Sequence record: KX009778 | Strand: one strand, 5' to 3' | Length of the DNA stretch: 64,000 nt | Source of the DNA: Escherichia phage UFV-AREG1 | In this document: one piece after another, positions 1 through 64,000 of the stretch | Numbering within the stretch: position 1 is the first letter of the stretch | How the letters are laid out: every line of letters starts with the position of its first letter | Made by a program: the position numbers and the translations under genes | Notes under the pieces: generated by a model | Database searches by the model: none | What the model saw: only the letters and a program-made list of their open reading frames with translations | What the model was told of the DNA's origin: nothing

Positions 1-588
1 GATAATACTATCTTTTTTAACATCAAGCACTTGGTTTTGTGAATTTAATTCACGTATTAGTGCTTTATTAAGCTTATCCATTTCAGCTAATGTTCCTACC
101 TCAAGCAGGTCTTCCACAAGCTTTCTTCGCGCAGGGGTCGACAAACCCATGAAAGGGGTATACCCTGCTGTACCAAGGACAACAATCTGCTTGAAACTGG
201 CATATGACATTCCGATAAGCTGTTCAAATTCTGCTTGGAAATCTTTACTGCTGGCAGATTCATTAAGACGTGTACCGTTAACGGTGATTTCAAAAACGTT
301 CGGTTTTTGTCCTCTTTTGATATAGTACTTTTTCTCATCATATTCCATCCACAGTTCAACTAAAAGTTCTTTCTTATTTGTGCTGTTTATTAATTGACCT
401 TTCTTTACATCACGAAATGGCTTGCCAAAAAGCCCAAATGTGATGGCTTCTAACATAGTAGACTTACCACCGCCATTTCGTCCAGTAATAAGAGTTTTTT
501 GAACCTTATCTAGTTGAATGTCAATAGGATTTCCACCTACTGACATTATATTTTGATACCTAACTCGGTTTAGTTTAAAATTCTTCAC
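1..588 (-). CDS. 46: Recombination endonuclease subunit gp46 (SbcC/Rad50-like ATPase), N-terminal ~196 codons; gene continues past window start
   Basis: Minus frame reads VKNFKLNRVRYQNIMSVGGNPIDIQLDKVQKTLITGRNGGGKSTMLEAI with Walker A; probable GTG start at 588 with AAGGAA SD; matches recalled T4 gp46 N-terminus. Confidence 0.85.
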   Translation of the reverse strand, partial: MKNFKLNRVRYQNIMSVGGNPIDIQLDKVQKTLITGRNGGGKSTMLEAITFGLFGKPFRDVKKGQLINSTNKKELLVELWMEYDEKKYYIKRGQKPNVFEITVNGTRLNESASSKDFQAEFEQLIGMSYASFKQIVVLGTAGYTPFMGLSTPARRKLVEDLLEVGTLAEMDKLNKALIRELNSQNQVLDVKKDSII

Positions 589-848
589 AAAAGATTCCTT
601 TTAATGTATCTTTTAGACCATTCTATCATATCATCATAATCTAAAAAGTATTCATCAAATTCAGCCATGCAAACAACACCTTGTGCTGCTTTTGATGTGA
701 TATAAATTATTCCAACATATCTAGAATCTTCTTCGGTGTAATCAATATTTGCTATGAATTCATCATTAATGTCAAATGTCGAAAACTTCACAGTATGCAT
801 CCTTAATACAAGATACAGCCATATCTTGTAATGATTTAGGTGTGTCAT
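585..848 (-). CDS. hypothetical small protein (87 aa)
   Basis: ORF track; stop overlaps gene 46 start; start uncertain because it overlaps next ORF. Confidence 0.45.
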   Translation of the reverse strand: MTHLNHYKIWLYLVLRMHTVKFSTFDINDEFIANIDYTEEDSRYVGIIYITSKAAQGVVCMAEFDEYFLDYDDMIEWSKRYIKRNLL

Positions 849-1035
849 TATCTAAAATGTTGAAGTTAAAAGATACAGCCCAGTCAGTGCAGACCGTGAC
901 CTTTTTAATACAATTATCTTCAACCTCTAATGGTTCAAACCAATATTCAATAATTTCTTTATGCCCAATATCATCTTTTACTTCGCATTCAAAATGCTGA
1001 CTCATCATAACATTTTTAAATTCATCAAAAGTCAT
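772..1035 (-). CDS. hypothetical small protein (87 aa)
   Basis: ORF track; ATGA overlap with gene 47 stop codon. Confidence 0.5.
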   Translation of the reverse strand: MTFDEFKNVMMSQHFECEVKDDIGHKEIIEYWFEPLEVEDNCIKKVTVCTDWAVSFNFNILDNDTPKSLQDMAVSCIKDAYCEVFDI

Positions 1036-2051
1036 TGTGTTGCCTCTACATATAGCTGGTTTGCATATTGAATAAGTGCTTCACGGTCAGAATCAGTGAT
1101 GTCTGGAATTGCATTAATGTATTCTTCCATCAACGTCTGAAGAGATTGAACTTCAACTTCTTCACTGTCATCTGACTCGACAGAGTTATCAATTTTTGAC
1201 ACAACTCGTAATGAATGCACAACTTTTTCTAGTTCAGATTCGAACTTCGTTAGATTTTTGTCTACTTCAGTTACTATAACACGTACTGATAGATTTGTAA
1301 AATCTTTATAGTCAATTTTTCCTTTAAATGGATAATGAATTCTACGATGCCAGGTAGTATTGTTTGGAATAAATTCCATTCGTTCTGTTTCTGTATCAAA
1401 CATCCAGAACCCACGAGGGTCATTCTCGTCACCTGCAGTTAGTGTCCATGGTGTCCCAATATATCTGACGTTAGCAGCCTCAGAGATAGTATGGAAGTGA
1501 CCAGACCACACTTCTTTATAAGTCTTAAGGAAATCAGGTTCAAGACCGTGAGATTTCATTCCTTTATAAAAATAAAATCCGTTCAGTTCCCAGTGACCAA
1601 CACAAAAAGAAGCAGATGAAGTTTTGATATGCTCAAGAATTTCACCAGTATTTTCTTCACACATCCAAGGAATTAAATCAATCAAACATCCGTCAAAATC
1701 TACTGTAGTAGGCTTATCATACACTTTAACATTAGGATATTTAGCCAAAAGCTCAGTAGAGGCATTTGGAGTTAAAGTATTTTTAAAGTGCATATCATGG
1801 TTTCCTACAACAGTATGTAGGGTAATACCAGCATCATCAAGCATTTGAACTATTTCACGAGCAAACTCCATAGTTTTATGCGTGATTGCTTTTCGCACAT
1901 CAAAAATATCGCCGTATTGAATCCAGGTAGTAATTCCATTTTTCTTAGAATATTCTATTGCTTGTTTAATTCCATCCAACTGAATAGATTGAACCCACTC
2001 ATCATCGGCTTTAACGCCTAAATGCCAATCACCTAAATTTAAAATTTTCAT
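1032..2051 (-). CDS. 47: Recombination endonuclease subunit gp47 (Mre11-like metallophosphoesterase)
   Basis: 339-aa ORF with phosphoesterase motifs GDWH, GDIFD, GNHD, GHWE, GHFH; matches recalled T4 gp47. Confidence 0.9.
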   Translation of the reverse strand: MKILNLGDWHLGVKADDEWVQSIQLDGIKQAIEYSKKNGITTWIQYGDIFDVRKAITHKTMEFAREIVQMLDDAGITLHTVVGNHDMHFKNTLTPNASTELLAKYPNVKVYDKPTTVDFDGCLIDLIPWMCEENTGEILEHIKTSSASFCVGHWELNGFYFYKGMKSHGLEPDFLKTYKEVWSGHFHTISEAANVRYIGTPWTLTAGDENDPRGFWMFDTETERMEFIPNNTTWHRRIHYPFKGKIDYKDFTNLSVRVIVTEVDKNLTKFESELEKVVHSLRVVSKIDNSVESDDSEEVEVQSLQTLMEEYINAIPDITDSDREALIQYANQLYVEATQ

Positions 2052-2211
2052 ATATCAAGAACCGTCATTGAAATGCAAAATAAAATTATTGAAATAAACC
2101 CATCTGGTGTGCTAAAGAACCCAATCCAACATGCTCTAGTGAATAGATAAAATGCAAGAAAAAGTATCACATATCCAAGAAATATCATTATATCAAACTC
2201 CGTATAAAGCT

Positions 2212-2229
2212 AAAGGGCCGAAGCCCTTT
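2212..2229 (-). terminator. Hairpin terminator after a-gt
   Basis: AAGGGC-cgaa-GCCCTT stem-loop overlapping stop codon, T-rich flank. Confidence 0.55.
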
Positions 2230-3430
2230 ATTTTGTAATAATGTCAAACTGTTCTTTAAAGCAGAAGCTTGAATCTTGATGCTGATACAAAAATTCATAT
2301 GCTTTTTCTCGCTCATGATCATAAAGAGCTCGGTCAGATGACAGTTCTTTAATACGTTCAAATGTTGATTCCATATCATTTTCATCAAACCAAATGATAC
2401 CGCTATCATGCGAGGTCAAAGGAGTATTATCAACACGGAATTTTAAATTTTCGCCAGTAGATTTCCAAAATACTGGAATTGTTCCACACGCGCCAAGCTC
2501 GAGATGAGTATATTCTAAAGAACGTTGTAGATATTTTTTGTCCAACTTACTCAGCTGATAACCAAATCCGGATTTACTCATGCGTTCAAGCATTTCGCTA
2601 TTTACATAACGGTCAAGAATTTGCGTTGGCAAATTAGGAGCAATTTTAATTTGGTCTACTTGATGAAGACGATAATACTCGTATGGAATTCCTTTTTCTT
2701 TAATAGGAATGAACGCTGGAGAACGTTCCAGACCTTCCATAATAGTACTTAGTCCTGCAGGTTTAAGATGTTTTTCGTGAAAATCAAACATCTGATAAAA
2801 ACCTTTCCATGTAGTCGTACGACCAATCCAACGGTTGATATTCATGTTAATTTCAGAAACATCTTTCCAGTAGGTTGACCGAACCTTCGCAATATCCATA
2901 GGAGGCTGAAAGTTATATACTGTCGGTGCTTCTTCAATATCATCAAACAGAGAAACAGTTTCTGGATACCACTCTTTCATCAGAACTTTATTAAAATCAC
3001 CATTATCAGAATGGCTAAAAATAACATCAGCTCGACGAACAGTTTCTTCTAATCCCAAATTTCGACGCAAAGAAAGAGAAGAATGGTCATGTTGATAAAC
3101 TACAACACGAACAGAAGGTTTAATGTTATCAATAATTTTTTTATAGTTATTAATAGTGTCTTCTTCAACCGAAGTAGCAGGAACTGAATTGATAATTAGA
3201 ATATCACAATCATTTACCAGCTTAAGTGTTTTATCATATTCTTTTGCCAATAAAACCGGAATTGAAAATGATTTATAATCATGCGCGCAGTTACGAGTAA
3301 ATGATTTATCTTTAGCATAAACCAAAGTTACTTCATGACCATTTTTAATAAACCAATCACGCTGCTCAAGAGAAAATTTAGTTACACCGCAACCTTCAAG
3401 ACCTCGAGCCATAAAAATACATACTTTCAT
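2228..3430 (-). CDS. a-gt: DNA alpha-glucosyltransferase
   Basis: 400-aa ORF MKVCIFMARGLEGCGVTKFSLEQRDWFIKNGHEVTLVYAKDK; near-identical to recalled T4 alpha-gt N-terminus and same length. Confidence 0.9.
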   Translation of the reverse strand: MKVCIFMARGLEGCGVTKFSLEQRDWFIKNGHEVTLVYAKDKSFTRNCAHDYKSFSIPVLLAKEYDKTLKLVNDCDILIINSVPATSVEEDTINNYKKIIDNIKPSVRVVVYQHDHSSLSLRRNLGLEETVRRADVIFSHSDNGDFNKVLMKEWYPETVSLFDDIEEAPTVYNFQPPMDIAKVRSTYWKDVSEINMNINRWIGRTTTWKGFYQMFDFHEKHLKPAGLSTIMEGLERSPAFIPIKEKGIPYEYYRLHQVDQIKIAPNLPTQILDRYVNSEMLERMSKSGFGYQLSKLDKKYLQRSLEYTHLELGACGTIPVFWKSTGENLKFRVDNTPLTSHDSGIIWFDENDMESTFERIKELSSDRALYDHEREKAYEFLYQHQDSSFCFKEQFDIITK

Positions 3431-3455
3431 TTAATATCCTCATTGTTTTTGGTTT

Positions 3456-3480
3456 ATTTTACCAAAAATTTATAAAGCAA
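3456..3480 (-). promoter_or_regulatory. Candidate middle (MotA-dependent) promoter upstream of a-gt
   Basis: Minus strand ATTGCTTTA (MotA-box-like) followed 11 nt later by TAAAAT; spacing slightly short. Confidence 0.3.
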
Positions 3481-3482
3481 TA

Positions 3483-3500
3483 TAGGAGCCGAAGCTCCTA
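3483..3500 (-). terminator. Hairpin (terminator-like) upstream of a-gt
   Basis: Perfect 7-bp stem TAGGAGC-cgaa-GCTCCTA. Confidence 0.45.
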
Positions 3501-3674
3501 TCCACATAATACGCCATACAGAGGCTCGTTAGAACTTTTAAATTTTATGCGCTTATATGTTATAGTTCCTTCTGCTTTAGCTTTATCATGAGACTCTTTA
3601 AAGCGTCTCATCATTTCCTCTTTAGAGGAACGAATTTTATTATAATCTATTTCAGAAGTCTGGATGTTCATCTT

Positions 3675-3881
3675 TCACAGTTGCCACCATTTTTTGACTT
3701 GATAAGAATCAACCCACACTTTCATATTAGGGTCTGCTCTTACAATAGGAGGATTAACTTCTTTAATTGAACTATCATGGTATTCTTTTTCAGAAATTTT
3801 CACACAAAGATGACCATTCAAAGATTCAGTAAATCCTGCATTAATTTTAAGACGCTTGAATTTTACGTGTGTAAGCATCAA
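3675..3881 (-). CDS. hypothetical small protein
   Basis: ORF track, 68 aa; position between a-gt and 55. Confidence 0.4.
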   Translation of the reverse strand: MMLTHVKFKRLKINAGFTESLNGHLCVKISEKEYHDSSIKEVNPPIVRADPNMKVWVDSYQVKKWWQL

Positions 3882-4164
3882 TCATATCCTCAATCTGTGA
3901 TCTAGTAGTCTTCCAAAGAATACTAATGAGTTCATCGTTATATGGCTGTTTTAGAATATCCCGACTTTTCTTGATAGCATATTCGTATTGAGCAAAATTA
4001 TTGTTTTCAGCTGCAATCTGAGCGTGCTTATAAAGACGATTCAGTTCGCGTTTGTTTTTAGACAATAACTTATTTGCTTTTCTTTCTGCTTCAAGACGGT
4101 TCTTTTCTTCAATAGAAGAAATAAGCTTTTCCACTTCATCATTAATTTCGGGTTTATCAGTCAT
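3847..4164 (-). CDS. hypothetical protein (105 aa)
   Basis: ORF track; compact operon arrangement. Confidence 0.5.
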   Translation of the reverse strand: MTDKPEINDEVEKLISSIEEKNRLEAERKANKLLSKNKRELNRLYKHAQIAAENNNFAQYEYAIKKSRDILKQPYNDELISILWKTTRSQIEDMIDAYTRKIQAS

Positions 4165-4165
4165 A

Positions 4166-4384
4166 TTATTTCTCTAATATAAAATAAAAATCATCATCTG
4201 TTAAATGATACCGATAGTTTAATTCTACACCATTAGATTTAAAAGCGGTATCATACGGATTTTCTGGATCAATATCAATGTCAAGAGCTAAAACTTCCCT
4301 GAGATACATTTTAAGTAAATAGGGAATAGCTTCAACTTCAGGTATTTCTTCCAAGAATCCGGAGAGGTTAATCGTTAGCCTCAT
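4166..4384 (-). CDS. hypothetical small protein
   Basis: ORF track 4166..4411 trimmed to internal Met to avoid overlap with gene 55. Confidence 0.4.
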
Positions 4385-4925
4385 ATAAAAAATCCAAACT
4401 AGGAGAATCATCTACAACACTTTTCTTTTCAGCCCCCGGTGTTCTATAGGTTGATTCTTCGTAATGCGTCATTTTATCATAGATGTCTTGAATAAAAGTT
4501 TCATCTACTAACGCAACCATATCGTCGTCACGACTGTCATAGACATTGTGAACGAAGTAACTATATTTCTTTGCAACTTCCTTACGTTCTTTTTTAATAC
4601 GTTGGACGAATGCATTAAAACAAGCTTGAGTTATATATGCATGTGGGTTTTTATATTTCGTTTCATCAAAATTATGAAGCCCCTTAATAGAAGCTTCTAT
4701 ACCATCTGCAATCATTTCTTGTTTCCAAGACTGGGTGTATCCTGAAAAGTTGAAACGTTTAGATAAGCCTTCTGCAATAAGCATAATGGCTAATCCGATA
4801 GTATCATTCTGACGAACTACTTTATTTGGGTCTTTATTATTTGCTAATTCTGTTTTCCAATCAATAATAGCTTGTAAAAGCTCTTTATTGTTTACGTAAT
4901 TATATTTAGGCTTAGTTTCTGACAT
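4368..4925 (-). CDS. 55: Late-transcription sigma factor gp55
   Basis: [33 protein letters not shown]; 185 aa from ATG at 4925 with AGAGGTG SD; matches recalled T4 gp55. Confidence 0.9.
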
Positions 4926-5003
4926 TTTCACCTCTTAGCTCAATTCATAGATCTATTATATCATAATATTTGAAGATCTATCTTAAAGCACAGAGGATAT
5001 CAG

Positions 5004-5273
5004 TTATCTAAGTAAGCAGTATGCTTGGAACACTTTCTCCATCATCTTTTTAAATTCATGAATATCTATATAATGACTAGTTAAATCAGCATGATATAAA
5101 AAGTCTAAAAACTTTTCATGTGTGCTAACATATTCACTTTCATTTAATTCAGAAACATGACTTTCCCAATATCCAACACCAGTCTTATTTGGGAAAAATG
5201 AAATTTTCATGCATTGATCAACATAGAAAATGCCATAATTTTCAATAGTAATAGAAATATTAATAAATTTCAT
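5004..5273 (-). CDS. hypothetical protein (89 aa)
   Basis: ORF track. Confidence 0.45.
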   Translation of the reverse strand: MKFINISITIENYGIFYVDQCMKISFFPNKTGVGYWESHVSELNESEYVSTHEKFLDFLYHADLTSHYIDIHEFKKMMEKVFQAYCLLR

Positions 5274-5485
5274 GCATTCATCAACTTAGCCGCTCCAAGA
5301 GCTGCATCTAGTGAATCAAATTGGTCAACGTATTCAATCAATTCGCCGTAATTGGCATATAACCACCATTGGCTAAATTCATACTCAAGGATGAATCCAT
5401 TTCCTTCAATTTGAGTTAAACCATTGCCGTTTGTATTTACTTCATACCCAGCGAGACGCAAATCGTTAATAAGAGCTTCGTTCAT
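5270..5485 (-). CDS. hypothetical protein (71 aa)
   Basis: ORF track; stop/start overlap with neighbours. Confidence 0.5.
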   Translation of the reverse strand: MNEALINDLRLAGYEVNTNGNGLTQIEGNGFILEYEFSQWWLYANYGELIEYVDQFDSLDAALGAAKLMNA

Positions 5486-5487
5486 AA

Positions 5488-5814
5488 TTATACCTTAGTA
5501 ATTTTCAGGTCTGCAAATTTTTTCTTGCGTTGATTTTTCATGCGACGAATAGTTTTATCGGAAATTTCATGCTTTTGATAAGCTTTAGATTCTACACCAA
5601 AAGCTTTAACATCAAATTCTGACAAGATATATTGAACCAACAATTCACGGATAGTATTACGTCCAATCTTCTGATCATTCTGTTTCATCGTCTGATGAAG
5701 CTCTTTTTCCCATTTATCCAAAATTTGAGGAGTTACAATATCGCCTTTTTCTAGCAAAGAAACTACTTTATCATATGCGTAAGAATTGATGGCGTTTTTA
5801 ATTTGAATAGTCAT
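5488..5814 (-). CDS. hypothetical protein (108 aa)
   Basis: ORF track. Confidence 0.55.
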   Translation of the reverse strand: MTIQIKNAINSYAYDKVVSLLEKGDIVTPQILDKWEKELHQTMKQNDQKIGRNTIRELLVQYILSEFDVKAFGVESKAYQKHEISDKTIRRMKNQRKKKFADLKITKV

Positions 5815-5854
5815 ACATTATTCTCAATTACGTTAAAATTTTATTATCCAAAAA

Positions 5855-5866
5855 GGGCCGAAGCCC
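5855..5866 (-). terminator. Hairpin terminator
   Basis: GGGC-cgaa-GCCC followed by TTTTTGG on minus strand. Confidence 0.5.
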
Positions 5867-6067
5867 TTAGCTAAACTTTTTGGCACCCTTCCAGCCTTCA
5901 TACATCATTGCGGCTGATATTAATATTGCTCCTGAGCAACTTGAATATTTGTGATTCCAAAACCAGTTTAGAAAAACTTCGTCATCAATACCTTGGGCTA
6001 TCATATTTTCAAAGAACTGACGACGAGCTTCGGCAATTCGCTGCGATAATTTAGATTCAGGATTCAT
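5867..6067 (-). CDS. hypothetical protein (66 aa)
   Basis: ORF track; followed by terminator hairpin. Confidence 0.5.
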   Translation of the reverse strand: MNPESKLSQRIAEARRQFFENMIAQGIDDEVFLNWFWNHKYSSCSGAILISAAMMYEGWKGAKKFS

Positions 6068-6199
6068 TTAAATTTTCCAGTTACCATTTTCATCAATAAA
6101 TTTAATCCAGTCATTTACTGACCACTTAGTTGTATCACCTTTTGGAGTAACATTTAAAGTGTATAACCCCTGCTTAAAAAGCATTCGTTTGATATTCAT
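6068..6199 (-). CDS. hypothetical small protein
   Basis: ORF 6068..6283 trimmed to internal Met (MNIKRMLFKQ) to avoid overlap. Confidence 0.35.
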   Translation of the reverse strand: MNIKRMLFKQGLYTLNVTPKGDTTKWSVNDWIKFIDENGNWKI

Positions 6200-6206
6200 A
6201 TTTTCC

Positions 6207-6500
6207 TCAGCTGTAACGATAACACTCGTTTGATTTACGTTTAGCAACTCGTTGAGAAGTATTATAATCAAAATCATCGTCAATGTAAACTGATTTTTTC
6301 AACTTTCTTACTTCACCGCGTAATTGACGATTTAGCTCATCTTTAACTTCTGAATCAATACCTTTCATTCTACGCCATTTATCTGAGCGAAAAATGTTTT
6401 CAACCATATCTTTATGACTTACACCATCAGGAGCTTTACGCTTTCCGAAATAGTCATAATCACGTACTTTTAAATCTTTACGACGATACGTTTTACCCAT
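6207..6500 (-). CDS. hypothetical basic protein (97 aa)
   Basis: ORF 6207..6545 trimmed to ATG at 6500 (MGKTYRRKDLK). Confidence 0.5.
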   Translation of the reverse strand: MGKTYRRKDLKVRDYDYFGKRKAPDGVSHKDMVENIFRSDKWRRMKGIDSEVKDELNRQLRGEVRKLKKSVYIDDDFDYNTSQRVAKRKSNECYRYS

Positions 6501-6672
6501 GGAGTTTAATTTCCTTAGCAACTGAACTAAATACAGCACGATCACAAACCATGCGTTTGTTCCATTTAATCACAGTATAATTAACATCTAGATCATCGAC
6601 TGCTGTAACAATAACGATATGTCCGTTAACACGATAGTACTGGTCAATTTTAATCTCTTTATCAACCATATC
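6493..6672 (-). CDS. hypothetical small protein (~59 aa)
   Basis: Manually read ORF MVDKEIKIDQYYRVNGHIVIV; below ORF-track size cutoff; stop overlaps next start. Confidence 0.35.
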   Translation of the reverse strand, partial: DMVDKEIKIDQYYRVNGHIVIVTAVDDLDVNYTVIKWNKRMVCDRAVFSSVAKEIKLHG

Positions 6673-6810
6673 AATTCCTCAAAGGTAATTCATGTGTTAA
6701 TAATACCACGGTTTGAACTTGTTGTAAACAACTTTGTGAAAAATATTTTAGGGAATGATAAGAAAGGAACGATAGCTTAGAATGGTAATATACAGAATGT
6801 AAGAAAGAAA

Positions 6811-6823
6811 GGCCCAGAGGGCC
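6811..6823 (-). terminator. Hairpin terminator after nrdH-like gene
   Basis: GGCCC-aga-GGGCC followed by TTTCTTTCTT on minus strand. Confidence 0.55.
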
Positions 6824-6827
6824 CGTC

Positions 6828-7153
6828 TTAATCTTCTATGATATCTCTATCATATCCAAGTGAAATGAGAGTTTCTTTGAAGTGTTTAATGTTCTTTTGT
6901 CTAGAATCATTAATGAAAATGACTGGATAACGAATGTTAAGAGATGTGAATCCAGCGCGTTTAGCAAGAGATACAATCAGTGGACGATCATACTCAATCT
7001 TACCATTATTTGTAAGAACTTTATAGAAAGTAAAAGGAGCATTGAGCTCCTTTAGAAGTTTTGTAACTGATTGACATCCAGGACAACGACCTACTTCATC
7101 TGGAATTCCATAGACTTCAATCTTATTCTTTAAGTTCGAGTTTTGTTCCACGA
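6828..7153 (-). CDS. nrdH: NrdH-like glutaredoxin
   Basis: CPGC redox motif (GRCPGCQ) in small protein adjacent to nrdG; start uncertain, probably non-ATG. Confidence 0.55.
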
Positions 7154-7434
7154 GAAATAATTCCTTGGTAAGCCCAATAAGGAGGATTAACAGAATCCTC
7201 ACCAGAGTTTTCTTCAGGAAAATAAACCTGGATAACAAATCCAGACGCATCAAAGGTAAAATAAACCGTAGGTAGTTCACCTAACAATTCGGCACGAGTA
7301 TTAATTTCTTCGAGATCTCGTTCACGTCCAGCCCAAAAACTAGGATTTAGACTACATTCGTAAAAATAATAGTCATTACCGAACATATCAAAACCCTTCC
7401 AACTCTCTACCACATACCGCTCAAAACTAATCAT
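7123..7434 (-). CDS. hypothetical protein (103 aa)
   Basis: ORF track. Confidence 0.5.
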   Translation of the reverse strand: MISFERYVVESWKGFDMFGNDYYFYECSLNPSFWAGRERDLEEINTRAELLGELPTVYFTFDASGFVIQVYFPEENSGEDSVNPPYWAYQGIISRGTKLELKE

Positions 7435-7436
7435 AA

Positions 7437-7652
7437 TTAAGCCTTTTTATCAAGAACAGAATTCAGCTTGTTAGTAATTTTATCCAGACGCTCATTAAAC
7501 TCACTAGAAGATAAGCCCTTTTCTGGAGAAATTAAACTAATAACGAAAAATATAGCAATAAAAGGAATAAGGAAAATAGCTCCAACTGCCATAAACAGAA
7601 AGAATGTTACAGTTGTAAGAAAATCAGCTAAACCTTTACGAAATTTATACAT
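7437..7652 (-). CDS. small membrane protein
   Basis: 71-aa ORF with long hydrophobic stretch FLTTVTFFLFMAVGAIFLIPFIAIFFVISLI. Confidence 0.5.
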   Translation of the reverse strand: MYKFRKGLADFLTTVTFFLFMAVGAIFLIPFIAIFFVISLISPEKGLSSSEFNERLDKITNKLNSVLDKKA

Positions 7653-7767
7653 ATTTTACCCTTAATTAATTAACAAAGCATTGATAAGTACTAAACTATA
7701 TTGGGAATAAAATTCTGGACCAAAATGAAAAATCATATCATTTATAGTATCCATAATGCAATTCAAT

Positions 7768-8238
7768 TTAATCATGTTTCCACACCCCATCGGTATTTGA
7801 CCAAAGTCGCTGATTATCTGATCCTCGCCACAGCTTTTTAGTCGGAAGATTTTTCTCATACTTCCCATCAATAATAACATCAACATATTTAAGCATTTCT
7901 AGTTGTTTAATATCTTCAAACTTATATCCTGTCCACAACCAAATGCTTTTATTGGGATAAAGATTTTTTACTGTTTGAACCACAGAGTGAATCACGTCTC
8001 TGTTATCAGGATAAAGAGGGTCACCTCCGGTTATAGTTAATCCTTCTATATAATCATTATTCAAACATTCAATCAATTGTTCTAGTGTTTCACCAGTAAA
8101 TGGAATACCATTTCTAGCATTCCATGTTGATTTATTATAACACCCTTCGCATTTATGCAAACATCCAGTAACGAAAAGAACTGTCCTGCATCCAGGACCA
8201 TTAACAAAGCAGCACGGGTATATTCTGTCATAATTCAT
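7768..8238 (-). CDS. nrdG: Anaerobic ribonucleotide reductase activating protein (radical SAM)
   Basis: 156-aa ORF with CxxxCxxC motif GCLHKCEGC; matches recalled T4 NrdG. Confidence 0.9.
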   Translation of the reverse strand: MNYDRIYPCCFVNGPGCRTVLFVTGCLHKCEGCYNKSTWNARNGIPFTGETLEQLIECLNNDYIEGLTITGGDPLYPDNRDVIHSVVQTVKNLYPNKSIWLWTGYKFEDIKQLEMLKYVDVIIDGKYEKNLPTKKLWRGSDNQRLWSNTDGVWKHD

Positions 8239-9067
8239 TTATATATTTCCAATTATAGCCTTCAACACTTTTACGTTCGCCATTTAAACATTTTAAAATA
8301 TTTCCTTTGCTAGAAATATTAAAATATTTTGCTGCGTCTGGTATATAATTAAATGTTTTTAAAAGAACACCATCTTTATATGCGCCAAATAAATTAAGAG
8401 TATATTTTTCTCGAAGACGCTGATGTTTCCTTTTCATAACCTCAGGATTTGCATACGCCAACTTCAATGAATTTCTGTGTTTTTCTTTTACTTCAGGTTT
8501 TTGCATTGCTAACTTAGTTAGCCTGGAAATTTTATTTCTAACTTCGTCAGTTTTCATTGCATTTGACAAATTTAATAAAGTTTTATTTCTAACTTCAGGT
8601 TTTTGCATTGCTAACTTAGTTAGTTCTCTATGTCTTTTTCTAAAATCGTCATCCTTCCATATATTTTTCGATAATTTTGACATAGAGCGGTGAAATAATT
8701 CCTTTTCACTGGAATACAATTTAAAAATTTCATCCAATTCATCCGCATTAAATCTATCGGTATTCGAGTTTATCATTCTATGAAAGGCATAACACATTTT
8801 ACTATTGCTTGTTTTAGCTAAATAGTAATGAGCTAACGCATGGTCATAATATGACAAATTAACAATATTCCATTTATCTGTTTTATATTCAGGAAATATA
8901 GATTTGGGAAGCACGTGATGTGCTTCCGTTTTTCCTTTTATTTTAGGATTATTATAATTTTTTGTTATCAAATCAACATATGACAATAGTAAATCATTAT
9001 TTTCTTCAAATATTAAAGCTAATTTATCATTCACAAAATCGCAAGGATAAAATCTATCATAATTCAT
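8228..9067 (-). CDS. HNH-family homing endonuclease (Mob-like), freestanding between nrdD and nrdG
   Basis: 279-aa ORF with HNH-like motif EAHHVLPKS...NIVNL...HALAH; three 17-aa tandem repeats; C-terminal GERKSVEGYNWKY motif; first 13 codons duplicate the nrdG N-terminus. Confidence 0.75.
   Translation of the reverse strand: MNYDRFYPCDFVNDKLALIFEENNDLLLSYVDLITKNYNNPKIKGKTEAHHVLPKSIFPEYKTDKWNIVNLSYYDHALAHYYLAKTSNSKMCYAFHRMINSNTDRFNADELDEIFKLYSSEKELFHRSMSKLSKNIWKDDDFRKRHRELTKLAMQKPEVRNKTLLNLSNAMKTDEVRNKISRLTKLAMQKPEVKEKHRNSLKLAYANPEVMKRKHQRLREKYTLNLFGAYKDGVLLKTFNYIPDAAKYFNISSKGNILKCLNGERKSVEGYNWKYINEL
8239..9063 (-). mobile_element. Homing-endonuclease gene insertion at the nrdD/nrdG junction
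   Basis: About 40 bp at 9031..9070 is a diverged copy of the nrdG start region 8201..8240 (both contain TCATAATTCATT); the HEG sits exactly between nrdD stop and nrdG start. Confidence 0.6.
8478..8630 (-). repeat. Three tandem ~51-bp coding repeats inside the HNH endonuclease gene
   Basis: Repeated DNA blocks containing cttcaggtttttgcattgctaacttagttag; encode repeated LTKLAMQKPEV peptide motif. Confidence 0.7.
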
Positions 9068-10881
9068 TGGTGTTTAACCCTATGCATGATTTCTTTATTT
9101 TTACCGAGATTAAATCCGCGTTCATTCGGATTTCCCAAATAACCACATGTTCTTCTTATTGTGTTCATCTTTTTAGGATCAGTTTCTCCACAGATAGAAC
9201 AAACAAATCCGTTTTCAGTAGGAGTCATTTCATGGGTACTTCCGCATGTAAAACACTTATCTACTGGCATATTAACACCAAAATAATCTAAATACTGTGC
9301 AGCATAATCCCACACGGCCTCAAGACCTTTTAAGTTATTTTTCATATCTGGAAGTTCAACATAAGAAATGTGACCGCCGGTCGCAATGAAATGATATGGC
9401 GCTTCACGAGAAATCTTTTCAAACGGAGTAATATTTTCTTCTACTGAAACATGGAAACTGTTAGTGTACCAGCCTTTATCGGTAACATCTTTTACACTTC
9501 CATATTTTTCTGTATCAAGTTTACAGAAGCGATAACAAAGGTTTTCAGCAGGAGTCGAATATAAACTAAAAGCAAATCCAGTTCTTTCAGTCCACTGTTT
9601 AAGATGAGCATTCATTTTAGTTAAAATTTCTTGTCCAATATCACGACCGACAAGAATATTCAATTCGTGAATACCAATGTATCCTAGGGACACTGAACTT
9701 CTACCGTTTTTAAATAACTCAATTATATCGTCATCAGGTTTAAGACGAACCCCGAATGCACCTTCTTGGTAAAGAATAGGAGCAACAGTTGCTTTAACTC
9801 CTTTTAAGGAACTAATTCTACACATCAAAGCTTCAAAACATAAATCCATTCGTTCATTGAACAATTCGATAAATTTCTGTTCATTGAACTGTGTTCCAAT
9901 ATAAGAATCTAATGCGATACGAGGAAGATTCAGTGTTACAACACCAAGATTATTACGTCCATCAAGAATTTCATTACCAGTCGAATCTTTCCATACGCTC
10001 AAGAAACTACGGCAACCCATTGGAGAAACCGGAACTGAAGAACCAGTAATAGCTTTATTATTCTTAACCGAAATAATGTCAGGATACATTCTTTTGCTTG
10101 CGCACTCTAGAGCAAGCTGTTTAATATCATAGTTCGGATCGTTTTTATAAAGATTAACACCTTCTTCAACAAACATAACAAGCTTAGGAAAAATAGGAGT
10201 TATCCCATCACGACCAAGACCTTTAATACGATTTTTCAGAATTGCTTTCTGAATCATTCGTTCAGTCCAGTCAGTTCCCGTACCAAATGTAATTGTTACA
10301 AAAGGCGTTTGCCCGTTTGAACTAAAAAGAGTATTTACTTCATATTCATAAGCTTGGAATGCATCGTATACATCTTTTTCTGTTTTAGATTGAGCATAAT
10401 TCAACGCATCAGCGATTTGCCATTTTTCTGCATCCTCAATATGTTTTGCATAGGTGCGTTTAACATAAGGAGAAAGTACTTTATCTACATTAGCAAAAGT
10501 CGTTCCGCCGTATTGATGGGAAGCAACCTGTGCAGTAATTTGTGCCATAATTGCGGTAGCAACTCCAATTGATTTAGGAGTTTCAATCTGTGCATTACCT
10601 AGCTTAAATCCGTTTTCAAGCATTCCTTTTAAATCTACTAAACAGCAATTAGTAAATGGAAGAGCAGGGGAATAATCAATATCGTGGAAATGGATAATTC
10701 CGCTTTCATGCGCTTTCATAATAAAAGACGGGACCATATTTTTGGCAATGTGTTTAGACACAATACCAGCCATAAGGTCCCGTTGAGTTGGAAAAACACG
10801 AGAATCTTTATTAGCATTCTCGTTTAAAAGGTCTTTATTAGTTTTATGAATCAATCCTTCAATTTCTTTTTCAATTGTCAT
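9064..10881 (-). CDS. nrdD: Anaerobic ribonucleoside-triphosphate reductase NrdD, uninterrupted
   Basis: 605-aa continuous ORF ending with glycyl-radical motif RRTCGYLG and C-terminal Cys cluster; no intron. Confidence 0.92.
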   Translation of the reverse strand: MTIEKEIEGLIHKTNKDLLNENANKDSRVFPTQRDLMAGIVSKHIAKNMVPSFIMKAHESGIIHFHDIDYSPALPFTNCCLVDLKGMLENGFKLGNAQIETPKSIGVATAIMAQITAQVASHQYGGTTFANVDKVLSPYVKRTYAKHIEDAEKWQIADALNYAQSKTEKDVYDAFQAYEYEVNTLFSSNGQTPFVTITFGTGTDWTERMIQKAILKNRIKGLGRDGITPIFPKLVMFVEEGVNLYKNDPNYDIKQLALECASKRMYPDIISVKNNKAITGSSVPVSPMGCRSFLSVWKDSTGNEILDGRNNLGVVTLNLPRIALDSYIGTQFNEQKFIELFNERMDLCFEALMCRISSLKGVKATVAPILYQEGAFGVRLKPDDDIIELFKNGRSSVSLGYIGIHELNILVGRDIGQEILTKMNAHLKQWTERTGFAFSLYSTPAENLCYRFCKLDTEKYGSVKDVTDKGWYTNSFHVSVEENITPFEKISREAPYHFIATGGHISYVELPDMKNNLKGLEAVWDYAAQYLDYFGVNMPVDKCFTCGSTHEMTPTENGFVCSICGETDPKKMNTIRRTCGYLGNPNERGFNLGKNKEIMHRVKHQ

Positions 10882-11351
10882 TTTAAACTCTTTCTAAGCT
10901 GCTTCTTGAATGAAGCTATTAACTGTGTTTTTGTGTCAGATTCATTATATTCAAATCCTCTTTGAAGCATCTCGGCCATCATTTCCTCTTTTCCTAAACG
11001 AGAAAATTCCTTTGATTTATCTCCAACAAAGTTAGGGTGAATATTATTTTGGGTGTAATCGGATTTTAAATAAGTAAGTAAATTTTCTAACCATTCAAGA
11101 TAATCAACACCTTGTCCCTTTAAGCCAGAACGATTAAATTTGTGCTTCATTTGACCTTCTGCGGCATTACAGAGATTACAAAGCAATCCACGTACCTTTC
11201 CTGCTTTTGGTCCATTTAATTCATGGTCATGGTCGAGGTGATTAGCTTGAACATCAGGATTTAGTTCTCGTTGGCAAATTAAGCATTTACCGTTTTGTGC
11301 ATCATAAAATTTCTGTTTTTCTTCTTTATATAATTTGCCAGTCAATAACAT
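10878..11351 (-). CDS. 49: Endonuclease VII (Holliday junction resolvase) gp49
   Basis: 157-aa ORF with CLICQ, HLDHDHELNG, CNLC motifs; matches recalled T4 gp49. Confidence 0.9.
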   Translation of the reverse strand: MLLTGKLYKEEKQKFYDAQNGKCLICQRELNPDVQANHLDHDHELNGPKAGKVRGLLCNLCNAAEGQMKHKFNRSGLKGQGVDYLEWLENLLTYLKSDYTQNNIHPNFVGDKSKEFSRLGKEEMMAEMLQRGFEYNESDTKTQLIASFKKQLRKSLK

Positions 11352-11392
11352 AATAAACCCTTACCTTAAATAGATAAGGGTATTTATTATTT

Positions 11393-11878
11393 TCAAGTAT
11401 TGTAAAACATTTGATTCAATCGCTTATATTGCCGAATCTTTTGGTCAGAAAAAGAAATTTGGGTTTCAAGCCATTCAATATATTCTGCCGCAGCTTGCAT
11501 CAAATTTCCTTCATAGCCATCGTTATTTTCTTGTGCAGCTAATTTAGCTAATGCGTATGGAATACGTTCACCTTGAAAATCGGCTTTAGGCTTCTGAACA
11601 ACTTGATTAGTTCTCTCTACAACTTCTTCAATTTCACCATTTTCTACTGATTCAGTATTCCACAAGCACCAATACGTAGTTGGCTTATCGTAGATGTTAA
11701 TAATCTTTCTATCAGAAAGTTCAATTTCAATAATTCCAGTATCAGGTTCTATATCATCTTCACATTCTTTTGCAAGTTCACGAACTTTAAAGACAGTACC
11801 TGCACTAAGTTCCGGCCAGTAATTACATAGCTCTTTATCAGCACGATTAATTCTAAACCACTTATCTACTGTAATCAT
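11393..11878 (-). CDS. hypothetical protein, 161 aa from internal Met (size and position consistent with T4 Pin protease inhibitor; not verified)
   Basis: ORF track 11393..11896; position between gene 49 and nrdC. Confidence 0.5.
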   Translation of the reverse strand: MITVDKWFRINRADKELCNYWPELSAGTVFKVRELAKECEDDIEPDTGIIEIELSDRKIINIYDKPTTYWCLWNTESVENGEIEEVVERTNQVVQKPKADFQGERIPYALAKLAAQENNDGYEGNLMQAAAEYIEWLETQISFSDQKIRQYKRLNQMFYNT

Positions 11879-12000
11879 GTCCCATCTCCATATCAATTAA
11901 GTCATTTATTGTAGGTTCATTATATACTGTTTCTTCATCAGTGTAAACCGGTTCTTCCGGCTCTGGCTCTACAGTTTCCCATCTAGCCGCCCACCAAGGT

Positions 12001-12171
12001 TTAACCCCGAAGCTTATTAAGTTCTTCATAATCAATCCAGGATTCTAATCCTGATGGCAAATCAGATTCAATTTCCCAAAGAAGTTCTTCAATTTTCTGA
12101 AGACGATCTAGTTCTTCGGCTGGAATAGTAACCATTGACGGAGCTCGTGATACATTAATATCGTAAATCAT
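12001..12171 (-). CDS. hypothetical small protein
   Basis: ORF 12001..12210 trimmed to internal Met. Confidence 0.4.
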   Translation of the reverse strand: MIYDINVSRAPSMVTIPAEELDRLQKIEELLWEIESDLPSGLESWIDYEELNKLRG

Positions 12172-12173
12172 AT

Positions 12174-12389
12174 TTACCCCAGTTTGACCATGCAATCGCC
12201 GTATTTCCACTTAGAAATAGACTTTTCACCGTTAGAATAATAAACTTCGAGTTTAGCACGATTATTTTTAATTTGAATAACCTTTGCTGTCATCAAAGTT
12301 CCATACCCATAGTAAACTGCAACTTCATCACCTACATATACCGCGCTTCCGCGGTAATCGTGAATATAGTCAGTTCCTTCAAGCATCAT
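12174..12389 (-). CDS. hypothetical protein (71 aa)
   Basis: ORF track; overlaps nrdC start by 4 nt. Confidence 0.5.
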   Translation of the reverse strand: MMLEGTDYIHDYRGSAVYVGDEVAVYYGYGTLMTAKVIQIKNNRAKLEVYYSNGEKSISKWKYGDCMVKLG

Positions 12390-12649
12390 TTAAAATATTC
12401 TCGCAGTTGGTCAAATCCACCAATATGACTTCCATCAGGAGCAAATACCTGAGGCATTGTCAAGCCGATTTGAGTATCACGACCTAGTTTCGTTAGAAGC
12501 TCAGCGATTTTCTCATCATCAAAAACACCTTTTTCCGGCATAATGTTGATAAATTCAAATGGCTGTTTCTTCACGGTCAAAAGACGTTTTGCATTATCGC
12601 AATACACACATTTGTGGATGTTGCTATCATAGCCATATACTTTAAACAT
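12386..12649 (-). CDS. nrdC: Thioredoxin/glutaredoxin NrdC
   Basis: 87-aa ORF MFKVYGYDSNIHKCVYCDNAKRLL with CVYC active site; matches recalled T4 NrdC. Confidence 0.92.
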   Translation of the reverse strand: MFKVYGYDSNIHKCVYCDNAKRLLTVKKQPFEFINIMPEKGVFDDEKIAELLTKLGRDTQIGLTMPQVFAPDGSHIGGFDQLREYFK

Positions 12650-12650
12650 A

Positions 12651-12893
12651 TTATTCCTTAATTCCTAGTACTTGTTTAAAAGTCTCGTCGTAATCAAGAC
12701 TTTGGCCCGTTTGTTCTTTATGTTTGTATATAATATCACTTACTTCTGATAGCATATTTTTATATGAACGAGTTAAAGCAGATTTAAGCACGCTGTATCT
12801 ATCAGGAAATTTACCATGTTCATTATAATAAGCTATTGCTAATTCACGGACTGCCTTTTCAGCAGCCTCCATATATTCTTTACGCTTGGTCAT
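12651..12893 (-). CDS. hypothetical protein
   Basis: ORF 12651..13052 trimmed to internal Met ([13 protein letters not shown]). Confidence 0.45.
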
Positions 12894-13197
12894 TTTCTTC
12901 TCGGTCAAATCGGTGTTTACAATGGCGGCATTTATAACGAAGATTACTAGTCTGCCAATGGACCAATTGCACCTGTTCAGTTCCACATTCAGGGCAATTA
13001 GGAACGTTTTTAGAAGCCCTTTCGCGACGTTTAACCATAGCCATAATGGCATCCCATGCTGGAGGTTTAAAATCTAAATCGTCACAACCATGAATCTTTC
13101 CACGCATTTCCATATCATCTTCCTCACCAGCCATAATAATTTTAATTAAACTGGAATTACTTGAAGCTGCAATGTCTTCTAATAGACGCTTTTTCAT
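12880..13197 (-). CDS. hypothetical zinc-ribbon protein
   Basis: 105-aa ORF with CPECG...CRHC four-Cys motif. Confidence 0.55.
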
Positions 13198-14123
13198 TTC
13201 AATACCTCAATAGCATTACGTAAACCATTTGCTTTTGCATTAAGAGCTTTTAACAATTTGGTGTGTTCTGCAATTTGGGCTTCAACTTCAATTAAGCGAG
13301 CATTGAGATATTCACGTTCTTCGCTCAGGTTATCAACCTTTTCTACTTTAGGTTCTTTTACAATTGGCTTGTATGTATTAGGGTTCTTCAGTTTAATTAG
13401 AATGCGTGAGCTGTATAACATTGAACCATTATCTTCGGTTTCGTCATACATTTCCACTACGTCCATCATCTCCACCATCGTGCAGAGTTTATAAGACAAC
13501 GAACGAATAGTTTTGTTGTGCTTATTAATTTCTCTAGCTGTCATGGTGCCGAGATTACGTGAGTAATAATAAGGAACCTGGATATTAATTAATACTGATG
13601 AACCACCTGGCTTGTGTGTTACTTCATCAGCAATAACCCAGTCCTTAACATGAACTGTATTTGTACGGTCATCACCCGCGGTAAACAGTTTGCGAGCATG
13701 CTTAAAAAGCATATTCACTTGGTCATTGAATTGACAGGCGAATTTATCAGCAAATTTAGTTTCAGGAATGGTAGATAACCAATCAGCCAAGTGGGTCTTT
13801 TTAACATCGTTAACAATAGTAAATTCAACCAAATCGGTTATAGATGTCGCAGATTTAATGAAGCTCGGCTTCATAAAGTTTTTAATGTTATCACTAGCTA
13901 CAGTAGAAGATAACAGACGAGAACGTTTAAACCATTGAAGCAAATTGCCTAACGAATGAGAATAAGCGTTTTGAGTATCTTTACAGATATGATTTTCCTG
14001 GCCAACATATTGAAGGAAATCACGAAGAATATTATTGATTACTGCTCTGTGCCCGATCTGATAATTACGATGTTTAGTAATAAGACTGTCAAAATAATCA
14101 ATATAATGTTTACGAGTTTTCAT
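13194..14123 (-). CDS. hypothetical protein, coiled-coil paralogue A (309 aa)
   Basis: Globular N-domain, Pro/Lys-rich linker, about 45-residue C-terminal heptad-like helix; shares FKxSRLLS and MVEMMDVVE-type motifs with the next three ORFs. Confidence 0.7.
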   Translation of the reverse strand: MKTRKHYIDYFDSLITKHRNYQIGHRAVINNILRDFLQYVGQENHICKDTQNAYSHSLGNLLQWFKRSRLLSSTVASDNIKNFMKPSFIKSATSITDLVEFTIVNDVKKTHLADWLSTIPETKFADKFACQFNDQVNMLFKHARKLFTAGDDRTNTVHVKDWVIADEVTHKPGGSSVLINIQVPYYYSRNLGTMTAREINKHNKTIRSLSYKLCTMVEMMDVVEMYDETEDNGSMLYSSRILIKLKNPNTYKPIVKEPKVEKVDNLSEEREYLNARLIEVEAQIAEHTKLLKALNAKANGLRNAIEVLK

Positions 14124-14175
14124 ATTCTTCTCACTTGGTTAATGGTTTATACTCCGAGCCATCCTTGGCTTTAAA

Positions 14176-15177
14176 TTACTTAATTAACTGTAAAGCTTGT
14201 TCCAAACGATCAAGACGATTAACAGATTCTTCCCAAATCCTTTTAGCCTGCTCATATTCTTTCTGCGCTTTATTAGAAATTTCTAGAACTTCTTTATAAG
14301 CTTTTTCTAGTGCAATAACTTCTGGACGAATTTCTACCGGTTCAGGAGAATCATCAAGATTATCCATTAGTTCCTCAAGGGTAGTTTCTTCTTTAGGAGT
14401 ATTCACAATTTCATCACATTTTTGTTGGTAAATTTCTTTATCAGTCGGTGAGTACGCACACTTTACTTCACGAAGACTAACTACAATTTTATATCCTTCC
14501 CAACCGCATATATTCTTAAAAGGATATGTATGAATATTTTCTACTGTTTCCATACAAAGTAATGCGGTTTCTAATTGACGAGTTATAGTGCTAGCAATTG
14601 AGAAAAATTTATTAATGTTCTTTTGGTTAGTTTCTGGTGTAAAAAATCCATAATTCACAAAAATAGATACTTTATTTTTATCAAGTTCATATTCTTTTAT
14701 GATAATCATATCAGAAGCCAAAGGATGAATTTGACGATAATCGCCATAACATAATTTAGAAGCTGATTTTAGAATCTGTCCTTTGAAAAGCCTGAAATTA
14801 CTAATCCAACGACGAGTAAAAATATTCTCAGGGTCTTCTTTATTATTAAGATGATAAGAATTAACATCACCGAACCAATTATATCCTACTACATCTTTGG
14901 TTCGTTTAATTTCTTTCCCAAAATTACCAAGAATATCCCGATTAACCAAATATGAAAGAAGACGAGACTCTTTAAAGGTTTTCTTGATAACATCTTTATC
15001 TACACGACTAGAAATTTTACGAATTTCATGAATAAATTTAGTAGAAGAAACAATACCTGCATCAACACTATTGAGCCATTGATTGATAATAGAAATAACG
15101 CTATTTTGACCAAACATCGGTATAGCTTTATCATCAATAACACTATTGAATGATTTGATATATTCGTTACGAGTCAT
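14176..15177 (-). CDS. hypothetical protein, coiled-coil paralogue B
   Basis: ORF 14176..15228 trimmed to ATG at 15177 (MTRNEYIKSF) downstream of its own early promoter and GAGGAG SD; C-terminal coiled coil. Confidence 0.7.
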   Translation of the reverse strand: MTRNEYIKSFNSVIDDKAIPMFGQNSVISIINQWLNSVDAGIVSSTKFIHEIRKISSRVDKDVIKKTFKESRLLSYLVNRDILGNFGKEIKRTKDVVGYNWFGDVNSYHLNNKEDPENIFTRRWISNFRLFKGQILKSASKLCYGDYRQIHPLASDMIIIKEYELDKNKVSIFVNYGFFTPETNQKNINKFFSIASTITRQLETALLCMETVENIHTYPFKNICGWEGYKIVVSLREVKCAYSPTDKEIYQQKCDEIVNTPKEETTLEELMDNLDDSPEPVEIRPEVIALEKAYKEVLEISNKAQKEYEQAKRIWEESVNRLDRLEQALQLIK

Positions 15178-15205
15178 ATTAATCTCCTCAGTAGAAAGTA
15201 AGAAC

Positions 15206-15235
15206 ATTATACCACATCCTTGTGGCAAAGTAAAC
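15206..15235 (-). promoter_or_regulatory. Early sigma70-type promoter (GTTTAC, 18 nt, TATAAT)
   Basis: Minus strand GTTTAC-18nt-TATAAT then GAGGAG SD and ATG of paralogue B. Confidence 0.6.
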
Positions 15236-16260
15236 TAGTTCAGTGCATTTAGTGCATTGTTCAGTTTAGAACGTTGCTTTGTCAGATTTTGAACCCTTGA
15301 CTGAGCTTGTTCTAACACCTTTTCAGCTTCTAGCACTTCATTTGTCGCTTTAACGAGTTCATCATCTACTGCCTTAAGAGACTTCTCAATCGCGTCAGCG
15401 TGCCATTTTTCTACAGGTTTAAAATTTGAATTTTCAGTAGGAAGAAAACTCACTTTATTAAGTTTACATGCATCTATATTGCTTGAGCTATACATCCAAA
15501 ATTTAGGATCGTTTGATGAGTAATTGGATAAATTTAAATTTAAGTTATCTTGCACTTCCTGCTTTTTCTCTTGCGTGACTTCGTCCTTTCTCAAAAAATC
15601 GTATTTAAATGAAACGATCATATCAAGTTCATACGTTGTTGTGTCTAATTTAAATCGTTCAAAACGAGGTAAAATCTTAGATTGAACAGCAGCAACAACA
15701 TCCATATACTTAAATGCTTCTGTCAACTGCGATTTAAGGCATTCGCAAATTGAAAGAGAATTTTTTGTATTAGGTTTAAAGCTAATTCGTGCAGTTCTAT
15801 TATTTTCTTTAAATGGTCTTACTTCCATCTGAAGAGTATAACCATCAAATTTCAGATTCTTTAAGTTAATATCAGAACCTTTTAATCGACTAGCCGTAGA
15901 CAAAATTTGCTTTAATTGTTTACGGAATAGAGCAATAAATCTCCATTCAAGACGATAATGATTTGGATTAAAAAATCCTGTTGATAAATCAACCTTACTC
16001 TGACCAACGCCTTGAACAAATAGAGGATTTTTATAATCAATAGTTTTACAGAAATCGGTGAGCTGCTCACGAGCAGTCATTTGTGTAATATACCCCGCTT
16101 TACTAAAATGACGTAACCATTCACTGCTATTCATATACTTAAAGTGAATGGAACTATTAACTCTATCAGGGTCTAAATTATTTTGGCACAAAAATGTCAT
16201 AACATTACGGGTATAGCTGGCATTACGAACCATATCTTCAATTTGAGAACGAGTTTTCAT
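15235..16260 (-). CDS. hypothetical protein, coiled-coil paralogue C (341 aa)
   Basis: Same architecture; YMDVVAAV motif; C-terminal coiled coil. Confidence 0.7.
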   Translation of the reverse strand: MKTRSQIEDMVRNASYTRNVMTFLCQNNLDPDRVNSSIHFKYMNSSEWLRHFSKAGYITQMTAREQLTDFCKTIDYKNPLFVQGVGQSKVDLSTGFFNPNHYRLEWRFIALFRKQLKQILSTASRLKGSDINLKNLKFDGYTLQMEVRPFKENNRTARISFKPNTKNSLSICECLKSQLTEAFKYMDVVAAVQSKILPRFERFKLDTTTYELDMIVSFKYDFLRKDEVTQEKKQEVQDNLNLNLSNYSSNDPKFWMYSSSNIDACKLNKVSFLPTENSNFKPVEKWHADAIEKSLKAVDDELVKATNEVLEAEKVLEQAQSRVQNLTKQRSKLNNALNALN

Positions 16261-16268
16261 GGTATTCC

Positions 16269-17159
16269 TTAAGATTTAAGTAAATCAACAATTTTAATTA
16301 ACTTTTCACGCTCAGATTTAGCTTTACTACTCAATCCAGATAGTCTGAAAATTTCATCATCATATTGTTGAATAGAAATATTCAGCTCTTCAATTTGCTT
16401 ATTAAAATAATCAATTTGTTCAGAATGTTTTTCGTTACTACGAACTGGTACAGGTTTTGTAGGCAATTTAGTTGAACTAGATTCATCCGGGCGATAAATT
16501 AAAATACAACTTGAACCAATAGGGCATTTTGCACCAGATGAATATTCTAATGTTCCAGCTTCTTTTAAAACTTCAAAAGCTAAACAGAGATGATGTCCCA
16601 TATTAACATAATCTGTAGAGTGAGCTCTGATGTAATAATCATCTCCACGAATACTAAATTTAAAGCATTTAAGGTCTTCTGTATTATTGGTCTTAAAAAT
16701 CATTTGTTTATCTAGACCTTTAGCTAATCGAGCGCCCAATGCTAATAATCGTCGTTGATTTTCCCACAAATCCGCAATCATTTGGTCGAATGATAATTTC
16801 GGCATTAGTCGACCATAAAGGTCATATCCTTTATTATAATTACGAAGGATTTCACTCGCGTTAATACGAGACAATGCTCCAATTTTATTAAGGGCTTTCA
16901 TAATACGATTAGATAAACTCATTCCAGACCCGTTTGTTCGCTGTAAATGTTTTTCTAATCCAAATCCAATATCAACTTTAAACTTATCTAAAATTTCAGC
17001 ATGAACATCTTTGTCGATAACATTCAAATCCAAAGTTGGGTTAAATCTATGAAAAAATTTATCTGGCTCTCCACGACGAAATACAGTCCATTCATTCATC
17101 ATTTTTTTATTAACTAAAGATTTAATTACTGTATTGACATTATTAATTACTACTGACAT
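16269..17159 (-). CDS. hypothetical protein, coiled-coil paralogue D
   Basis: ORF trimmed to ATG at 17159 (MSVVINNV) with GAGG SD; C-terminal coiled coil. Confidence 0.65.
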   Translation of the reverse strand: MSVVINNVNTVIKSLVNKKMMNEWTVFRRGEPDKFFHRFNPTLDLNVIDKDVHAEILDKFKVDIGFGLEKHLQRTNGSGMSLSNRIMKALNKIGALSRINASEILRNYNKGYDLYGRLMPKLSFDQMIADLWENQRRLLALGARLAKGLDKQMIFKTNNTEDLKCFKFSIRGDDYYIRAHSTDYVNMGHHLCLAFEVLKEAGTLEYSSGAKCPIGSSCILIYRPDESSSTKLPTKPVPVRSNEKHSEQIDYFNKQIEELNISIQQYDDEIFRLSGLSSKAKSEREKLIKIVDLLKS

Positions 17160-17166
17160 ATTTTCC

Positions 17167-17574
17167 TCACTCAATTTCAATTTTACTAAATACACAGAAT
17201 ATGATTGAACAGACTACATAAGCACCACACACAGATTGAACTAATACCATCCCAAAGAACCAAACAATATTATCAAACAGTGTCTGTTTTACGTCGAAAG
17301 GACGTAAACTTACAGTAATATTATCACCTTTTTCTATTGAAGAATACATCTCTGGGGAAATATATTCACTAAATCTATAACCGTCTTTGAGTTCATATAC
17401 AGCAATAAACGATAAACTAGACCCCTTTCCTTGTGTTCCTGTAATGGTATTAACTACAGTAACATCATAATCTTTATAATGCATATAATCATTAATTGCG
17501 TAATAACCGTATGCAACTACTACACATAAACAACATATCAATAAATTCAATCTTTTAATTATCAACTGTTTCAT
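17167..17574 (-). CDS. membrane protein with N- and C-terminal transmembrane helices
   Basis: 135-aa ORF; hydrophobic segments LLICCLCVVVAYGYYAI and IVWFFGMVLVQSVCGAYVVCSIIFCVF. Confidence 0.6.
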   Translation of the reverse strand: MKQLIIKRLNLLICCLCVVVAYGYYAINDYMHYKDYDVTVVNTITGTQGKGSSLSFIAVYELKDGYRFSEYISPEMYSSIEKGDNITVSLRPFDVKQTLFDNIVWFFGMVLVQSVCGAYVVCSIIFCVFSKIEIE

Positions 17575-17629
17575 AATAATCTCAATTAAAAGGGCTTAGA
17601 ACCATTATACCATCCTTGGTATAAAGCGG

Positions 17630-18157
17630 TTATGCGAGTACCGTCTTTAACCGTTCTTCAAACTTCCGAAGAGTATTTTGGCGTTCAGCTCTTTGCTTTT
17701 TGTAAGTTTCAATACGCTCTGAAATGAGAGTGTATCGTTCATTTACTGATTCTTTCATAAAATCAGGAATTTCACGAGAAGCTTTAATCTCATCAAATTT
17801 ATCAATAACAGCTTGCTCTTCAGCAATTAAGTTATCATACATCAAAATATCTTTCTTGATGAACTCAATATCTTCTTGAGTTACACGAGATAATTTAGAT
17901 GCTTTATCCTTTTTGTACTGTTCGTTAGTATCACGAGACCAGTGTAATGTACGATTTTTATTCGTATTTTTGTAAATTTCTACAATACCAATCTCATCAA
18001 TAATAACGATCCAATTCCAACGGGATTTGTAAATTTGTCCTCCATCAACTGTGATTTCACCTCCGATTGAGATGTCATTAAAGAACTTGCTTTGTGCTTC
18101 TGATTTAAATTTACCATCATTGTAATTTACCAGGTTGAAAATATCTTTAGCGTTCAT
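17630..18157 (-). CDS. hypothetical protein (175 aa)
   Basis: ORF track; own early promoter immediately upstream. Confidence 0.65.
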   Translation of the reverse strand: MNAKDIFNLVNYNDGKFKSEAQSKFFNDISIGGEITVDGGQIYKSRWNWIVIIDEIGIVEIYKNTNKNRTLHWSRDTNEQYKKDKASKLSRVTQEDIEFIKKDILMYDNLIAEEQAVIDKFDEIKASREIPDFMKESVNERYTLISERIETYKKQRAERQNTLRKFEERLKTVLA

Positions 18158-18183
18158 TTTCTGTTCCTCCGTAGTTGATAGTT

Positions 18184-18215
18184 GTATAGTACCACAGAGG
18201 AACAGTCTTGTAAAC
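18184..18215 (-). promoter_or_regulatory. Early promoter within conserved promoter-stem-loop unit
   Basis: Minus strand GTTTAC-18nt-TACTATAC followed by conserved leader CAACTATCAACTAC and SD. Confidence 0.6.
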
Positions 18216-18217
18216 CA

Positions 18218-18532
18218 CTAAAAGAAACTTCTTTCACAATTTTTTCCACTAAACCATGCGCTGACCGCTTTCTTAGTCTCAGGAGCAGTGTTATCCATAA
18301 ACCATTCAAAGGCAGCCTTTTTATGATTCTGGAGGGCTTCTCGGGCTTTAATCTGCTCACGGTCTATTAACACTAACATATGAGCCTTTCTTGTCACCAA
18401 GGGCTTCTTATGATTCTTGGAGTATTCCCAGTCATTTGTCCAACGCATTGTCGTTGCGAACTGAAATACTGCTTCTTTAATTTTAGTTTCGTAAATTTCA
18501 CGAGCCTTTGAGTATAACATCATTACCTCCAT
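18218..18532 (-). CDS. hypothetical protein (104 aa)
   Basis: ORF track. Confidence 0.55.
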   Translation of the reverse strand: MEVMMLYSKAREIYETKIKEAVFQFATTMRWTNDWEYSKNHKKPLVTRKAHMLVLIDREQIKAREALQNHKKAAFEWFMDNTAPETKKAVSAWFSGKNCERSFF

Positions 18533-18621
18533 TTATCAGTTTAATTCTAGTCATCTTTTTGATGGCAGTCCATATAATCTATTTCTGAACTGCCTTTTTA
18601 TCTTAGAAGGCCTCTTATGAA

Positions 18622-19602
18622 TTATTTCAGAAGAGTAACCTCAGCGATTTCTTCCCAACCGTTTTTGTCGGTCATAATAAAGTCAGCAAGATAAAGAGCA
18701 GTACGCAGTGAAACATTGCGTAAACGATTAACATTGACTTTCATCCATGATAATGCTTTATAAGTTTCTTCATCAGAAAGACCGCGCTTTTGCATCATGT
18801 CGGTTGAAAGAATAACATCTTCAACCCTGACCATAATTTCTTCATTAGTGTGAACACCCAAATCCAAATAAACTGAGCGGGACACCAATGCTTGTAAATG
18901 TGGAGCAAGTTTAGTACCACGGTCTAATTCGCGGTCAATGTCAACGTTTGTGATAAAAACAATCGTTCCTTTAAATTCAAACTCACGCTCAATGCCTTTT
19001 TCTTCTAAGTAAGAAGACGCAGTACTCCAGCAGACTTTACGGGTCTCTCCAGTGTCCAGAGCGGCTTTTAGAAGATTAAGAATGTCCATATCAGAGAAAA
19101 CATCCACATCATCAATCAAAAGGACAGAATTCTCTTCACGATTATTCCAAAGCTGCTCATAAAGACCAATACCAGAGATTTTACCATTAATGCTTTTATA
19201 TTCAATGTATCCAATATCATTTGCTTTATTTAAAGCTTTATCTAAAGAATACGTTTTACCAATACCTGCTGCGCCAGAGATAATTAATGAACGAATATTT
19301 CCATTAATAATACCATTCGTCATCATTCCCATAACATTAAATCTTTTATTAATGCGGGTTTTCATATCTTCATATGATTCTTTAACTTCTTCAACTTTTA
19401 CACCATCATATGAAATATCTGATTTGTAAACCCAAACACCGCGACGTTTACCGTCAATTTCAACAAAAACTTTACCATCTCCTTGTGCATCTACCGGAGC
19501 ATTATCTGGGAACCATTCGCCTAAGAGCTCAAAAGTTCCAGAGATTTCTTTACCGAAGTAGATACCCTTATTGATAGTTACAGTTTTCATTTTATTCTCC
19601 AA
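18622..19602 (-). CDS. P-loop NTPase (AAA-like ATPase) with ~110-aa N-terminal domain
   Basis: Walker A GAAGIGKT, Walker B VLLIDDVD, downstream TIVFITN; own early promoter. Confidence 0.75.
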   Translation of the reverse strand: MENKMKTVTINKGIYFGKEISGTFELLGEWFPDNAPVDAQGDGKVFVEIDGKRRGVWVYKSDISYDGVKVEEVKESYEDMKTRINKRFNVMGMMTNGIINGNIRSLIISGAAGIGKTYSLDKALNKANDIGYIEYKSINGKISGIGLYEQLWNNREENSVLLIDDVDVFSDMDILNLLKAALDTGETRKVCWSTASSYLEEKGIEREFEFKGTIVFITNVDIDRELDRGTKLAPHLQALVSRSVYLDLGVHTNEEIMVRVEDVILSTDMMQKRGLSDEETYKALSWMKVNVNRLRNVSLRTALYLADFIMTDKNGWEEIAEVTLLK

Positions 19603-19625
19603 ATCCGTATCAGTAGTTGATAGTT

Positions 19626-19657
19626 GTATAGTACCATAAAGCTTTATGCTTGTAAAC
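19626..19657 (-). promoter_or_regulatory. Early promoter within conserved promoter-stem-loop unit
   Basis: Same GTTTAC-18nt-TACTATAC architecture and leader upstream of ATPase gene. Confidence 0.6.
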
Positions 19658-19687
19658 CGTTTTGTGAAAAAATTTTTGAAAATAAAA

Positions 19688-19706
19688 GGGGGACCTCTAG
19701 GGCCCC
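19688..19706 (-). terminator. GC-rich hairpin terminator
   Basis: GGGGACC-tcta-GGGCCCC region with T-rich flank on minus strand. Confidence 0.5.
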
Positions 19707-19717
19707 TTTGTGTTGAT

Positions 19718-20203
19718 TTATTCCATTTCTACTATGTGCATGTTCTTTTTGCTATCAAAATATATGTTTTTAACTATTAACTCAGAATTAATTGGCAGTA
19801 AAAACTCTCTTTCATAATCTACCATGCAAAGATTATCATAAAGCTTGTTAAGCTTATCATCGTCAGTTTGACCAGATTCTTCAATTGCGATTAAATTTTC
19901 TAAAATGTCAATCATAGCAGTCGAATAGTCGAAAACGTTTGCATTTTTTAACACTACTAAAACATTAGTCATATAGCGTTCTGCCGCAAACGTTTCAGCT
20001 ATATGAGACTCACTGCTAAAGGAAGTTATTCTTTTAAATTTGATTCTCCTATTAACTTCAAACTTATAAGATAGCACTTCCTCTATTGTAAGTCCTCTAA
20101 AAAGTGTGTCTTTAATCTCAAGTTTGTCTTTAATGTAATCATTAACACGCTTATGATTAAAATCATTAATTTTGTTGCCAAGGCATTGCATTAAAATATG
20201 CAT
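19718..20203 (-). CDS. hypothetical protein (161 aa)
   Basis: ORF track; terminator hairpin downstream. Confidence 0.6.
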   Translation of the reverse strand: MHILMQCLGNKINDFNHKRVNDYIKDKLEIKDTLFRGLTIEEVLSYKFEVNRRIKFKRITSFSSESHIAETFAAERYMTNVLVVLKNANVFDYSTAMIDILENLIAIEESGQTDDDKLNKLYDNLCMVDYEREFLLPINSELIVKNIYFDSKKNMHIVEME

Positions 20204-20307
20204 TGTATTCTCCTCAATTTTTAAAGAGCAATTAATTAACTACACATATATTATAATATGCTTTGCGGCAGAAGTAAACAACTTTGTGGCGTCATTTTAA
20301 ACAAAAA

Positions 20308-20325
20308 GGGAGCCCGAAGGCTCCC
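20308..20325 (-). terminator. Hairpin terminator after nucleotidyltransferase-fold gene
   Basis: Perfect 7-bp stem GGGAGCC-cgaa-GGCTCCC followed by TTTTT on minus strand. Confidence 0.65.
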
Positions 20326-20327
20326 TA

Positions 20328-21341
20328 TCATTTATAATAACTTCGGTGGTTTTCAAGATAAACCTTCTCAAGGAAATCATCCCAAAAACCCATGTCTACT
20401 TTTTGCTGCATACCGTTCTTAGAAGCTTCAATGGATGCTGCTTCTACTTGATCGACCACATCTTCCAAAAACTCTTGAACAGTTTTAAATGGATGTTTAC
20501 CCAGCTTCACGTCGAGAATAAACGGAGCATCTTGAAGTGGATAGACTAAGTCACCAGTTTTGTAAATTTCCAATAGTTGGAGTCCACCACGACAAGCATG
20601 ACTCAATGCTTTCCAGTCAATACCTTCATTCGCTTCAGCCTTACGAGCACGTTCACCGTATTCGGCATCAAGTTTATTCAAAGACTGCTTAAGCTCAATA
20701 AGAGAAAGTGTTGTCTGATATTTACGACCCAACACAGTGTAGAACGTTTGTGGACCGGTTTTCTCATGATTATGGAATACCCATTCACAGAATTCGTTCT
20801 CTGGAAGACGATGCTTAATATCTTCAACTTTAGTGCGACGTTGCTTAATGGAACCGTCTTCTTGGTAATCAACCCATTGCTCAGGGATTTGATTAACTAC
20901 TTTCAATACATCACGCAATGCGGCCAAACGAGAACCCTTAACACCATATTTAGAAGCTTGCTTGCGGACATATCCTAAATAGGATTTCATGTTAGTCGTA
21001 TAAAAACGAGAACGATTGTCTTGAATAAACTTCCATACATCAGGCAAATCAGATTTAACTACCAGTTCAGGTGGAGTGTGAAGCATATCCAATGCTACAG
21101 TTTCACCATCTGCTGCTAATTTAAAGAAATATTTAAGACTGTATAGTTCATGGTCAATATCATCTTTAGTGTTTTTAGATGATGTGTTGTTCGTGTTTTT
21201 ACTCATATGCTCTTTAACATTTCCGATAAGAATATCACGAGCAGGAGGAACAAAGATTTCTTTAAAATCTACATCAGATTCTGGAGTAGAAGTTCCATAA
21301 AGATGACTACCAAAATAGCTTTTCATTACTGTTTTCATCAT
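20328..21341 (-). CDS. Pol-beta-superfamily nucleotidyltransferase-fold protein (337 aa)
   Basis: Canonical hG[GS]x10DxD motif YFGSHLYGTSTPESDVDF near N-terminus; further acidic residues downstream; terminator after stop. Confidence 0.7.
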   Translation of the reverse strand: MMKTVMKSYFGSHLYGTSTPESDVDFKEIFVPPARDILIGNVKEHMSKNTNNTSSKNTKDDIDHELYSLKYFFKLAADGETVALDMLHTPPELVVKSDLPDVWKFIQDNRSRFYTTNMKSYLGYVRKQASKYGVKGSRLAALRDVLKVVNQIPEQWVDYQEDGSIKQRRTKVEDIKHRLPENEFCEWVFHNHEKTGPQTFYTVLGRKYQTTLSLIELKQSLNKLDAEYGERARKAEANEGIDWKALSHACRGGLQLLEIYKTGDLVYPLQDAPFILDVKLGKHPFKTVQEFLEDVVDQVEAASIEASKNGMQQKVDMGFWDDFLEKVYLENHRSYYK

Positions 21342-21790
21342 TCAGCCTTATATTCAATAACAGGACACACTTTAGCTTTACGGGCTTTTAAAAATTCGAC
21401 GATAATAGATTTCTTAGGTTGAATAGGAGGTAAACCTTTATACGCCCTATCAATATTTTCTACATGTAAAGCATAATCCTTTTTCCATTTATAATCTTTA
21501 TATTTTTCACGCAGTTGTGCAGGAATAACAAATGAACCAATAATAAGTAAAACAAGCAAAATGGCAAGTATAAATGCTGATGGAATAAGAGTCCATAAAC
21601 TACCAAAAATAAGCCAACGTTGTAAACTTTCTGCGCAGATAATAGTTAGACCTGCGAGTATAGTACATCCGAAAAAAAGAAACGAAAAATGTAGGAATAA
21701 CAATAGACCAAAAATACGCGCATAGTGTCTTAGGTCGTTTCCATTCATCATTAAACATTTTGAATAATTTATAGTGCCAAGAGCTTTCAT
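21338..21790 (-). CDS. membrane protein (about 3 TM helices)
   Basis: 150-aa ORF with hydrophobic segments; stop/start overlap with upstream gene. Confidence 0.6.
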   Translation of the reverse strand: MKALGTINYSKCLMMNGNDLRHYARIFGLLLFLHFSFLFFGCTILAGLTIICAESLQRWLIFGSLWTLIPSAFILAILLVLLIIGSFVIPAQLREKYKDYKWKKDYALHVENIDRAYKGLPPIQPKKSIIVEFLKARKAKVCPVIEYKAE

Positions 21791-21802
21791 TAATAATCAT
21801 AA

Positions 21803-22324
21803 TTATCCTTTCATTGAAGGTGTAACGGTTGTTAAATACTTAATCATAGCTTCAGCTTCTGATTTTGATAATGAAATTTCTCCATTGTTTTGACGAATAG
21901 AAATAAAATCCGGATGACGGTCACCGCCCGCTTTCAAAACACACATATAGGTATCAGTTTCATCTTCAATATTTGAAATAATTGAAGCAGTTCCGCATGA
22001 ATGCGGTTTTTGATAAATCAATACGGCTTTTCTTCCACCGTTTGACTGTTCATAAACTTTTAACACATCAAACAAATCACTTCTTTTATCAATAGCTAAG
22101 ATGTTATTTTCATCTTCAATGTTAAATCCTTCGGATACTTCATAAAGCGTCACCCATAAATCACCTATATCGATAGTAGCATTTACTTTTCCATGACTTT
22201 CAAGAGCACGGCAAATTTTCTTGATTTCGTCATAACTCATTTTAATAATATCATCTCCTTGAATAAGGAAGATGTCATTTTTAAATTCAACACGAATTAA
22301 ACCACTTTCACTTGAAATAAACAT
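21803..22324 (-). CDS. hypothetical protein (173 aa), paralogue of next ORF
   Basis: C-terminus SKSEAEAMIKYLTTVTPSM resembles TKDEAIALKTYLDSVIPTM of 22331..22888. Confidence 0.6.
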   Translation of the reverse strand: MFISSESGLIRVEFKNDIFLIQGDDIIKMSYDEIKKICRALESHGKVNATIDIGDLWVTLYEVSEGFNIEDENNILAIDKRSDLFDVLKVYEQSNGGRKAVLIYQKPHSCGTASIISNIEDETDTYMCVLKAGGDRHPDFISIRQNNGEISLSKSEAEAMIKYLTTVTPSMKG

Positions 22325-22330
22325 ATTTCC

Positions 22331-22888
22331 TCACTTTGAAATCATAGTTGGAATGACAGAATCAAGATAAGTCTTTAGCGCAATAGCTTCGTCTTTGGTA
22401 AATGTGACAATATGTGATCGAAAATCGTCAATTTGGCGAATAGTTAAGACATCTCCCTCTTCATAACATTTTGATACATTTAAAAGAGTTTCATCATTCT
22501 GATTGCAAGCGTTAGTAATAATAGCATTGCAATTTTTGAGCCATTTTAAACTATGTTTTCTTTCATTAGAATAATAAAAATATTTAATCTTAGCTATAAA
22601 ATTATCCCAATTATTAATTGATAAGCATATCGACTCGCTTTCAATATTAAATCCTGGGCATAAAGAATAAAAATGAATTTTATGCTCATCATTAATGTTT
22701 ACAATTTTATCAGTATAAGGTTTTTCAATTTGGGTTAAATGAATAATTTCGCTAGGCGTAAAATATAGCATATCGTCTTCTTGCGTCAAACGATACATAT
22801 TATTTACTTTTTCTATAGCCAATTCACCAAAAAGTGAACTAACTTCTAATACTAATCGTTTCATATTGATTCTCTTTGACTCACTCAC
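22331..22888 (-). CDS. hypothetical protein (185 aa), paralogue of previous ORF
   Basis: ORF track; shared C-terminal motif. Confidence 0.6.
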   Translation of the reverse strand: MSESKRINMKRLVLEVSSLFGELAIEKVNNMYRLTQEDDMLYFTPSEIIHLTQIEKPYTDKIVNINDEHKIHFYSLCPGFNIESESICLSINNWDNFIAKIKYFYYSNERKHSLKWLKNCNAIITNACNQNDETLLNVSKCYEEGDVLTIRQIDDFRSHIVTFTKDEAIALKTYLDSVIPTMISK

Positions 22889-23054
22889 AATTACATACTC
22901 CTTTGAATAATATCAATAATATTGTTCACCAAATTATAAGTAAACATTGGGTAATTATATTGAATCATCACATACACAACAAACAAAACTTTCATTCTCT
23001 TCTCCTTGGCAGTTGGCAAAATTACTATACCATAACCTTGCCAACTTGTAAACC

Positions 23055-23228
23055 ATTAAATGACGTTTTCAATAAAATTCTGGAGTTTTGTGTGAGCATC
23101 AACCATGATTTTCATTTCTTCCTTTGCGAAAGCTATACCTCTTTCCCGAGAAGAACGCTCATAGTCAGAAACTGCATTAGCATATTCTTCAATTAGCTTC
23201 ATTAAAAACATCTGCTTTTCAGTTTTCA
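23055..23228 (-). CDS. hypothetical small protein (~58 aa)
   Basis: Manually read ORF MKTEKQMFLMKLIEEYANAV; below ORF-track cutoff. Confidence 0.3.
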
Positions 23229-23413
23229 TTATTCCACCTAATCATTTCAAGATATTGAACTAACTTAGCTTTGGATTTATCCAAATCCTTTTTAGCCGCT
23301 TCTATACCATCGTATGAATATCCTTCACAATGCTCAACTGCCAATTGGTATGAATCTATTTCAATATCACGTGCTAATTTAATGATTTTTTCAAACTGTT
23401 CACGTGTTAGCAT
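23219..23413 (-). CDS. hypothetical small protein (64 aa)
   Basis: ORF track. Confidence 0.45.
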   Translation of the reverse strand: MLTREQFEKIIKLARDIEIDSYQLAVEHCEGYSYDGIEAAKKDLDKSKAKLVQYLEMIRWNNEN

Positions 23414-23415
23414 AC

Positions 23416-23619
23416 TTAAACTCTCGTATTATGATCGATAATTTCATCAAGAAACATATCTAAAGCTTCTACAGCATTATCAACTTTAGCTTCAAGTTCT
23501 TCAGCGCCTTTATTTGCAATGCCTGCCGAAAACCAAGCAAAGTCACTAAGTTCCTCGTCTGCTTTGCGAATTAAAGCTACCAATTCTTTAATTTTATCTG
23601 CTTGTTCGATACTAATCAT
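23416..23619 (-). CDS. hypothetical small protein
   Basis: ORF trimmed to internal Met [12 protein letters not shown]. Confidence 0.45.
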   Translation of the reverse strand: MISIEQADKIKELVALIRKADEELSDFAWFSAGIANKGAEELEAKVDNAVEALDMFLDEIIDHNTRV

Positions 23620-23807
23620 TATTCCACCACATATGAAAGAGAGAATATTGCACACGCCATATGAGTTGCAGCTTCATCACACATATCATAACGTTTCTTA
23701 AGAAGTTCTACAAGCTCTTCACTGGTAACTTCATCCATGTCGACGAAAAAATCACCATTAATGATGACGTAGATATTTCCTTCTTGATTAAGTGCTTCAA
23801 TTTTCAT
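23619..23807 (-). CDS. hypothetical small protein
   Basis: ORF trimmed to Met [10 protein letters not shown], downstream of early promoter with GAGGAG SD. Confidence 0.45.
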
Positions 23808-23833
23808 GATGTTCTCCTCTTTATCTGATGGTT

Positions 23834-23865
23834 GTATAGTATCACAGCTCAAATGGAAAGTAAAC
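23834..23865 (-). promoter_or_regulatory. Early promoter
   Basis: Minus strand GTTTAC-18nt-TACTATAC; preceded by terminator hairpin. Confidence 0.55.
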
Positions 23866-23881
23866 CGGTAAAATGAAAAAA

Positions 23882-23897
23882 GTCTCCCGAAGGAGAC
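23882..23897 (-). terminator. Hairpin terminator
   Basis: GTCTCC-cgaa-GGAGAC followed by TTTTTTCATTT on minus strand. Confidence 0.6.
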
Positions 23898-23902
23898 TAA
23901 TG

Positions 23903-24289
23903 TTATTCGAGGGAAAGAAGATATTTACTTTGATAAAACATTCCAGTAATATCATCTATCGTGCTTTGAATGGCTGGAGGCATTTCTTTGTAAATGCTGT
24001 TAGATTGGTCTAATATGCGATCAATCATTTTAATTGTGTCGGTAGGAAGTTTACTGGCATCCGGAATTGACGGCGTGTATTTTCTACCAGAATACCCCAA
24101 ATATTGCTCACCAAATTTATCAATCAAATCTGGTAACTCAGAGAAAATAAAATCGTATGCTTTGTGTCTAGCATAACTTTTAGTTTCAAAATGCGCAGAA
24201 TGAAAATAAGCTTGTGCGGCCATTAATAAACCTAAGTATTCATCTGCCTTTGAAGGTTTTCCACTTTGTGAAAAGTCGCTGAATTTCAT
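23903..24289 (-). CDS. hypothetical protein (128 aa) adjacent to rI
   Basis: ORF track; overlaps rI by 4 nt. Confidence 0.6.
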
Positions 24290-24579
24290 TCAGTCTCCAA
24301 TTTAATGTTCATAATTCTAGCGTATGATTGTGCCATCTCCGCGCCTCGCTCTATACATTCAAAATCGGAAGAGCACGGGTCATTTTTATAGGTCGTTCTC
24401 ATAAAACTATAGAATTGTTCAGACGATTCTACGCTTTTATTTTCAAAAAGTGTATAAACGTGCCTAATACCAGATTCCATAAATTTATCAAAATGAGGAT
24501 CGACATTCGCTTCAATCGATGGAGATAAAACAAATGACAATCCTAGCATGGCAAAAAGTGCCGTTGCTTTTAAGGCCAT
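24286..24579 (-). CDS. rI: Lysis-inhibition regulator RI (signal-anchored periplasmic protein)
   Basis: 97-aa ORF with N-terminal hydrophobic signal MALKATALFAMLGLSFVLSPSIEA; size and position next to tk match T4 rI. Confidence 0.8.
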   Translation of the reverse strand: MALKATALFAMLGLSFVLSPSIEANVDPHFDKFMESGIRHVYTLFENKSVESSEQFYSFMRTTYKNDPCSSDFECIERGAEMAQSYARIMNIKLETE

Positions 24580-24591
24580 AAAGGCCTCCTA

Positions 24592-24804
24592 TCATTTTTG
24601 TCCTGTATTTACTTTATGCCGGTGCACGGCCTTAACTTTATCAAGGTATTTTTCAAAATTTCGCAATCTAGTATAGTCTGCCGGAGATTGGTTGAGTGAT
24701 ACTTCTCGACGCAAAGCTGAAATGATATTTCCAACTTCCCTACGAATTTCATCTAATTGAAGAACAGTAAGATTGCGAAGTTGCTTTTCAGTTAATTGCA
24801 GCAT
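24592..24804 (-). CDS. hypothetical protein (70 aa)
   Basis: ORF track. Confidence 0.5.
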
Positions 24805-24846
24805 ATATACCCCTTTAGTTAGATAAACCTATTTATAACTTTTACA

Positions 24847-25428
24847 CTAACCGAGCTTTTTAGTTAATTCATTCCAATGTTTTCTGCACAAAGAAACATA
24901 AATTTCATCACCAATACAGATTTGATTACCTTCTTTAACTGGTGTTCCATCTTCCATTAATCGAGCCGTCATAATAGCTTTTTTACCGCAATGACAAACT
25001 GCCGTTAGTTCAATAAGTTTATCTGCAATCGCCAAAAGTTCTTTAGAACCTTCAAATAATTTTCCAGCGAAATCAGTCCTTAGTCCATAAGCCATAACAG
25101 GAACATTATATGTATCAACAATTCGGCTTAATTGATGCACCTGTTCAGTTTTTAAAAACTGAGCTTCATCTACAAATACGCAATGAATATCTTTTTGTGC
25201 TTCAGCCCATTTATAGAACTCGAAAATATCCATATCATCTGTAATAATATTCGCTTCCTGTTTAATTCCAATGCGAGAAACGACTTCACAGACAGAATCG
25301 CGAGTATCAATAGCAGGTTTAAGAACTAATACACTCATTCCGCGTTCTTTATAATTATGCGCAGCAGTCAAAAGAGAAGCAGATTTTCCAGCATTCATTG
25401 CTGCATAAGTAAAAATTAAACTCGCCAT
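24847..25428 (-). CDS. tk: Thymidine kinase
   Basis: 193-aa ORF with P-loop AAMNAGKS and C-terminal Zn-ribbon cysteines; matches recalled T4 Tk. Confidence 0.92.
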   Translation of the reverse strand: MASLIFTYAAMNAGKSASLLTAAHNYKERGMSVLVLKPAIDTRDSVCEVVSRIGIKQEANIITDDMDIFEFYKWAEAQKDIHCVFVDEAQFLKTEQVHQLSRIVDTYNVPVMAYGLRTDFAGKLFEGSKELLAIADKLIELTAVCHCGKKAIMTARLMEDGTPVKEGNQICIGDEIYVSLCRKHWNELTKKLG

Positions 25429-25429
25429 C

Positions 25430-25618
25430 TTAGTCCTTAGTTAAATTTTCTAAATATGTTTCTAAATCATTTTCAGCTTTATCGATAGATTTTACTAATT
25501 CGTAGTATGTTTCAGCATCTCCATAATCCGAAGCCAATTCAAAAGATAAATCTCGTTCTAAACTAATAATTTCGCTGATTAAAAATCGTATTTCATTCTT
25601 TTGTTCGCGAGTAATCAT
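25430..25618 (-). CDS. hypothetical small acidic protein
   Basis: ORF track. Confidence 0.5.
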   Translation of the reverse strand: MITREQKNEIRFLISEIISLERDLSFELASDYGDAETYYELVKSIDKAENDLETYLENLTKD

Positions 25619-25821
25619 AAGGAATCTATATAATCAATAAGTTCTTGTTCTTTATCGTCTAAATCTTTACACAGTTCTTCATATTCATCGGTATTAAAAG
25701 GACCGCATTCATCACAAACTTTTTCCAATTCATTGTTTTTATCCATAACTTCATGAATAAGAGAAAACAGTCGGTCTTTTTGTTCTTTACTTAAACTCAT
25801 AACCATGTCACCTTTAAGCAA
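25615..25821 (-). CDS. hypothetical small acidic protein
   Basis: ORF track. Confidence 0.5.
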   Translation of the reverse strand: MLKGDMVMSLSKEQKDRLFSLIHEVMDKNNELEKVCDECGPFNTDEYEELCKDLDDKEQELIDYIDSL

Positions 25822-26009
25822 TATTCTTCTACGTGTTGTTTACGTTTATTTTTATCTATAAAAGTATATTCAACATATTCGCCGATATACCATTTATCGG
25901 TGTTGTGTTGACTTTTTATAGGGCATTTAGTTACTCGTGTTTCGGTCCAGTGTCGAATAATTTCCGCTTTATTTTTAGGATCAAACGGATGCGGGTAATG
26001 TACTTTCAT
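25797..26009 (-). CDS. hypothetical protein (70 aa)
   Basis: ORF track; overlaps both neighbours. Confidence 0.45.
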   Translation of the reverse strand: MKVHYPHPFDPKNKAEIIRHWTETRVTKCPIKSQHNTDKWYIGEYVEYTFIDKNKRKQHVEEYCLKVTWL

Positions 26010-26460
26010 AATCCACCACTATTAAATCAATATCAGGAGTAAACATGTCGATTAATTTAGAAACCTTATCCCAATCACCGCCAGCAATACCACAACCTAT
26101 GCGTGGAATGTAAATTACTGGTTTAAACAAAAGGGTTTCTGCCTGTAGATTTAATTCTATCATGCAGTTTACTAAAGCACCATAATCAAGATTAGGACCC
26201 GGTTCGTATTGTGTATACAGGTTATAGCATATACCAAATCCTGTAGGATTATGTTTAAAAACAATAGACATATCGCCTAATTTATCACGAGAACCGTACT
26301 CAGTAGTGGTTTTATCTATTTCTAAAATTTTAGGATAGGCTCTTGCTAATTGACCCGCTACACCTGAACCCATAGTATGAAAACAGTTGCACCCGTGCGC
26401 AATAATATTACCTTGAAGAAATAGGGCGACAATATCGCCCTTGATATATTTTACAATCAT
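25981..26460 (-). CDS. Macro-domain protein (putative ADP-ribose binding or hydrolase)
   Basis: 159-aa ORF; KGDIVALFLQGNIIAHGCNCFHTMGSGVAGQLARAYP resembles macro-domain GDI...NAAN...GGGV signature. Confidence 0.6.
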   Translation of the reverse strand: MIVKYIKGDIVALFLQGNIIAHGCNCFHTMGSGVAGQLARAYPKILEIDKTTTEYGSRDKLGDMSIVFKHNPTGFGICYNLYTQYEPGPNLDYGALVNCMIELNLQAETLLFKPVIYIPRIGCGIAGGDWDKVSKLIDMFTPDIDLIVVDYESTLPASV

Positions 26461-26798
26461 CTAGTACTCAATCCTCGATTATAAGAATCTACCAAACGGT
26501 CAACCATTGAATGACAAGCGGCTTTATCTTTCTCCTCCGCAACTGAACATTCTAAGGTATTCCACTTTTTAGCATATCGTTTTAATAAAGTATCGTTCTT
26601 GTATCTACTTGTTTTATCTCTTTCTCCGTCTTTATATGCATATATTAATTTCTGCGCAAATTCAGCTTGGCATGCTTTATTTTTCCCACAATAATCCGCG
26701 GCAGTACGGTTTACATACTCTCTAACTTCAGAATATGATATATCTGCTAACGCAGAAAATGAAATTAATCCTACACATAAAACCAAAATTTTAGTCAT
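26457..26798 (-). CDS. secreted Cys-containing small protein
   Basis: 113-aa ORF with signal peptide MTKILVLCVGLISFSALA and four Cys. Confidence 0.6.
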   Translation of the reverse strand: MTKILVLCVGLISFSALADISYSEVREYVNRTAADYCGKNKACQAEFAQKLIYAYKDGERDKTSRYKNDTLLKRYAKKWNTLECSVAEEKDKAACHSMVDRLVDSYNRGLSTR

Positions 26799-27336
26799 TT
26801 ACTATTTCCAAAAGTTTATTATTTTTAAGGTAGTTAGCCTTTTCTAGGACTTCAGAAGCATATTTAGAACCAGCTTTAACATTCCATCCCGAGTTATAAG
26901 AGGATATAGCTTTTCTTATATCACCCTTATGTATATTTAACCAATAAGAAAGTTCAATGTACGCCCAGGAAGCTGAATTGGACCGTTTATTCAACATTCT
27001 TTTTATTTCGGCATCGGTCATATTATAACCAAGTTCCTTAACTCTTGCTCGCATGGTCGGCAAATAATTTTGGAACATTCCGTAGGCATGATGCTTTGGT
27101 TTAGATTTTAAATTAACTCCGGCAGAGCTTTCTTGCCATAAAATAGCAGCCATTATATGACCTAATCCGCTTTTATGGATATTTTTGTGTGTTTTATATT
27201 TTCCATCCTTAGAAAATTGTTCCCCGAATTGATACGCGTAACGCATGTTATCGAGTTGGACATTACTGAAAGTATGCTCGGAGCTATGCGCCATCATTGA
27301 AATGGCCAATAGACCAGCGAGTAGTGCTTTTCTCAT
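26791..27336 (-). CDS. secreted lytic transglycosylase-like protein (SLT domain)
   Basis: 181-aa ORF with signal peptide and SLT-like motifs WQESS and AYGMFQ. Confidence 0.6.
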   Translation of the reverse strand: MRKALLAGLLAISMMAHSSEHTFSNVQLDNMRYAYQFGEQFSKDGKYKTHKNIHKSGLGHIMAAILWQESSAGVNLKSKPKHHAYGMFQNYLPTMRARVKELGYNMTDAEIKRMLNKRSNSASWAYIELSYWLNIHKGDIRKAISSYNSGWNVKAGSKYASEVLEKANYLKNNKLLEIVND

Positions 27337-27343
27337 GCTTACC

Positions 27344-27805
27344 TCATTGAGTTTTAATTACTGCTTTAGAAGCCTTTCCTGGTAAACGACGACTGTTGAT
27401 AATGGCCATCCTACATTGAAGTGACGGGTCTTTGAACTTCGCATTGGGTTTACAAACTGTAAATCCAAGCCAAAGATTTCCATCTGTGATTTCTAAACGC
27501 CCAGGACGATATTCAACCCCATCAATAAAATCCTCGTCAATGTCAGGACGCGGAGGCATACTCAGGAATTCATTAACTTCTAAAACATGGTCTTTTATTT
27601 TATGGAATAATTCAAAAACATATGTCTCATCAATCTCCCGTTGAATTGCACGATCAAGAAGATGCTGAGAATATTTTAGATGAAACGATGAGACCCCTGC
27701 TGCTTTTGATGCCTCACGAATCTCATTGTTAATTTGACGAAACTCCGACTCAAAGTGACGACGGAGCTTATTTCGACGGATAAAAACTTCTGTGTTGATA
27801 GTCAT
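27344..27805 (-). CDS. regB: Endoribonuclease RegB
   Basis: 153-aa ORF MTINTEVFIRRNKLRRHFESEFRQ; matches recalled T4 RegB; early promoter upstream. Confidence 0.9.
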   Translation of the reverse strand: MTINTEVFIRRNKLRRHFESEFRQINNEIREASKAAGVSSFHLKYSQHLLDRAIQREIDETYVFELFHKIKDHVLEVNEFLSMPPRPDIDEDFIDGVEYRPGRLEITDGNLWLGFTVCKPNAKFKDPSLQCRMAIINSRRLPGKASKAVIKTQ

Positions 27806-27832
27806 GTTATTCTCCTCTTAACTGATAGAAAA

Positions 27833-27862
27833 ATTATACCACAGTCAAGAGGAAAAGTAAAC
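27833..27862 (-). promoter_or_regulatory. Early promoter upstream of regB
   Basis: Minus strand GTTTAC-18nt-TATAAT, then GAGGAG SD and regB ATG. Confidence 0.65.
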
Positions 27863-27864
27863 AG

Positions 27865-28143
27865 TTATTCTTTAAATCTAATCAATTTATTCATAGACTT
27901 TGTAACTTCTGCACGAACCTCATGCAGGTTTTTAAGCTGTTCAAGACGCTGCTCATAGTAAGCAATTTCATCTTCTTCGAGACAGTCCTGTGAATCTTCT
28001 TTAAGATAACGTGCATAGTCCTGGAAAGCTTTACGGACTACTTCTTGGAAGTCATCAAGACTTTGAATTTTCTTAGGAGCAACAGATACACGACGAGGGG
28101 CAGTATAATACTCATAACCAAACCCTGCGCTTAATTGAGCCAT
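27865..28143 (-). CDS. hypothetical protein
   Basis: ORF trimmed to ATG at 28143 (TAATG overlap with upstream stop). Confidence 0.5.
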
Positions 28144-28409
28144 TAATATTTTTCCTCTGGTTGGAACACAGCACGACAAGCCCACATACTGGCTTCTTTG
28201 AGTTTCGTTTTAGCAATAGTTAACTGATCGAGGCTTTCAGCATAATTCTTTGCGAATTCACAGTCTTCACAATTATCCAGTGCTTCCCAGAATTCATCAT
28301 ATAAAGCATCAAAGATAAGTCCTAAACGAACTTCAGCGTCTTTGATAGCATTCACCTTACCGATTTTCTCTTCAGTGTGCGGCTTATAACCTTTAATGTC
28401 TTCAATCAT
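28143..28409 (-). CDS. hypothetical protein (88 aa)
   Basis: ORF track. Confidence 0.5.
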
Positions 28410-28623
28410 ATTCTACTTCCTCACCAGTACCCAAATCATATTCAACTAAACGAATAGGTTCATGAATGCCATATCCTTGAACAGAAATTTCTGTCGTAGG
28501 ATAAATTCCATCAATATCACCCATATTCCACGCTTCGTTAAATTGCTGTTCGCCTGAATTACTAAACCACTCGGCGAAAGCATTTAGCACATCTTTAGAA
28601 CCTTCAATAATTATCTTTGCCAT
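28402..28623 (-). CDS. hypothetical protein (73 aa)
   Basis: ORF track. Confidence 0.5.
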   Translation of the reverse strand: MAKIIIEGSKDVLNAFAEWFSNSGEQQFNEAWNMGDIDGIYPTTEISVQGYGIHEPIRLVEYDLGTGEEVEYD

Positions 28624-28985
28624 TACAAACTCTTGGTGAATGTACGAGCGATAACGTCGCGCTGCTGTTCCGGAGTCAGAGAGTTAAAGCGAACTGCATA
28701 ACCGGATACACGGATGGTCAGCTGCGGATATTTTTCCGGATGCTTAACTGCATCTTCCAGAGTTTCACGACGCAGAACGTTAACGTTCAGATGTTGACCA
28801 CCTTCAACTTTAACTGTAGGCTGTTGCTCAATTTCAATTTCACGGGCATGCAAACCGTAGAAAATTTCTGGGTCTACAAAAGAGTCCTCTTTAAAGGTTT
28901 TAGAGACAATAATTCGTGCTTGAATACCATCTTCAAAATAAATAGTACCTTTATGTGTGCCTTCAAGAATTTGATATGCTTTCAT
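28623..28985 (-). CDS. Autonomous glycyl-radical cofactor, GrcA/YfiD-like
   Basis: 120-aa ORF; C-terminal half [57 protein letters not shown] contains glycyl-radical motif RVSGY and matches recalled E. coli GrcA almost exactly. Confidence 0.85.
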
Positions 28986-28992
28986 ATAAACC

Positions 28993-29322
28993 TCAATTAG
29001 AAAATAAATTTATCCAAGATTGTTCTTTAATTAAAAATGGCTCAGAATCATATGCCATTAAACTCTGCGTGATTAGTCCTTTAAAAGGTCCATCAATAAA
29101 TTCCATGGTAAAATATGGAATTTTATTCATTAGCCGTGCATTAGGAGCAGTACATAAAACTCTGCATCCTTTGAATACACCCTTTTGTAATTTGTATTGC
29201 TTGGGATAAAATTCGCTCAAAATGTTATTATTTGCTAAAATTTCAAAATGATTCACCAATTTATTTTTAATAGTTTTTGGCGAAAAATAAAGATATTCGA
29301 AAAGCTGTGTGTCTGTCATCAT
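28993..29322 (-). CDS. hypothetical protein
   Basis: ORF 28993..29373 trimmed to internal Met. Confidence 0.45.
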
Positions 29323-29858
29323 TGCATTCCGATTACGAAAAACTGTGGACGAGTAATACCACCAATACAACATTTAATATTACAGCAGCAGTGTACAGTG
29401 TCAATATGGACACTATAAATCTTATCCATATCAGGAGATTTGACAGGCTCGTCAATTATATACAAAATTCGCGAAAGCGATAAACCTCTGAACTTGCTTC
29501 CTTTATTACCTATAAAACTACGCACAGAATCAGTAAATAAACGAAAACGTATATCATCATTAGAATAACGCGAAAATTCCTTTTTAATGTTATTTGCAGA
29601 AATTTTAGCGTAAGCTGAAGTATTAGAAAGAACAATAACTGTTCCACCGTCATACAACCAATTAGCGGCAAAATTAGTTACTGCAGTTGATTTACCAGAT
29701 TGACGTCCACCATCTAGTCGAAGTGTGCAATACTGCTTAAGTAAGTCTTCAAATGGCGGGATATATTCGTTTTTACAAATTTCTTCTACTCTAGCGTCAG
29801 AATGGTGTGTAAAAGCATTCATCAGGGATAGATAAGGACCAGTTAAAAATGTTCTCAT
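29319..29858 (-). CDS. small P-loop NTPase (179 aa)
   Basis: Walker A DGGRQSGKST and Walker B-like ILYIIDEP. Confidence 0.6.
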   Translation of the reverse strand: MRTFLTGPYLSLMNAFTHHSDARVEEICKNEYIPPFEDLLKQYCTLRLDGGRQSGKSTAVTNFAANWLYDGGTVIVLSNTSAYAKISANNIKKEFSRYSNDDIRFRLFTDSVRSFIGNKGSKFRGLSLSRILYIIDEPVKSPDMDKIYSVHIDTVHCCCNIKCCIGGITRPQFFVIGMQ

Positions 29859-30010
29859 TTCTTCTCTCTAAATTTGGGCCATTCCATGGCGCATGAATTG
29901 TCCATTTCTGTATTTACCCATTACCGCACTTGGGCTCGACCTTATTACAGGTTGGCGGGAATCCCTCACAGAATCATGAGGTCCAGCTTGTTCCCATATT
30001 TCTTATTTGC

Positions 30011-30484
30011 TTATTTGAATGATTTAACGTACTGAATAGAACCTTTACTATTCACAAAGGCAATTTTACCATTTTTGTTATACATGGTAGCAGTACGCTG
30101 ATAGCCATAAGTTTGTTTACCAGATTGATAACCAACTAATGCGAAATTATCTTCACCCATTTTATTCTGTTTAGCGCGAATACGTTCATGGCCATGTGCC
30201 ATAAGAACCTTAGCATCACCAGTTGCAATGGATCGACGAGTTTTTTCATCTTCAACTGTATTAACAAAATCGTCAAATGAATCAAATTTAGCATGAGATT
30301 TATTATACAGTTTTCCATCTACTGCATAATTATATCCTTGTACATCCATCTCAACTTCTGTACCATCATCCAATACAGCAGTGATTTTCTGACCTTTTTT
30401 AAATTTCAAAAGATCAGTAAAAGATTCAGCAATAATTTGAGAATTAATAGCTGCTTCAGTGATAAATTCTTGATATGTTTTCAT
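30011..30484 (-). CDS. Head internal protein candidate with capsid-targeting sequence (ipIII position)
   Basis: N-terminus MKTYQEFITEA matches T4 internal-protein CTS cleaved by prohead protease; located just downstream of e on the minus strand as in T4; body unlike recalled T4 IPIII. Confidence 0.7.
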   Translation of the reverse strand: MKTYQEFITEAAINSQIIAESFTDLLKFKKGQKITAVLDDGTEVEMDVQGYNYAVDGKLYNKSHAKFDSFDDFVNTVEDEKTRRSIATGDAKVLMAHGHERIRAKQNKMGEDNFALVGYQSGKQTYGYQRTATMYNKNGKIAFVNSKGSIQYVKSFK

Positions 30485-30538
30485 ATGTTTCCTTTAAATA
30501 TTTTAATTAGTAATTTGTCTCTTCAAGCAACTGTGAAT

Positions 30539-30568
30539 ATACTATCACAATTCTAGGAGAAAGTAAAC
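30539..30568 (-). promoter_or_regulatory. Early promoter upstream of ipIII-position gene
   Basis: Minus strand GTTTAC-18nt-TAGTAT. Confidence 0.55.
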
Positions 30569-30572
30569 AACT

Positions 30573-31541
<969 letters not shown>

Positions 31542-31560
<19 letters not shown>

Positions 31561-31904
31561 TCACTCACAAACTCTTTCATTGATTCATTTTCAATATAAG
31601 ACATGTAGCTATTATATTCTTTTAATTGTATTTTGTAATCCTTTTTTCTTTGCCAATTTATTTTAAAATTATCATAATGAAAATATAACATGGTACCAAA
31701 GAATGAAAATAATGAAATAATTTTAGTATAGTGAAGTTCACTCCAAACTTCTGTTATATTTACTGTGCCGTCGATGTTTAAAATAAGACAGTCAATTAAC
31801 AATCCAAAAAGACTACCCGCAAGAGCTGCAGCCAACGCCACAGCAAAAATTAAAAATGACTCAGGAAGCGAATATTTGACTTTATTTAGTTTTGGCTTTT
31901 GCAT
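31542..31904 (-). CDS. membrane protein (120 aa)
   Basis: ORF track; hydrophobic segments. Confidence 0.5.
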
Positions 31905-32278
31905 CGTGATTCCTTAACAAATTTCATAATTTCATCAAATTCATATGCAGCAAGTTTAAGCTGGTGTTCCTTTTTAATCTTTTTACACTGCGCTTTCCAA
32001 TCACGTACGCGTTTACGATAATGTCTTCCTTGATACCAGTATCCTACCCAATTTACCGGTACTAATAAAAGTGGAACTACCAATGGAAGAATTAGCATTA
32101 ACATAAGTATTTCGCCAGAATCAATATCAGTCATAACATCTAAAACACCTCCAATAATCAATAGAATTACAAATGATATGAGTATAACAGGACCTATTAA
32201 CACATCAGTAGAAATTATCTGACGCTTTGATTCATACTTCAACGGTTTACTTGGAAGGTATAGTGATGGTTTTGACAT
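31886..32278 (-). CDS. membrane protein
   Basis: ORF 31886..32299 trimmed to internal Met; two hydrophobic helices. Confidence 0.5.
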   Translation of the reverse strand: MSKPSLYLPSKPLKYESKRQIISTDVLIGPVILISFVILLIIGGVLDVMTDIDSGEILMLMLILPLVVPLLLVPVNWVGYWYQGRHYRKRVRDWKAQCKKIKKEHQLKLAAYEFDEIMKFVKESRCKSQN

Positions 32279-32855
32279 ATTCTCTACATTCCTTAACAAA
32301 TTTTTCTAATAATAAATCGCTTTCAAAATTTGGATTTTCCACGAATTTATCAAAAAGATCATCAACAATAGTTAAGATATTCTTTTTACTAAGAATACGT
32401 TTATTTTCATGCTTCGTTTCAGAATCAACTATAAGAGTAAAGAAATATTTCTTGCCCTGAAATTTTACCGTAGTATCAATATAGAATAAATTTGACTTTT
32501 GTAAATTACGTTTAAACCATGCGTCACTTAAACTATAAACGCCAAGATAGTCATAATCGTCGTTTAAATAACAAACTGTCCATTCAGGAGAAATGAAATC
32601 AGTAAATTCAACATCAAAATCACACGTCAATGAATGAATTGATTCAATACTGTTAATAAGTATTCCAGGACGTATTAAAGACTTTTTACCTCTGGAAAAT
32701 CTTCCAGAAAGACTTTCATCAGTTTCATACGAAGAACCCCAATAATAATTACGTCCTTCTGCCATACGTTTAAGAGCATTTAGTAATTGGTCTGGAACAT
32801 CAACCTGTCTTTGGAACTCTTCAAACATTGAATTGAAATCACTTTGCATTTTCAT
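32247..32855 (-). CDS. hypothetical protein (202 aa)
   Basis: ORF track. Confidence 0.6.
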   Translation of the reverse strand: MKMQSDFNSMFEEFQRQVDVPDQLLNALKRMAEGRNYYWGSSYETDESLSGRFSRGKKSLIRPGILINSIESIHSLTCDFDVEFTDFISPEWTVCYLNDDYDYLGVYSLSDAWFKRNLQKSNLFYIDTTVKFQGKKYFFTLIVDSETKHENKRILSKKNILTIVDDLFDKFVENPNFESDLLLEKFVKECREYVKTITIPSK

Positions 32856-32896
32856 TCCTATTTACTCCAAGTAATAGGAGCCGAAGCCCCTTATCA

Positions 32897-33490
32897 TTAT
32901 TTCAGAGAATTAATATATTCCTGGACATCGGCAGAGGTGGTTTCAACCCCAGAAATATTGCCGTTAAAAGTTTCAACTCGAGCAAGGGTATCTTCAATAT
33001 CAACCTTAGTCAGTGCTGCAATTTCAACTACATCATCGGCAGTACTAATTCCAAGGGCATTTGCTGCACGAGTTTCACGGATATATTCCAATTTAACTGC
33101 AAGTTCTTGACGAGCATCATCTAACTCAACTACTTTCTTGGCGATTTCAATTCGCATTTCAGCATAACCGTCAGCTTTAGTAGTCAACTGCTCAGCTGTT
33201 CGACGATATAGTAAACCAAGTTTAGCATGCATTGTTACATCTTGACCTTCAGAAAGAAGTTTACGAATTTCACGCTCTTTTGATTCGGCCTGTCGATTCT
33301 TTTCGATAACAAGTTCACGAATACGTTTTTCTTCATTAATAGATTTAATAGAAGCAGTTTTTAGATCTTTAATTTTATCAAGTAGTTTTGCCGCTGCGGC
33401 AGTATACTGCTCTTCAACAGATAGATTTTTAGCCATAGCAGAACCAAGTTTAGTGCGAATAAACTCAACAATTTTCTTCAGCATGTTCAT
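32897..33490 (-). CDS. coiled-coil protein, possibly PspA/IM30-like
   Basis: 197-aa ORF predicted almost entirely helical with heptad pattern; family assignment tentative. Confidence 0.5.
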
Positions 33491-33535
33491 AGCATTTCCT
33501 TTAGTTAATTAAGGGTTTTATAATCCGTAGGAGTA

Positions 33536-33712
33536 TTATACTCCGGATAGTTTGTAAACTATTTCAACATCGCCTTTTGCTGCTTTATAACCTTCAGCCC
33601 AAGATATAACCGAGTTTTTATCTGAAGATTCAAATTCTGGCATTGGGCTTTCGCCAATGTTCACGCAGTATGTTTCTTCATTTTCGTCGAACCAAATAAT
33701 TAAAGTAGTCAT
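33536..33712 (-). CDS. hypothetical small protein (~58 aa)
   Basis: Manually read ORF MTTLIIWFDENEETYCVNIGESPMPEFE; below ORF-track cutoff. Confidence 0.35.
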   Translation of the reverse strand: MTTLIIWFDENEETYCVNIGESPMPEFESSDKNSVISWAEGYKAAKGDVEIVYKLSGV

Positions 33713-33780
33713 TTATTTCTCCGTTTCTGTATTTGTTTTGATAAGTCTATAATAACACCGTCCTTGGTGTTTGTACACAA

Positions 33781-34044
33781 TTATTTCATATTATTGAAAT
33801 ATTCTTCTGCGATTTCGTCGTTATCATGGTAAACTTTAGAAGACAGTTTAACATAACCTTCTGCCGTGAACATATTAATCACAACCTTTACAGTATACCA
33901 CTGACCATCTTCATTACCCATTACTGCGTAAGTTTCAAACATCGGATGATCAGGACCGATAACTTTAATATCATTCACTGTACGACCAAAATCTTCTGAA
34001 ACACATTTCATAAAGAAGTTGAACAGTTCTCCGTAATTATCCAT
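33781..34044 (-). CDS. hypothetical protein (88 aa)
   Basis: ORF 33781..34176 trimmed to Met MDNYGELFNFF downstream of early promoter and GGAGAA SD. Confidence 0.55.
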   Translation of the reverse strand: MDNYGELFNFFMKCVSEDFGRTVNDIKVIGPDHPMFETYAVMGNEDGQWYTVKVVINMFTAEGYVKLSSKVYHDNDEIAEEYFNNMK

Positions 34045-34086
34045 TTCATTCTCCAAGTTGTTTTTCTGTATCAGTAGTTGATAGTT

Positions 34087-34118
34087 GTATAGTACCATGG
34101 AAGAATAGGGATGTAAAC
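34087..34118 (-). promoter_or_regulatory. Early promoter within conserved promoter-stem-loop unit
   Basis: Minus strand GTTTAC-18nt-TACTATAC and conserved leader. Confidence 0.6.
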
Positions 34119-34256
34119 AGTTTTGTGAAAAATTTTTTAAAAAGTTTTGGGGGAATTCTAGGGCAGGGAGGGGCAATTAAAGGATAGGATAATATATTAT
34201 AAAGGATAGAAACTAAATGATGCCTAGAGAGGCCCGGAAAGGCCTAGATACCAAAA

Positions 34257-34280
34257 AGCCCCAACCTTTTGGTCGGGGCT
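34257..34280 (-). terminator. Hairpin terminator downstream of CTS gene; copy 1 of flanking repeat
   Basis: 10-bp stem AGCCCCAACC/GGTCGGGGCT with 4-nt loop and T-run; near-identical copy at 34812..34835. Confidence 0.6.
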
Positions 34281-34287
34281 AAGAATG

Positions 34288-34761
34288 TTATTTGATTTGT
34301 TTAGCAGACCAAATGCGGTCTTTAATAATTTTTTGGATGTCTTCAATATACTCAAGAGAGTGAGCATGTGGGTTATCTTTGAAACTATAAGCACGAGCTA
34401 GCTTTTGGCCTTCAGTTTTGATTACTAAAAGCTCTTTAAGGATAGCTTCATATTTGGAGATAATTCCTTTAACGATATTTTTCTCTTGTGTGACTTTAGG
34501 ATCTGCTTTAGGAGCAGGTTTACCTGAAGCCTTTGCAAAAGCAGCGCCAGTAGCAACTAAACTTTTCCAGGCCATACTAACAGCATTCCCCGTAAATCCT
34601 TCTGCTTTCATGTCGCGAGCAAATTGGAATCGTGATTCATCAGAAGCATCTTTATAAGAATATTTACCCGCGGCAATGGCAGCTTTTGCAACAGCTTGAA
34701 TTTCAGTGCTAGATGCTTCATTTAACACCGCTTCATTTAAAAATTGAGCATATGATTTCAT
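34288..34761 (-). CDS. Head internal protein candidate with CTS-like N-terminus
   Basis: N-terminus MKSYAQFLNEA resembles internal-protein CTS; perfect late promoter TATAAATA 37 nt upstream; Ala/Lys-rich body. Confidence 0.65.
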   Translation of the reverse strand: MKSYAQFLNEAVLNEASSTEIQAVAKAAIAAGKYSYKDASDESRFQFARDMKAEGFTGNAVSMAWKSLVATGAAFAKASGKPAPKADPKVTQEKNIVKGIISKYEAILKELLVIKTEGQKLARAYSFKDNPHAHSLEYIEDIQKIIKDRIWSAKQIK

Positions 34762-34797
34762 CTTATTTCCTGTTTTAATTCGTGGTTTTAATATACT

Positions 34798-34805
34798 TAT
34801 TTATA
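34798..34805 (-). promoter_or_regulatory. Late promoter (TATAAATA) for CTS gene 34288..34761
   Basis: Exact TATAAATA on minus strand 37 nt upstream of ATG, immediately after terminator hairpin. Confidence 0.65.
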
Positions 34806-34811
34806 CTAAAA

Positions 34812-34835
34812 AGCCCCAACCTTTCGGTCGGGGCT
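34812..34835 (-). terminator. Hairpin terminator upstream of CTS gene; copy 2 of flanking repeat
   Basis: Same 10-bp stem sequence with loop TTTC and T-run, followed by late promoter. Confidence 0.6.
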
Positions 34836-34887
34836 AAGCCTTGCGGCAACCTTGTCGGGGTTCCACCTGCTAAGGCAAGTGTTTGTA

Positions 34888-35043
34888 CGAAACGCCGGGA
34901 TTCGAACCCGGTTATTAAGCAGTTGACGCTACTCAATATTTTTAAAAGGCCATATCTCGACCATATCCGAACGTTCCGTCAAAAACGCTACTCGGCTTAT
35001 GGCAAAGATATTTCCTCGAATCGATAATTCGGTGCGCCGTTTC
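34888..35043 (-). ncRNA. tRNA-like structured stable RNA (possible homologue of T4 species 1/2 RNA)
   Basis: Minus strand has tRNA-like T-arm CCGGGTTCGAATCCCGG followed by CGTTTCG that can pair with GAAACG about 150 nt upstream; no anticodon arm recognised; boundaries approximate. Confidence 0.35.
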
Positions 35044-35122
35044 TGCTGTGATGTAAGAGGGCATCAATAAACGCAAAGATTATTAACGCAATTCCTTACT
35101 CAGGGAACATCAGTCCGACGAC

Positions 35123-35677
35123 TTACCGGTAGCGACCCGGTTTCTCATTTGGTATTTCAAATTGTGTAGATTTAGTATCTAATTTTTTAACTATGGAACT
35201 TATGTCATGAAAGAAAAACCATTCGCCATTTATATGGTCCTGATTATAAATGCTGTGCATATATTTTTCAAGTTCTACTGCATCCTGGGAATATCTAAAT
35301 GATACTATTTTAAAACTTTTAAACGGTGAAAATGTATTTGCTGTTATAACTCTAACATCAGGTTCTATACTTCTTCCTATTTTATAATAATTAGGATTTG
35401 TAGTATCTACCATTATGTATACGAAAGCCTGTCGATAGCTTTTTTCTATATCAAATTCATCTTTAAATTTCAAAAGATTTAGGGCGGCAGTCCTACAAAA
35501 TACTTTCCATTTTGACAAGCGTTTAGCTTTAGTCATAGAAAAGAATTTTTTCTTATCTGTTATTTTAAGAAAAGCAACATTTTCAATTAGTTCTTGTGTT
35601 ATTTCAAAATTACCATGGTATATTAATCCAGCTTTTATAGCCAAATTAATTTGGTCCCAGTCTACATCACTTCTCAT
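35123..35677 (-). CDS. T5orf172/GIY-YIG-like domain protein inside the RNA gene cluster
   Basis: 184-aa ORF; VYIMVDTTNPNYYKIGRSIEPDVR resembles GIY-YIG-related T5orf172 signature. Confidence 0.55.
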   Translation of the reverse strand: MRSDVDWDQINLAIKAGLIYHGNFEITQELIENVAFLKITDKKKFFSMTKAKRLSKWKVFCRTAALNLLKFKDEFDIEKSYRQAFVYIMVDTTNPNYYKIGRSIEPDVRVITANTFSPFKSFKIVSFRYSQDAVELEKYMHSIYNQDHINGEWFFFHDISSIVKKLDTKSTQFEIPNEKPGRYR

Positions 35678-35698
35678 AATATTATTCTCTCAATAATT

Positions 35699-35775
35699 TG
35701 GCCAGGGTGAAAGGATTCTAACCTTTAACCTGCGGTTTAGAGGACCGCTACTCTATACAATTGAGTTACACCCCG
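35699..35775 (-). tRNA. tRNA-Arg (anticodon UCU), CCA encoded
   Basis: Hand-folded cloverleaf: acceptor CGGGGTG/CACCCTG, D-stem ACTC/GAGT, anticodon stem GCGGT/ACCGC with loop CCUCUAA, T-arm AAAGG-TTAGAAT-CCTTT; position 33 is C, which is atypical. Confidence 0.6.
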
Positions 35776-35901
35776 TAATTAGTTCACAGCAATACCTACT
35801 CCAACAATCAAGATGTCTTCACACGAAATTAAGAGAAAAGTGATCAGTTCAACCCTTATAATCGCGTCAAGTAGATATTAATGTGACAACTGTCACAAGT
35901 T

Positions 35902-35976
35902 TGGCGGACATGCATGGATTCGAACCATGGACCAATTGATTAACAGTCAACTGCTCTACCACTGAGCTACACATCC
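35902..35976 (-). tRNA. tRNA-Asn (anticodon GUU), CCA encoded
   Basis: Hand-folded: GGATGTG acceptor, TAGCTCAGTGGTAGAGC D-arm, anticodon loop CUGUUAA, T-loop GGTTCGAATCC. Confidence 0.7.
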
Positions 35977-35980
35977 AAAT

Positions 35981-36067
35981 TGGTGGGGAGTGATGGAGTC
36001 GAACCACCCGAGTCGCAATGACAATGGATTTACAGTCCACACCGCTACCTCTACGGGATAACTCCCC
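35981..36067 (-). tRNA. tRNA-Tyr (anticodon GUA), long variable arm, CCA encoded
   Basis: Hand-folded: anticodon arm GTGGA-CUGUAAA-TCCAT, 87 nt with long variable arm typical of bacterial tRNA-Tyr. Confidence 0.65.
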
Positions 36068-36076
36068 AAATTAATT

Positions 36077-36153
36077 TGGTGACCCAGACCAGATTTGAAC
36101 TGGTAACCTTTCCCTTATGAGGGGACTGCTGCTAACCATTGAGCTACAGGGCC
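36077..36153 (-). tRNA. tRNA with CAU anticodon (Ile2 or Met), CCA encoded
   Basis: Hand-folded: acceptor GGCCCTG, anticodon loop CUCAUAA, T-arm ACCAG-TTCAAAT-CTGGT. Confidence 0.65.
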
Positions 36154-36154
36154 T

Positions 36155-36230
36155 TGGTGCTGATTGACGGAATCGAACCGCCGACATCCTCATTACAAGT
36201 GAGGTGCTCTACCTACTGAGCTAAATCAGC
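36155..36230 (-). tRNA. tRNA-Thr (anticodon UGU), CCA encoded
   Basis: Minus strand GCTGATTTAGCTCAGTAGGTAGAGCACCTCACTTGTAATGAGG...GGTTCGATTCC...CACCA; matches recalled T4 tRNA-Thr. Confidence 0.85.
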
Positions 36231-36232
36231 AA

Positions 36233-36319
36233 CGGAGGCGATAGGATTTGAACCTATGAGTCGCCGGAGCGACTGCCGGTTTTCAAGACCGGTGCATTAA
36301 ACCACTCTGCCACGCCTCC
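36233..36319 (-). tRNA. tRNA-Ser (anticodon UGA), type II, CCA not encoded
   Basis: Hand-folded: acceptor GGAGGCG, anticodon arm CCGGT-CUUGAAA-ACCGG, long variable arm, T-loop GGTTCAAATCC. Confidence 0.8.
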
Positions 36320-36321
36320 AG

Positions 36322-36395
36322 TCTCCATACAAGGATTTGAACCTTGGACCTCCTGATCCCAAATCAGGCGCTCTACCAAACTGAGCTACACGGAG
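36322..36395 (-). tRNA. tRNA-Pro (anticodon UGG), CCA not encoded
   Basis: Hand-folded: CTCCGTG acceptor, D-arm TAGCTCAGTTTGGTAGAGC, anticodon loop UUUGGGA, T-loop GGTTCAAATCC. Confidence 0.8.
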
Positions 36396-36405
36396 TAAAT
36401 TAAAT

Positions 36406-36479
<74 letters not shown>

Positions 36480-36485
36480 AAACTT

Positions 36486-36572
36486 TGGTACGAGAAGTGG
36501 GACTCGAACCCACAAGGAAATCATTCCGCAGCATTTTAAGTGCTGTGCCTTTACCAATTTGACCATTCTCGC
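36486..36572 (-). tRNA. tRNA-Leu (anticodon UAA), type II, CCA encoded
   Basis: Hand-folded: GCGAGAA acceptor, anticodon arm CAGCA-CUUAAAA-TGCTG, long variable arm, T-loop GGGTTCGAGTCCC. Confidence 0.8.
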
Positions 36573-36573
36573 G

Positions 36574-36646
36574 CTGGGAATAAAGGACTCGAACCTTTGC
36601 ATCTAGCAGTCAAAGTGCTATGCCTTACCAACTTGGCTAATTCCCA
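36574..36646 (-). tRNA. tRNA-Gln (anticodon UUG), CCA not encoded
   Basis: Hand-folded: TGGGAAT/ATTCCCA acceptor, anticodon arm TAGCA-CUUUGAC-TGCTA, T-loop AAAGGTTCGAGTCCTTT; abuts tRNA-Leu with 1-nt spacer. Confidence 0.8.
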
Positions 36647-36743
36647 ATTATTAACAAAGGCTCTCAGGAAAGAACCCTTGATGATAGAGGGTATTAATCA
36701 GTGCGGTATGAGTTAATAATAACAAATAATTCTTAAAGCATAT

Positions 36744-37031
36744 TTACCATTTATGATAATACATATTTACAATGCATTCAAGACCTAAAGGATTCTTGAA
36801 AATATCATATTCAAGAGGACCTTTTTCTGTTTCAATAAAGAAATCAAAATTTACTGTATTAAATTTACGGTCTTCCTTCACTAATTTAACTTGAGAAGAT
36901 GAACGGTCAACATAAACCTTTTCAACTTCAAAACATGTTAAAATGCCATAATCATCGATCAAGGCTTTAGCTGCTTCTTGATCATATTTATATCCATTTT
37001 CAATTGACGATACTTTAGCATAAAGAATCAT
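36744..37031 (-). CDS. hypothetical protein (95 aa)
   Basis: ORF track. Confidence 0.55.
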   Translation of the reverse strand: MILYAKVSSIENGYKYDQEAAKALIDDYGILTCFEVEKVYVDRSSSQVKLVKEDRKFNTVNFDFFIETEKGPLEYDIFKNPLGLECIVNMYYHKW

Positions 37032-37033
37032 TA

Positions 37034-37423
37034 TCAGCCTTCATCAACAATAGTATGAGTGTGGGCATTTACAATTTGCCACCAATCAAAGCGATTATAA
37101 CCATACATCGGTTTGTTTTCATTTTCTTTGATAATATCACGGAGTTCATCTTCGGTAGCGGCTTTCGCGATTAAATCAGCATATCCACCACGAGGATAAT
37201 AATTATCACCTGCAAAAAGTAAAAAGTTCGGTTTAATATTATTGAACTCTTCAAGAGTAATAACTTTTCCTGTCGGTTGAACAATCTCTACATATTTATA
37301 TCCTAATTTTTGAGCAGCATCTACTGCTTCAAGCAAAGTATCATGAGCCCATCCAATTTGACAACCTGGCTTTTCAGATGGATTAGCCTGATAATCCGCG
37401 TACACTTTATACATTCTATTCAC
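37034..37423 (-). CDS. hypothetical protein (129 aa)
   Basis: ORF track. Confidence 0.6.
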   Translation of the reverse strand: MNRMYKVYADYQANPSEKPGCQIGWAHDTLLEAVDAAQKLGYKYVEIVQPTGKVITLEEFNNIKPNFLLFAGDNYYPRGGYADLIAKAATEDELRDIIKENENKPMYGYNRFDWWQIVNAHTHTIVDEG

Positions 37424-37601
37424 CTTTAGAAATTTTATCCATAACGATAGCGATTAAACCAATTAAAAATGCTACTACAAGTGAAAACACATTTTCTGCT
37501 GTAGTTAATAATCCGCATATAAATCCAGCAAACATTGAAAAACTAAAAGCAGAAGCAGAAATTGCAATAGCAACATTTCGAATTAATTCACAACGTTTCA
37601 T
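37416..37601 (-). CDS. small membrane protein
   Basis: ORF 37416..37670 trimmed to Met MKRCELIRN downstream of early promoter; hydrophobic helices. Confidence 0.5.
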   Translation of the reverse strand: MKRCELIRNVAIAISASAFSFSMFAGFICGLLTTAENVFSLVVAFLIGLIAIVMDKISKGE

Positions 37602-37629
37602 TTTATTCTCCTCAGTAGTTGATAGGGTA

Positions 37630-37659
37630 ATAGTATCACTACTAAAACCCAATGTAAAC
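37630..37659 (-). promoter_or_regulatory. Early promoter-stem-loop unit (IP locus)
   Basis: GTTTAC-18nt-TACTAT; -10 lies in loop of inverted repeat GTAGT/ACTAC. Confidence 0.6.
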
Positions 37660-37662
37660 AAT

Positions 37663-37887
37663 TTATTCAACGCCAGCGGCTTTCAAAAGTTTTTTAAGAT
37701 TGGCAACACCTTGAGCAGAAAATGTGACCTTGCCACCTTTTTCACTGATAGAACCAACCAATTTAGCAAGTTTATCATTAGGAATTTTTTTAAAATCAGC
37801 CAATGTTCCATCAAAGGTTTTTGAAACAAAAGGCAGTTCGTCTTCGCGTCTTTTAGCTTCTACAATAAATTCTTGATATGTTTTCAT
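37663..37887 (-). CDS. Head internal protein candidate with CTS (74 aa)
   Basis: N-terminus MKTYQEFIVEA; own early promoter-stem-loop upstream. Confidence 0.65.
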   Translation of the reverse strand: MKTYQEFIVEAKRREDELPFVSKTFDGTLADFKKIPNDKLAKLVGSISEKGGKVTFSAQGVANLKKLLKAAGVE

Positions 37888-37915
37888 TTTATTCTCCTCA
37901 GTAGTTGATAGGGTA

Positions 37916-37945
37916 ATAGTATCACTACCCCATCTAAAAGTAAAC
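37916..37945 (-). promoter_or_regulatory. Early promoter-stem-loop unit (IP locus)
   Basis: GTTTAC-18nt-TACTAT with flanking inverted repeat. Confidence 0.6.
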
Positions 37946-37955
37946 GGTTTATAAA

Positions 37956-38264
37956 CTATTTTATTCCGCGTGATGCAATTGTGTTCTGCCGTTTAACGCC
38001 AGTTTGTTTAAAGTCATGATTGTCGATTTGATCGGTACGAGCAACTCCGAATGATGATTTGATCTTAGCTTTAGATCCTTTAGTTATAGAAATAAACATC
38101 TCGGAAGCCCCTTTCTTAAAGTCCGAAGCGATTACTTCAACGCCGTTCTTAGCAAGTGACTTCAGAATTGCCTCTGCATACTCATCGTCAAGACTCGTCT
38201 GAGTATTAATAACGAATGTCTTTGGCGCAGCCGCTTCATTGATAAATTCTTTGAAAGTTTTCAT
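37956..38264 (-). CDS. Head internal protein candidate with CTS (102 aa)
   Basis: N-terminus MKTFKEFINEA; own early promoter-stem-loop upstream. Confidence 0.65.
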   Translation of the reverse strand: MKTFKEFINEAAAPKTFVINTQTSLDDEYAEAILKSLAKNGVEVIASDFKKGASEMFISITKGSKAKIKSSFGVARTDQIDNHDFKQTGVKRQNTIASRGIK

Positions 38265-38294
38265 TTTATTTTCCTAATTAAGTTTGATGAGATA

Positions 38295-38324
38295 ATAGTA
38301 TCACAACCCTATTTAAAAGTAAAC
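38295..38324 (-). promoter_or_regulatory. Early promoter-stem-loop unit (IP locus)
   Basis: GTTTAC-18nt-TACTAT. Confidence 0.6.
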
Positions 38325-38597
38325 TCATTTTAAATAAATTGCGTATTTTTTATAACCCGCTGACTCATGACGAAGACCCTTATCATTAGCAAAACGCTCA
38401 ATGTTGTTAATTTGATTCTGGTCAAGTTCAGAGATGTCAAACACGAAAAAGTTACGTTTGTTACCAACTGTTACATAGTCAGTTAAATCAATATCATATA
38501 GGTAATTGATGTCAGCAATCAAAGTCTTGACAGCTTTGCTAATTTTTACTTTTTCGTTAAAAGTAGCTTCATTGATAAATTCTTGATATGTTTTCAT
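38325..38597 (-). CDS. Head internal protein candidate with CTS (90 aa)
   Basis: N-terminus MKTYQEFINEA; own early promoter-stem-loop upstream. Confidence 0.65.
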   Translation of the reverse strand: MKTYQEFINEATFNEKVKISKAVKTLIADINYLYDIDLTDYVTVGNKRNFFVFDISELDQNQINNIERFANDKGLRHESAGYKKYAIYLK

Positions 38598-38624
38598 TTT
38601 ATTCTCCTCAGTAGTTGATAGGGT

Positions 38625-38655
38625 AATAATATCACAACTAAAACCCTATGTAAAT
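38625..38655 (-). promoter_or_regulatory. Early promoter-stem-loop unit (IP locus), variant
   Basis: ATTTAC then TATTAT-like -10; same leader as neighbours. Confidence 0.5.
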
Positions 38656-38673
38656 AACTTTGTGAAAAATTTA

Positions 38674-38961
38674 TTACAAAAGATTTTTAGCAATAATCTT
38701 GAGATGTGCCGCAGAAATGTGTTTAGCTTTAAACAACGCAGTTTCTTCAGCAGGAGAGATAACGATTGTAGCACCATCCTTTTTAGCAGACCACCCATCG
38801 CCTAGGTAAACAGTACCTTTGATTTCTTCGCCATCAACCAGACTAATCATTGGTTTACCTTCTCGTCCTTTATTTGCTTTAATAACTTCAGAAGTAAGAG
38901 TAGCTTCGGTAATAGTAGAAACCGGGGTAGTTGTAGAAGTAAATTCTTTGAAAGTTTTCAT
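38674..38961 (-). CDS. Head internal protein candidate with CTS (95 aa), at the position of T4 ipI
   Basis: N-terminus MKTFKEFTS...ITEA; immediately upstream of 57B as ipI is in T4; same length as pre-IPI but body not recognised as T4 IPI. Confidence 0.6.
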   Translation of the reverse strand: MKTFKEFTSTTTPVSTITEATLTSEVIKANKGREGKPMISLVDGEEIKGTVYLGDGWSAKKDGATIVISPAEETALFKAKHISAAHLKIIAKNLL

Positions 38962-38991
38962 TTTATTTTCCTAATTAATTTTGATGAGGTA

Positions 38992-39021
38992 ATAGTATCA
39001 CTACCTCATCAGTATGTAAAC
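38992..39021 (-). promoter_or_regulatory. Early promoter-stem-loop unit (IP locus)
   Basis: GTTTAC-18nt-TACTAT; -10 lies between 10-bp inverted repeat TGATGAGGTA/TACCTCATCA. Confidence 0.6.
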
Positions 39022-39033
39022 AACTTTGTGAAA

Positions 39034-39730
<697 letters not shown>

Positions 39731-39731
<1 letters not shown>

Positions 39732-40444
39732 TATAGTACCTTTAGTGTATTTTTAATTTTAGAAAAAAGTTCTTCAAGAGAACCATCGTTTGTAATTACT
39801 AAATCGCCACCACGAATTGGCAATCCAGCTTCTGTAATGTGTGTATCATTGGATTTTTGACCAGGACGAACTACATGAATTACTGTAGCACCCATCGCCC
39901 TAGCCGCATCCATTTCATGATCTTGACGAGTATCAGGAACGATATAATAATCATAACCTGAGTTAAATTTATCAAGATAATCTAAAGCAAATAATTTTAC
40001 CCAGTACATGCGGTCGAAGTTATTAACAATCAAATCCGTACCTAGGGCTTGCATCAGACGACGGACTGACCATTGATCTTCAATATTATTTATAACATCA
40101 GTAATTTTGTTAAATGTTACGAAATTAACTGCGTCATCAAAAACAAACACACCTTTAATTGGGCTTTTACTATTAAGATAGCAAAATGCTTGTTCCATAA
40201 TCGTAATTACTTCTAATTTAGTCAGATTTAAATTAGTTTCACGATCATAGTCAATTCCTTCAAACTCTTTACGAGTTAAACAAGGATAGTCAGTGTTTGC
40301 TGCAAATACACCCCATGCATAAGCCAATGCATCCTTAATAGGACCAGCAAGTTGATATTTAACTGCAGAATAATTGCTCATGATAAAATCAGCAGTAGTA
40401 TCTTTTCCACTACGCTTTACACCGCTTAAAAAGATTAGTTTCAT
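39731..40444 (-). CDS. 1: Deoxynucleoside monophosphate kinase gp1
   Basis: ORF trimmed to MKLIFLSGVKRSGKDTTADF with P-loop; 237 aa from this start; matches recalled T4 gp1. Confidence 0.88.
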
Positions 40445-40493
40445 GTGTTTCTCCTCAAATTTAATTAAGATTATAACACACAAAACTGAAGCA

Positions 40494-41024
40494 TTAAACT
40501 TCTGCTATAATTTTTCCATCTTTTTCTACTTGAAAATAGGTGTAAGGAATCGTTGCAGTACATACTAAAGCCGGGTCTGAATCTTCCGTATAGCTAAATT
40601 CTACTTCAGACAGGTCAGAAACCCAAGGCTTATAAAAATTTATTGACATCACGATTTCAGTTTTGCTATTATCTAAGATGTAAAGCGTAATGTACTCAGG
40701 ACCTGTTTTTTGGGCAGTATTTTCACCTGTAAGATAGTTGCTAGTTCCTAGCATCCATTCATACATTCCTATCCACGACTTAAGTTCTTCATCGACTATA
40801 AATCTCACAATGAGTGGATCATACTCAAATGTAACTCCTGGACGCTGTGCTCGGCCTAGTCCAAACGGCCCAGTCACGGTATCAGTAACAGGTATCCTAA
40901 TTCCTGGAATAGGAACTGACTGAGCATTTAAAGTAAAAGCAGATGTAGTATTACTATGCGGTATTGATACTACAAAGTTAGTTGTATTTGCTTGATTAAA
41001 AATTTGTTGCAATGCTTGCGACAT
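40494..41024 (-). CDS. 3: Tail completion and sheath stabiliser protein gp3
   Basis: 176 aa from ATG at 41024 (GAGGAA SD); order 1-3-2-4-53 and size match T4. Confidence 0.8.
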   Translation of the reverse strand: MSQALQQIFNQANTTNFVVSIPHSNTTSAFTLNAQSVPIPGIRIPVTDTVTGPFGLGRAQRPGVTFEYDPLIVRFIVDEELKSWIGMYEWMLGTSNYLTGENTAQKTGPEYITLYILDNSKTEIVMSINFYKPWVSDLSEVEFSYTEDSDPALVCTATIPYTYFQVEKDGKIIAEV

Positions 41025-41130
41025 ATATTCCTCATAATGCTTTATAAGTGTTGGTGGTATAATGGGTCTAAGTCCCTTCCATTCAATTCCAATTAGAACA
41101 AACAATAGAAAAGAATGGAAGATAATAGAA

Positions 41131-41955
41131 TTAAATATTTGACCAGACTTTGTTTGCAGAGAAACGTTTTCCTTTTGAAACGAACTGCTGAAGTGGCATC
41201 AACACAACGTTCGCCCAGTCTTTCGGGGCGATTTCAACAAGGCTACCCATAATATTACCGGGTATATATGCCTTAATCATTTGGTCTGCACCCCTAAATC
41301 CTTTCACTTGACTCCAATCAATTTTTAATTTCGTTTTATTAGTAATAGTAGGTGTATTTGAGTATTGCTTTAAAAGCTCTTCTAGAAATTGCTGACGAGC
41401 TTTAGGTGGAATATAGTGCAAGTTCAATCCGTACATTAAATTATGCTTACCTAAACCAAGGTAAATTATCAAAGGAAATTTATCCCAGTAAGGAAGAGTT
41501 TCCTTGTGTTTAGCATCATAAGCAAAAGCATATATTCGCCCCGGCTGCGGGCGAACAACTTTATGTCCTTTTACTTGCTTAATAGTTTCAGCAAACCACT
41601 TTCTGGTTTTATTATTAATTGCTGCGCCTTCATTACGAATTTTATCACGCAATGTTTGCCTGAATGAATTTATCATAAGCAGTTGTCTTTCTTGCTTATT
41701 GAGTTTATTCATTGGTTTTGATTCAAGCTTTTGAATCTTTTCAGCCGTTTTAATTCCTGAAGCATATTTTGACATTGCCGAAGTAAACGTAGAGTATTTG
41801 ATTCCTCTTTCTTCAGCAAATTGCTTTCCTGTCATTCCTTTTGCTTTGGCCTTTTTATATTCAAGACCTATCTGAATCCATTTCTTTTCGTTTAATGATT
41901 GCTTAACCTTTGGAACTTGGGGAGTGCTTTCATTAATTATTTGAAAAATAGCCAT
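41131..41955 (-). CDS. 2: DNA end protector protein gp2
   Basis: 274-aa ORF; size and order match T4 gp2. Confidence 0.8.
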
Positions 41956-42407
41956 TATGCCCCCTTAAAGCCAAGAGCTCGTAATCCATCTTCTGTCAGA
42001 ATTCTAAATTTTATTCCACGCTTTTCAGCTAAAGCTTGCGCTGCTTTCCATTTGTCGGTATTAACGGAATATGTATAAATTTCATTCATAAATCTTTTCT
42101 TCGCTGCAGTTGTTAGATGTGCTGGTTTAACTGGTGGTTGTGTTTCTTTTTTAGGTTTTATTTCAATAAAAAATTCTTGTCCAGAAGAATCTTTCATCCA
42201 AATATCCATGAAGTATCTACGTTTTTTCCCTTCTGCATTACAAAAATAAGGAATTACTGCTGTTTCACTACCCCATGCAATAATTTCTGGATTTTTATCT
42301 AACCATTCAAAAAAGAATTTTTCCCAATTTGATCTATACGTAATTTTTTTAGGGTCACCTCTATATTTTGATATATTTTTAGGAACCCATTTTCCAGAAT
42401 ATGCCAT
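41955..42407 (-). CDS. 4: Head completion protein gp4
   Basis: 150-aa ORF; late promoter on minus strand 27 nt upstream; size and order match T4 gp4. Confidence 0.8.
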
Positions 42408-42418
42408 TGGATTCTCCT

Positions 42419-42426
42419 TATAAATA
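42419..42426 (+). promoter_or_regulatory. Late promoter (TATAAATA) for gene 53 operon
   Basis: Exact TATAAATA 29 nt upstream of gene 53 ATG. Confidence 0.7.
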
Positions 42427-42433
42427 GATAATA

Positions 42434-42441
42434 TATTTATA
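42434..42441 (-). promoter_or_regulatory. Late promoter (TATAAATA) for gene 4/2 operon, divergent from gene 53 promoter
   Basis: Exact TATAAATA on minus strand 27 nt upstream of gene 4 ATG. Confidence 0.7.
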
Positions 42442-42454
42442 AACAGGAGGGCCC

Positions 42455-43045
42455 ATGCTCTTTACATTTTTTGATCCGATTGAATATGCGGCCAAAACGG
42501 TGAATAAAAACGCGCCGACTATTCCTATGACAGATATTTTTAGAAACTATAAAGACTATTTTAAACGCGCTCTTGCGGGATACCGCTTACGTACTTATTA
42601 TATCAAAGGTTCACCACGCCCGGAAGAATTAGCAAATACTATATATGGAAATCCACAGTTGTATTGGGTTTTATTGATGTGTAATGATAATTATGACCCG
42701 TATTATGGATGGATTACTTCACAAGAAGCTGCTTATCAAGCATCTATACAAAAATACAAAAATGTAGGTGGAGACCAAATAGTATATCATGTGAATGAGA
42801 ATGGTGAAAAATTTTATAATTTAGTATCATACGATGATAATCCATATGTTTGGTATGACAAAGGCGATAAAGCTAGAAAATATCCTCAATATGAAGGAGC
42901 ACTTGCTGCTGTTAATACGTATGAAGATGCTGTTCTTGAAAATGAAAAACTTCGTCAAATAAAAATAATAGCAAAATCAGACATCAATTCATTTATGAAC
43001 GACCTTATACGTATAATGGAGAAATCTTATGGAAATGATAAGTAA
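42455..43045 (+). CDS. 53: Baseplate wedge protein gp53
   Basis: 196-aa ORF; late promoter TATAAATA upstream; size and order match T4 gp53. Confidence 0.88.
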   Translation: MLFTFFDPIEYAAKTVNKNAPTIPMTDIFRNYKDYFKRALAGYRLRTYYIKGSPRPEELANTIYGNPQLYWVLLMCNDNYDPYYGWITSQEAAYQASIQKYKNVGGDQIVYHVNENGEKFYNLVSYDDNPYVWYDKGDKARKYPQYEGALAAVNTYEDAVLENEKLRQIKIIAKSDINSFMNDLIRIMEKSYGNDK

Positions 43046-44756
43046 TAACCTTAATTGGTTTGTTGGTGTTGTTGAAGATAGAATGGACCCATTAAAATTA
43101 GGTCGTGTTCGTGTTCGTGTGGTTGGTCTGCATCCACCACAAAGAGCACAAGGTGATGTAATGGGTATTCCAACTGAAAAATTGCCATGGATGTCAGTTA
43201 TTCAGCCTATAACTTCGGCAGCTATGTCTGGAATTGGAGGTTCTGTTACTGGACCGGTAGAAGGAACTAGAGTTTATGGTCATTTTTTAGACAAATGGAA
43301 AACTAACGGAATTGTCCTTGGAACGTATGGTGGAATAGTTCGCGAAAAACCGAATAGACTTGAAGGATTTTCTGACCCAACTGGGCAGTATCCTAGACGT
43401 TTAGGAAATGATACTAACGTACTAAACCAAGGCGGAGAAGTAGGATATGATTCGTCTTCTAACATTATCCAAGATAGTAACTTAGACACTGCAATAAATC
43501 CTGATGATAGACCACTATCAGAGATTCCAACTGATGATAATCCAAATATGTCAATGGCTGAAATGCTTCGCCGTGATGAAGGATTAAGACTAAAAGTTTA
43601 TTGGGATACCGAAGGATATCCGACAATTGGTATTGGTCATCTTATCATGAAGCAGCCAGTTCGTGATATGGCTCAAATTAATAAAGTTTTATCGAAACAA
43701 GTTGGTCGTGAAATTACTGGAAACCCAGGTTCTATTACAATGGAAGAAGCGGTAACTTTATTTGAACGTGATTTAGCTGATATGCAACGTGACATTAAAT
43801 CACATTCTAAAGTTGGCCCAGTTTGGAAAGCAGTTAATCGTTCTCGTCAAATGGCGTTAGAAAATATGGCATTTCAGATGGGTGTTGGTGGTGTAGCTAA
43901 ATTTAACACAATGTTAACTGCTATGTTAGCAGGAGATTGGGAAAAAGCATATAAAGCCGGTCGTGATTCATTGTGGTATCAACAAACAAAAGGCCGTGCA
44001 TCCCGTGTTACCATGATTATTCTTACGGGAAATTTGGAATCATACGGTGTTGAAGTGAAAACCCCAGCTAGGTCTCTATCAGCAATGGCTGCTACTGTAG
44101 CTAAATCTTCTGACCCTGCTGACCCTCCTATTCCAAATGACTCGAGAATTTTATTCAAAGAACCAGTTTCTTCATATAAAGGCGAATATCCTTATGTGCA
44201 TACAATGGAAACTGAAAGTGGACATATTCAGGAATTTGATGATACCCCTGGGCAAGAACGATACAGATTAGTTCATCCAACTGGAACTTATGAAGAAGTA
44301 TCACCGTCAGGGAGAAGAACAAGAAAAACTGTTGATAATTTGTATGATATAACCAACGCTGATGGTAATTTTTTGGTAGCCGGTGATAAAAAGACTAACG
44401 TCGGTGGATCAGAAATTTATTACAACATGGATAATCGTCTTCACCAAATAGATGGAAGCAATACAATATTTGTTCGAGGCGATGAAACTAAGACGGTTGA
44501 AGGTAATGGAACTATCCTAGTCAAAGGTAATGTTACTATTGTAGTTGAAGGTAATGCTGACATTACAGTTAAAGGAGATGCTACCACTTTAGTTGAAGGA
44601 AATCAAACTAATACAGTAAATGGAAATCTTTCTTGGAAAGTTGCTGGGACAGTTGATTGGGACGTTGGTGGTGATTGGACAGAAAAAATGGCATCTATGA
44701 GTTCTATTTCATCTGGTCAATACACAATTGATGGATCGAGGATTGACATTGGCTAA
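43029..44756 (+). CDS. 5: Baseplate hub and tail lysozyme gp5
   Basis: 575-aa ORF MEMISNNLNWFVGVVED; internal lysozyme domain MAEMLRRDEGLRLKVYWDTEGYPTIGIGHL; C-terminal VxGxxT beta-helix repeats. Confidence 0.93.
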   Translation: MEMISNNLNWFVGVVEDRMDPLKLGRVRVRVVGLHPPQRAQGDVMGIPTEKLPWMSVIQPITSAAMSGIGGSVTGPVEGTRVYGHFLDKWKTNGIVLGTYGGIVREKPNRLEGFSDPTGQYPRRLGNDTNVLNQGGEVGYDSSSNIIQDSNLDTAINPDDRPLSEIPTDDNPNMSMAEMLRRDEGLRLKVYWDTEGYPTIGIGHLIMKQPVRDMAQINKVLSKQVGREITGNPGSITMEEAVTLFERDLADMQRDIKSHSKVGPVWKAVNRSRQMALENMAFQMGVGGVAKFNTMLTAMLAGDWEKAYKAGRDSLWYQQTKGRASRVTMIILTGNLESYGVEVKTPARSLSAMAATVAKSSDPADPPIPNDSRILFKEPVSSYKGEYPYVHTMETESGHIQEFDDTPGQERYRLVHPTGTYEEVSPSGRRTRKTVDNLYDITNADGNFLVAGDKKTNVGGSEIYYNMDNRLHQIDGSNTIFVRGDETKTVEGNGTILVKGNVTIVVEGNADITVKGDATTLVEGNQTNTVNGNLSWKVAGTVDWDVGGDWTEKMASMSSISSGQYTIDGSRIDIG

Positions 44757-45285
44757 TATACTTCCAATGAGCGCTGATTTAGGAGAATCCATGGAAGGTT
44801 CTTCTATCGACGTCACCTTTACCGCTCAATTAGAAACAGGTGAAACGTTAGTATCTATAAATATAACTAGTTACGAAGAAACTCCTGGGGTTTTAGTAGA
44901 AGAAAATCGTTTATATGGAACGTATGAATCTGTATTTGGATTTGGAAATGACGCGTTGAAATATCGTTTAGGTGATGAATTTAAAACTGCTGCTTCATGG
45001 GAAGAACTTCCTACTGATTCTGACACTCAGTTGTATTTGTGGAAAGCTCCTCAAAATCTCCAGAAGACATTCACTTACGAAGTAACATTAATATATGACT
45101 ACCAAGAACAAAGTGAATCTGGAGGTTCTGGCAGTAATTCTAGGTCATCTTCTGATACTACTGAACCAACAGATCCTCCTGCTCCAGTAAGAAAAACTCT
45201 CGTTAAAAATTATACTAAAACTATAGTTGGAAATTGGAGTCGTTGGGCTAATAAATTAAGAAGCTATGTGTATGAGAGGTCATAG
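44731..45285 (+). CDS. 5.1: gp5.1-like protein
   Basis: ORF between gene 5 and 5.4; start uncertain (ATG 44731 or 44767). Confidence 0.6.
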
Positions 45286-45579
45286 ATGTCAGGATTAAGT
45301 TATGATAAATGTGTTACTGCTGGTCATGAAGCATGGCCTCCAACAGTTGTGAATGCTACACAAAGTAAAGTATTCACTGGAGGAATTGCTGTTCTCGTAG
45401 CAGGTGATCCAATTACAGAACATACAGAAATTAAAAAGCCATATGAAACACATGGCGGAGTGACACAACCTAGAACTTCTAAGGTATATGTCACTGGAAA
45501 GAAAGCTGTTCAAATGGCTGATCCAATATCATGCGGTGATACTGTGGCTCAGGCATCATCTAAAGTATTCATTAAATAG
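45286..45579 (+). CDS. 5.4: Baseplate spike tip protein gp5.4 (PAAR-repeat)
   Basis: 97-aa [22 protein letters not shown]; size and position match T4 gp5.4. Confidence 0.85.
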
Positions 45580-45587
45580 GATTTAAA

Positions 45588-47570
45588 ATGGCAAATACCC
45601 CTGTAAATTATCAATTAACAAGAACAGCAAATGCTATTCCCGAGATATTCGTCGGGGGTACGTTTGCTGAAATAAAACAAAACCTCATTGAATGGCTTAA
45701 TGGCCAAAATGAATTTTTGGATTATGATTTTGAAGGCTCAAGATTAAACGTTCTGTGTGACCTTTTGGCTTATAATACATTGTACATTCAACAATTTGGT
45801 AATGCTGCTGTGTATGAAAGCTTTATGCGTACTGCTAACTTACGAAGTTCAGTTGTTCAAGCTGCACAAGATAACGGATATTTACCTACTTCAAAATCCG
45901 CTGCGCAGACCGAAATTATGTTAACATGCACCGACGCATTGAATAGGAATTACATTACAATTCCTCGTGGAACTCGCTTTTTAGCATATGCAAAAGATAC
46001 TTCTGTTAATCCATATAACTTCGTTTCTACCGAAGACGTTATTGCTATTCGTGATAAAAATAACCAATATTTTCCACGTTTAAAATTGGCTCAGGGACGT
46101 ATAGTAAGAACTGAAATCATTTATGATAAATTAACACCTATTATCATTTATGATAAAAATATTGATAGAAACCAGGTTAAATTATATGTTGATGGAGCGG
46201 AATGGATTAACTGGACAAGAAAGTCAATGGTTCATGCTGGTTCAACATCAACGATTTACTATATGCGTGAAACTATTGATGGAAACACTGAATTCTATTT
46301 TGGCGAAGGTGAAATTTCTGTTAATGCTTCTGAAGGAGCTTTGACCGCTAATTATATCGGAGGTCTTAAACCTACTCAGAACTCTACGATTGTTATTGAG
46401 TACATCAGTACTAATGGTGCTGACGCGAACGGAGCAGTCGGATTTTCATACGCAGATACATTAACAAATATAACTGTCATCAATATTAATGAAAATCCAA
46501 ACGATGACCCAGATTTTGTTGGGGCAGATGGTGGTGGTGATCCAGAAGATATTGAGCGTATCCGCGAATTGGGTACTATTAAACGCGAAACCCAGCAACG
46601 ATGCGTAACTGCGACTGACTATGATACATTCGTTTCAGAGAGATTTGGTTCTATTATTCAAGCCGTTCAGACTTTCACTGATTCTACTAAACCTGGATAT
46701 GCATTTATTGCTGCTAAACCTAAATCAGGATTGTATTTAACTACTGTGCAGCGTGAAGATATTAAAAATTATCTCAAAGACTATAATTTAGCTCCTATTA
46801 CGCCATCAATTATTTCTCCTAATTATCTTTTTATTAAGACTAATTTAAAAGTCACATATGCTTTAAATAAGCTGCAAGAATCTGAACAGTGGCTTGAAGG
46901 TCAAATAATTGATAAAATTGACCGCTATTATACTGAAGATGTAGAAATTTTTAACTCGTCTTTTGCCAAGTCTAAGATGTTAACTTATGTAGATGATGCA
47001 GATCATTCTATCATTGGTTCATCAGCGACTATTCAAATGGTTCGTGAAGTACAAAATTTCTATAAAACTCCTGAAGCGGGTATTAAATACAATAATCAAA
47101 TAAAAGACCGTTCTATGGAATCTAATACGTTTTCATTTAATTCTGGACGAAAAGTTGTAAATCCTGATACTGGTTTAGAAGAAGATGTATTATATGACGT
47201 TCGCATAGTATCAACAGACCGAGATTCTAAAGGAATTGGTAAAGTTATTATTGGTCCATTTGCTTCTGGCGATGTTACAGAAAATGAAAACATTCAGCCA
47301 TATACAGGCAATGATTTTAATAAATTAGCAAATTCTGATGGACGCGACAAATACTATGTTATCGGTGAAATAAATTATCCAGCTGATGTGATTTATTGGA
47401 ATATCGCTAAAATTAATTTAACATCTGAAAAATTTGAAGTTCAGACTATTGAATTATATTCTGACCCAACCGATGATGTTATCTTTACTCGCGATGGTTC
47501 ACTGATTGTATTTGAAAATGACTTACGTCCACAATACTTAACTATCGATTTGGAGCCTATATCACAATGA
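45588..47570 (+). CDS. 6: Baseplate wedge protein gp6
   Basis: 660-aa ORF; size and order match T4 gp6. Confidence 0.9.
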   Translation: MANTPVNYQLTRTANAIPEIFVGGTFAEIKQNLIEWLNGQNEFLDYDFEGSRLNVLCDLLAYNTLYIQQFGNAAVYESFMRTANLRSSVVQAAQDNGYLPTSKSAAQTEIMLTCTDALNRNYITIPRGTRFLAYAKDTSVNPYNFVSTEDVIAIRDKNNQYFPRLKLAQGRIVRTEIIYDKLTPIIIYDKNIDRNQVKLYVDGAEWINWTRKSMVHAGSTSTIYYMRETIDGNTEFYFGEGEISVNASEGALTANYIGGLKPTQNSTIVIEYISTNGADANGAVGFSYADTLTNITVININENPNDDPDFVGADGGGDPEDIERIRELGTIKRETQQRCVTATDYDTFVSERFGSIIQAVQTFTDSTKPGYAFIAAKPKSGLYLTTVQREDIKNYLKDYNLAPITPSIISPNYLFIKTNLKVTYALNKLQESEQWLEGQIIDKIDRYYTEDVEIFNSSFAKSKMLTYVDDADHSIIGSSATIQMVREVQNFYKTPEAGIKYNNQIKDRSMESNTFSFNSGRKVVNPDTGLEEDVLYDVRIVSTDRDSKGIGKVIIGPFASGDVTENENIQPYTGNDFNKLANSDGRDKYYVIGEINYPADVIYWNIAKINLTSEKFEVQTIELYSDPTDDVIFTRDGSLIVFENDLRPQYLTIDLEPISQ

Positions 47571-50500
47571 CAGTAAAAGCACCTTCAGTCACTAGTCTCA
47601 GAATTTCCAAGTTATCCGCAAATCAGGTGCAAGTACGCTGGGATGACGTTGGTGCTAATTTCTACTATTTTGTAGAAATCGCTGAGACAAAAACAGACTC
47701 GGGGGAAAATCTCCCGAGTAATCAATATCGTTGGATTAATTTAGGATATACAGCAAATAATAGTTTCTTTTTTGATGACGCTGATCCGCTGACATCGTAT
47801 GTTATTAGAGTAGCTACGGCGGCGCAAGATTTTGAGCAGTCTGATTGGATTTATACCGAAGAGTTTGAAACTTTTGCTACGAATGCTTATACATTTCAAA
47901 ACATGATTGAAATGCAATTAGCTAATAAATTCATTCAAGAAAAGTTCACTCTTAATAATTCTGATTATGTTAATTTTAATAATGACACTATAATGGCTGC
48001 ATTGATGAATGAATCATTTCAATTCAGCCCATCGTATGTTGATGTTTCATCAATAAGTAATTTTATTATTGGTGAAAATGAGTATCATGAAATACAAGGT
48101 TCTATTCAGCAAGTATGTAAGGATATTAACCGAGTTTATTTGATGGAATCAGAAGGAATTCTATATCTTTTTGAGCGCTATCAACCTGTAGTTAAAGTAT
48201 CTAATGATAAAGGACAAACCTGGAAAGCTGTAAAGCTCTTCAATGACCGCGTAGGATATCCTTTATCTAAGACAGTATATTACCAATCTGCAAACACAAC
48301 ATACGTTCTAGGATACGACAAGATTTTCTATGGCCGTAAATCGACTGACGTTAGATGGTCAGCAGATGATGTCAGATTCAGTTCACAGGATATAACATTT
48401 GCTAAACTTGGTGACCAACTTCATTTAGGATTCGATGTTGAAATCTTCGCTACTTACGCGACTTTACCGGCGAATGTATACCGCATTGCAGAAGCTATTA
48501 CTTGCACCGATGATTACATTTACGTTGTCGCCAGAGACAAAGTTAGATACATAAAAACGAGTAATGCACCTATAGATTCTGATCCATTATCTCCAACATA
48601 TTCGGAAAGACTTTTTGAACCTGATACTATGACTATAACCGGAAATCCTAAAGCAGTATGTTATAAAATGGATTCTATTGGTGATAAAGTTTTTGCTCTT
48701 ATTATTGGTGAAGTTGAAACATTAAATGCTAATCCTAGAACATCAAAAATAATTGATTCTACTGATAAAGGAATATATGTTTTAAATCATGACGAAAAGA
48801 CATGGAAAAGAGTTTTCGGTAATACTGAAGAAGAAAGAAGACGTATTCAACCTGGATATGCGAATATGTCAACTGACGGTAAATTAGTTTCTCTGTCTTC
48901 GAGTAATTTTAAATTTTTAAGTGATAATGTTGTTAATGACCCTGAAACTGCAGCAAAATATCAGTTAATTGGTGCCGTCAAATATGAATTTCCTCGTGAA
49001 TGGTTAGCTGATAAGCATTATCATATGATGGCATTTATAGCGGATGAAAAATCTGACTGGGAGACTTTTACTCCTCAACCAATGAAATACTACGCAGAAC
49101 CGTTCTTTAACTGGTCTAAAAAATCTAACACGCGTTGTTGGATAAACAACTCTGATAGAGCTGTAGTAGTTTATGCTGATTTAAAATACACCAAAGTTAT
49201 AGAAAATATTCCGGAAACATCACCAGATAGATTAGTTCATGAATACTGGGATGATGGTGATTGCACTATAGTAATGCCAAATGTTAAATTCACTGGATTT
49301 AAAAAATACGCATCAGGAATGCTTTTCTACAAAGCCTCCGGTGAAATAATTTCTTACTATGATTTTAACTATCGTGTGAGAGATACAGTAGAAATTATTT
49401 GGAAGCCAACTGAAGTATTTTTAAAAGCATTTTTACAAAACCAAGAGCATGAGACTCCTTGGTCACCAGAAGAAGAGCGTGGACTAGCTGACCCCGATTT
49501 AAGACCATTAATTGGCACAATGATGCCTGATTCTTATTTGTTACAGGATTCGAATTTTGAGGCATTTTGCGAAGCATATATTCAGTATCTTTCTGATGGA
49601 TATGGAACTCAGTATAACAATTTACGAAATTTAATTCGTAACAAATATCCACGAGAAGAGCATGCATGGGAATATTTGTGGTCAGAGATATATAAAAGAA
49701 ACATTTATTTAAATGCTGACAAACGTGATGCTGTTGCAAGATTTTTCGAATCACGTAGCTATGATTTTTATTCTACTAAAGGAATTGAAGCATCATACAA
49801 ATTTCTTTTTAAAGTTCTTTATAATGAAGAAGTTGAAATTGAAATTGAATCTGGGGCTGGTACTGAATATGATATAATCGTTCAATCTGATTCTTTGACT
49901 GAAGACTTAGTAGGACAAACGATTTATACGGCAACAGGAAGATGTAATGTTACTTATATAGAAAGAAGCTATTCTAATGGTAAATTGCAATGGACCGTAA
50001 CTATTCATAATCTTTTAGGACGATTAATTGCTGGTCAAGAAGTTAAAGCAGAAAGACTCCCTAGTTTTGAAGGCGAAATTATTCGTGGGGTTAAAGGAAA
50101 GGATTTGCTTCAAAATAATATAGACTATATTAATAGAAGTCGATCATATTATGTAATGAAAATTAAATCCAATTTACCTTCTTCTCGTTGGAAATCTGAC
50201 GTTATTCGTTTTGTTCATCCAGTAGGATTTGGATTTATAGCAATTACCCTTTTAACGATGTTTATTAATGTTGGTTTAACTCTTAAACACACAGAGACTA
50301 TAATTAATAAATACAAAAACTATAAATGGGATTCTGGATTGCCTACTGAATATGCTGATAGAGTAGCTAAATTGACTCCAACCGGTGAAATTGAGCATGA
50401 TTCAGTAACAGGCGAAGCAATTTATGAGCCTGGCCCAATGGCTGGTGTAAAATATCCTCTTCCTGATGACTATAATGCTGAAAATAATAATTCAATATTT

Positions 50501-50665
50501 CAAGGTCAATTGCCGTCTGAACGACGTAAATTAATGAGTCCTTTATTTGATGCATCTGGAACAACATTTGCGCAATTTAGAGATTTAGTTAATAAACGTC
50601 TAAAAGACAATATAGGAAATCCAAGAGACCCTGAAACTCCAACACAGGTTAAAATATATGAATGA
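47567..50665 (+). CDS. 7: Baseplate wedge initiator gp7
   Basis: 1032-aa ORF; size and order match T4 gp7. Confidence 0.9.
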   Translation: MTVKAPSVTSLRISKLSANQVQVRWDDVGANFYYFVEIAETKTDSGENLPSNQYRWINLGYTANNSFFFDDADPLTSYVIRVATAAQDFEQSDWIYTEEFETFATNAYTFQNMIEMQLANKFIQEKFTLNNSDYVNFNNDTIMAALMNESFQFSPSYVDVSSISNFIIGENEYHEIQGSIQQVCKDINRVYLMESEGILYLFERYQPVVKVSNDKGQTWKAVKLFNDRVGYPLSKTVYYQSANTTYVLGYDKIFYGRKSTDVRWSADDVRFSSQDITFAKLGDQLHLGFDVEIFATYATLPANVYRIAEAITCTDDYIYVVARDKVRYIKTSNAPIDSDPLSPTYSERLFEPDTMTITGNPKAVCYKMDSIGDKVFALIIGEVETLNANPRTSKIIDSTDKGIYVLNHDEKTWKRVFGNTEEERRRIQPGYANMSTDGKLVSLSSSNFKFLSDNVVNDPETAAKYQLIGAVKYEFPREWLADKHYHMMAFIADEKSDWETFTPQPMKYYAEPFFNWSKKSNTRCWINNSDRAVVVYADLKYTKVIENIPETSPDRLVHEYWDDGDCTIVMPNVKFTGFKKYASGMLFYKASGEIISYYDFNYRVRDTVEIIWKPTEVFLKAFLQNQEHETPWSPEEERGLADPDLRPLIGTMMPDSYLLQDSNFEAFCEAYIQYLSDGYGTQYNNLRNLIRNKYPREEHAWEYLWSEIYKRNIYLNADKRDAVARFFESRSYDFYSTKGIEASYKFLFKVLYNEEVEIEIESGAGTEYDIIVQSDSLTEDLVGQTIYTATGRCNVTYIERSYSNGKLQWTVTIHNLLGRLIAGQEVKAERLPSFEGEIIRGVKGKDLLQNNIDYINRSRSYYVMKIKSNLPSSRWKSDVIRFVHPVGFGFIAITLLTMFINVGLTLKHTETIINKYKNYKWDSGLPTEYADRVAKLTPTGEIEHDSVTGEAIYEPGPMAGVKYPLPDDYNAENNNSIFQGQLPSERRKLMSPLFDASGTTFAQFRDLVNKRLKDNIGNPRDPETPTQVKIYE

Positions 50666-51662
50666 TTCAAGTGTTATCTATCGTGCGATAGTTACTTCAA
50701 AATTTAGAACAGAAAAAATGTTGAATTTTTATAATTCAATTGGAAGTGGTCCGGATAAAAACACTATCTTTATCACATTTGGAAGATCAGAACCATGGTC
50801 ATCAAATGAAAATGAGGCGGGCTTTGCCCCGCCTTATCCAACCGATTCTGTATTAGGTGTAACTGACATGTGGACTCATATGATGGGAACAGTAAAAGTT
50901 CTTCCATCAATGCTTGATGCTGTTATTCCTCGCAGAGATTGGGGAGATACTAGATATCCGGATCCATACACATTTAGAATTAACGATATTGTAGTGTGTA
51001 ACTCAGCTCCTTACAATGCTACTGAATCAGGCGCAGGCTGGCTAGTATATCGTTGTTTAGATGTTCCTGATACTGGAATGTGTTCAATAACATCTTTAAC
51101 TGATAAGGATGAATGCCTCAAATTAGGTGGAAAATGGACTCCTTCTGCTAGGTCAATGACTCCTCCTGAAGGTCGAGGAGATGCTGAAGGAACAATTGAA
51201 CCTGGAGACGGATATGTTTGGGAATATCTATTTGAGATTCCACCTGATGTATCTATAAATAGATGCACAAATGAATATATCGTGGTTCCTTGGCCTGAGG
51301 AATTAAAAGAAGACCCGACTAGATGGGGATATGAAGATAATCTCACTTGGCAACAAGATGATTTTGGATTAATTTACCGTGTTAAGGCAAATACTATCCG
51401 TTTTAAAGCATATTTAGATTCAGTTTATTTTCCTGAAGCTGCATTGCCGGGAAATAAAGGATTTAGACAAATATCAATAATCACGAATCCTCTTGAAGCT
51501 AAAGCTCATCCAAATGACCCAAACGTTAAAGCTGAAAAGGATTATTATGATCCAGAAGATTTAATGAGGCATTCGGGCGAAATGATTTATATGGAAAATA
51601 GGCCACCTATTATTATGGCAATGGATCAAACAGAAGAAATCAATATTCTGTTTACATTTTAA
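50658..51662 (+). CDS. 8: Baseplate wedge protein gp8
   Basis: 334-aa ORF; size and order match T4 gp8; terminator hairpin after stop. Confidence 0.9.
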   Translation: MNDSSVIYRAIVTSKFRTEKMLNFYNSIGSGPDKNTIFITFGRSEPWSSNENEAGFAPPYPTDSVLGVTDMWTHMMGTVKVLPSMLDAVIPRRDWGDTRYPDPYTFRINDIVVCNSAPYNATESGAGWLVYRCLDVPDTGMCSITSLTDKDECLKLGGKWTPSARSMTPPEGRGDAEGTIEPGDGYVWEYLFEIPPDVSINRCTNEYIVVPWPEELKEDPTRWGYEDNLTWQQDDFGLIYRVKANTIRFKAYLDSVYFPEAALPGNKGFRQISIITNPLEAKAHPNDPNVKAEKDYYDPEDLMRHSGEMIYMENRPPIIMAMDQTEEINILFTF

Positions 51663-51667
51663 ATTAA

Positions 51668-51686
51668 GGGAGCCCATGGGCTCCCT
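51668..51686 (+). terminator. Rho-independent terminator after gene 8
   Basis: Perfect 8-bp stem GGGAGCCC-atg-GGGCTCCC followed by TTTTTCTTT. Confidence 0.7.
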
Positions 51687-51693
51687 TTTTCTT

Positions 51694-51701
51694 TATAAAT
51701 A
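51694..51701 (+). promoter_or_regulatory. Late promoter (TATAAATA) for gene 9
   Basis: Exact TATAAATA 25 nt upstream of gene 9 ATG, right after terminator hairpin. Confidence 0.7.
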
Positions 51702-51725
51702 CTATAAACTCATAAGGAAACCGCT

Positions 51726-52592
51726 ATGTTCATTCAAGAACCAAAGAAATTGATTGATACCGGCGAAATTGGTAACGCTTCTACTGGTGATATCTTATTC
51801 GACGGTGGTAATAAAATTAATAGTGATTTTAACGCAATTTATAATGCGTTTGGCGATCAACGTAAAATGGCAGTAGCAAATGGAACCGGAACAGATGGTC
51901 AAATTATCCATGCTACTGGATATTATCAAAAACACTCTATTGCAGAGTACGCAACTCCAGTGAAAGTTGGCACTAGGCATGATATTGATACCTCTACTGT
52001 AGGTGTTAAAGTTATCATTGAAAGAGGCGAACTCGGCGATTGTGTTGAATTCATTAACTCAAATGGATCAATATCAGTTACTAATCCTTTAACAATTCAA
52101 GCTATTGATTCAATTAAAGGTGTTTCGGGTAATTTAGTAGTAACTAGTCCATATAGTAAAGTAACTTTACGCTGTATTTCATCTGATAATTCTACATCGG
52201 TTTGGAACTATTCTATTGAAAGTATGTTTGGGCAAAAGGAATCACCAGCTGAAGGTACATGGAATATTTCTACATCCGGATCAGTTGATATTCCACTATT
52301 TCATCGCACTGAATACAATATGGCTAAATTGCTAGTTACGTGCCAATCGGTAGATGGAAGAAAAATTAAAACAGCAGAAATAAATATTCTTGTGGATACT
52401 GTTAATTCAGAGGTAATTTCTTCTGAATATGCTGTCATGCGAGTTGGGAATGAAACCGAAGAAGACGAAATCGCTAATATTGCATTTAGTATTAAAGAAA
52501 ATTATGTAACGGCGACTATAAGTTCTTCAACTGTCGGTATGAGAGCAGCAGTTAAAGTTATCGCTACGCAGAAAATCGGGGTGGCTCAATAA
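51726..52592 (+). CDS. 9: Baseplate wedge tail-fibre connector gp9
   Basis: 288-aa ORF; late promoter upstream; size and order match T4 gp9. Confidence 0.9.
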   Translation: MFIQEPKKLIDTGEIGNASTGDILFDGGNKINSDFNAIYNAFGDQRKMAVANGTGTDGQIIHATGYYQKHSIAEYATPVKVGTRHDIDTSTVGVKVIIERGELGDCVEFINSNGSISVTNPLTIQAIDSIKGVSGNLVVTSPYSKVTLRCISSDNSTSVWNYSIESMFGQKESPAEGTWNISTSGSVDIPLFHRTEYNMAKLLVTCQSVDGRKIKTAEINILVDTVNSEVISSEYAVMRVGNETEEDEIANIAFSIKENYVTATISSSTVGMRAAVKVIATQKIGVAQ

Positions 52593-54397
52593 TGAAACAA
52601 AATATTAATATCGGTAATGTTGTAGATGATGGTACCGGTGACTACCTGCGTAAAGGTGGTATAAAAATAAATGAAAACTTTGATGAGCTTTATTATGAAC
52701 TCGGTGATGGTGATGTTCCATATTCAGCCGGTGCCTGGAAAACTTATGATGCTTCATCTGGACAAACACTAACGGCAGAATGGGGAAAATCATATGCCAT
52801 TAATACTTCGTCTGGAAGAGTAACTCTACAACTTCCTAAAGGAACTGTTAATGATTACAACAAGGTAATTAGAGCTAGAGACGTATTCGCTACATGGAAC
52901 ATCAATCCAGTTACTTTAGTAGCTGCTTCCGGAGATACAATTAAAGGGTCGTCATCGTCAGTTGAAATTAATATTCAATTTAGTGATTTAGAGCTCGTTT
53001 ATTGCGCTCCAGGACGTTGGGAATATGTCAAAAACAAACAAATTGACAAAATTGTTAGTTCAGATATTAGTAATGTAGCTCGCAAAGAATTTTTAGTTGA
53101 AGTTCAAGGACAAACTGACTTTTTAGATGTTTTCAATGGAACTAGTTATAATGTCAATAACATCAGAGTAAAACATCGTGGTAACGAATTGTATTACGGT
53201 GATGTATTTAGCGAAAACAGTGACTTTGGCTCTCCGGGCGAAAATGAAGGCGAATTAGTTCCTCTTGATGGATTTAATATTCGATTAAGACAGCCTTGTA
53301 ATATTGGTGACACTGTTCAAATTGAAACATTTATGGATGGTGTATCACAATGGAGAAGTTCATATACAAGACGCCAAATAAAAGTACTGGATTCAAAACT
53401 AACATCAAAGACTTCTTTAGAAGGAAGCATTTATGTTACTGATTTATCGGCGATGAAATCAATTCCATTTTCCGCTTTTGGATTAATTCCTGGTGAACCC
53501 ATTAATCCTAATTCTCTTGAGGTTCGTTTTAATGGAATTTTACAGCAGCAGGCTGGAACAGCTGGATATCCTCTGTTTTTGTGTGAAGGCGCTAATTCAG
53601 ATACGCAAGAAGGATGTATATCTCTTGGCGGCGAATGGAAAGAATCAAACACCGATTATTCTATAGAATATGAAGACGGAAAACCTATCAGTCTTTTATT
53701 TGATAGAAAATTTGAATCCGGTGACATTATCGTTATAACATGGTTCAATAATGATTTAGGAACTCTTTTAGAAAAAGATGACATCGTTGAATTGACTGAT
53801 GACCGTTATGTTAGTAAAGGATCATCTACTGAAGTTACTGGTGATGTGGCCTTAACAGATTTTGATAAAATCGGTTGGCCAAATGTTGAAAAAGTTGATT
53901 CTTATACTAGAACGTATAATTCAATATCATCTATTTTCGACAGCATTTATCCTGTTGGTTCAATTTATGAAAATGCTATAAACCCAAATAATCCGGTGAC
54001 TTATATGGGATTTGGTTCATGGAAATTATTTGGTAAAGGACAAGTTTTAGTAGGATGGAATGATGATGTTACGGATCCAAACTTTGCTTTAAACAATAAT
54101 GATTTAGATTCTAGCGGAAATCCTTCACATACTGCCGGTGGAACGGTTGGAACAACATCAGTAACGCTTGAAAACGCAAATCTTCCTGCAACTAAAACTG
54201 ACGAAAGAGTTTTAATTGAAGACGAAAACGGATCGGTTATTATTGGAGGTTGCCAATATGACCCAGATGAAACTGGTCCTATATATACAAAATATCGTGA
54301 AGACTACGCAACAACAAACTCTTCACATACTCCTCCTGCTAATATTAGTAATATTCAACCGTCTATTACTGTATACCGTTGGATAAGGATTGCATAA
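52592..54397 (+). CDS. 10: Baseplate wedge protein gp10
   Basis: 601-aa ORF; TAATG overlap with gene 11 start. Confidence 0.9.
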
Positions 54398-55056
54398 TGA
54401 GTTTACTTAATAATAAAGCGGGGGTTATTTCCCGCTTAGCAGATTTTCTTGGTTTTAGAACTAAGAAAAATGATATTTCGGTTATGAATAATCAGCCAGT
54501 AGGCGCTGTGACAATTTCACAAATAGCAAAAGGTTTTTATGACTCAAATGTAGAATCTGCTATTAATGATGTTAGAAATATGGCAGAGCAACAGGTTGGA
54601 GCTGTATTAGTTAATATAAGTGGCGTATCTCCTACTGGCGTGCAGCAAACAGACTATTGGTCATTTGAAGGAACTGTCAATGATACTTCAGCCAAACCAG
54701 GTGACCCAGTTATTGTTAACATGTTTGGCATTCCTGTTAAAGCTACTAATGGAATGACTTCAGTCGAATTTACCAGTGCCGTTAGAACAGCTCTGCAGGA
54801 AATGGTTGCAAAATTTATTGCAATTGATTCATTTGAAGACCATCCTACCATAGGAAATAAAATACAAGTTAAGTATTTAGATAACCAAGAACATATCTTA
54901 GAACAATACTCTGATAAAGGAATTACTTTCAAACAAGAAATAATTTCTCCTTCTAAACCTGGATACGGAACTTGGCAATTATTAGGTGCGCAAACTGTCA
55001 CGCTAGATAGTCACACACAACCTACGGTATTTTATTATTTTGAGAGAATAGCATGA
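54397..55056 (+). CDS. 11: Baseplate wedge / short tail fibre attachment protein gp11
   Basis: 219 aa from ATG at 54397 ([10 protein letters not shown]); matches T4 gp11 size. Confidence 0.88.
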
Positions 55057-56603
55057 GTAACAATACATATCAGCACGTATCAAATGAATCAAAATATGTT
55101 AAATTCGATCCTACTGGATCGAATTTTCCTGACACTGTCACGACAGTGCAGTCTGCATTATCAAAAATAAGTAATATCGGCGTAAATGGTATTCCTGATG
55201 CAACTATGGAAGTTAAAGGAATAGCAATGATTGCGTCAGAGCAAGAGGTTTTAGATGGAACTAATAATTCTAAAATCGTTACACCAGCTACATTAGCAAC
55301 AAGATTATTATATCCAAATGCTACTGAAACTAAGTATGGTTTAACGCGCTATTCAACAAATGAAGAAACATTAGAAGGCTCAGATAATAATTCATCAATA
55401 ACGCCGCAAAAACTGAAATACCATACTGACGATGTGTTCCAAAATAGATATTCGTCTGAGTCATCAAACGGGGTTATTAAAATATCATCTACACCTGCAG
55501 CTTTAGCTGGAGTTGATGATACTACGGCAATGACTCCATTAAAAACGCAAAAACTTGCAATAAAATTAATTTCACAAATAGCTCCTTCCGAAGATACTGC
55601 ATCAGAATCTGTGAGAGGTGTAGTTCAATTATCTACTGTTGCGCAAACTCGTCAAGGAACTCTCCGCGAAGGATATGCAATTTCTCCGTATACCTTTATG
55701 AATTCTGTTGCAACACAAGAATATAAGGGTGTTATACGTTTAGGAACACAATCGGAAATTAACAGTAATTTGGGAGATGTTGCAGTAACGGGTGAAACAC
55801 TAAATGGTCGAGGAGCTACTGGTTCTATGCGTGGAGTAGTTAAATTAACGACGCAAGCCGGTATTGCCCCTGAAGGTGATAGCTCTGGTGCATTAGCATG
55901 GAACGCAGATGTAATTAATACTCGTGGTGGACAAACTATTAATGGTTCTTTAAATTTAGACCATCTTACAGCAAACGGAATTTGGTCGCGCGGCGGAATG
56001 TGGAAAAATGGCGATCAACCTGTTGCCACTGAAAGATATGCGTCCGAAAGGGTTCCAGTCGGAACTATTATGATGTTTGCGGGTGATTCAGCACCTCCGG
56101 GTTGGATTATGTGCCACGGTGGAACAGTGTCAGGAGATCAATATCCTGATTATAGAAACACAGTTGGAACAAGATTTGGTGGTGATTGGAATAACCCTGG
56201 CATTCCTGATATGCGAGGTCTTTTCGTCAGAGGAGCTGGCACGGGAGGTCATATTTTAAATCAACGAGGACAAGATGGCTATGGGAAGGATAGACTTGGT
56301 GTAGGATGTGACGGAATGCATGTTGGTGGTGTTCAGGCACAACAAATGTCATACCATAAACATGCTGGTGGTTGGGGAGAATACCAAAGACATGAAGCTC
56401 CATTTGGCGCGTCCGTTTATCAAGGATATCTTGGAACTAGAAAATATGCCGACTGGGATAATGCTTCATACTTCACTAATGATGGATTTGAATTGGGTGG
56501 ACCGAGAGATGCCCTTGGTACACTTAATCGTGAAGGATTAATTGGTTATGAAACTAGACCATGGAATATATCATTAAACTATATTATTAAAATTCATTAC
56601 TAA
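55053..56603 (+). CDS. 12: Short tail fibre protein gp12
   Basis: 516-aa [23 protein letters not shown]; position after gene 11. Confidence 0.88.
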
Positions 56604-56612
56604 GGATTACAA

Positions 56613-58070
56613 ATGATTGAATTAAAAGAGTTACCTTTTGTTGATAGCGTTCCTGGCGAAGGTCAGGAACGTATTTCATGGATTAAAAATGGTGAAGAAA
56701 TATTAGGAGCTAGTACTAAGTATGGAAACGATGGGTCAATGAATAGACCAACTGTTTCCGTGTTTAAAAATGTCGAGGTTCTCGACGAAAATGTAGGAAT
56801 TCTTAAAACTGCCATTGAAACATCTCAGGAAGATATTAAAACCATTCAAGGCATTTTAGATGTATCAGGAGATATAGAAGCGCTATCACAGATCAGCATT
56901 AATAAAAATGATATATCAAATTTAAAGACACTCACGAATGAACACACTGATATATTAAATGGTACAAATACCACGGTTGACAATATTCTTTCTGATATTG
57001 GTCCATTTAATTCGCAAGCAAATTCAGTTTATAGAACGATTAGAAATGATTTGTTATGGATTAAAAGAGAATTAGGACAATATGCTGGGCAAGACATTAA
57101 TGGTCTTCCTGTTGTAGGAAATAGCAGCACGGGTATGAAGCACCGCATCATTAATAATACAGATGCTATAACTTCCCAAGGAATACGTCTAAGTGATTTG
57201 GAAGAAAAATTTATTGAATCTGATGTAGGTTCACTGACAATTGAAGTCGGAAATCTTAGACAAGAGCTTGGACAAAGACCATCTTCATTCAGTGAAAGCA
57301 TATATTCACGTGTTCATAATTTAGATCAATCGCAGATTAATCTTAGTTCCGAAATTAAATCTATCAAAACTTCTATTGGATATCCAGGAAATACTTCAAT
57401 AATCACAGATGTTAACACTAATACACGAGAAGTTTCAGCTTTAAATGATGAACTAAATAAAAGCGGAGGTATTAAACAGCGATTGACTGTCATTGAAACA
57501 TCAATTGGCTCAGATGATATTCCTTCTAGTATTAAAGGTCGAATTAAAGATAATACAACATCTATTGAGTTTTTAAATGGAATTGTTGGTGAAAACACTT
57601 CATCTGGACTACGAGCAAACGTTTCATGGCTAAACCAAATCGTTGGAACTGATTCTAGTGGAGGTCAGCCTTCTCCTCCTGGGTCTCTTTTAAATAGGGT
57701 TTCAACTATTGAAACTTCAGTTAATAGACTGAACAATGATGTTCAAAACTTACAAGTTGAAATTGGTAATAACACTACTGGAATTAAAGGCCAAGTTGTT
57801 GCACTAAATAAACTAGTAAGCGGCACAAATCCAAATGGTTCAACAGTAGAAGAGCGCGGATTAACTAATTCAATAAAAGCTAATGAAACTAACATTTCTT
57901 CTATTAATCAAGAAATGCGTAGTATTAAAAGTAATGTATCTTCATTACAGGGGGATGTTCAGACTTTACAGGAAGCAGGTTATATCCCTGAAGCTCCAAA
58001 AGATGGCCAAGCTTACGTTCGTAAAGACGGCGAATGGGTATTACTTTCTACCTTTTTATCACCAGCATAA
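56613..58070 (+). CDS. wac: Fibritin (whisker, neck) Wac
   Basis: 485-aa coiled-coil ORF ending with foldon [27 protein letters not shown]. Confidence 0.93.
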
Positions 58071-58073
58071 CAT

Positions 58074-58089
58074 GGGGCCGCAAGGCCCC
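58074..58089 (+). terminator. Hairpin (terminator-like) after wac
   Basis: GGGGCC-gcaa-GGCCCC; T-run separated by AAAGGA, so efficiency uncertain. Confidence 0.45.
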
Positions 58090-58102
58090 AAAGGATTTTT
58101 AA

Positions 58103-59804
<1,702 letters not shown>

Positions 59805-59845
59805 TAAATATTATAAACTAATTAAAGCCCAGATTAGGAGAAATC

Positions 59846-62986
<3,141 letters not shown>

Positions 62987-63014
62987 TATTAAAGCATATT
63001 AAAGAGGATTAAAA

Positions 63015-64000
63015 ATGACTTTATTATCTCCGGGCATTGAGCTCAAAGAAACTACGGTTCAAAGCACCGTGGTTAATAACTCTACTGGTACAGCAGCTTT
63101 GGCCGGTAAATTCCAGTGGGGTCCTGCTTTTCAGATCAAACAGGTTACAAACGAAGTAGATTTAGTTAATACTTTTGGTCAACCTACAGCTGAAACTGCT
63201 GACTATTTTATGTCTGCAATGAATTTCTTACAATATGGAAATGATTTGCGAGTTGTGCGCGCTGTCGACAGAGATACCGCTAAAAACTCATCTCCGATTG
63301 CCGGTAATATTGAATACACTATTTCTACCCCAGGTAGTAACTACGCGGTTGGAGATAAAATCACAGTTAAGTATGTTTCAGAAGACATTGAAACAGAAGG
63401 TAAAATTACCGAAGTAGATGCTGATGGAAAAATTAAGAAAATTAATATTCCTACTGCAAAAATTATCGCTAAAGCGAAAGAAGTAGGCGAATATCCAACA
63501 CTAGGTTCTAACTGGACTGCGGAAATTTCTTCATCTTCCTCTGGTTTAGCTGCAGTAATAACTCTTGGAAAAATTATTACTGATTCTGGTATTTTATTAG
63601 CTGAAATTGAAAATGCTGAAGCTGCTATAACAGCTGTTGATTTTCAGGAAAATCTTAAAAAATATGGAATTCCAGGAGTAGTAGCTCTTTATCCAGGCGA
63701 ATTAGGCGATAAAATCGAAATCGAAATCGTATCTAAAGCTGACTATGCAAAAGGAGCTTCTGCATTACTCCCAATTTATCCGGGCGGTGGTACTCGTGCA
63801 TCTACTGCTAAAGCAGTGTTTGGATATGGACCACAAACTGATTCACAGTACGCTATTATAGTTCGTCGCAATGATGCTATTGTTCAAAGCGTTGTTCTTT
63901 CAACGAAGCGTGGTGAAAAAGATATTTACGATAGTAACATTTATATTGATGACTTTTTCGCAAAAGGTGGTTCAGAATATATTTTCGCAACTGCACAAAA
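63015..64000 (+). CDS. 18: Tail sheath protein gp18, N-terminal part; continues past window end
   Basis: Frame from ATG 63015 reads MTLLSPGIELKETTVQSTVVNNSTGTAALAGKFQWGPAFQIKQVT; late promoter upstream. Confidence 0.9.
   Translation, partial: MTLLSPGIELKETTVQSTVVNNSTGTAALAGKFQWGPAFQIKQVTNEVDLVNTFGQPTAETADYFMSAMNFLQYGNDLRVVRAVDRDTAKNSSPIAGNIEYTISTPGSNYAVGDKITVKYVSEDIETEGKITEVDADGKIKKINIPTAKIIAKAKEVGEYPTLGSNWTAEISSSSSGLAAVITLGKIITDSGILLAEIENAEAAITAVDFQENLKKYGIPGVVALYPGELGDKIEIEIVSKADYAKGASALLPIYPGGGTRASTAKAVFGYGPQTDSQYAIIVRRNDAIVQSVVLSTKRGEKDIYDSNIYIDDFFAKGGSEYIFATAQ

Follow-up and report, generated by a model that had tools for sequence, protein, structure and literature searches.

A putative mobC-like HNH homing endonuclease gene that opens with the native start of nrdG in Escherichia phage UFV-AREG1

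Genes and features of the nrdD/nrdG locus

The stretch of DNA analyzed here (hereafter the window; 64,000 nucleotides of Escherichia phage UFV-AREG1, sequence record KX009778) encodes on its minus strand the anaerobic ribonucleotide reductase NrdD and the activase NrdG, between which lies an ORF of 279 aa (Table 1). This ORF overlaps nrdG by 11 nt at its 3' end, so that its TGA is located 8 nt downstream of the nrdG ATG, and it brings no start codon; downstream of the ATGA overlap, the first in-frame ATG is codon 91. In empty-site phages, such as DalCa, the arrangement is nrdD-ATGA-nrdG; the endonuclease ORF occupies the translational setting of nrdG in genomes without the insertion, as a preliminary description of this DNA had proposed. 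A scan of positions 7700..9500 for promoters and terminators returned 8 promoter-like sites, compared to 10.2 +/- 3.0 in shuffled sequences, that is, no excess.

Table 1. Features of the nrdD/nrdG locus, with positions in the window
Feature	Positions	Strand	Evidence
nrdD, anaerobic ribonucleotide reductase large subunit, 605 aa, uninterrupted	9064..10881	minus	ORF list; Pfam NRDD (1e-170)
Putative HNH homing endonuclease ORF, 279 aa, begins MNYDRFYPCDFVN	8228..9067	minus	ORF list; PHROG; motif alignment
nrdG, activase, radical SAM, 156 aa, begins MNYDRIYPCCFVN	7768..8238	minus	Pfam Fer4_12 (1e-48)
ATGA, nrdD stop overlapping the endonuclease start	9064..9067	minus	same nrdD/nrdG arrangement in empty-site phages
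Native nrdG 5' end captured by the endonuclease ORF, nt 1-41 (codons 1-13), MNYDRFYPCDFVN	9027..9067	minus	comparison with empty-site nrdG
Extra segment relative to empty sites, 829 bp	8209..9037	minus	pairwise alignments of the window with DalCa and of Roth04 with a Klebsiella empty site
HNH core, residues 45-84, GKTEAHHVLPKS...WNIVNLSYYDHALAHYYLA	8816..8935	minus	
17-aa helical repeat region, residues ~140-222, units like LTKLAMQKPEVRNK	8402..8650	minus	repeats; predicted helices
C-terminal NUMOD1/I-HmuI-NUMOD-like putative DNA-binding module, residues ~235-272	8252..8365	minus	sub-cut-off Pfam matches; PHROG
Cassette-borne replacement nrdG 5' end, nt 1-41, MNYDRIYPCCFVN	8198..8238	minus	comparison with empty sites
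Endonuclease stop codon TGA, equal to nrdG nt 9-11 in another frame	8228..8230	minus	ORF list
Perfect inverted repeat GTCCTG-GATG-CAGGAC, nrdG nt 41-56	8183..8198	minus	

The motif H50 H51 ... N67 ... H76 ... H80 of the 279-aa protein is invariant in an alignment of eight relatives including T4 MobC, and the protein matches phrog_655 (7e-37) and phrog_12434 ('HNH endonuclease'; 7e-15); the putative HNH assignment is based on this catalytic motif and these matches. A Pfam search of the 279-aa ORF retrieved no HNH model, and the HNH core and the repeats, submitted as separate Pfam queries at E-values up to 10, went unrecognized. T4 MobC, aligned with the core of the ORF, passes the Pfam HNH model PF01844 (27.6 bits; cut-off, 21.4). 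A sequence search of solved structures yielded nothing meaningful (best E-value, 0.31), and fold searches returned a weak HNH match and none better. The motif, the PHROG matches, and the abundance of empty-site relatives described below bear out the earlier proposal that the DNA between nrdD and nrdG holds an HNH endonuclease gene of a mobile type.

The central part of the protein consists of repeats. In the DNA, these appear as tandem repeats with a period of 51 nt and 2.7 copies (8490..8623), including an exact 32-bp direct repeat (8490-8521 and 8592-8623). At the protein level, we counted four 17-aa units (residues ~144-213), rather than the three units originally recognized, with predicted helices of about 14 residues occurring once every 17. 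In P0002, a natural variant, exactly 34 aa are missing from this region, which supports the modular organization of the repeats suggested previously. The repeat region alone matched no NUMOD model in Pfam. For the C-terminal module, the resemblance to NUMOD domains is suggestive only: over residues 235-272, PF22083 (E = 2.4e-4; 21.1 bits, cut-off 27) and PF07453 (E = 5.7e-3; 17.3 bits, cut-off 22.8) score below their gathering cut-offs, no NUMOD1, NUMOD3, or I-HmuI_NUMOD-like model reached its gathering score in the 279-aa ORF, and the module also matches phrog_7140 and phrog_314.

Comparison of the ORF with the versions from Klebsiella phages yielded dN/dS = 0.08, which points to purifying selection on the endonuclease protein, and each of the four carriers that were read (the window, PST, Roth04, and SmallBear) contains an intact ORF; the full-length database proteins P0001 and P0003 are likewise intact. 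Along with the conservation of the catalytic residues, these observations argue against the possibility that the ORF is a defunct passenger that does not cut DNA and spreads by co-conversion with active neighbors, such as the nrdD intron endonuclease or SegH. There is a precedent for mobilization in trans in T4, where I-TevIII is moved by MobE (PMC2790892); the activity of T4 MobC was listed in 2010 as 'ND' and its target as 'unknown' (PMC2988022), and in Yersinia phage PST, where the 279-aa gene is annotated as mobC, the nrdD intron adjoins the ORF. The window, however, contains the ORF in the absence of the nrdD intron, and we regard passive spread as quite improbable.

The duplicated nrdG start and the borders of the insertion

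The starts of the endonuclease ORF and of nrdG are a duplicate pair with 31 of 41 nt identical. The preliminary description had detected this degenerate duplicate of about 40 bp, but its coordinates (9031..9070 and 8201..8240) were off by about 3 nt and are corrected here to 9027..9067 and 8198..8238. No further site in the rest of the 64-kb window reached a 27/41 match to the duplicated sequence, and the best match in five shuffled windows was 25/41. The N-terminus of the ORF had been taken for a diverged copy of nrdG, but comparison with empty-site phages reverses the polarity because the endonuclease 5' copy is the one that resembles their nrdG starts (40/41 identical to empty-site loci L009-L012 and 39/41 to DalCa), and the changes sit in the downstream nrdG. 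Relative to the empty sites, the nrdG copy contains eight substitutions, all within the 19 nt of nt 12-30 (8209..8227), including the three-base change GAT -> TGC (8209..8211) that replaces Asp10 with Cys. NrdG residue 10 is Asp in 117 of the 119 NrdG cluster representatives, and Cys is found only in the rewritten allele. These comparisons indicate that the endonuclease gene opens with the native nrdG start and that the resident nrdG start is the altered copy. With eight changes in 19 nt and a three-base change at a conserved Asp, the rewritten patch does not appear neutral.

Compared with empty sites, the extra DNA amounts to 829 bp in Escherichia phages and 826 bp in Klebsiella phages, with identical borders in both lineages. 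Alignments to empty sites from the two lineages locate this segment within nrdG, behind nt 30-41, rather than at the exact nrdD/nrdG junction that had been described; given the TTTGTnAATG common to both copies, the 829-bp segment can equally be placed at 8198..9026. The inverted repeat GTCCTG-GATG-CAGGAC abuts the insertion point. The cassette comprises the endonuclease gene from codon 14 on and a rewritten copy of nrdG nt 1-30, and carries no start codon, ribosome-binding site, or stop codon of its own. Because it sits after nrdG nt 30-41, the start codon and first 13 codons of the recipient's nrdG, together with the ATGA coupling, become the endonuclease start. The rewritten copy carried by the cassette restores a complete nrdG, of which nt 9-11 supply the endonuclease stop.

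The ORF opens with the Escherichia-type native nrdG start in Escherichia phages, and the version in Klebsiella phages Roth04 and SmallBear opens with ATGAATTTCGACAGAATCTACCC, the Klebsiella-type start that is present, without difference, in Klebsiella empty sites. Behind the endonuclease gene, nt 1-30 of nrdG are in both lineages the imported MNYDRIYPCC version, and the local sequence resumes at nt 31. An insertion exactly in the nrdD/nrdG junction that duplicated about 40 bp, followed by drift of the copy at the endonuclease start, would accommodate the 10 of 41 positions at which the copies differ and the ATGA overlap with nrdD, which is real; nevertheless, this scenario is highly improbable, considering that the near-native copy is the upstream one, that the changes are borne by the downstream, functional copy, that the upstream copy in Klebsiella phages is again the local allele, and that the extra DNA aligns after nrdG nt 30.

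Twenty Tequatrovirus records (97-100%) and 10 Klebsiella phage records (85%), 30 in total, contain the body of the ORF. The flanks are matched by about 835 phage records, and most of the non-carriers, several hundred, contain an empty site. This comparison with relatives, the check proposed at the outset for defining the empty site, reveals presence/absence polymorphism at one precise site with intact empty sites, as expected of a free-standing homing endonuclease gene. Annotations of the gene already exist in about 30 public genomes. The 29 IMG/VR loci fetched with NrdG contained no copy of the 279-aa ORF and served as controls.

The rewritten Cys10 patch was found in 79 records. Among the 60 records listed, its neighbor is an endonuclease gene or a segH remnant (PD112), the exceptions being ESh24 and ERS-1; three endonuclease-free records, ESh24, U5, and ERS-1, carry the patch. 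The patch also flanks segH (for example, in T6, RB3, RB10, and SYGD1) and some T4-type mobC genes, and the mosaic phage 215Ecol030PP combines T4-type flanks with only a 34-42-nt patch centered on the insertion point. The correspondence between endonuclease type and nrdG codon 10 is a sampled, not an exhaustive one, base-by-base inspection having covered a few carriers. Because the Cys10 patch is not confined to the 279-aa ORF, a different nuclease could be the one to which it gives immunity. As indirect evidence of preferential inheritance with co-conversion of flanks, nrdG nt 1-30 were imported along with the endonuclease gene into the Klebsiella-phage background, and mosaic genomes exist.

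A proposed mechanism and comparison with known endonucleases

We propose, with a probability of roughly 60%, that the 279-aa ORF is a functional free-standing HNH homing endonuclease gene of the T4 mobC kind that resides as a minimal cassette, in frame, inside the 5' end of nrdG. In phages lacking the cassette, the enzyme would recognize native nrdG near its 5' end, at about nt 13-45, and nick or cut it there, and repair from a co-infecting carrier would copy the cassette in. The inverted repeat next to the insertion point may be part of the endonuclease target. In carriers, both nrdG copies would escape cutting: the right half of the target site is missing from the upstream copy, and the rewriting of nt 12-30 in the downstream copy, including Asp10Cys, would confer immunity. 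For NrdG to be translated, ribosomes would have to terminate at the endonuclease stop, located 8 nt beyond the nrdG ATG, and re-initiate there. The functional model is T4 MobE, a free-standing HNH endonuclease encoded between nrdA and nrdB that nicks the 5' region of the downstream nrdB in endonuclease-free phages (PMC2790892; PMC2988022), and this model predicts nicking of the nrdG 5' region by the 279-aa enzyme. MobE resembles the ORF in being a promoterless HNH cassette with a translational overlap with the upstream gene, but belongs to a different HNH subfamily.

In T-even phages, the nrdD/nrdG gap has long been known as a hot spot that holds mobC or segH (PMC2988022, Table 1, which cites Sandegren et al. 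2005). Endonucleases of the MobC type have been on the T4 genome map for decades. T4 MobC, a free-standing HNH endonuclease of 210 aa, occupies the same slot as the 279-aa ORF, and its gene likewise overlaps the nrdD stop by ATGA and nrdG by 11 nt (ATGAATTATGA). The two proteins share the HNH motif, finish with a similar GY.WKY..EL sequence at the C-terminus, and have phrog_655 as their common best PHROG. T4-type mobC opens with the local nrdG nt 1-21 (MNYDRIY in T4 and MNFDRIY in Klebsiella phage Wolf). Thus, locus and junction architecture are the same as in T4 mobC. However, the 38% identity between the proteins is limited to a 60-aa core (E = 1e-7), with no DNA similarity detectable by megablast; the middle regions differ, the 17-aa repeat array being absent from MobC; the mobC junction follows nrdG nt ~21 rather than 30-41; and the linked nrdG of T4 retains Asp10. 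Based on these differences, the 279-aa ORF is best called a second mobC-like type rather than the same gene as T4 mobC.

SegH of T6 and RB3 is a free-standing GIY-YIG endonuclease, of a catalytic family unrelated to the 279-aa HNH ORF, that is encoded as an alternative to mobC in the same nrdD/nrdG gap in 73 records. Its gene is followed by the very same Cys10 nrdG 5' allele but does not use the nrdG start, having its own ATG that overlaps a rewritten nrdD tail (~22 recoded codons). We considered whether the SegH start, ATGCATAGG, could be a captured native nrdD tail and rejected this as a likely coincidence, the SegH-type tail being recoded codon for codon at equal length. The activity of SegH has reportedly been demonstrated experimentally.

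The rewritten nrdG start could, accordingly, be immunity to, or a repair scar of, another nuclease of the hot spot, SegH foremost, in which case the 279-aa enzyme would have its cleavage site elsewhere, such as in nrdD or deeper in nrdG. In favor of this explanation are the presence of an identical 60-nt Cys10 allele next to segH in many Tequatrovirus records, the rewritten nrdD tail of the SegH cassette, and the mosaics in which pieces of the three cassettes recombine. Nevertheless, we consider it unlikely, given that Klebsiella phages, in which no segH was found, still pair the 279-aa ORF with Cys10, with different synonymous codons; that Klebsiella carriers of T4-type mobC keep Asp10; and that the patch abuts the insertion point of the 279-aa ORF itself. 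Furthermore, SegH is said to cut the DNA of its own phage in vitro, that is, SegH-carrying DNA too, which would argue against the patch being immunity to SegH.

The anatomy of the nrdG cassette recurs in a paralog, the ORF054-type endonuclease encoded before gene 46 in T2/T6 (P0005, 284 aa; 36% identity over 78% of the query, E = 2e-20), mostly annotated as 'hypothetical protein'. Its first 18 nt, GTG included, are those of native gene 46, which itself restarts downstream of the paralog with codons 1-3 rewritten (AAT -> TCA). The paralog differs from the 279-aa ORF in the target gene, in a 15-nt spacer, and in having its own stop before the restored gene. The N-terminus of a more distant relative, P0007, does not recur in the gene that follows on the same strand; hence, not every member of the wider family has captured a start.

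This second case of rewriting also bears on whether the nrdG changes are connected to cleavage at all. They could instead reduce direct-repeat homology as a protection against deletion or be a neutral polymorphism of the donor lineage that hitch-hiked with the gene. Direct repeats around an insert invite deletion; the three endonuclease-free Cys10 phages look like such deletions, and a natural 34-aa deletion between the internal 32-bp repeats exists. Synonymous changes, however, would suffice to reduce homology, whereas the non-synonymous three-base change affects the almost invariant residue 10, the gene-46 paralog displays the same kind of change, and the 34-42-nt patch moved on its own into a T4-type background. 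An origin of the patch unrelated to cleavage therefore seems improbable.

A further parallel to the nrdG cassette is the MobA/gene 60 bypass cassette of T4, an HNH endonuclease cassette that lies within a coding sequence and supplies additional sequence by which the host gene stays functional and the carrier is presumably protected (bioRxiv 10.1101/2022.08.31.505936). In that case, ribosomal bypassing rescues a gene divided into two parts; nrdG is instead restored by a duplicated, rewritten 5' end.

Implications for the hot spot and the endonuclease family

The basic class of the element is unchanged: it is an ordinary free-standing phage homing endonuclease gene at a known site. A literature search for descriptions of start-codon duplication found nothing relevant, which is weak evidence of the arrangement being undescribed. 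For annotation, the arrangement explains endonucleases 'beginning like NrdG' or 'like gp46' and the occasional mis-calling of nrdG as truncated. Cleavage is predicted within the opening ~45 bp of native nrdG, with the natural Asp10Cys patch as the predicted resistant allele; natural substrates of both kinds exist, for example, in T2/DalCa and in ESh24/U5, respectively.

More tentatively, it is possible, from the sequences compared here, that the phrog_655-like HNH subfamily, including the 279-aa ORF, T4 MobC, and the T2/T6 gene-46 element, spreads as start-less, stop-less cassettes that enter in frame a few codons into the target gene, take over its start and translational coupling, and bring along a rewritten 5' end that provides immunity. 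The NrdG Asp10Cys patch would then circulate alone among phages with rival endonucleases (SegH and T4 MobC). If so, the circulation of the patch would be a record of a three-way contest for a single site. The locus also shows three unrelated endonucleases trading flanks at one hot spot, and it illustrates how a selfish gene can enter a coding region with neither intron nor intein, through duplication and rewriting of the 5' end of the gene it invades.

The nrdD-nrdG gap and its occupants

The window derives from a T4-like phage (Tequatrovirus), and its nrdD/nrdG region is 99.4% identical to that of Escherichia phage T4_ev240 and 98% to that of Yersinia phage PST, where the same gene as the 279-aa ORF is labeled "mobC: homing endonuclease." As stated in the preliminary description, the nrdD stop overlaps the ATG of this ORF as ATGA. 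At the other end, the 3'-terminal 11 nt of the ORF are shared with the nrdG start, and its TGA stop corresponds to nrdG nt 9-11 in a different frame. A group I intron with I-TevII is present in nrdD of PST and T4, beside their mobC genes, and is absent from nrdD of the window; thus, the 279-aa ORF is found both with and without an adjoining intron.

Features of the nrdD-nrdG locus in the window and in Klebsiella-type phages
Feature	Coordinates	Strand	Remarks
Gene 49, endonuclease VII	10878..11351	-	ORF, Pfam
nrdD	9064..10881	-	605 aa, no intron; ORF, Pfam
279-aa ORF	8228..9067	-	ORF call
nrdG	7768..8238	-	ORF, Pfam
77-aa Klebsiella-type ORF	L003 3736..3969; L037 1859..2092		also in L020, L031

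In T-even phages, the nrdG/nrdD gap is a recognized hot spot for endonuclease genes; a 2010 review describes mobC as a free-standing HNH gene at this site, with activity "ND" and target "unknown," and credits the replacement of mobC by segH to Sandegren et al. 2005 (PMC2988022). The nrdD/nrdG flanks were matched in about 835 phage records, with three alternative endonuclease genes in the gap: the body of the 279-aa ORF (30 records: 20 from Tequatrovirus, 97-100% identical, and 10 from Klebsiella phages, 85% identical), T4-type mobC (210 aa; 32 records), and the GIY-YIG gene segH (73 records). The comparison with insertion-free relatives proposed in the preliminary description recovered such sites in abundance: none of the three genes was found in the remaining several hundred of these records, and in the empty junctions that were read, those of DalCa, ESh24, and the Tequatrovirus-like IMG/VR loci, the ATGA that closes nrdD also opens nrdG. 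In Klebsiella-type T4-like phages, a small extra ORF fills the gap instead of direct ATGA coupling; this conserved 77-aa ORF, with no assigned function, overlaps both nrdD and nrdG, and the endonuclease cassette lands behind it.

In RB10 (L034; 1430..1900 and 1897..2631), segH is labeled segD, an annotation problem in RB-series records, and nrdG is annotated as a truncated 130-aa protein despite a full-length ORF with the start ATGAATTATGACAG (Cys10 type; see below). In vB_vPM_PD112 (NC_054928 / MH837626, about 113755..113940), segH is reduced to ~19%, in two short pieces beside a Cys10-type nrdG start, apparently a decaying endonuclease gene in this same gap.

Identity and repeats of the endonuclease

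Pfam did not recognize an HNH domain in the 279-aa ORF. T4 MobC itself passes the Pfam HNH match, and its HNH core aligns with the GKTEAHHVLPKS...WNIVNLSYYDHALAH segment of the ORF (38% over 60 aa, E 1e-7). Residues H50, H51, N67, H76, and H80 are invariant in an alignment of eight relatives, and the best PHROG match of both proteins is phrog_655, "homing endonuclease." Together, these similarities support the assignment as an HNH endonuclease. The Escherichia-phage and Klebsiella-phage versions have diverged under strong purifying selection (dN/dS = 0.08); therefore, the ORF is no decaying pseudogene.

Of the three 17-aa tandem repeats described previously, the array was confirmed (period 51 nt, 2.7 copies) but not the number, the protein containing four units; a structure model shows a helix series of the same period. 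The array includes an exact 32-bp direct repeat (8490..8521 and 8592..8623, 102 nt apart). A variant in the database, P0002, is shorter by exactly the 34 aa that separate the two copies, so that unit number varies in nature.

A 9-bp-stem hairpin, GGAAGCACGTGATGTGCTTCC (8907..8927), lies over the HNH-motif codons and scores as terminator-like on the antisense (+) strand only. T4 mobE contains a regulatory hairpin within the gene, given which this one is perhaps worth examining.

Cassette borders and the rewritten nrdG start

The reported ~40-bp duplication was recovered: nt 1-41 of the ORF (9027..9067) match nt 1-41 of nrdG (8198..8238) at 31/41 positions, compared with <27/41 elsewhere in the window and at most 25/41 in shuffled windows. 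Its polarity is the reverse of that proposed, in which the endonuclease N-terminus was a diverged nrdG copy. The empty-site nrdG start, ATGAATTATGATAGATTTTATCCTTGCGATTTTGT(G/T)AATGG (MNYDRFYPCDFVNG), is the start of the 279-aa ORF, which matches four empty-site loci (L009-L012) at 40/41 positions and DalCa at 39/41, whereas the functioning nrdG start of the window differs from empty sites at eight positions, all in nt 12-30, including GAT to TGC (Asp10 to Cys). Nor is the insertion exactly at the nrdD/nrdG junction: an alignment with DalCa places the additional 829 bp as one block after nrdG nt 30, a placement that can slide up to nt 41 because TTTGTnAATG is common to both copies. Directly 3' of the insertion point lies a perfect inverted repeat, GTCCTG-GATG-CAGGAC (8183..8198), encoding GPGCR of NrdG; other nrdG alleles keep a similar imperfect palindrome, and a role in recognition is possible.

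The native nrdG start of the Klebsiella lineage, where the small extra ORF follows nrdD, is ATGAATTTCGACAGAATCTACCCTTCTGAC (MNFDRIYPSD; L020, L031, L037). In the Klebsiella carriers Roth04 and SmallBear, the endonuclease opens with exactly this local start, its body begins at codon 14 and is followed by imported nrdG nt 1-30 (MNYDRIYPCC), and the local sequence resumes from nt 31. Hence, what moves as a unit is the endonuclease, codon 14 onward, together with nt 1-30 of the rewritten nrdG. This cassette has no start codon, ribosome-binding site, or stop of its own, and the next in-frame ATG, codon 91, is beyond the catalytic residues. By sequence comparison, the endonuclease leader is whichever nrdG start the recipient carried.

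NrdG position 10 is Asp in 117 of 119 cluster representatives, phage and bacterial, down to about 51% identity; the two exceptions are both Cys, with the exact rewritten N-terminus of the window. A 60-nt probe detected the rewritten allele in 79 records. Among the 60 matches listed, this Cys10 patch adjoins the 279-aa ORF, segH, T4-type mobC, or the PD112 segH remnant, except in ESh24 and ERS-1; a junction probe confirmed the patch without an adjoining endonuclease gene in three phages (ESh24, U5, and ERS-1). Phage 215Ecol030PP (L045, 600..1450) is a three-way mosaic of a SegH-type recoded nrdD tail, T4-type mobC, and T4-type nrdG that is of Cys10 type at nt ~18-51 only, a 34-42-nt patch centered on the insertion point of the 279-aa ORF.

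Related elements and a model of cassette spread

T4-type mobC has the same anatomy, opening with local nrdG nt 1-21 (MNYDRIY in T4 and MNFDRIY in Klebsiella phage Wolf), and is 100% identical between the two phages beyond this leader. The 279-aa ORF is a second mobC-like type, not T4 mobC itself. NrdG of T4 (L004 4447..4917) is just 80% identical to that of the window, compared with 99% for the nrdD tail. The first 100 nt of T4 nrdG are identical to those of Wolf (L046), and nt 42-100 also to those of SmallBear (L036 2790..3260); three Klebsiella phages share T4-type mobC at 100% identity. It looks as if the mobC-nrdG block was recently exchanged between Klebsiella and Escherichia phages.

A paralogue of the 279-aa protein, P0005 (36% identity, E 2e-20), precedes gene 46; about 70 records, T2 and T6 among them, carry it there. 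This element, a 284-aa HNH ORF in T6 and L040, opens with GTGAAGAATTTTAAACTT, corresponding to nt 1-18 of native gene 46 as present in T4 and the window. Behind the endonuclease, gene 46 restarts with ATGAAATCATTTAAACTT, followed by sequence identical to that of T4; like rewritten nrdG, this start carries a three-base, non-synonymous change beside the junction. The window is an empty site for this element (571..588, -; gene 46 start at 588). Its gene 46 begins GTGAAGAATTTTAAACT, directly after a 46.1-like ORF (588..800).

The cassette, with these borders, captures the start of its recipient and is linked to a rewritten, otherwise near-invariant nrdG codon, and its protein is maintained by purifying selection. 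T4 MobE nicks the nrdB 5' region (PMC2790892). By analogy, the 279-aa enzyme would recognize the native nrdG 5' region and nick or cut near the insertion point. Carrier-templated repair, with only limited resection, would then transfer the cassette and leave the recipient's own nrdG nt 1-30 in place as the endonuclease leader. Carriers would be immune, since the site is missing its right half in one copy and has been rewritten in the other. The three Cys10 phages without an endonuclease gene could have arisen by deletion between the 41-bp repeats or could represent resistant alleles, and Cys10 beside segH or T4 mobC may be a sign of competition for the site. We consider this scenario as a whole somewhat more probable than its negation (roughly 0.6). 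The anatomy is near-certain; target identity and the role in immunity are uncertain, mainly because the Cys10 patch also accompanies segH.

The nrdD/nrdG site and the free-standing endonuclease class are textbook matter for T4, and the gene itself is already annotated in public genomes. The searchable literature, outside which lies the main paper on this locus, yielded no account of an anatomy with a captured and a rewritten start. What these observations mainly offer is a sharp prediction, open to testing, of the target site in an enzyme family that has so far lacked known targets.

Follow-up and report, generated by a model that had tools for sequence, protein, structure and literature searches.

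The window, by which we mean the whole 64,000-nucleotide stretch of Escherichia phage UFV-AREG1 (KX009778) that was analysed, comes from a Tequatrovirus closely related to T4: it is collinear with T4 40-78 kb, shows 95-96% identity to Tequatroviruses and matches REP3, HY01 and BCH953P2 at about 95%. Its AT content is 65%. Five internal-protein (IP) genes are present. Four of them make up IP locus 1, where each protein begins with the capsid-targeting leader MKT(Y/F)(Q/K)EF and matches internal virion or head proteins in PHROG (E 2e-25 to 4e-55); the locus is collinear with the RB15 record Z35082 (ip9-ip7-ip8) at 95% identity, and the identical four-gene arrangement already occurs in EP01 and KIT06.

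37663-38961, minus strand, IP locus 1, four IP genes
38674-38961, minus strand, IpI-like gene
38325-38597, minus strand, Ip9
37956-38264, minus strand, Ip7
37663-37887, minus strand, Ip8
30011-30484, minus strand, Ip4-like internal protein gene (PHROG 3155, E 6e-102)

The motif GTTTAC-N18-TA[CG]TAT has nine exact matches in the window, all on the minus strand, which is the early-gene strand; shuffles give 0.01 expected, and 0 of 100 reach nine. Allowing one mismatch raises the number of matches to 12, where 0.85 would be expected. Once the -10 variants TATAAT, TATAGT and TATTAT are admitted, 15 intergenic units are found between 15206 and 39021, each in an intergenic gap immediately 5' of a Shine-Dalgarno sequence (SD) and ATG. 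The preliminary description had reported at least twelve copies of an early promoter, some of them in stem-loops, and both the observation and the count hold; its first site, 15206-15235, has a TATAAT -10, so sites of this type were evidently in its count. It had also placed a copy at every internal-protein gene, and a unit indeed precedes all five.

38992-39021, minus strand, GTTTAC-N18-TACTAT, 5' of the IpI-like gene; hairpin 38982-39011, arms TGATGAGGTA/TACCTCATCA with TGn and -10 in the loop region, -17.4 kcal/mol, z -5.6
38626-38655, minus strand, degenerate ATTTAC-N18-TATTAT, 5' of Ip9; hairpin 38618-38649, ATAGGGT/ACCCTAT plus an inner helix, -11.4 kcal/mol, z -2.7
38295-38324, minus strand, 5' of Ip7; no significant hairpin on folding
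37916-37945, minus strand, 5' of Ip8; hairpin 37907-37934, GATGGGGTA/TACCCTATC with one G·U, -16.1 kcal/mol, z -4.6
37630-37659, minus strand, 5' of trna.4; interrupted hairpin 37625-37650, -11.7 kcal/mol, z -2.65
34089-34118, minus strand, e.8 unit, leader CAACTATCAACTAC; intrinsic terminator 34257-34280, about 140 nt 5' of the -35
33749-33778, minus strand, e.7-slot unit, degenerate GTGTAC-N18-TATTAT, 5' of a variable 58-aa ORF (33536-33712); hairpin in the spacer, ACACC-AAGGAC-GGTGT
30539-30568, minus strand, GTTTAC-N18-TAGTAT, 5' of the Ip4-like gene; weak hairpin 30526-30554, AATTGTGA/TCACAGTT with one G·U, z -1.9
27833-27862, minus strand, -10 TATAAT, 5' of regB (27344-27805); hairpin 27813-27853, 3' arm pairing with the regB SD (AAGAGG), -19.0 kcal/mol, z -5.8
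23836-23865, minus strand, unit of the mobD.5 homologue; intrinsic terminator upstream, 23881-23898
23024-23053, minus strand, mobD.2 unit, -10 TATAGT; hairpin 23011-23046, 15 pairs, -19.2 kcal/mol, z -4.6
20250-20279, minus strand, -10 TATAAT, 5' of a variable 161-aa ADP-ribosyltransferase-like ORF (19718-20203; PHROG 832, E 7e-24); terminator upstream at about 20303-20324
19628-19657, minus strand, nrdC.10 unit, leader CAACTATCAACTAC; terminator upstream, about 19679-19706
18186-18215, minus strand, nrdC.8 unit, leader CAACTATCAACTAC; neither hairpin (z about 0) nor terminator found
15206-15235, minus strand, nrdC.4 unit, -10 TATAAT; hairpin in the spacer, CCACA-AGGA-TGTGG

The units combine a -35 GTTTAC, an 18-nt spacer and a TGn extended -10, and the DNA upstream of them is A/T-rich, at 75% AT where the window has 65%; the order UP/-35/TGn/-10 is the described form of T4 early promoters (PMC2988021). 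Their orthologues in T4 lie upstream of ipI, ipII, ipIII and trna.4, and the record of an annotated relative marks the same sites "T4 early promoter". Judged by these elements and by homology to T4, the units are the sigma-70-dependent early promoters of a T4-like phage, at which transcription would be expected to initiate. Each consists of an A/T-rich UP region, the -35, a spacer with TGn at its end and a -10 TAnnAT; a short leader, an SD of GGAG or GGA type and an early gene's start codon come next. The claim that the leader is conserved stands in part: the shorter form TATCAACTAC is present in six units, but the exact sequence CAACTATCAACTAC occurs only three times (18171, 19613 and 34074) and the remaining units have other leaders.

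A hairpin encloses the -10 in seven of the 15 window units. Four of these hairpins are strong (the 38992, 23024, 37916 and 27833 units; z -4.6 to -5.8), with 0 of 200 shuffles folding equally well in each case, two are moderate (37630 and 38626; z about -2.7) and one is weak (30539; z -1.9), while folding against shuffles detected no -10 hairpin at 18186, 19628, 20250, 23836 or 34089 (z about 0). Of the two sites earlier singled out as the best examples, 38992 deserves the description and 37630 is merely moderate. The strongest hairpin by free energy, in the 23024-23053 unit, had not been mentioned. Typically the 5' arm lies in the spacer and the 3' arm at roughly -6 to +4; counted from the first base of the -10 hexamer, the outer pair most often has its 3' end at +10 to +21. 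The SD is unpaired in the IP, trna.4 and mobD.2 units, where the 3' arm stops 12-25 nt before it. The hairpin of the 38992 unit is identical to that 5' of T4 ipI, the T4 ipIII and ipII counterparts of the 30539 hairpin are perfect helices of 8-9 bp, and orthologues of the 23024 hairpin stay paired while changing between A-U, G·U and G-C.

For comparison, we collected units from 75 T4-like loci. Where there was no upstream terminator, a hairpin was present in 132 of 348 units (37.9%), against 5.2% of chimeric controls. Among units with an upstream terminator, hairpins were found in 0 of 59 (p = 1e-11 against the 132 of 348), and at the cluster level in 0 of 34 against 78 of 212 (p = 1e-6), though the units are related by descent and these p-values are optimistic, an effect that cluster-level tests lessen and do not remove; the terminator of the e.8 unit falls outside the 90-nt window of the terminator test. 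In the fixed register i+j=1, at least six perfect pairs were seen in 19 of 208 sequence clusters, against 2.1 after permutation and a maximum of nine in 2000 permutations. Covariation in a single register is marginal: in the 46 IP and trna.4 units, whose arms use at least two registers, pairing reaches 61%, compared with 59% after shuffling, and 5 of 500 shuffles exceed the observed double changes. G·U is tolerated in the hairpins and A·C is not: outside the -10, the internal non-Watson-Crick pairs comprise 22 G·T (12 distinct contexts) and 3 A·C. Canonical intrinsic terminators were considered for these structures and ruled out, as a U-rich tract (at least five T in the 8 nt past the stem) follows in only 1 of 132 and the tails are 52% A.

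BLAST alignments to 12 relatives place breakpoints in units about four times as often as length would predict, a coincidence inflated by the tendency of alignment ends to be pulled to any shared repeat. About 12 of the 37 distinct breakpoints lie within units, at both IP loci, the ADP-ribosyltransferase-like cassette and the e.7 slot, and most others lie elsewhere; against a null of gene junctions, with breakpoints at 9 of 15 junctions with units and about 12 of 40 without (a hand count), the enrichment is modest. The ADP-ribosyltransferase-like cassette (19690-20303) has a unit at both ends, and its boundaries at 19600-19706 and 20274-20311 recur in 11 of the 12 relatives; at the e.7 slot, seven relatives share a breakpoint at 33781. 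At the IP loci, every breakpoint against the 12 relatives and RB15 is inside a unit or the capsid-targeting sequence (CTS): 37642-37666, 37882, 38308, 38592, 38667 and 38927-38940. The ipI/ip5 swap relative to RB15, for example, extends from the CTS end at 38927 as far as 38667, in the UP-element region of the following unit. These breakpoints are scattered across a whole 100-130 bp block and are not centred on the hairpin.

Of the 15 units, eight stand before genes that all 12 relatives share (nrdC.4, nrdC.8, nrdC.10, mobD.2, mobD.5, regB, e.8 and trna.4), and no early-promoter unit was found at the ends of several variable segments of the window, namely the mobD replacement, tk.1-tk.3, the e.2 deletion, the 34288-34761 ORF and the tRNA/homing-endonuclease region. 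The idea that the units mark recently acquired genes is therefore not supported, and with only about 12 of 37 breakpoints inside them, the expectation that synteny breakpoints coincide with the units is borne out only at the IP loci, the cassette and the e.7 slot. Other parts of the earlier interpretation are supported: the units are early promoters, they bound the rearrangements at the IP loci, and the promoter-stem-loop recombination model it invoked is a published one (PeSL). That model explicitly takes in hairpins that overlap the -10 (PMC2839356), the phages T4 and PST as a pair (PMC4122927) and, through Repoila 1994 as cited in both papers, the IP loci.

Our preferred reading, to which we assign a probability of about 0.75, is that of T4-type early promoters, recombining IP blocks and -10 hairpins acting on read-through RNA. 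At the IP loci, the conserved block of 100-130 bp comprises the UP region, promoter, leader, SD and the first approximately 11 codons (CTS). The coding body of each mature IP thus lies between two near-identical blocks, and homologous recombination between these would swap, add or delete IP cassettes, a mechanism that we infer from the observed breakpoint pattern and that agrees with Repoila 1994 and the PeSL model. In about a third of units, the -10 sits within a hairpin. A sigma-70 start would lie some 7 nt beyond the -10, within or past the 3' arm, and a unit's own transcript could then not form the structure; presumably, it is formed solely by RNA reading through from upstream. The acceptance of G·U but not A·C, the strict absence of canonical upstream terminators and the lack of a U-tract point to an attenuator or a 3'-end-forming or stabilising element. 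The hairpin could then be one half of a compact composite terminator-promoter, acting on read-through sense RNA where the junction is too short for a separate terminator; its biochemical action is putative.

It might be argued that the units are merely ordinary promoters, alike through selection for RNA polymerase binding, with incidental hairpins and with breakpoints that meet the units simply because each accessory gene comes with a promoter of its own. The consensus GTGATACTAT is partly palindromic, so some self-complementarity is expected, and the inner stem (-4/-2 with +3/+5) is partly the promoter consensus itself; the marginal single-register covariation, the eight units before conserved genes and the many breakpoints elsewhere also fit. 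Still, similarity among the IP units runs far past the polymerase contacts, through the leader, the SD and 11 codons, arm sequences vary among units while complementarity is kept, hairpins are seven times commoner in native units than in chimeras, and they are strictly absent where a terminator is present. We consider this explanation unlikely.

Very unlikely, in our judgement, is a role of the inverted repeats in DNA, as cruciforms or single-strand hairpins forming a recombination or resolution target, for instance of endonuclease VII or some other binding protein, and thereby hotspots. The spacer or 5' arm does hold some of the window breakpoints (37642 and 38308), but at the IP loci they are spread over the whole block, the hairpin not being their focus. 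The excess of G·T over A·C outside the -10 (22 against 3) is unexpected in a double-stranded cruciform, because the G·T of one strand is the A·C of the other; arms of just 6-15 bp, rich in AT and closing loops of 4-10 nt, extrude poorly, and their variable sequences argue against a sequence-specific protein. Least probable of the three is that the hairpins discriminate between transcripts at translation, like those of T4 e, soc and gene 49, sequestering the ribosome-binding site in read-through RNA and leaving own-promoter transcripts to be translated. In the regB unit, the 3' arm does pair with the SD, and a promoter in the 5' arm yields a transcript without that arm, as is reported for the classical T4 late-promoter cases (McPheeters et al. 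1986), where the promoter lies inside the 5' arm. The 3' arms of the IP, trna.4 and mobD.2 hairpins, however, end well short of an unpaired SD, and the outer-pair 3' ends are commonest at +10 to +21.

Set beside known systems, what recurs here is the familiar early promoter of T4, often within a hairpin, flanking swappable internal-protein genes. T4 early promoters (Liebig and Rüger 1989; Miller et al. 2003; PMC2988021) share with the window units the -35, TGn, TAnnAT and UP region, the early strand, a position 5' of early genes and GGAG-type SDs, and the T4 regions upstream of ipI, ipII, ipIII, trna.4, mobD.2 and others are orthologous to window sites; there is no substantive difference beyond other downstream accessory genes and a few degenerate units (ATTTAC, GTGTAC). 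Conserved promoter/SD/leader blocks flanking T-even IP genes, including RB15 ip5-ip9-ip7-ip8, are credited to Repoila et al. 1994 (EMBO J 13:4181) as cited in PMC2839356 and PMC4122927. In the window, ip9-ip7-ip8 lie between 57B and trna.4 and share with RB15 (Z35082) the 11-codon leader and upstream blocks; the first slot holds ip5 in RB15 and ipI here, an exchange bounded by conserved blocks and no difference in kind.

Promoter-early stem-loops (PeSLs; PMC2839356, PMC4122927) are likewise composites of early promoter, stem-loop and SD/ATG, concentrated in hyperplastic regions and adjoining indels or replacements, with the stem-loop 5' of the promoter, between -35 and -10 or over the -10. Arbiol 2010 reported attenuation of a lacZ reporter by the stem-loops, listed overlap with the -10 among their commonest positions, and called the T-even IP-associated elements analogues, not homologues (PMC2839356); the PeSLs of RB49/phi1 have near-consensus TTGACA promoters and polyG/polyC stems, whereas the window units are of GTTTAC type. 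Comeau 2014 described PeSLs for T4/PST with TTTACW-N17-TAYWAT, the PST stem-loops lying, according to a figure legend, "just upstream" of the promoter (PMC4122927), in contrast to the enclosed -10 of seven window units. In bacterial promoter-coupled terminators (Fletcher et al., bioRxiv 2026, 10.64898/2026.08.19.745784), the hairpin DNA provides the -35, a T-tract lies in the spacer and the -10 is downstream; they too place the stop and start signals of tandem units within the same few tens of bp, but the phage units lack a T-tract and have their -10 inside the loop or beside it.

Canonical intrinsic (Rho-independent) terminators also place a stable sense-RNA hairpin at the end of the upstream gene, and WebGeSTer and TransTermHP call several -10 hairpins terminators in the SA21RB record; the window-type hairpins differ in lacking a U-tract and having A-rich tails, and they are mutually exclusive with true intrinsic terminators. 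The late promoters of T4 e, soc, 49 and I-TevI are embedded in hairpins that sequester the ribosome-binding site, covering SD and AUG. By analogy, both kinds of hairpin would be missing their 5' arm in the promoter's own transcript and fold in read-through RNA alone; the window promoters, however, are early, and only the hairpin of the regB unit reaches the SD. The units, the hairpins and the IP-flanking arrangement are all already known, having been described in 1994, 2010 and 2014, and everything found here matches published work.

The window matches more than 1,100 phage records (megablast of 30–40 kb and 15–39.5 kb), the best being the Tequatroviruses BCH953P2, REP3, HY01, EP01 and SA21RB at 95–96% identity over 87–91% of the query. 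It is collinear with 40–78 kb of T4 (AF158101; gene 55...nrdC...tk...vs/regB...e...tRNAs...ipI...57B...1, 3, 2, 4, 53, 5) and carries all early genes on its − strand. The same strand holds all nine exact matches to GTTTAC-N18-TA[CG]TAT, against 0.01 expected in the window; allowing one mismatch raises the count to 12 against 0.85 expected, and once TATAAT, TATAGT and TATTAT are admitted as −10 hexamers, 15 units are found within 15206–39021 (nine exact, four with TATAAT or TATAGT and two degenerate). The motif search and alignment thus bear out both the recurrent motif and the "at least twelve copies" of the preliminary description, whose author must have counted −10 variants since the interval given starts at the TATAAT-type site at 15206. 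The GTTTAC of the −35 and the TAnnAT of the −10 lie about 18 nt apart (17 nt from TTTAC), the spacing of T4-type early promoters, and every unit occupies an intergenic gap in gene-strand orientation with a Shine–Dalgarno (SD) sequence and ATG directly downstream; the −35 is often overlapped or abutted by the stop codon of the upstream gene, and the gene-strand bias of the motif is also strong in a wider set of T4-like loci. T4 early promoters have been described as UP/−35/TGn/−10 promoters (PMC2988021). Thirteen of the 15 units have an extended −10 TGn (gTGa/gTGg), the exceptions being those starting at 20250 and 23024. A+T content is 75% in the 25 nt preceding the −35, where TTTCACAAA(G/A) recurs, and 65% in the window as a whole. 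The regions upstream of T4 ipI, ipII, ipIII and trna.4 align with window units, and the SA21RB record annotates the same sites as T4 early promoters; judged by their sequence, the units can be taken as early promoters of the T4 type, predicted to be used by the unmodified sigma-70 RNA polymerase of the host directly after infection. We found nothing usable in the literature on the mapping of T4 transcript 5′ and 3′ ends. The conserved leader described earlier stands in a looser form: TATCAACTAC occurs in six units and the exact CAACTATCAACTAC only three times, and the units of internal-protein (IP) genes alternate between two subtypes of leader and capsid-targeting sequence (CTS; the first ~11 codons), ...CTCATCAAAATTAATTAGGAAAATAAAATGAAAACTTTCAAAGAATTT and ...CCCTATCAACTACTGAGGAGAATAAAATGAAAACATATCAAGAATTT.

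Folding of the −20..+22 RNA of each unit, compared with 200 shuffles, gave no structure for the units at 18186, 19628, 20250, 23836 and 34089 (z ~0) and hairpins of varying strength for the following.

Hairpins of promoter units (unit start; folding energy; z-score; shuffles that fold equally well)
38992; −17.4 kcal/mol; z −5.6; 0/200
23024; −19.2 kcal/mol; z −4.6; 0/200
37916; −16.1 kcal/mol; z −4.6; 0/200
27833; −19.0 kcal/mol; z −5.8; 0/200
37630; −11.7 kcal/mol; z −2.65; 5/200
38626; −11.4 kcal/mol; z −2.7; 1/200
30539; −8.8 kcal/mol; z −1.9; 10/200

The two sites initially proposed as the clearest cases of a −10 between the arms of an inverted repeat differ in strength, 38992 standing out from its shuffles and 37630 being weaker. 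In all −10-enclosing hairpins the spacer of the promoter contains the 5′ arm, and the 3′ one begins in or just past the −10 hexamer, so that TGn and −10 fall in or beside the loop. Seven of the 15 units have such a hairpin, three a terminator hairpin just upstream and two a spacer hairpin; for the 34089 unit a terminator hairpin lies some 140 nt before the −35, and the 18186 and 38295 units have none of these stem-loop types. The layout of the promoter-early stem-loop (PeSL), an early promoter with an adjacent or overlapping stem-loop followed by SD and start codon, is thereby found in the window. In the PeSL model the stem-loop would also terminate or attenuate transcription from upstream, and exchange between two PeSLs would release mini-circles. 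A search of 15–40 kb against Rfam returned 10 tRNAs alone, with no match at the hairpins. Spacer hairpins with AGGA-type loops recur right before the −10.

Spacer hairpins
15206–15235, − strand, CCACA-AGGA-TGTGG
17575–17629, − strand, ATACCA-AGGA-TGGTAT, inside a middle-promoter-like site with a MotA box (GCTT)
33749–33778, − strand, ACACC-AAGGAC-GGTGT

The wider comparison covered 75 T4-like loci of several Tevenvirinae lineages, with 641 promoter-like units in all (408 unique, 208 clusters); the loci were those of T4, of nine Tequatrovirus records and, from IMG/VR, those reached via gp57B and Tk. A scan of IMG/VR with GTTTAC-N15-TGN-TACTAT gave mostly unrelated contigs among the matches listed. 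With the pairing register i + j numbered relative to the first T in the −10 and the 3′ halves permuted in 2000 rounds, at least six perfect Watson–Crick pairs at i + j = 1 were seen in 19 of the 208 clusters against 2.1 after permutation (maximum 9 in 2000), and a second register (−5) gave 7 against 0.8. The arms vary widely yet remain complementary (TGATGAGGTA, TAGGACTA, AGGGCTAT or AGGGTTAT, GAGGACA, GGGAACAT, GGGCTCAT, AGTTGACAAGATTA and others). When a −10-enclosing hairpin was called at a ΔG of −9 or lower with at least six enclosing pairs, 37.9% of the units without an upstream terminator had one, against 5.2% of the chimeras serving as controls. A single-register covariation count over 46 IP and trna.4 units, chosen by their downstream gene, gave only a marginal signal because the arms use a mixture of at least two registers (i + j = 1 and −5), and for this reason we rely on the per-unit permutation and chimera tests.

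The hairpins could in principle act in DNA or in RNA, and their imperfect pairs speak to the choice. Internal non-Watson–Crick pairs on the sense strand comprise 30 G·T against 3 A·C overall, or 22 against 3 (12 against 3 distinct contexts) with the −10 hexamer pairs excluded, and in orthologues of the 23024 hairpin the same positions are occupied by A-U, G·U and G-C pairs; the −10-enclosing hairpins evolve via G·U intermediates. The asymmetry fits a sense-strand RNA (or single sense strand) and not a double-stranded cruciform, and this substitution pattern is what hairpins behaving as RNA-level structures would leave. With a sigma-70 start about 7 nt past the −10, transcription would begin in or after the 3′ arm; a promoter's own transcript would then be unable to form the hairpin, which would appear in read-through RNA only.

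The units at 19628, 20250 and 23836 are preceded, just upstream of the UP region, by a classical GC-rich hairpin and T-run; with the one of the 34089 unit, the separate upstream intrinsic terminators number four.

Upstream intrinsic terminators with a U-tract
19679–19706
20303–20324
23881–23898
34257–34280

None of the four units with an upstream terminator (19628, 20250, 23836, 34089) has a −10 hairpin. Over all loci, not one of the 59 units that follow a terminator has the −10 hairpin, as against 132 of the 348 that lack a terminator (Fisher p = 1.4e-11); clusters give 0 of 34 against 78 of 212 (p = 1.3e-6). That the hairpins are themselves canonical terminators we reject because the U-tract is missing, only 1 of 132 hairpins having at least five T in the next 8 nt and the tails being 52% A; in the SA21RB record, terminator-prediction software nonetheless scores several of them as terminators overlapping annotated early promoters. 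A role in translation is suggested by the regB unit (27813–27853, − strand), whose spacer CCUCUU pairs with the AAGAGG of the regB SD (−19 kcal/mol, z −5.8), so that the ribosome-binding site is predicted to be sequestered in read-through RNA and not in transcripts from its own promoter. As a general function sequestration is also rejected, the SD being reached in this unit alone. We read the hairpin as probably the attenuator or 3′-end element of a compact composite terminator-promoter. A further reading, to which we give about one chance in four, is that the −10-enclosing hairpins of Tevenvirinae may be a distinct class of sense-RNA structures without U-tract that stand in for intrinsic terminators at tightly packed gene junctions and act by a non-canonical route; this route could be hairpin-dependent attenuation without a U-tract or 3′-end protection of the upstream cistron after RegB/RNase E cleavage of the leader. 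By eye, units with a hairpin and units with a terminator are not told apart by the presence of GGAG (the RegB site) in their SD. To our knowledge, the strict either/or rule, the lack of U-tracts and the strand asymmetry have not been reported in the published PeSL papers.

Five small ORFs at the two IP loci (between 57B and trna.4, and in the e–denV region downstream of e) have an N-terminal CTS leader of the form MKT[YF][QK]EF...E and match PHROG internal virion or head protein families, with E down to 6e-102.

Internal-protein genes
38674–38961, IpI-like, IP locus 1 (57B to trna.4)
38325–38597, Ip9, IP locus 1
37956–38264, Ip7, IP locus 1
37663–37887, Ip8, IP locus 1
30011–30484, Ip4-like, IP locus 2 (downstream of e)

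All five are preceded by a unit, as the preliminary description had it for every internal-protein gene, and a fifth locus-1 copy precedes trna.4. IP locus 1 is 95% identical to the RB15 record Z35082 (1,448 bp; ip5-ip9-ip7-ip8), which stems from the study of Repoila et al. (1994), with ipI in place of ip5, the exchanged segment running from the CTS end (38927) to just upstream of the −35 of the next unit (38667); the same four genes in the same arrangement are found in EP01 and KIT06. As cargo directed against host defence, IP proteins are injected into the cell, IpI blocking GmrSD and IPIII being needed on some hosts (PMC9391042). At IP locus 2 the Ip4-like gene stands alone in the place taken in T4 by denV-ipII-ipIII. 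The window lacks denV (endonuclease V); six relatives have a 411-bp insert, annotated as denV in REP3 and HY01, at the 30499–30514 junction, which falls within the leader of the promoter at 30539. Outside the two canonical loci, a 157-aa ORF at 34288–34761 (− strand; PHROG 2280, function unassigned) starts with MKSYAQFLNEA, resembling the IP leader MKTYQEFINEA, and is preceded by the late-promoter-like TATAAATA in place of an early-promoter unit. A terminator copy lies on either side of it (34257–34280 and 34812–34835; AGCCCCGACC-NAAA-GGTTGGGGCT-TTTT), and in T4, which lacks the ORF, the two are collapsed into one (35-bp overlap).

Mapping of the window against T4 and 11 other Tequatroviruses gave about 13 variable loci and about 37 distinct breakpoints, 12 of the 37 within units or leader/CTS, sequence that makes up about 8% of the region.

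Breakpoints within units
19600–19706 and 20274–20311, both ends of the ART-like cassette
30449–30584, right side of IP locus 2
33781, right end of the e.7 slot
37642–37666, 37882, 38308, 38592 and 38927–38940, all of IP locus 1

Breakpoints outside units
mobD and its replacement
22877/22890, insertion site
tk.1–tk.3
IP locus 2, left side
31542–31571, e.2 deletion with 30-bp overlap
34288–34761, insertion with the duplicated terminator flanks
tRNA/homing-endonuclease segment
trna.3

The expected coincidence of breakpoints with units is seen for all of IP locus 1, the ART-like cassette, the right side of IP locus 2 and the right end of the e.7 slot, and not at mobD, tk.1–tk.3, e.2, trna.3 and others; counted by junction, breakpoints fall at 9 of the 15 junctions with a unit and at about 12 of the 40 without, a modest enrichment. 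Nor do the units in themselves mark recently acquired genes, as had been supposed, because 8 of the 15 precede genes present in all 12 relatives. Inside units the alignment ends scatter over the whole stretch between UP region and CTS, a pattern that fits general homologous recombination across 100–130 bp of repeat better than recombination at a specific site.

Further observations concern other parts of the window and records of its relatives. At 31542–31571, e.2 and its upstream intergenic region (~455 bp) are missing with no promoter unit involved; the segment is seen in 10 of 12 relatives, the other two showing no break there, and the 30-bp overlap of the flanks suggests a deletion between short direct repeats. 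A 161-aa ORF at 19718–20203 (− strand), the coding part of a cassette of terminator, promoter and ORF that lies between nrdC.11 and nrdC.10, resembles the C-terminal portion of the PHROG family "RNA polymerase ADP-ribosylase" (E 7e-24). HY01 is the only one of the 12 relatives to share it, the rest having at this position either no ORF or another one of 201 nt. At 35123–35677 (− strand) the place of T4 segB is taken by an ORF of 184 aa whose weak PHROG matches are homing-endonuclease-like, and the tRNA cluster at 35700–36650 (− strand) has 10 Rfam matches against 8 tRNAs in T4. In several RefSeq/GenBank records of relatives, the gp57B homologue beside the IP locus bears the name "RNA ligase", and small mobD.x ORFs are labelled [quoted passage not shown]; both labels look like name-propagation errors.

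Overall, the preliminary observation is correct and is a rediscovery of published biology. The locus architecture was already sequenced in RB15 in 1994, and the promoter–stem-loop model was, as stated, proposed for T4-type phages, in 2010 and 2014 (PMC2839356, PMC4122927). Our quantitative additions are modest: the mutual exclusivity of hairpin and terminator, the G·U asymmetry with the RNA-level behaviour it points to, and the absent U-tracts. Repeated promoter-leader-CTS blocks probably let T-even phages swap injected IP cargo, and recognising them aids the annotation of accessory modules and the prediction of exchangeable or engineerable cassette sites; the hairpin's mode of action is a small, directly testable question. 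Arbiol et al. (2010; PMC2839356) describe the PeSL as an early promoter with a stem-loop and, in their summary of Repoila et al. (1994), report PeSL-like elements at two IP loci, T4 early promoters with AT-rich stem-loops; Comeau et al. (2014; PMC4122927) describe PeSLs (TTTACW-N17-TAYWAT) in the T4/PST pair. Both papers give stem-loop positions qualitatively and assume terminator function. The bacterial promoter-coupled terminators of Fletcher et al. (2026 preprint, 10.64898/2026.08.19.745784) differ in geometry from the units of the window.

What the first reader, a model, noticed from the sequence alone, without database searches (positions are those of the whole stretch)
25981..26460. Macro-domain protein beside tk
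The 159-aa ORF has a macro-domain-like signature (GDI...NIIAHGCN...GSGVAG). Macro domains bind or hydrolyse ADP-ribose derivatives. T-even phages encode ADP-ribosyltransferases (Alt, ModA, ModB), and hosts use ADP-ribosylation (DarT-type) and NAD-derived signals in defence, so a phage macro domain could either tune phage-driven ADP-ribosylation or reverse host-imposed modification.
Basis: partly seen in the sequence, partly recalled or inferred. Interest (0 to 1): 0.5.

Follow-up and report, generated by a model that had tools for sequence, protein, structure and literature searches.

The report
T4 tk.4/adfM macrodomain, divergent allele

Summary

A 2025 preprint renamed T4 tk.4 as adfM: deleting it sensitises T4 to DarTG2, which ADP-ribosylates thymidine in DNA.

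Two refinements came from this work.
- The protein is not DarG-type. The catalytic lysine (DarG K80, TARG1 K84) is an invariant glutamine (Q84), as in Streptomyces SCO6735, which removes thymidine-linked ADP-ribose using Gln85. PhiKZ "AdfM" is instead a true DarG-type lysine enzyme.
- This allele is only 58% identical to T4 Tk.4. It lies in a ~0.6-kb island of saturated synonymous divergence flanked by 95-100% identical DNA, so it is an old allele exchanged by recombination and kept under purifying selection.

Enzymology is untested for both alleles. Interest is low to moderate.

The parts
25981..26460 (-). tk.4 / adfM ortholog: 159-aa single-domain macrodomain protein
26383..26397 (-). Codons H22-G-C-N25-C26: active-site loop
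   Evidence: H22, G23, N25 and C26 are invariant in 58 homologs. H22 and N25 align with SCO6735 H24 and N27. N27S nearly abolishes SCO6735 activity (PMC9411070). N25 aligns with PhiKZ AdfM N23, whose mutation (construct N23A) reduces activity.
26209..26223 (-). Codons N80-L-Y-T-Q84: glutamine at the position of the DarG/TARG1 catalytic lysine
   Evidence: N80, Y82 and Q84 are invariant in 58/58 sequences. Q84 aligns with TARG1 K84 and directly with SCO6735 Q85. Q85A and Q85E abolish SCO6735 activity.
26071..26106 (-). Codons P119-RIGCGIAGGD-W130: phosphate-binding loop
   Evidence: P119, G122, G124 and W130 are invariant. The loop matches SCO6735 PRIGCGLAGGTW and BT1257 PRIGCGLAGGKW. TARG1 has its catalytic D125 where this protein has A126.
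26457..26460 (-). ATGA overlap of the vs stop codon and the tk.4 start codon (translational coupling inferred)
   Evidence: ORF coordinates and sequence. T4 has the same arrangement.
25981..26009 (-). 29-nt overlap of the tk.4 3' end with the tk.3 start
   Evidence: In T4 this overlap is only 4 nt.
25815..26420 (.). Island of deep divergence from T4, covering most of tk.4 and the 5' half of tk.3, flanked by 95-100% identical DNA
   Evidence: 60-nt windows are 42-80% identical to T4 inside the island and 93-100% outside. Synonymous divergence from T4 is saturated: tk.4 dS about 1.4 and tk.3 pS 0.76, against a flank dS of about 0.1; tk.4 dN/dS is 0.27. It is one of only two islands longer than 500 bp in the ~45 kb that aligns to T4.

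Best explanation
The gene is the ortholog of T4 tk.4 (adfM). It encodes a stand-alone macrodomain of the TARG1/DarG/SCO6735 (ALC1-like) class that acts as an 'orphan antitoxin' against the host DarTG2 defence.

Proposed mechanism: on infection, DarT2 ADP-ribosylates thymidines in single-stranded phage DNA and blocks replication. The phage macrodomain binds the ADP-ribose moiety and cleaves the thymidine-ribose bond, releasing ADP-ribose and restoring replicable DNA.

The chemistry is most likely SCO6735-type rather than DarG-type. Q84, held in place by N25, orients the distal ribose for water-mediated hydrolysis, and no lysine nucleophile is involved. Direct binding and inhibition of DarT2 may add to the effect.

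Shown: macro fold, class membership, orthology and synteny with T4 tk.4, and conservation of the SCO6735-type catalytic residues.
From the literature: T4 tk.4 is needed to resist DarTG2, and SCO6735 uses Gln85 to remove dT-ADP-ribose.
Inferred: this 58%-identical allele does the same thing, and does it enzymatically.
For: - Orthology: gene order regB-vs.1-vs-tk.4-tk.3-tk.2-tk.1-tk is identical to T4. The protein is 58% identical to T4 Tk.4 with no gaps.
- Function of the ortholog: T4 tk.4 was the sole HIDEN-SEQ hit on a DarTG2 host, and its knockout is DarTG2-sensitive.
- Active site: Q84, N25, H22, G122 and G124 are invariant in 58 homologs. They align with SCO6735 Q85, N27, H24, G126 and G128. 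SCO6735 hydrolyses dT-ADPr on DNA, Q85A is dead and N27S nearly dead, and it protects cells from DarT.
- Selection: dN/dS of 0.27 despite saturated dS shows the allele is maintained as a functional gene.
- Precedent: a different phage macrodomain, PhiKZ gp104, removes DarT2-made ADP-ribose from TNTC DNA in vitro.
Against: - No enzymology exists for T4 Tk.4 or for this allele; the preprint infers hydrolysis from homology.
- The allele is only 58% identical to the tested T4 protein.
- The two SCO6735 lysines that position DNA are not conserved: K34 aligns with S32, and K89 lies in an insert that is absent here.
- The canonical DarG lysine is absent.
- The T4 evidence is a preprint using one plasmid-borne DarTG2 system.
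Confidence: 0.7

Rival explanations
1. Small-molecule ADP-ribose derivative processing. On this view the protein is a Poa1p-like ADP-ribose-1''-phosphate phosphatase or O-acetyl-ADP-ribose deacetylase, which is the basis of the historical 'A1pp phosphatase' annotation, and it clears by-products of RNA repair or NAD metabolism.
Against: - The T4 knockout phenotype is specific to DarTG2, a DNA ADP-ribosyltransferase.
- Poa1p F152 aligns with A126 (wild-type GIFG against GIAG here).
- The C-terminal half matches SCO6735 and BT1257 much better than it matches Poa1p.
- No pathway that would make ADP-ribose-1''-phosphate was found among the neighbouring genes.
Confidence: 0.1
2. Non-catalytic counter-defence. 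The macrodomain would neutralise DarT2 mainly by binding the toxin, or would act as a sponge for an ADP-ribose-containing immune signal, rather than by hydrolysing modified DNA.
For: Catalytically dead SCO6735 Q85A still inhibits DarT in vitro, more strongly than DarG K80A or TARG1 K84A. The canonical lysine and aspartate are missing here. Deep allelic divergence, with surface residues free to vary, would fit co-evolution with a protein partner.
Against: The residues invariant across 58 homologs are the ones that line the catalytic and ADP-ribose pocket in SCO6735 (Q84, N25, H22, GxG loops), which is the pattern expected of an enzyme. PhiKZ AdfM and AdfN both need catalytic residues.
Confidence: 0.1
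3. Regulation of the phage's own ADP-ribosylation. The protein would erase or tune the marks that Alt, ModA and ModB place on host proteins.
For: T-even phages do encode three ADP-ribosyltransferases (established knowledge), and PMC9503650 notes that phage ARTs and ADPr-processing domains are expressed early. Nothing found here links tk.4 to them.
Against: - alt, modA and modB are not in this neighbourhood.
- tk.4 is dispensable on E. coli K-12 and becomes important only with DarTG2.
- From established knowledge, Alt and ModA/B modify arginine, a linkage that TARG1-class macrodomains are not known to cleave.
Confidence: 0.05
4. Reversal of RNA ADP-ribosylation, for example by the CmdTAC mRNA ADP-ribosyltransferase that targets T-even phages.
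For: CmdT ADP-ribosylates mRNA and defends against T-even phages (PMC11618068). Some macrodomains reverse RNA-end ADP-ribosylation (PMC11833690).
Against: Wild-type T4, which carries tk.4, is robustly restricted by CmdTAC. SCO6735 was inactive on 2'-OH RNA ADP-ribosylation, and macrodomain hydrolases showed no activity on guanosine-ADP-ribosylated RNA.
Confidence: 0.03

Closest known systems
T4 Tk.4 = AdfM (anti-DarT factor Macrodomain; bioRxiv 10.1101/2025.11.20.689424)
   Same: Same locus between vs and tk.3. Same length class (159 vs 155 aa) and full-length gapless homology. Same PHROG. Same invariant residues, including Q84, N25 and H22.
   Different: Only 58% identical. It lies in a recombinant island with saturated dS. 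The C-terminus is 4 aa longer, giving a 29-nt overlap with tk.3 instead of 4 nt. The phosphate loop is GCGIAGGDW here, matching the family consensus, against GAGIGKGNW in T4. This allele has not been tested.
Streptomyces coelicolor SCO6735 (PDB 5e3b; PMC9411070)
   Same: Stand-alone TARG1-class macrodomain. It has Gln at the catalytic position (Q85 = Q84 here), N27 = N25, H24 = H22 and a near-identical PRIGCGxAGGxW loop. It removes thymidine-linked ADP-ribose and protects against DarT.
   Different: It is a bacterial chromosomal gene. It has a 5-residue insert after the Gln that carries K89, and its K34 is Ser here. Pairwise similarity is modest (phmmer E 8.5e-8).
DarG antitoxin macrodomain of DarTG2 (PDB 5m3i, 5m31, 7omu)
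   Different: DarG has the catalytic Lys in FPTK(K)HW and a PPLGxGNGGL loop; this protein has NLYTQ and PRIGCGIAGG. There is no C-terminal DarT-binding domain (NCBIfam 27.8 bits against a cut-off of 250) and no adjacent darT gene.
PhiKZ gp104 'AdfM' (Cell Rep 2026, PMC13309987)
   Same: A phage-encoded stand-alone macrodomain that counters DarTG2. Its catalytic Asn (N23) aligns with N25.
   Different: It is a true DarG-type enzyme: E 9.4e-25 to Mtb DarG, with an FPTK lysine. It is only remotely related to this protein (pairwise E 0.001 over 33 aa; 34 bits against the family profile). It is imported into the phage nucleus. The shared name AdfM covers two different lineages.
Bacteroides thetaiotaomicron BT1257 (PDB 2fg1/2afc)
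   Different: It is an uncharacterised structural-genomics protein from a bacterium, so no function can be transferred from it.
Human TARG1/OARD1 (PDB 4j5r)
   Same: Top Foldseek hit (E 2e-10, TM 0.82). TARG1 also removes dT-ADP-ribose made by DarT (PMC8501950).
   Different: Both residues of its catalytic dyad, K84 and D125, are replaced (Q84, A126).

Membership tests
Macro domain superfamily (Pfam PF01661) | Sequence score above Pfam's gathering threshold over most of the domain | tested here: met
   33.1 bits against a cut-off of 22, covering profile positions 2-117 of 118.
Macro domain superfamily (Pfam PF01661) | Alpha/beta macro fold | tested here: met
Macro domain superfamily (Pfam PF01661) | Glycine-rich ADP-ribose/phosphate-binding loops and the conserved Asn | tested here: met
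   N25, G33, G122 and G124 are invariant and G31 nearly so (54/58) in 58 homologs.
TARG1/ALC1-like macrodomain class (TARG1, DarG, SCO6735, Poa1p, BT1257) | Closer in structure and sequence to this class than to MacroD, viral or PARG classes | tested here: met
DarG antitoxin (DarTG2) | Catalytic lysine (Taq/Mtb K80) in the FPTK motif | tested here: not met
   That position is Q84, invariant in 58/58 sequences. The DarG sequences show FPTKKHW.
DarG antitoxin (DarTG2) | C-terminal DarT-binding domain, giving a full-length protein of about 330-400 aa | tested here: not met
   The protein is a 159-aa single domain. NCBIfam DarG scores 27.8 bits against a cut-off of 250, matching profile positions 2-142 of 338 only.
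DarG antitoxin (DarTG2) | Encoded next to a darT toxin gene | tested here: not met
   The neighbours are vs and tk.3, inside a T4 early-gene block.
SCO6735-type (Gln) thymidine-ADP-ribose hydrolases | Gln at the catalytic position, with the Asn that locks its rotamer | tested here: met
   Q84 = Q85 and N25 = N27 in a direct alignment. The functional data are in PMC9411070.
SCO6735-type (Gln) thymidine-ADP-ribose hydrolases | DNA-positioning lysines K34 and K89 | tested here: not met
   K34 aligns with S32, and K89 lies in a 5-residue insert that is absent here. Other basic residues (K60; K/R at position 120) are conserved in the phage family, but their role is unknown.
SCO6735-type (Gln) thymidine-ADP-ribose hydrolases | Hydrolysis of thymidine-linked ADP-ribose on ssDNA | not testable with these tools
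   This needs an in vitro assay on a DarT2-modified oligonucleotide.
T4 Tk.4 / AdfM ortholog group | Full-length homology and a conserved position between vs and tk.3 | tested here: met
   BLASTP E 1e-70, 58% identity, no gaps. Gene order is identical. PHROG 335 E 1.6e-71.
T4 Tk.4 / AdfM ortholog group | Required for phage growth on DarTG2-expressing hosts | not testable with these tools
   Shown only for the T4 allele.
Poa1p-type ADP-ribose-1''-phosphate phosphatase | The residues probed by the deposited Poa1p mutants (H23, S30, F152) | tested here: inconclusive
   H23 = H22 (conserved), S30 = T29 (conservative change) and F152 = A126 (not conserved). I did not read the functional meaning of these mutants.

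The most novel reading that the evidence does not exclude
The two deeply diverged tk.4 alleles that circulate among otherwise near-identical Tequatroviruses are kept by balancing or diversifying selection, because each neutralises a different set of host nucleic-acid ADP-ribosyltransferases. These could be different DarT2 variants or toxins not yet described. Specificity would come from substrate context or from direct toxin binding. On this reading the allele a phage carries would help set its host range against DarTG-type defences. T4-type AdfM would also be a glutamine-based, SCO6735-like enzyme recruited from stand-alone bacterial macrodomains, not from DarG.
Probability: 0.15. Interest if true: 0.5.

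Novelty: already known. Interest (0 to 1): 0.22.

Why it matters
The finding confirms that a long-unassigned T4 "dark matter" gene belongs to the growing set of phage orphan-antitoxin enzymes (AdfN, AdfM) that erase DNA ADP-ribosylation imposed by DarTG defences. That function has already been published for the T4 ortholog, so the finding adds little as a discovery.

Two modest points may be new and are testable:
- T4-type AdfM has an SCO6735-like glutamine active site rather than the DarG lysine. This suggests a different catalytic mechanism and an origin different from that of PhiKZ AdfM.
- The gene is one of only two long, deeply diverged allelic islands in about 45 kb of otherwise T4-like sequence. 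That is the pattern expected of a gene in an arms race, and it could matter for predicting phage host range against DarTG2-carrying strains.

Tried and rejected
- tk.3 as a conserved functional partner, considered because the divergent island covers its 5' half: rejected. The small ORF that overlaps the macro gene in a distant phage (L004) shows no similarity, so tk.3 most likely hitch-hiked with the recombination tract.
- DarT linkage of bacterial relatives: the one chromosomal homolog examined (Pelagimonas, P0096) sits among housekeeping genes with no DarT nearby. This is a single case only.
- A dedicated promoter or terminator for the gene: promoter-like sites were at background level (17 found against 18.9 expected). 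The gene appears to be transcribed within the regB-to-tk block.
- A profile built from the C-terminal part only, meant to bring SCO6735 into the printed alignments, failed. A chimeric query then worked.
- Model coordinates are not exposed, so I could not map the allele differences onto the pocket and the surface.
- Three paper look-ups failed because a search term was too short and were repeated.

Full report
**Observation.** The ORF listing finds an ATG-initiated ORF of 159 aa at window 25981-26460 on the minus strand. The start codon overlaps the stop codon of the upstream ORF (ATGA at 26457-26460), and the 3' end overlaps the start of the downstream 70-aa ORF by 29 nt. The gene is therefore embedded in a tightly packed operon. 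Promoter-like matches in the region are at background level (17 found against 18.9 expected).

**Where the window comes from.** Megablast of 24800-27400 hits 744 phage records. The best are Tequatrovirus (T4-like) coliphages at 95-98% identity. Against T4 itself (NC_000866) the window is collinear with about 34.4 kb to at least 80 kb of the genome. The local gene order regB, vs.1, vs, [this ORF], tk.3, tk.2, tk.1, tk matches T4, where the corresponding gene is tk.4, annotated 'phosphatase; contains A1pp phosphatase motif'. 'Beside tk' is thus loosely right, because three small ORFs lie between.

**Is it a macrodomain?** Yes.
- Pfam Macro scores 33.1 bits (cut-off 22) across essentially the whole profile, and PHROG 335 gives E 1.6e-71.
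- The best NCBIfam model and the only PADLOC model hit are DarG, but they match only its macro part and fall far below the full-length cut-off.
- An AlphaFold2 model built on 58 homologs has pLDDT 94.7 and pTM 0.89.
- Foldseek against the PDB puts TARG1, BT1257, Poa1p, DarG (T. aquaticus, M. tuberculosis) and SCO6735 on top.

The protein therefore belongs to the TARG1/ALC1-like class.

**What is already known.** A November 2025 preprint (HIDEN-SEQ, 10.1101/2025.11.20.689424) infected a DarTG2-expressing host with a T4 transposon library. It found tk.4 as the single significant hit, showed that a clean tk.4 knockout is sensitised to DarTG2, noted AlphaFold similarity to the M. tuberculosis DarG macrodomain, and renamed the gene adfM. 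Enzymatic removal of ADP-ribose was inferred, not shown.

This complements AdfN (T4 30.3), a NADAR enzyme that reverses DarT1 guanosine ADP-ribosylation (PMC11825919). A 2026 Cell Reports paper independently gave the name AdfM to PhiKZ gp104, which removes DarT2-made ADP-ribose from a TNTC oligonucleotide in vitro and rescues cells from DarT2 toxicity (PMC13309987). A 2022 survey had already reported Macro domains in about 41% of myoviruses (PMC9503650).

**Refinement 1: the active site.**
- A profile of the family aligns TARG1 'LITK84' with 'NLYTQ84', and TARG1 'GCGLD125' with 'GCGIA126'. Q84 is invariant in 58/58 homologs, as are H22, G23, N25, C26, N80, Y82, P119, G122, G124 and W130.
- The literature states that DarG K80 and TARG1 K84 are equivalent catalytic lysines (PMC8501950).
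- It also states that SCO6735 carries Gln85 at that position, hydrolyses thymidine-linked ADP-ribose on DNA, is killed by Q85A or Q85E and almost killed by N27S, protects S. coelicolor from DarT, and inhibits DarT by interaction even when catalytically dead (PMC9411070).
- A chimeric query brought SCO6735 to the top of the printed alignments and gave a direct alignment: H22=H24, N25=N27, N80=N81, Q84=Q85, G122=G126, G124=G128. SCO6735 K34 aligns with S32, and K89 sits in a 5-residue insert missing here.
- The phosphate loop PRIGCGIAGGDW matches SCO6735 PRIGCGLAGGTW and BT1257 PRIGCGLAGGKW. BT1257 also has the N-x-x-x-Q motif.
- By contrast, the DarG structures and PhiKZ gp104 share TVNxVGVMG, FPTK and PPLGxGNGGL. 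gp104 hits Mtb DarG at E 9.4e-25 but is only remotely similar to this protein.
- T4 Tk.4 also has NLYTQ.

T4-type AdfM and PhiKZ AdfM are therefore different lineages of the same macrodomain class, and the T4 type most plausibly uses the water-mediated, Gln-positioned mechanism proposed for SCO6735. This part is inference from alignment.

**Refinement 2: the allele.**
- The protein is only 58% identical to T4 Tk.4, although the surrounding DNA is 95-100% identical.
- A 60-nt sliding comparison shows a sharp island of 42-80% identity from about 25840 to 26420, covering most of tk.4 and the 5' half of tk.3.
- Nei-Gojobori estimates give dS of about 1.4 for tk.4 and pS of 0.76 for tk.3. The values for tk, vs, vs.1 and regB are 0.11-0.16. 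dN/dS for tk.4 is 0.27.
- That is the signature of an old, functional allele moved in by homologous recombination, not of decay or recent rapid change.
- Across the roughly 45 kb aligned to T4, only two islands longer than 500 bp fall below 75% identity: this one and one at 13222-14018.
- The window-type allele (90% identity or more) occurs in about 311 phage records. The T4/T2 type is about 58% identical, and intermediate alleles of 62-81% also exist.

**Origin.** One chromosomal bacterial homolog (Pelagimonas, 40% identity) is stand-alone among housekeeping genes with no DarT neighbour, as SCO6735 and BT1257 are. Another homolog lies in a ~200-kb phage contig near an Acb5 anti-CBASS gene. 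The small ORF that follows the macro gene there is unrelated to tk.3.

**Rivals.**
- A Poa1p-like small-molecule phosphatase role cannot be excluded from sequence: H23=H22 and S30=T29, but F152=A126. It does not explain the DarTG2-specific T4 phenotype.
- A non-catalytic toxin-binding role has a precedent in SCO6735, but it fits poorly with invariance that is concentrated in pocket residues.
- Tuning of Alt/ModA/ModB marks has no support.
- Reversal of CmdT RNA ADP-ribosylation is unlikely, because wild-type T4 is restricted by CmdTAC.

**Verdict.** The function is already published for the ortholog. This allele is untested, so I give 0.7 confidence to the anti-DarT2 dT-ADP-ribose hydrolase model. 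The Gln-type active site and the recombinant allelic island are modest, testable additions. Interest is 0.22.

Noticed in passing
window 25797-26009 (tk.3) and 25815-26420: The island of deep divergence from T4 extends beyond tk.4 into the 5' half of tk.3 (73% aa identity, pS 0.76). In this phage tk.4 overlaps tk.3 by 29 nt, against 4 nt in T4. tk.3 has no known function (phrog_2008).
   Followed up: partly
window 25430-25618 (tk.1) and 25615-25821 (tk.2): tk.1 and tk.2 both match phrog_653 end to end, so they are tandem paralogs. They are also more diverged from T4 (89% and 82% aa identity) than the flanking tk, vs, vs.1 and regB (95-99%).
   Followed up: no
window 13222-14018: This is the only other long island (797 bp) in the aligned ~45 kb that is homologous to T4 but strongly diverged, at 47-65% identity. 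By offset it corresponds to the T4 nrdC.2/nrdC.3 region, whose genes have no known function.
   Followed up: no
window 3421-3447; 10343-10346; 8261-9046; 21343-22305; 35156-36079: These are presence/absence differences from T4 at homing-endonuclease loci. T4 mobB and the I-TevII intron of nrdD are absent, shown by clean junctions. The mobC, mobD and segB positions hold sequence with no T4 match.
   Followed up: no
window 30000-30452 and 37217-38575: These segments have no blastn match to T4. They lie where T4 carries denV/ipII/ipIII and trna.4/ipI, the internal-protein loci, which are known from general knowledge to be hypervariable.
   Followed up: no
window about 31104-31559 and about 39035-39493 (by offset from T4): Orthologs of T4 nudE and of 57B/acb1 lie on the same side of the genome. 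nudE is annotated as a Nudix hydrolase active on ADP-ribose, and 57B/acb1 is an anti-CBASS nuclease. NudE could in principle consume the ADP-ribose that the macrodomain releases; this is speculative.
   Followed up: no
window 26423-26441: A perfect 8-bp GC-rich inverted repeat (AGGGCGAT-ATT-GTCGCCCT on the coding strand) lies inside codons 7-13 of tk.4, just after the start codon that overlaps vs. The terminator scan picked it up on both strands. This stretch is 98% identical to T4. It could affect translational coupling or could be chance.
   Followed up: no
L004/L006 1541-1888 and 6001-6447: In a ~200-kb metagenomic phage contig, a 43%-identical macro homolog lies 4 kb from an Acb5 (anti-CBASS) family gene, which suggests a counter-defence neighbourhood.
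   Followed up: no
literature: Two groups assigned the name AdfM independently to two different macrodomain lineages. T4 Tk.4 is Gln-type and SCO6735-like; PhiKZ gp104 is Lys-type and DarG-like. This invites confusion in annotation.
   Followed up: yes

Follow-up and report, generated by a model that had tools for sequence, protein, structure and literature searches.

A tract of host-matched grcA DNA inside the vs.6 gene of Escherichia phage UFV-AREG1 and its T4-like relatives

We have studied the gene vs.6 of Escherichia phage UFV-AREG1 in a window of 64,000 nucleotides (sequence record KX009778), where a short part of the gene is nearly identical in DNA sequence to grcA of its enterobacterial host. 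The reading which we consider likely combines two elements: vs.6 is an old resident gene which codes for a spare part of pyruvate formate-lyase (PFL) of the Y06I type, and the 167 nt which code for its glycyl-radical domain have recently been overwritten by host grcA, in at least two separate events. Both vs.6 and the biochemistry of its product had been described before, and as such it is an ordinary gene. What the analysis adds is the recurrent, host-matched gene conversion in vs.6, not vs.6 itself. In the searchable literature we found no description of a mosaic between vs.6 and host grcA DNA, although an earlier mention in subscription papers is possible.

The vs.6 coding sequence is found on the minus strand in positions 28623–28985. 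It is intact, with an ATG start and a TAA stop, and codes for 120 amino acids; its assignment derives from the list of open reading frames, from Pfam, from phrog_1209 and from the T4 annotation and gene order. The Pfam Gly_radical profile matches only residues 60–101 of the protein (2.2e-18) and the match reaches the end of the profile. In the absence of a catalytic barrel Vs.6 is a small stand-alone protein, essentially a glycyl-radical domain, with the size characteristic of GrcA/YfiD. The profile of the T4-like Vs.6 family (phrog_1209) covers the whole protein, residues 1–120 on profile positions 1–121, with E 1e-62. With NCBIfam TIGR04365 ('spare_glycyl', the GrcA equivalog) Vs.6 scores 154.7 bits (E 1.3e-45, residues 20–120 aligned), which is under the curated cutoff of 170 bits because its first ~20 residues have diverged and do not align; E. 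coli GrcA scores 233.9 bits. Roughly 1500 phage records match the ORF, and its closest DNA match is found in Escherichia phage T4_ev240, with 99.4% nucleotide identity. In T4 (NC_000866) the gene is annotated as 'autonomous glycyl radical cofactor GrcA' (vs.6, T4p117, NP_049730.1). The gene order in the window, vs.8-vs.7-vs.6-vs.5-vs.4-vs.3-regB, is the order of T4, T4_ev240 and RB69. The gene regB is also present downstream of vs.6 in Jiaodavirus, Tequatrovirus JK45 and Mosigvirus JS09; in GAP161 vs.6 adjoins vs.4. Judged by its family match and its position, the ORF is an ortholog of T4 vs.6 (Y06I), a predicted glycyl-radical spare part of 14 kDa which belongs to the GrcA/YfiD type.

On the same strand, the upstream ORF vs.7 (28993–29373) ends in a TGA stop which overlaps a Shine-Dalgarno-like site of vs.6. 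This site, read from the sequence as GAGG in positions 28991–28994, minus strand, is located 5 nt upstream of the vs.6 ATG (TGAGGTTTATATG). The stop of vs.6 is in turn overlapped by the start of vs.5 (TAATG), an ORF of the minus strand in positions 28402–28623. A scan for promoters and terminators in positions 28000–30600 gave no usable signal: 11 promoter-like sites were found and 10.6 were expected. The window belongs to a T4-like phage, and the T4 lysozyme gene e is found in positions 30573–31067. T4 has denV and ipII between vs.8 and e, whereas this region of UFV-AREG1 has neither of them.

At the protein level, a sequence-only reading of this DNA had noticed that the C-terminal 55 residues of the ORF, including the motif RVSGYAV, match E. 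coli GrcA (YfiD) nearly residue for residue, and that the N-terminal half differs. The match is real: 60 of the 61 residues in positions 60–120 are identical, so that 55 was a slight underestimate, and the sole difference is K118, which corresponds to E125 in GrcA. The N-terminal half does differ, with 9 identical residues out of 29 for aa 31–59. BLASTP gives 74/100 identities between Vs.6 and E. coli GrcA. Among solved structures Vs.6 matches YfiD (6OWR, 2.3e-41), an NMR structure of a protein 74% identical to it, and residues 697–759 of PFL (9e-26). The PFL segment is ~76% identical to Vs.6, the aligned residues being 58–120 with the RVSGYAV radical loop included. This motif corresponds to residues 92–98 of Vs.6; its G95 aligns with G102 of YfiD and with G734 of PFL. 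From the translation and from the alignments with 6OWR and PFL 697–759, Gly95 is the predicted radical-bearing glycine; its codon is GGT, in positions 28701–28703, minus strand.

Vs.6 shares with E. coli GrcA (YfiD, 6OWR) its organization in two parts, an N-half, which is disordered in YfiD, and a structured glycyl-radical domain, and the N-halves are homologous. It differs by being 7 residues shorter and encoded by a phage, and by an N-half which is only ~30% identical and has AT-rich codons. When compared with PflB (PDB 1H16, 2PFL), it resembles the C-terminal glycyl-radical domain, which is the piece that a spare part replaces, but the catalytic barrel of ~700 residues is absent. The closest likeness is with T4 Vs.6/Y06I, which also has 120 aa, is also placed between vs.7 and vs.5 and is identical in 116 of 120 residues. 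The four differences are Q54/P, V60/I, R73/H and K118/E, with the residue of this phage given first.

T4 Y06I (Vs.6) acquires a glycyl radical through the PFL-activating enzyme and reconstitutes PFL which has been cleaved by O2 (Wagner et al. 2001, Knappe and co-workers, as cited in PMC8683613). The tests of activation and rescue which the sequence-only reading had suggested have thus been published for T4 Y06I. In PMC8683613, citing Wagner et al. 2001, YfiD and Y06I are given as the only two biochemically validated spare parts of glycyl radical enzymes. The same paper places the structured domain of YfiD in residues 61–127, with a boundary at 60/61, and describes its N-half, residues 1–60, as involved in binding cleaved PFL (PMC8683613). 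By analogy with Y06I and YfiD, the host PFL-activating enzyme would put the radical on Gly95 of Vs.6. The structured C-terminal domain would then substitute the C-terminal piece of PFL which is lost on O2 cleavage at Gly734, and the repaired enzyme would again convert pyruvate to acetyl-CoA plus formate within the infected cell. On this analogy, the best-supported role of Vs.6 is the repair of host PFL, which would sustain acetyl-CoA and formate in infected cells that meet oxygen.

Another partner could be proposed, since the genome of UFV-AREG1 has nrdD and nrdG alongside vs.6: Vs.6 might be a spare part which NrdG activates and which serves NrdD, the anaerobic ribonucleotide reductase of the phage itself, and not host PFL. 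Both NrdD and Vs.6 match Pfam Gly_radical, and a role of vs.6 in nucleotide metabolism was speculated in an early comparative paper (PMC1524935). However, BLASTP detects no similarity between Vs.6 and the NrdD of the window (best E 5.7), in contrast with the match to PFL 697–759, and the biochemistry described for T4 Y06I, as reported in PMC8683613, is activation by PFL-AE and rescue of PFL. The sequence-only reading had Vs.6 travelling with nrdD/nrdG, which does not agree with their positions: nrdD (9064–10881, Pfam NRDD 1e-170) and nrdG (7768–8238) are 18–20 kb away from vs.6, with more than 20 ORFs in between. We have rejected a role as NrdD spare part on both sequence and linkage, and consider it highly improbable.

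The DNA of vs.6 is a mosaic, all of it on the minus strand. The N-terminal half, ORF nt 1–177 (positions 28809–28985, aa 1–59), is of phage type and AT-rich, with a GC3 of 0.22. It is followed by the putative host-derived conversion block, ORF nt 178–344 (positions 28642–28808), which codes for aa 60–114/115, the structured glycyl-radical domain, and is identical to E. coli grcA in 166 of 167 nt. The 3' tail, ORF nt 345–363 (positions 28623–28641), is again of phage type: it contains five sense codons (TFTKSL minus the first) and the stop. In a blastn search of 5426 complete E. coli genomes, ORF nt 178–363 match the grcA gene of every one with 95.7% identity, and nt 1–177 have no match in any of them. 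Within the matched part E. coli grcA differs at 8 positions, 7 of them in the tail, where the identity over nt 345–360 is 9/16. The pattern of differences in this tail varies among related phages. The core, nt 178–344, is identical in 166/167 positions (99.4%) to the gene of 2419 genomes and in 165/167 (98.8%) to that of 3007; thus the phage block is about as close to the E. coli grcA alleles as these alleles are to one another. In the N-half, the part which can be aligned has 39 of 87 nt identical to E. coli grcA.

The limits of the block are sharp. Identity to E. coli grcA drops to 45% upstream of nt 178 and to 56% after nt 344. By a maximum chi-square scan these two positions are the breakpoints, with 1 mismatch in 167 nt inside and 55 in 103 outside. 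The chi-square is 108 and the maximum in 500 permutations was 29 (Fisher p = 2e-27), far beyond chance. The nucleotide alignment to grcA which the sequence-only reading had suggested has therefore given high identity together with two junctions, and not the low identity which would indicate an old divergence. The longest perfect run to host grcA has 149 nt in this phage. Beyond the vs.6 stop codon there is no host similarity: no host flanking DNA has been carried along. The host-like tract of this phage is shifted when compared with that of T4: its start is 3 nt earlier, where it has the GTT of E. coli, and its end, nt 344, is ~10 nt short of the one in T4 (nt ~354). No other stretch of the 64-kb window is matched by E. 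coli chromosomes in general with megablast.

The composition of the block is also that of the host gene. Its GC3 is 0.43, the same as in the corresponding stretch of E. coli grcA, to be compared with the value given above for the N-half. Locally the G+C content has a peak of 0.49 at the block, and it is about 0.3–0.4 in the surrounding 2 kb. The dS of the block to E. coli grcA is 0.024, while for the same stretch the dS between E. coli grcA and other host genes is 0.049 for a cryptic Escherichia sp., 0.44 for Citrobacter amalonaticus and 1.1 for Salmonella. The low dS together with the host-like GC3 indicate that transfer was from host to phage and that the event is recent, as judged from these sequence comparisons; transfer from phage to host was considered and rejected. 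Two other candidates were discarded as well. With only 79% identity to the block, pflB is not its donor, and an assembly artefact is rejected by the presence of the block in more than 600 independent phage genomes.

The same block is found in other phages, but its sequence depends on the host. The E. coli block is also present in Mosigvirus, in RB69 and JS09, with 3 differences in 167 nt. In Jiaodavirus the block is instead close to grcA of K. pneumoniae: the differences in 167 nt are 7 in the Klebsiella phage Wolf_ER13, 6 in the 'Salmonella' phage PSE-D1 and 3 in an IMG/VR contig (L029). The K. pneumoniae reference comes from PLSDB records labelled 'plasmid' (5.37 Mb and 339 kb), which we judge to be chromosomal by their size. 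These same blocks differ in 20/167 positions from E. coli grcA, and the two host genes differ from each other in 21. In protein sequence, the E. coli and Klebsiella blocks are distinguished by 2 residues (LEDAVKH and LLDAVEH, respectively). The tract has the same limits in Jiaodavirus as in the E. coli phages, with a start at GAAGG (nt 181) and an end a few codons before the stop. Its GC3 is 0.58–0.63, compared with 0.25 in its own N-half and 0.65 in the corresponding part of grcA from a Klebsiella sp. With the best 80 GrcA host loci, which came from a scan of genome contigs and do not include K. pneumoniae, the Jiaodavirus block has 147–152 of 162 identical positions and is ambiguous as to its donor. 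The databases show the same division at a larger scale. When E. coli grcA is the megablast query, 623 phage records have 95% identity or more, most of them with Escherichia or Shigella in their names, and Klebsiella phages are found at 86–88%. With K. pneumoniae grcA there are 106 records of Klebsiella and Raoultella phages at 95% or more, and E. coli phages appear at 85–87%. About 20 phage sequences were compared base by base, and the others are known by their bands of BLAST identity; IMG/VR was the source of about 7 Tequatrovirus copies. By this pattern of sequence, a host-matched replacement has taken place at least twice, with an E. coli block in Tequatrovirus and Mosigvirus and a K. pneumoniae block in Jiaodavirus.

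Hosts and phages have nearly the same block peptide, so one may ask if there has been any transfer at all: nucleotide identity might derive from convergence or from purifying selection on DNA, through shared optimal codons or a conserved RNA element. We give practically no weight to this explanation. Host grcA genes with the same peptide differ at synonymous sites, as is clear from the dS values of E. coli with Salmonella and Citrobacter, and the E. coli phages RB16, RB43 and phT4A have only about 80% identity to host grcA. Furthermore, the N-half of the very same vs.6 gene uses AT-rich codons, and the blocks of Klebsiella phages have the codons of Klebsiella, not of E. coli. This host-specific pattern refutes a reading based on convergence or codon bias. 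A different alternative accepts the transfer but gives the gene another origin: a fragment of host grcA would have been captured recently, in a single illegitimate event, and fused in frame to an unrelated, phage-specific N-terminus. This was in essence the proposal of the sequence-only reading, and it agrees with the abrupt 5' junction (ORF nt 178) and with an N-half which has no DNA match to E. coli. However, the N-terminus is not phage-specific: when profiles of the N-half from 9 phage proteins and 9 host GrcA proteins are compared, hhalign gives a probability of 97.2% (E 2.9e-11) over all 60 columns, so that in profile terms the N-half of Vs.6 is a diverged GrcA N-half. Capture with fusion also disagrees with the end of host similarity before the vs.6 stop codon and with the finding of the same tract limits with another donor species, K. 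pneumoniae.

Genera which do not have the host-like block argue against a fusion as well. Syntenic vs.6 orthologs of identical length, 363 nt, are found in Jiaodavirus (PSE-D1) and, without the block, in Pseudotevenvirus (GAP161), Slopekvirus (phT4A) and Karamvirus. Other T4-like contigs have vs.6 orthologs too, and we tentatively take them to be CC31, RB16, RB43 and KP15. More distant relatives of Vs.6 are present in T5 and RaK2. In T4-like genera without the host-like block, the region of the block has 125–139 of 162 positions (~80%) in common with its best match among 81 host grcA genes, and the longest perfect runs to host grcA have 23–29 nt. vs.6 is among the few ORFs kept in all six T4-like genomes (6/6) compared in 2006 (PMC1524935). 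Since the N-halves are homologous and unconverted orthologs have the same length and position, replacement has taken place inside an existing homolog: comparison of these genes indicates that the ancestor of the phage gene was itself a whole GrcA homolog, in which the host-like tract has replaced the matching stretch in place. The recent acquisition of host DNA is thus sustained for the 167-nt block (166/167 nt, dS 0.024), but not as a capture followed by fusion, a model which is already largely refuted and which we consider very improbable.

Within the phages with an E. coli block, the in-place replacement raises the question of one event or many. Between this phage and those of the RB69/JK45 type the flanks are 66–88% identical and the dS of the N-half is 0.34–0.43, whereas the block is 96–99% identical, with a dS of 0.02–0.13. 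The contrast in synonymous sites between N-half and block is 11/37 versus 1/42 (Fisher p = 0.001). A block conserved amid diverged flanks must therefore coalesce much later than its surroundings. Such a pattern could be due to just two host-to-phage events, E. coli being the donor in one and Klebsiella in the other, followed by spread from phage to phage with no continuing conversion by the host. T-even phages recombine readily in mixed infection, and the 5' limit of the tract is alike in all the E. coli phages examined, which also fits repeated events limited by homology. A phage-specific synonymous T at ORF nt 195, common to phages with T4-type and RB69-type N-halves, points to exchange between phages over independent host events. 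On the other side there are three observations, each of them weak alone. Close relatives have blocks with anything from 1 (HY03) to 10 (EcNP1) differences from E. coli grcA. The 3' end of the host-like tract is variable, nt 344 here and ~354 in T4, with a patchwork in other phages. Finally, one phage (L006) carries an alternative allele, common in E. coli, at grcA nt 303. A history with only two host events appears unlikely to us; probably both repeated host-to-phage events and spread of the block from phage to phage have contributed.

A mechanism for the repeated conversion of vs.6 can be proposed. Replicating phage DNA would undergo homologous recombination, as gene conversion, with fragments of host DNA, a step drawn from the established recombination properties of T4. 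The tract ends where phage and host DNA cease to be similar, as such recombination would predict: its 5' limit lies at the domain boundary and its 3' limit a few codons ahead of the stop. The 5' limit of the block matches the domain boundary of YfiD (residues 60/61). Only the structured domain is under near-absolute protein conservation, so only there would the DNA be similar enough to pair. A first conversion would leave ~170 bp of perfect homology and make further conversions much likelier, and block and host gene would undergo concerted evolution. Such a ratchet would account for the three genera whose blocks are tied to the alleles of their hosts, and for the identity of about 80% at which Slopekvirus, Pseudotevenvirus and Karamvirus have stayed. 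A comparable case is psbA of cyanophages, where intragenic recombination between host and phage occurs in a phage-borne homolog of a conserved host metabolic gene. Like psbA, vs.6 appears to exchange segments with the host copy through homologous recombination. It differs in that the exchange is limited to a domain-sized tract of 167 nt and is specific for the host species, E. coli or Klebsiella, and in that it would occur in strictly virulent T-even coliphages which degrade host DNA.

Over 167 nt the DNA of a virulent phage is kept practically the same as the chromosomal gene of its current host, in surroundings which have diverged by 10–30%. If the proposed conversion is correct, T-even phages destroy host DNA and yet go on recombining with it where there is homology to permit this. 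The vs.6 block would then be a natural and quantifiable assay for recombination between phage and host, and a tractable system for the study of T4 recombining with degraded host DNA. We lean slightly towards the view that host-to-phage conversion has a standing hot spot in the 3' half of vs.6, which would be overwritten by the grcA of the most recent enterobacterial host and would serve as a 'last-host barcode'. The block suggests itself as a sequence marker of the recent host species where the laboratory host may differ from the natural one: the 'Salmonella' phage PSE-D1 has a K. pneumoniae block, and Tequatroviruses named after 'Yersinia' and 'Proteus' have E. coli blocks.

The host-derived block of vs.6 disagrees with the host name in some phages. 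This is the case for Salmonella phage PSE-D1, whose block is of the K. pneumoniae type. In Yersinia phage PYps32T we have found a 97.9% match to E. coli grcA. Proteus phage Isf-Pm2 has a vs.6 which is 98.6% identical to that of the window; judging from this sequence identity, it probably also has the E. coli block. The block may keep a record of the natural host.

The 3' tail of vs.6 has a peculiarity of its own. Its last codons, ACA TTC ACC AAG (minus strand, 28628..28641, ORF nt 345-358), were compared with related phages and hosts: the changes which they contain are absent from T4, from the RB69-type phages, from Jiaodavirus and from the host sequences compared. The codon ACA is common only to contig L005, TTC and ACC are otherwise found only in T4_ev240 and HY03, while AAG is unique to the window phage among the sequences compared. 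The change from E to K at residue 118 is part of this small cluster.

The jumbo phage RaK2 and T5-like phages also have genes similar to grcA, and the N-terminus which these encode is of the same MKAYQ type. The C-blocks of these genes have a codon usage which is fully adapted to the phage, with a GC3 of 0.08 in RaK2, and no host-like tract was found in them.

Two genes downstream of vs.6, in the position of T4 vs.4, there is an ORF of 88 aa (28143..28409, minus strand) with a match to the Pfam Acb2/Tad1 hairpin domain (7.1e-20). This domain family takes its name from anti-CBASS/anti-Thoeris sponges. On the other side, the interval between vs.8 and the lysozyme gene e (29859..30572) differs from T4, which has denV, ipII and ipIII there: the ORF list gives a single ORF of 157 aa (30011..30484). 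The UV-repair gene denV appears to be missing from this position of the window.

The nrdD gene (9064..10881) is a single uninterrupted ORF of 605 aa, unlike sunY/nrdD of T4, which has an intron. Between nrdD and nrdG we find an ORF of 279 aa (8228..9067, minus strand), which may be a free-standing gene similar to homing endonucleases. Its similarity to the I-HmuI NUMOD-like family is weak, at 2.4e-4, and does not reach the Pfam cutoff.

Ten tRNA genes are clustered on the minus strand in positions 35699..36646: Arg, Asn, Tyr, Met, Thr, Ser, Pro, Gly, Leu and Gln. Since T4 has eight, it seems that the genes for Asn, Tyr and Met are additional. In the tRNA-Tyr region (about 35978..36070) there is a match of about 90% to the tRNA-Tyr of a plasmid record from E. 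coli; the search which gave it found a total of 264 matching places on plasmids.

A stretch of 68 nt (19639..19706) has a 94% match to chromosomal sequence in only one E. coli genome, that of strain BE104, where the matching sequence is unannotated. Some public records labelled as plasmids hold chromosomal genes such as grcA, for example NZ_CP170105.1 and CP125156.1; the latter, "plasmid unnamed2", has 5.37 Mb and is evidently the K. pneumoniae chromosome.
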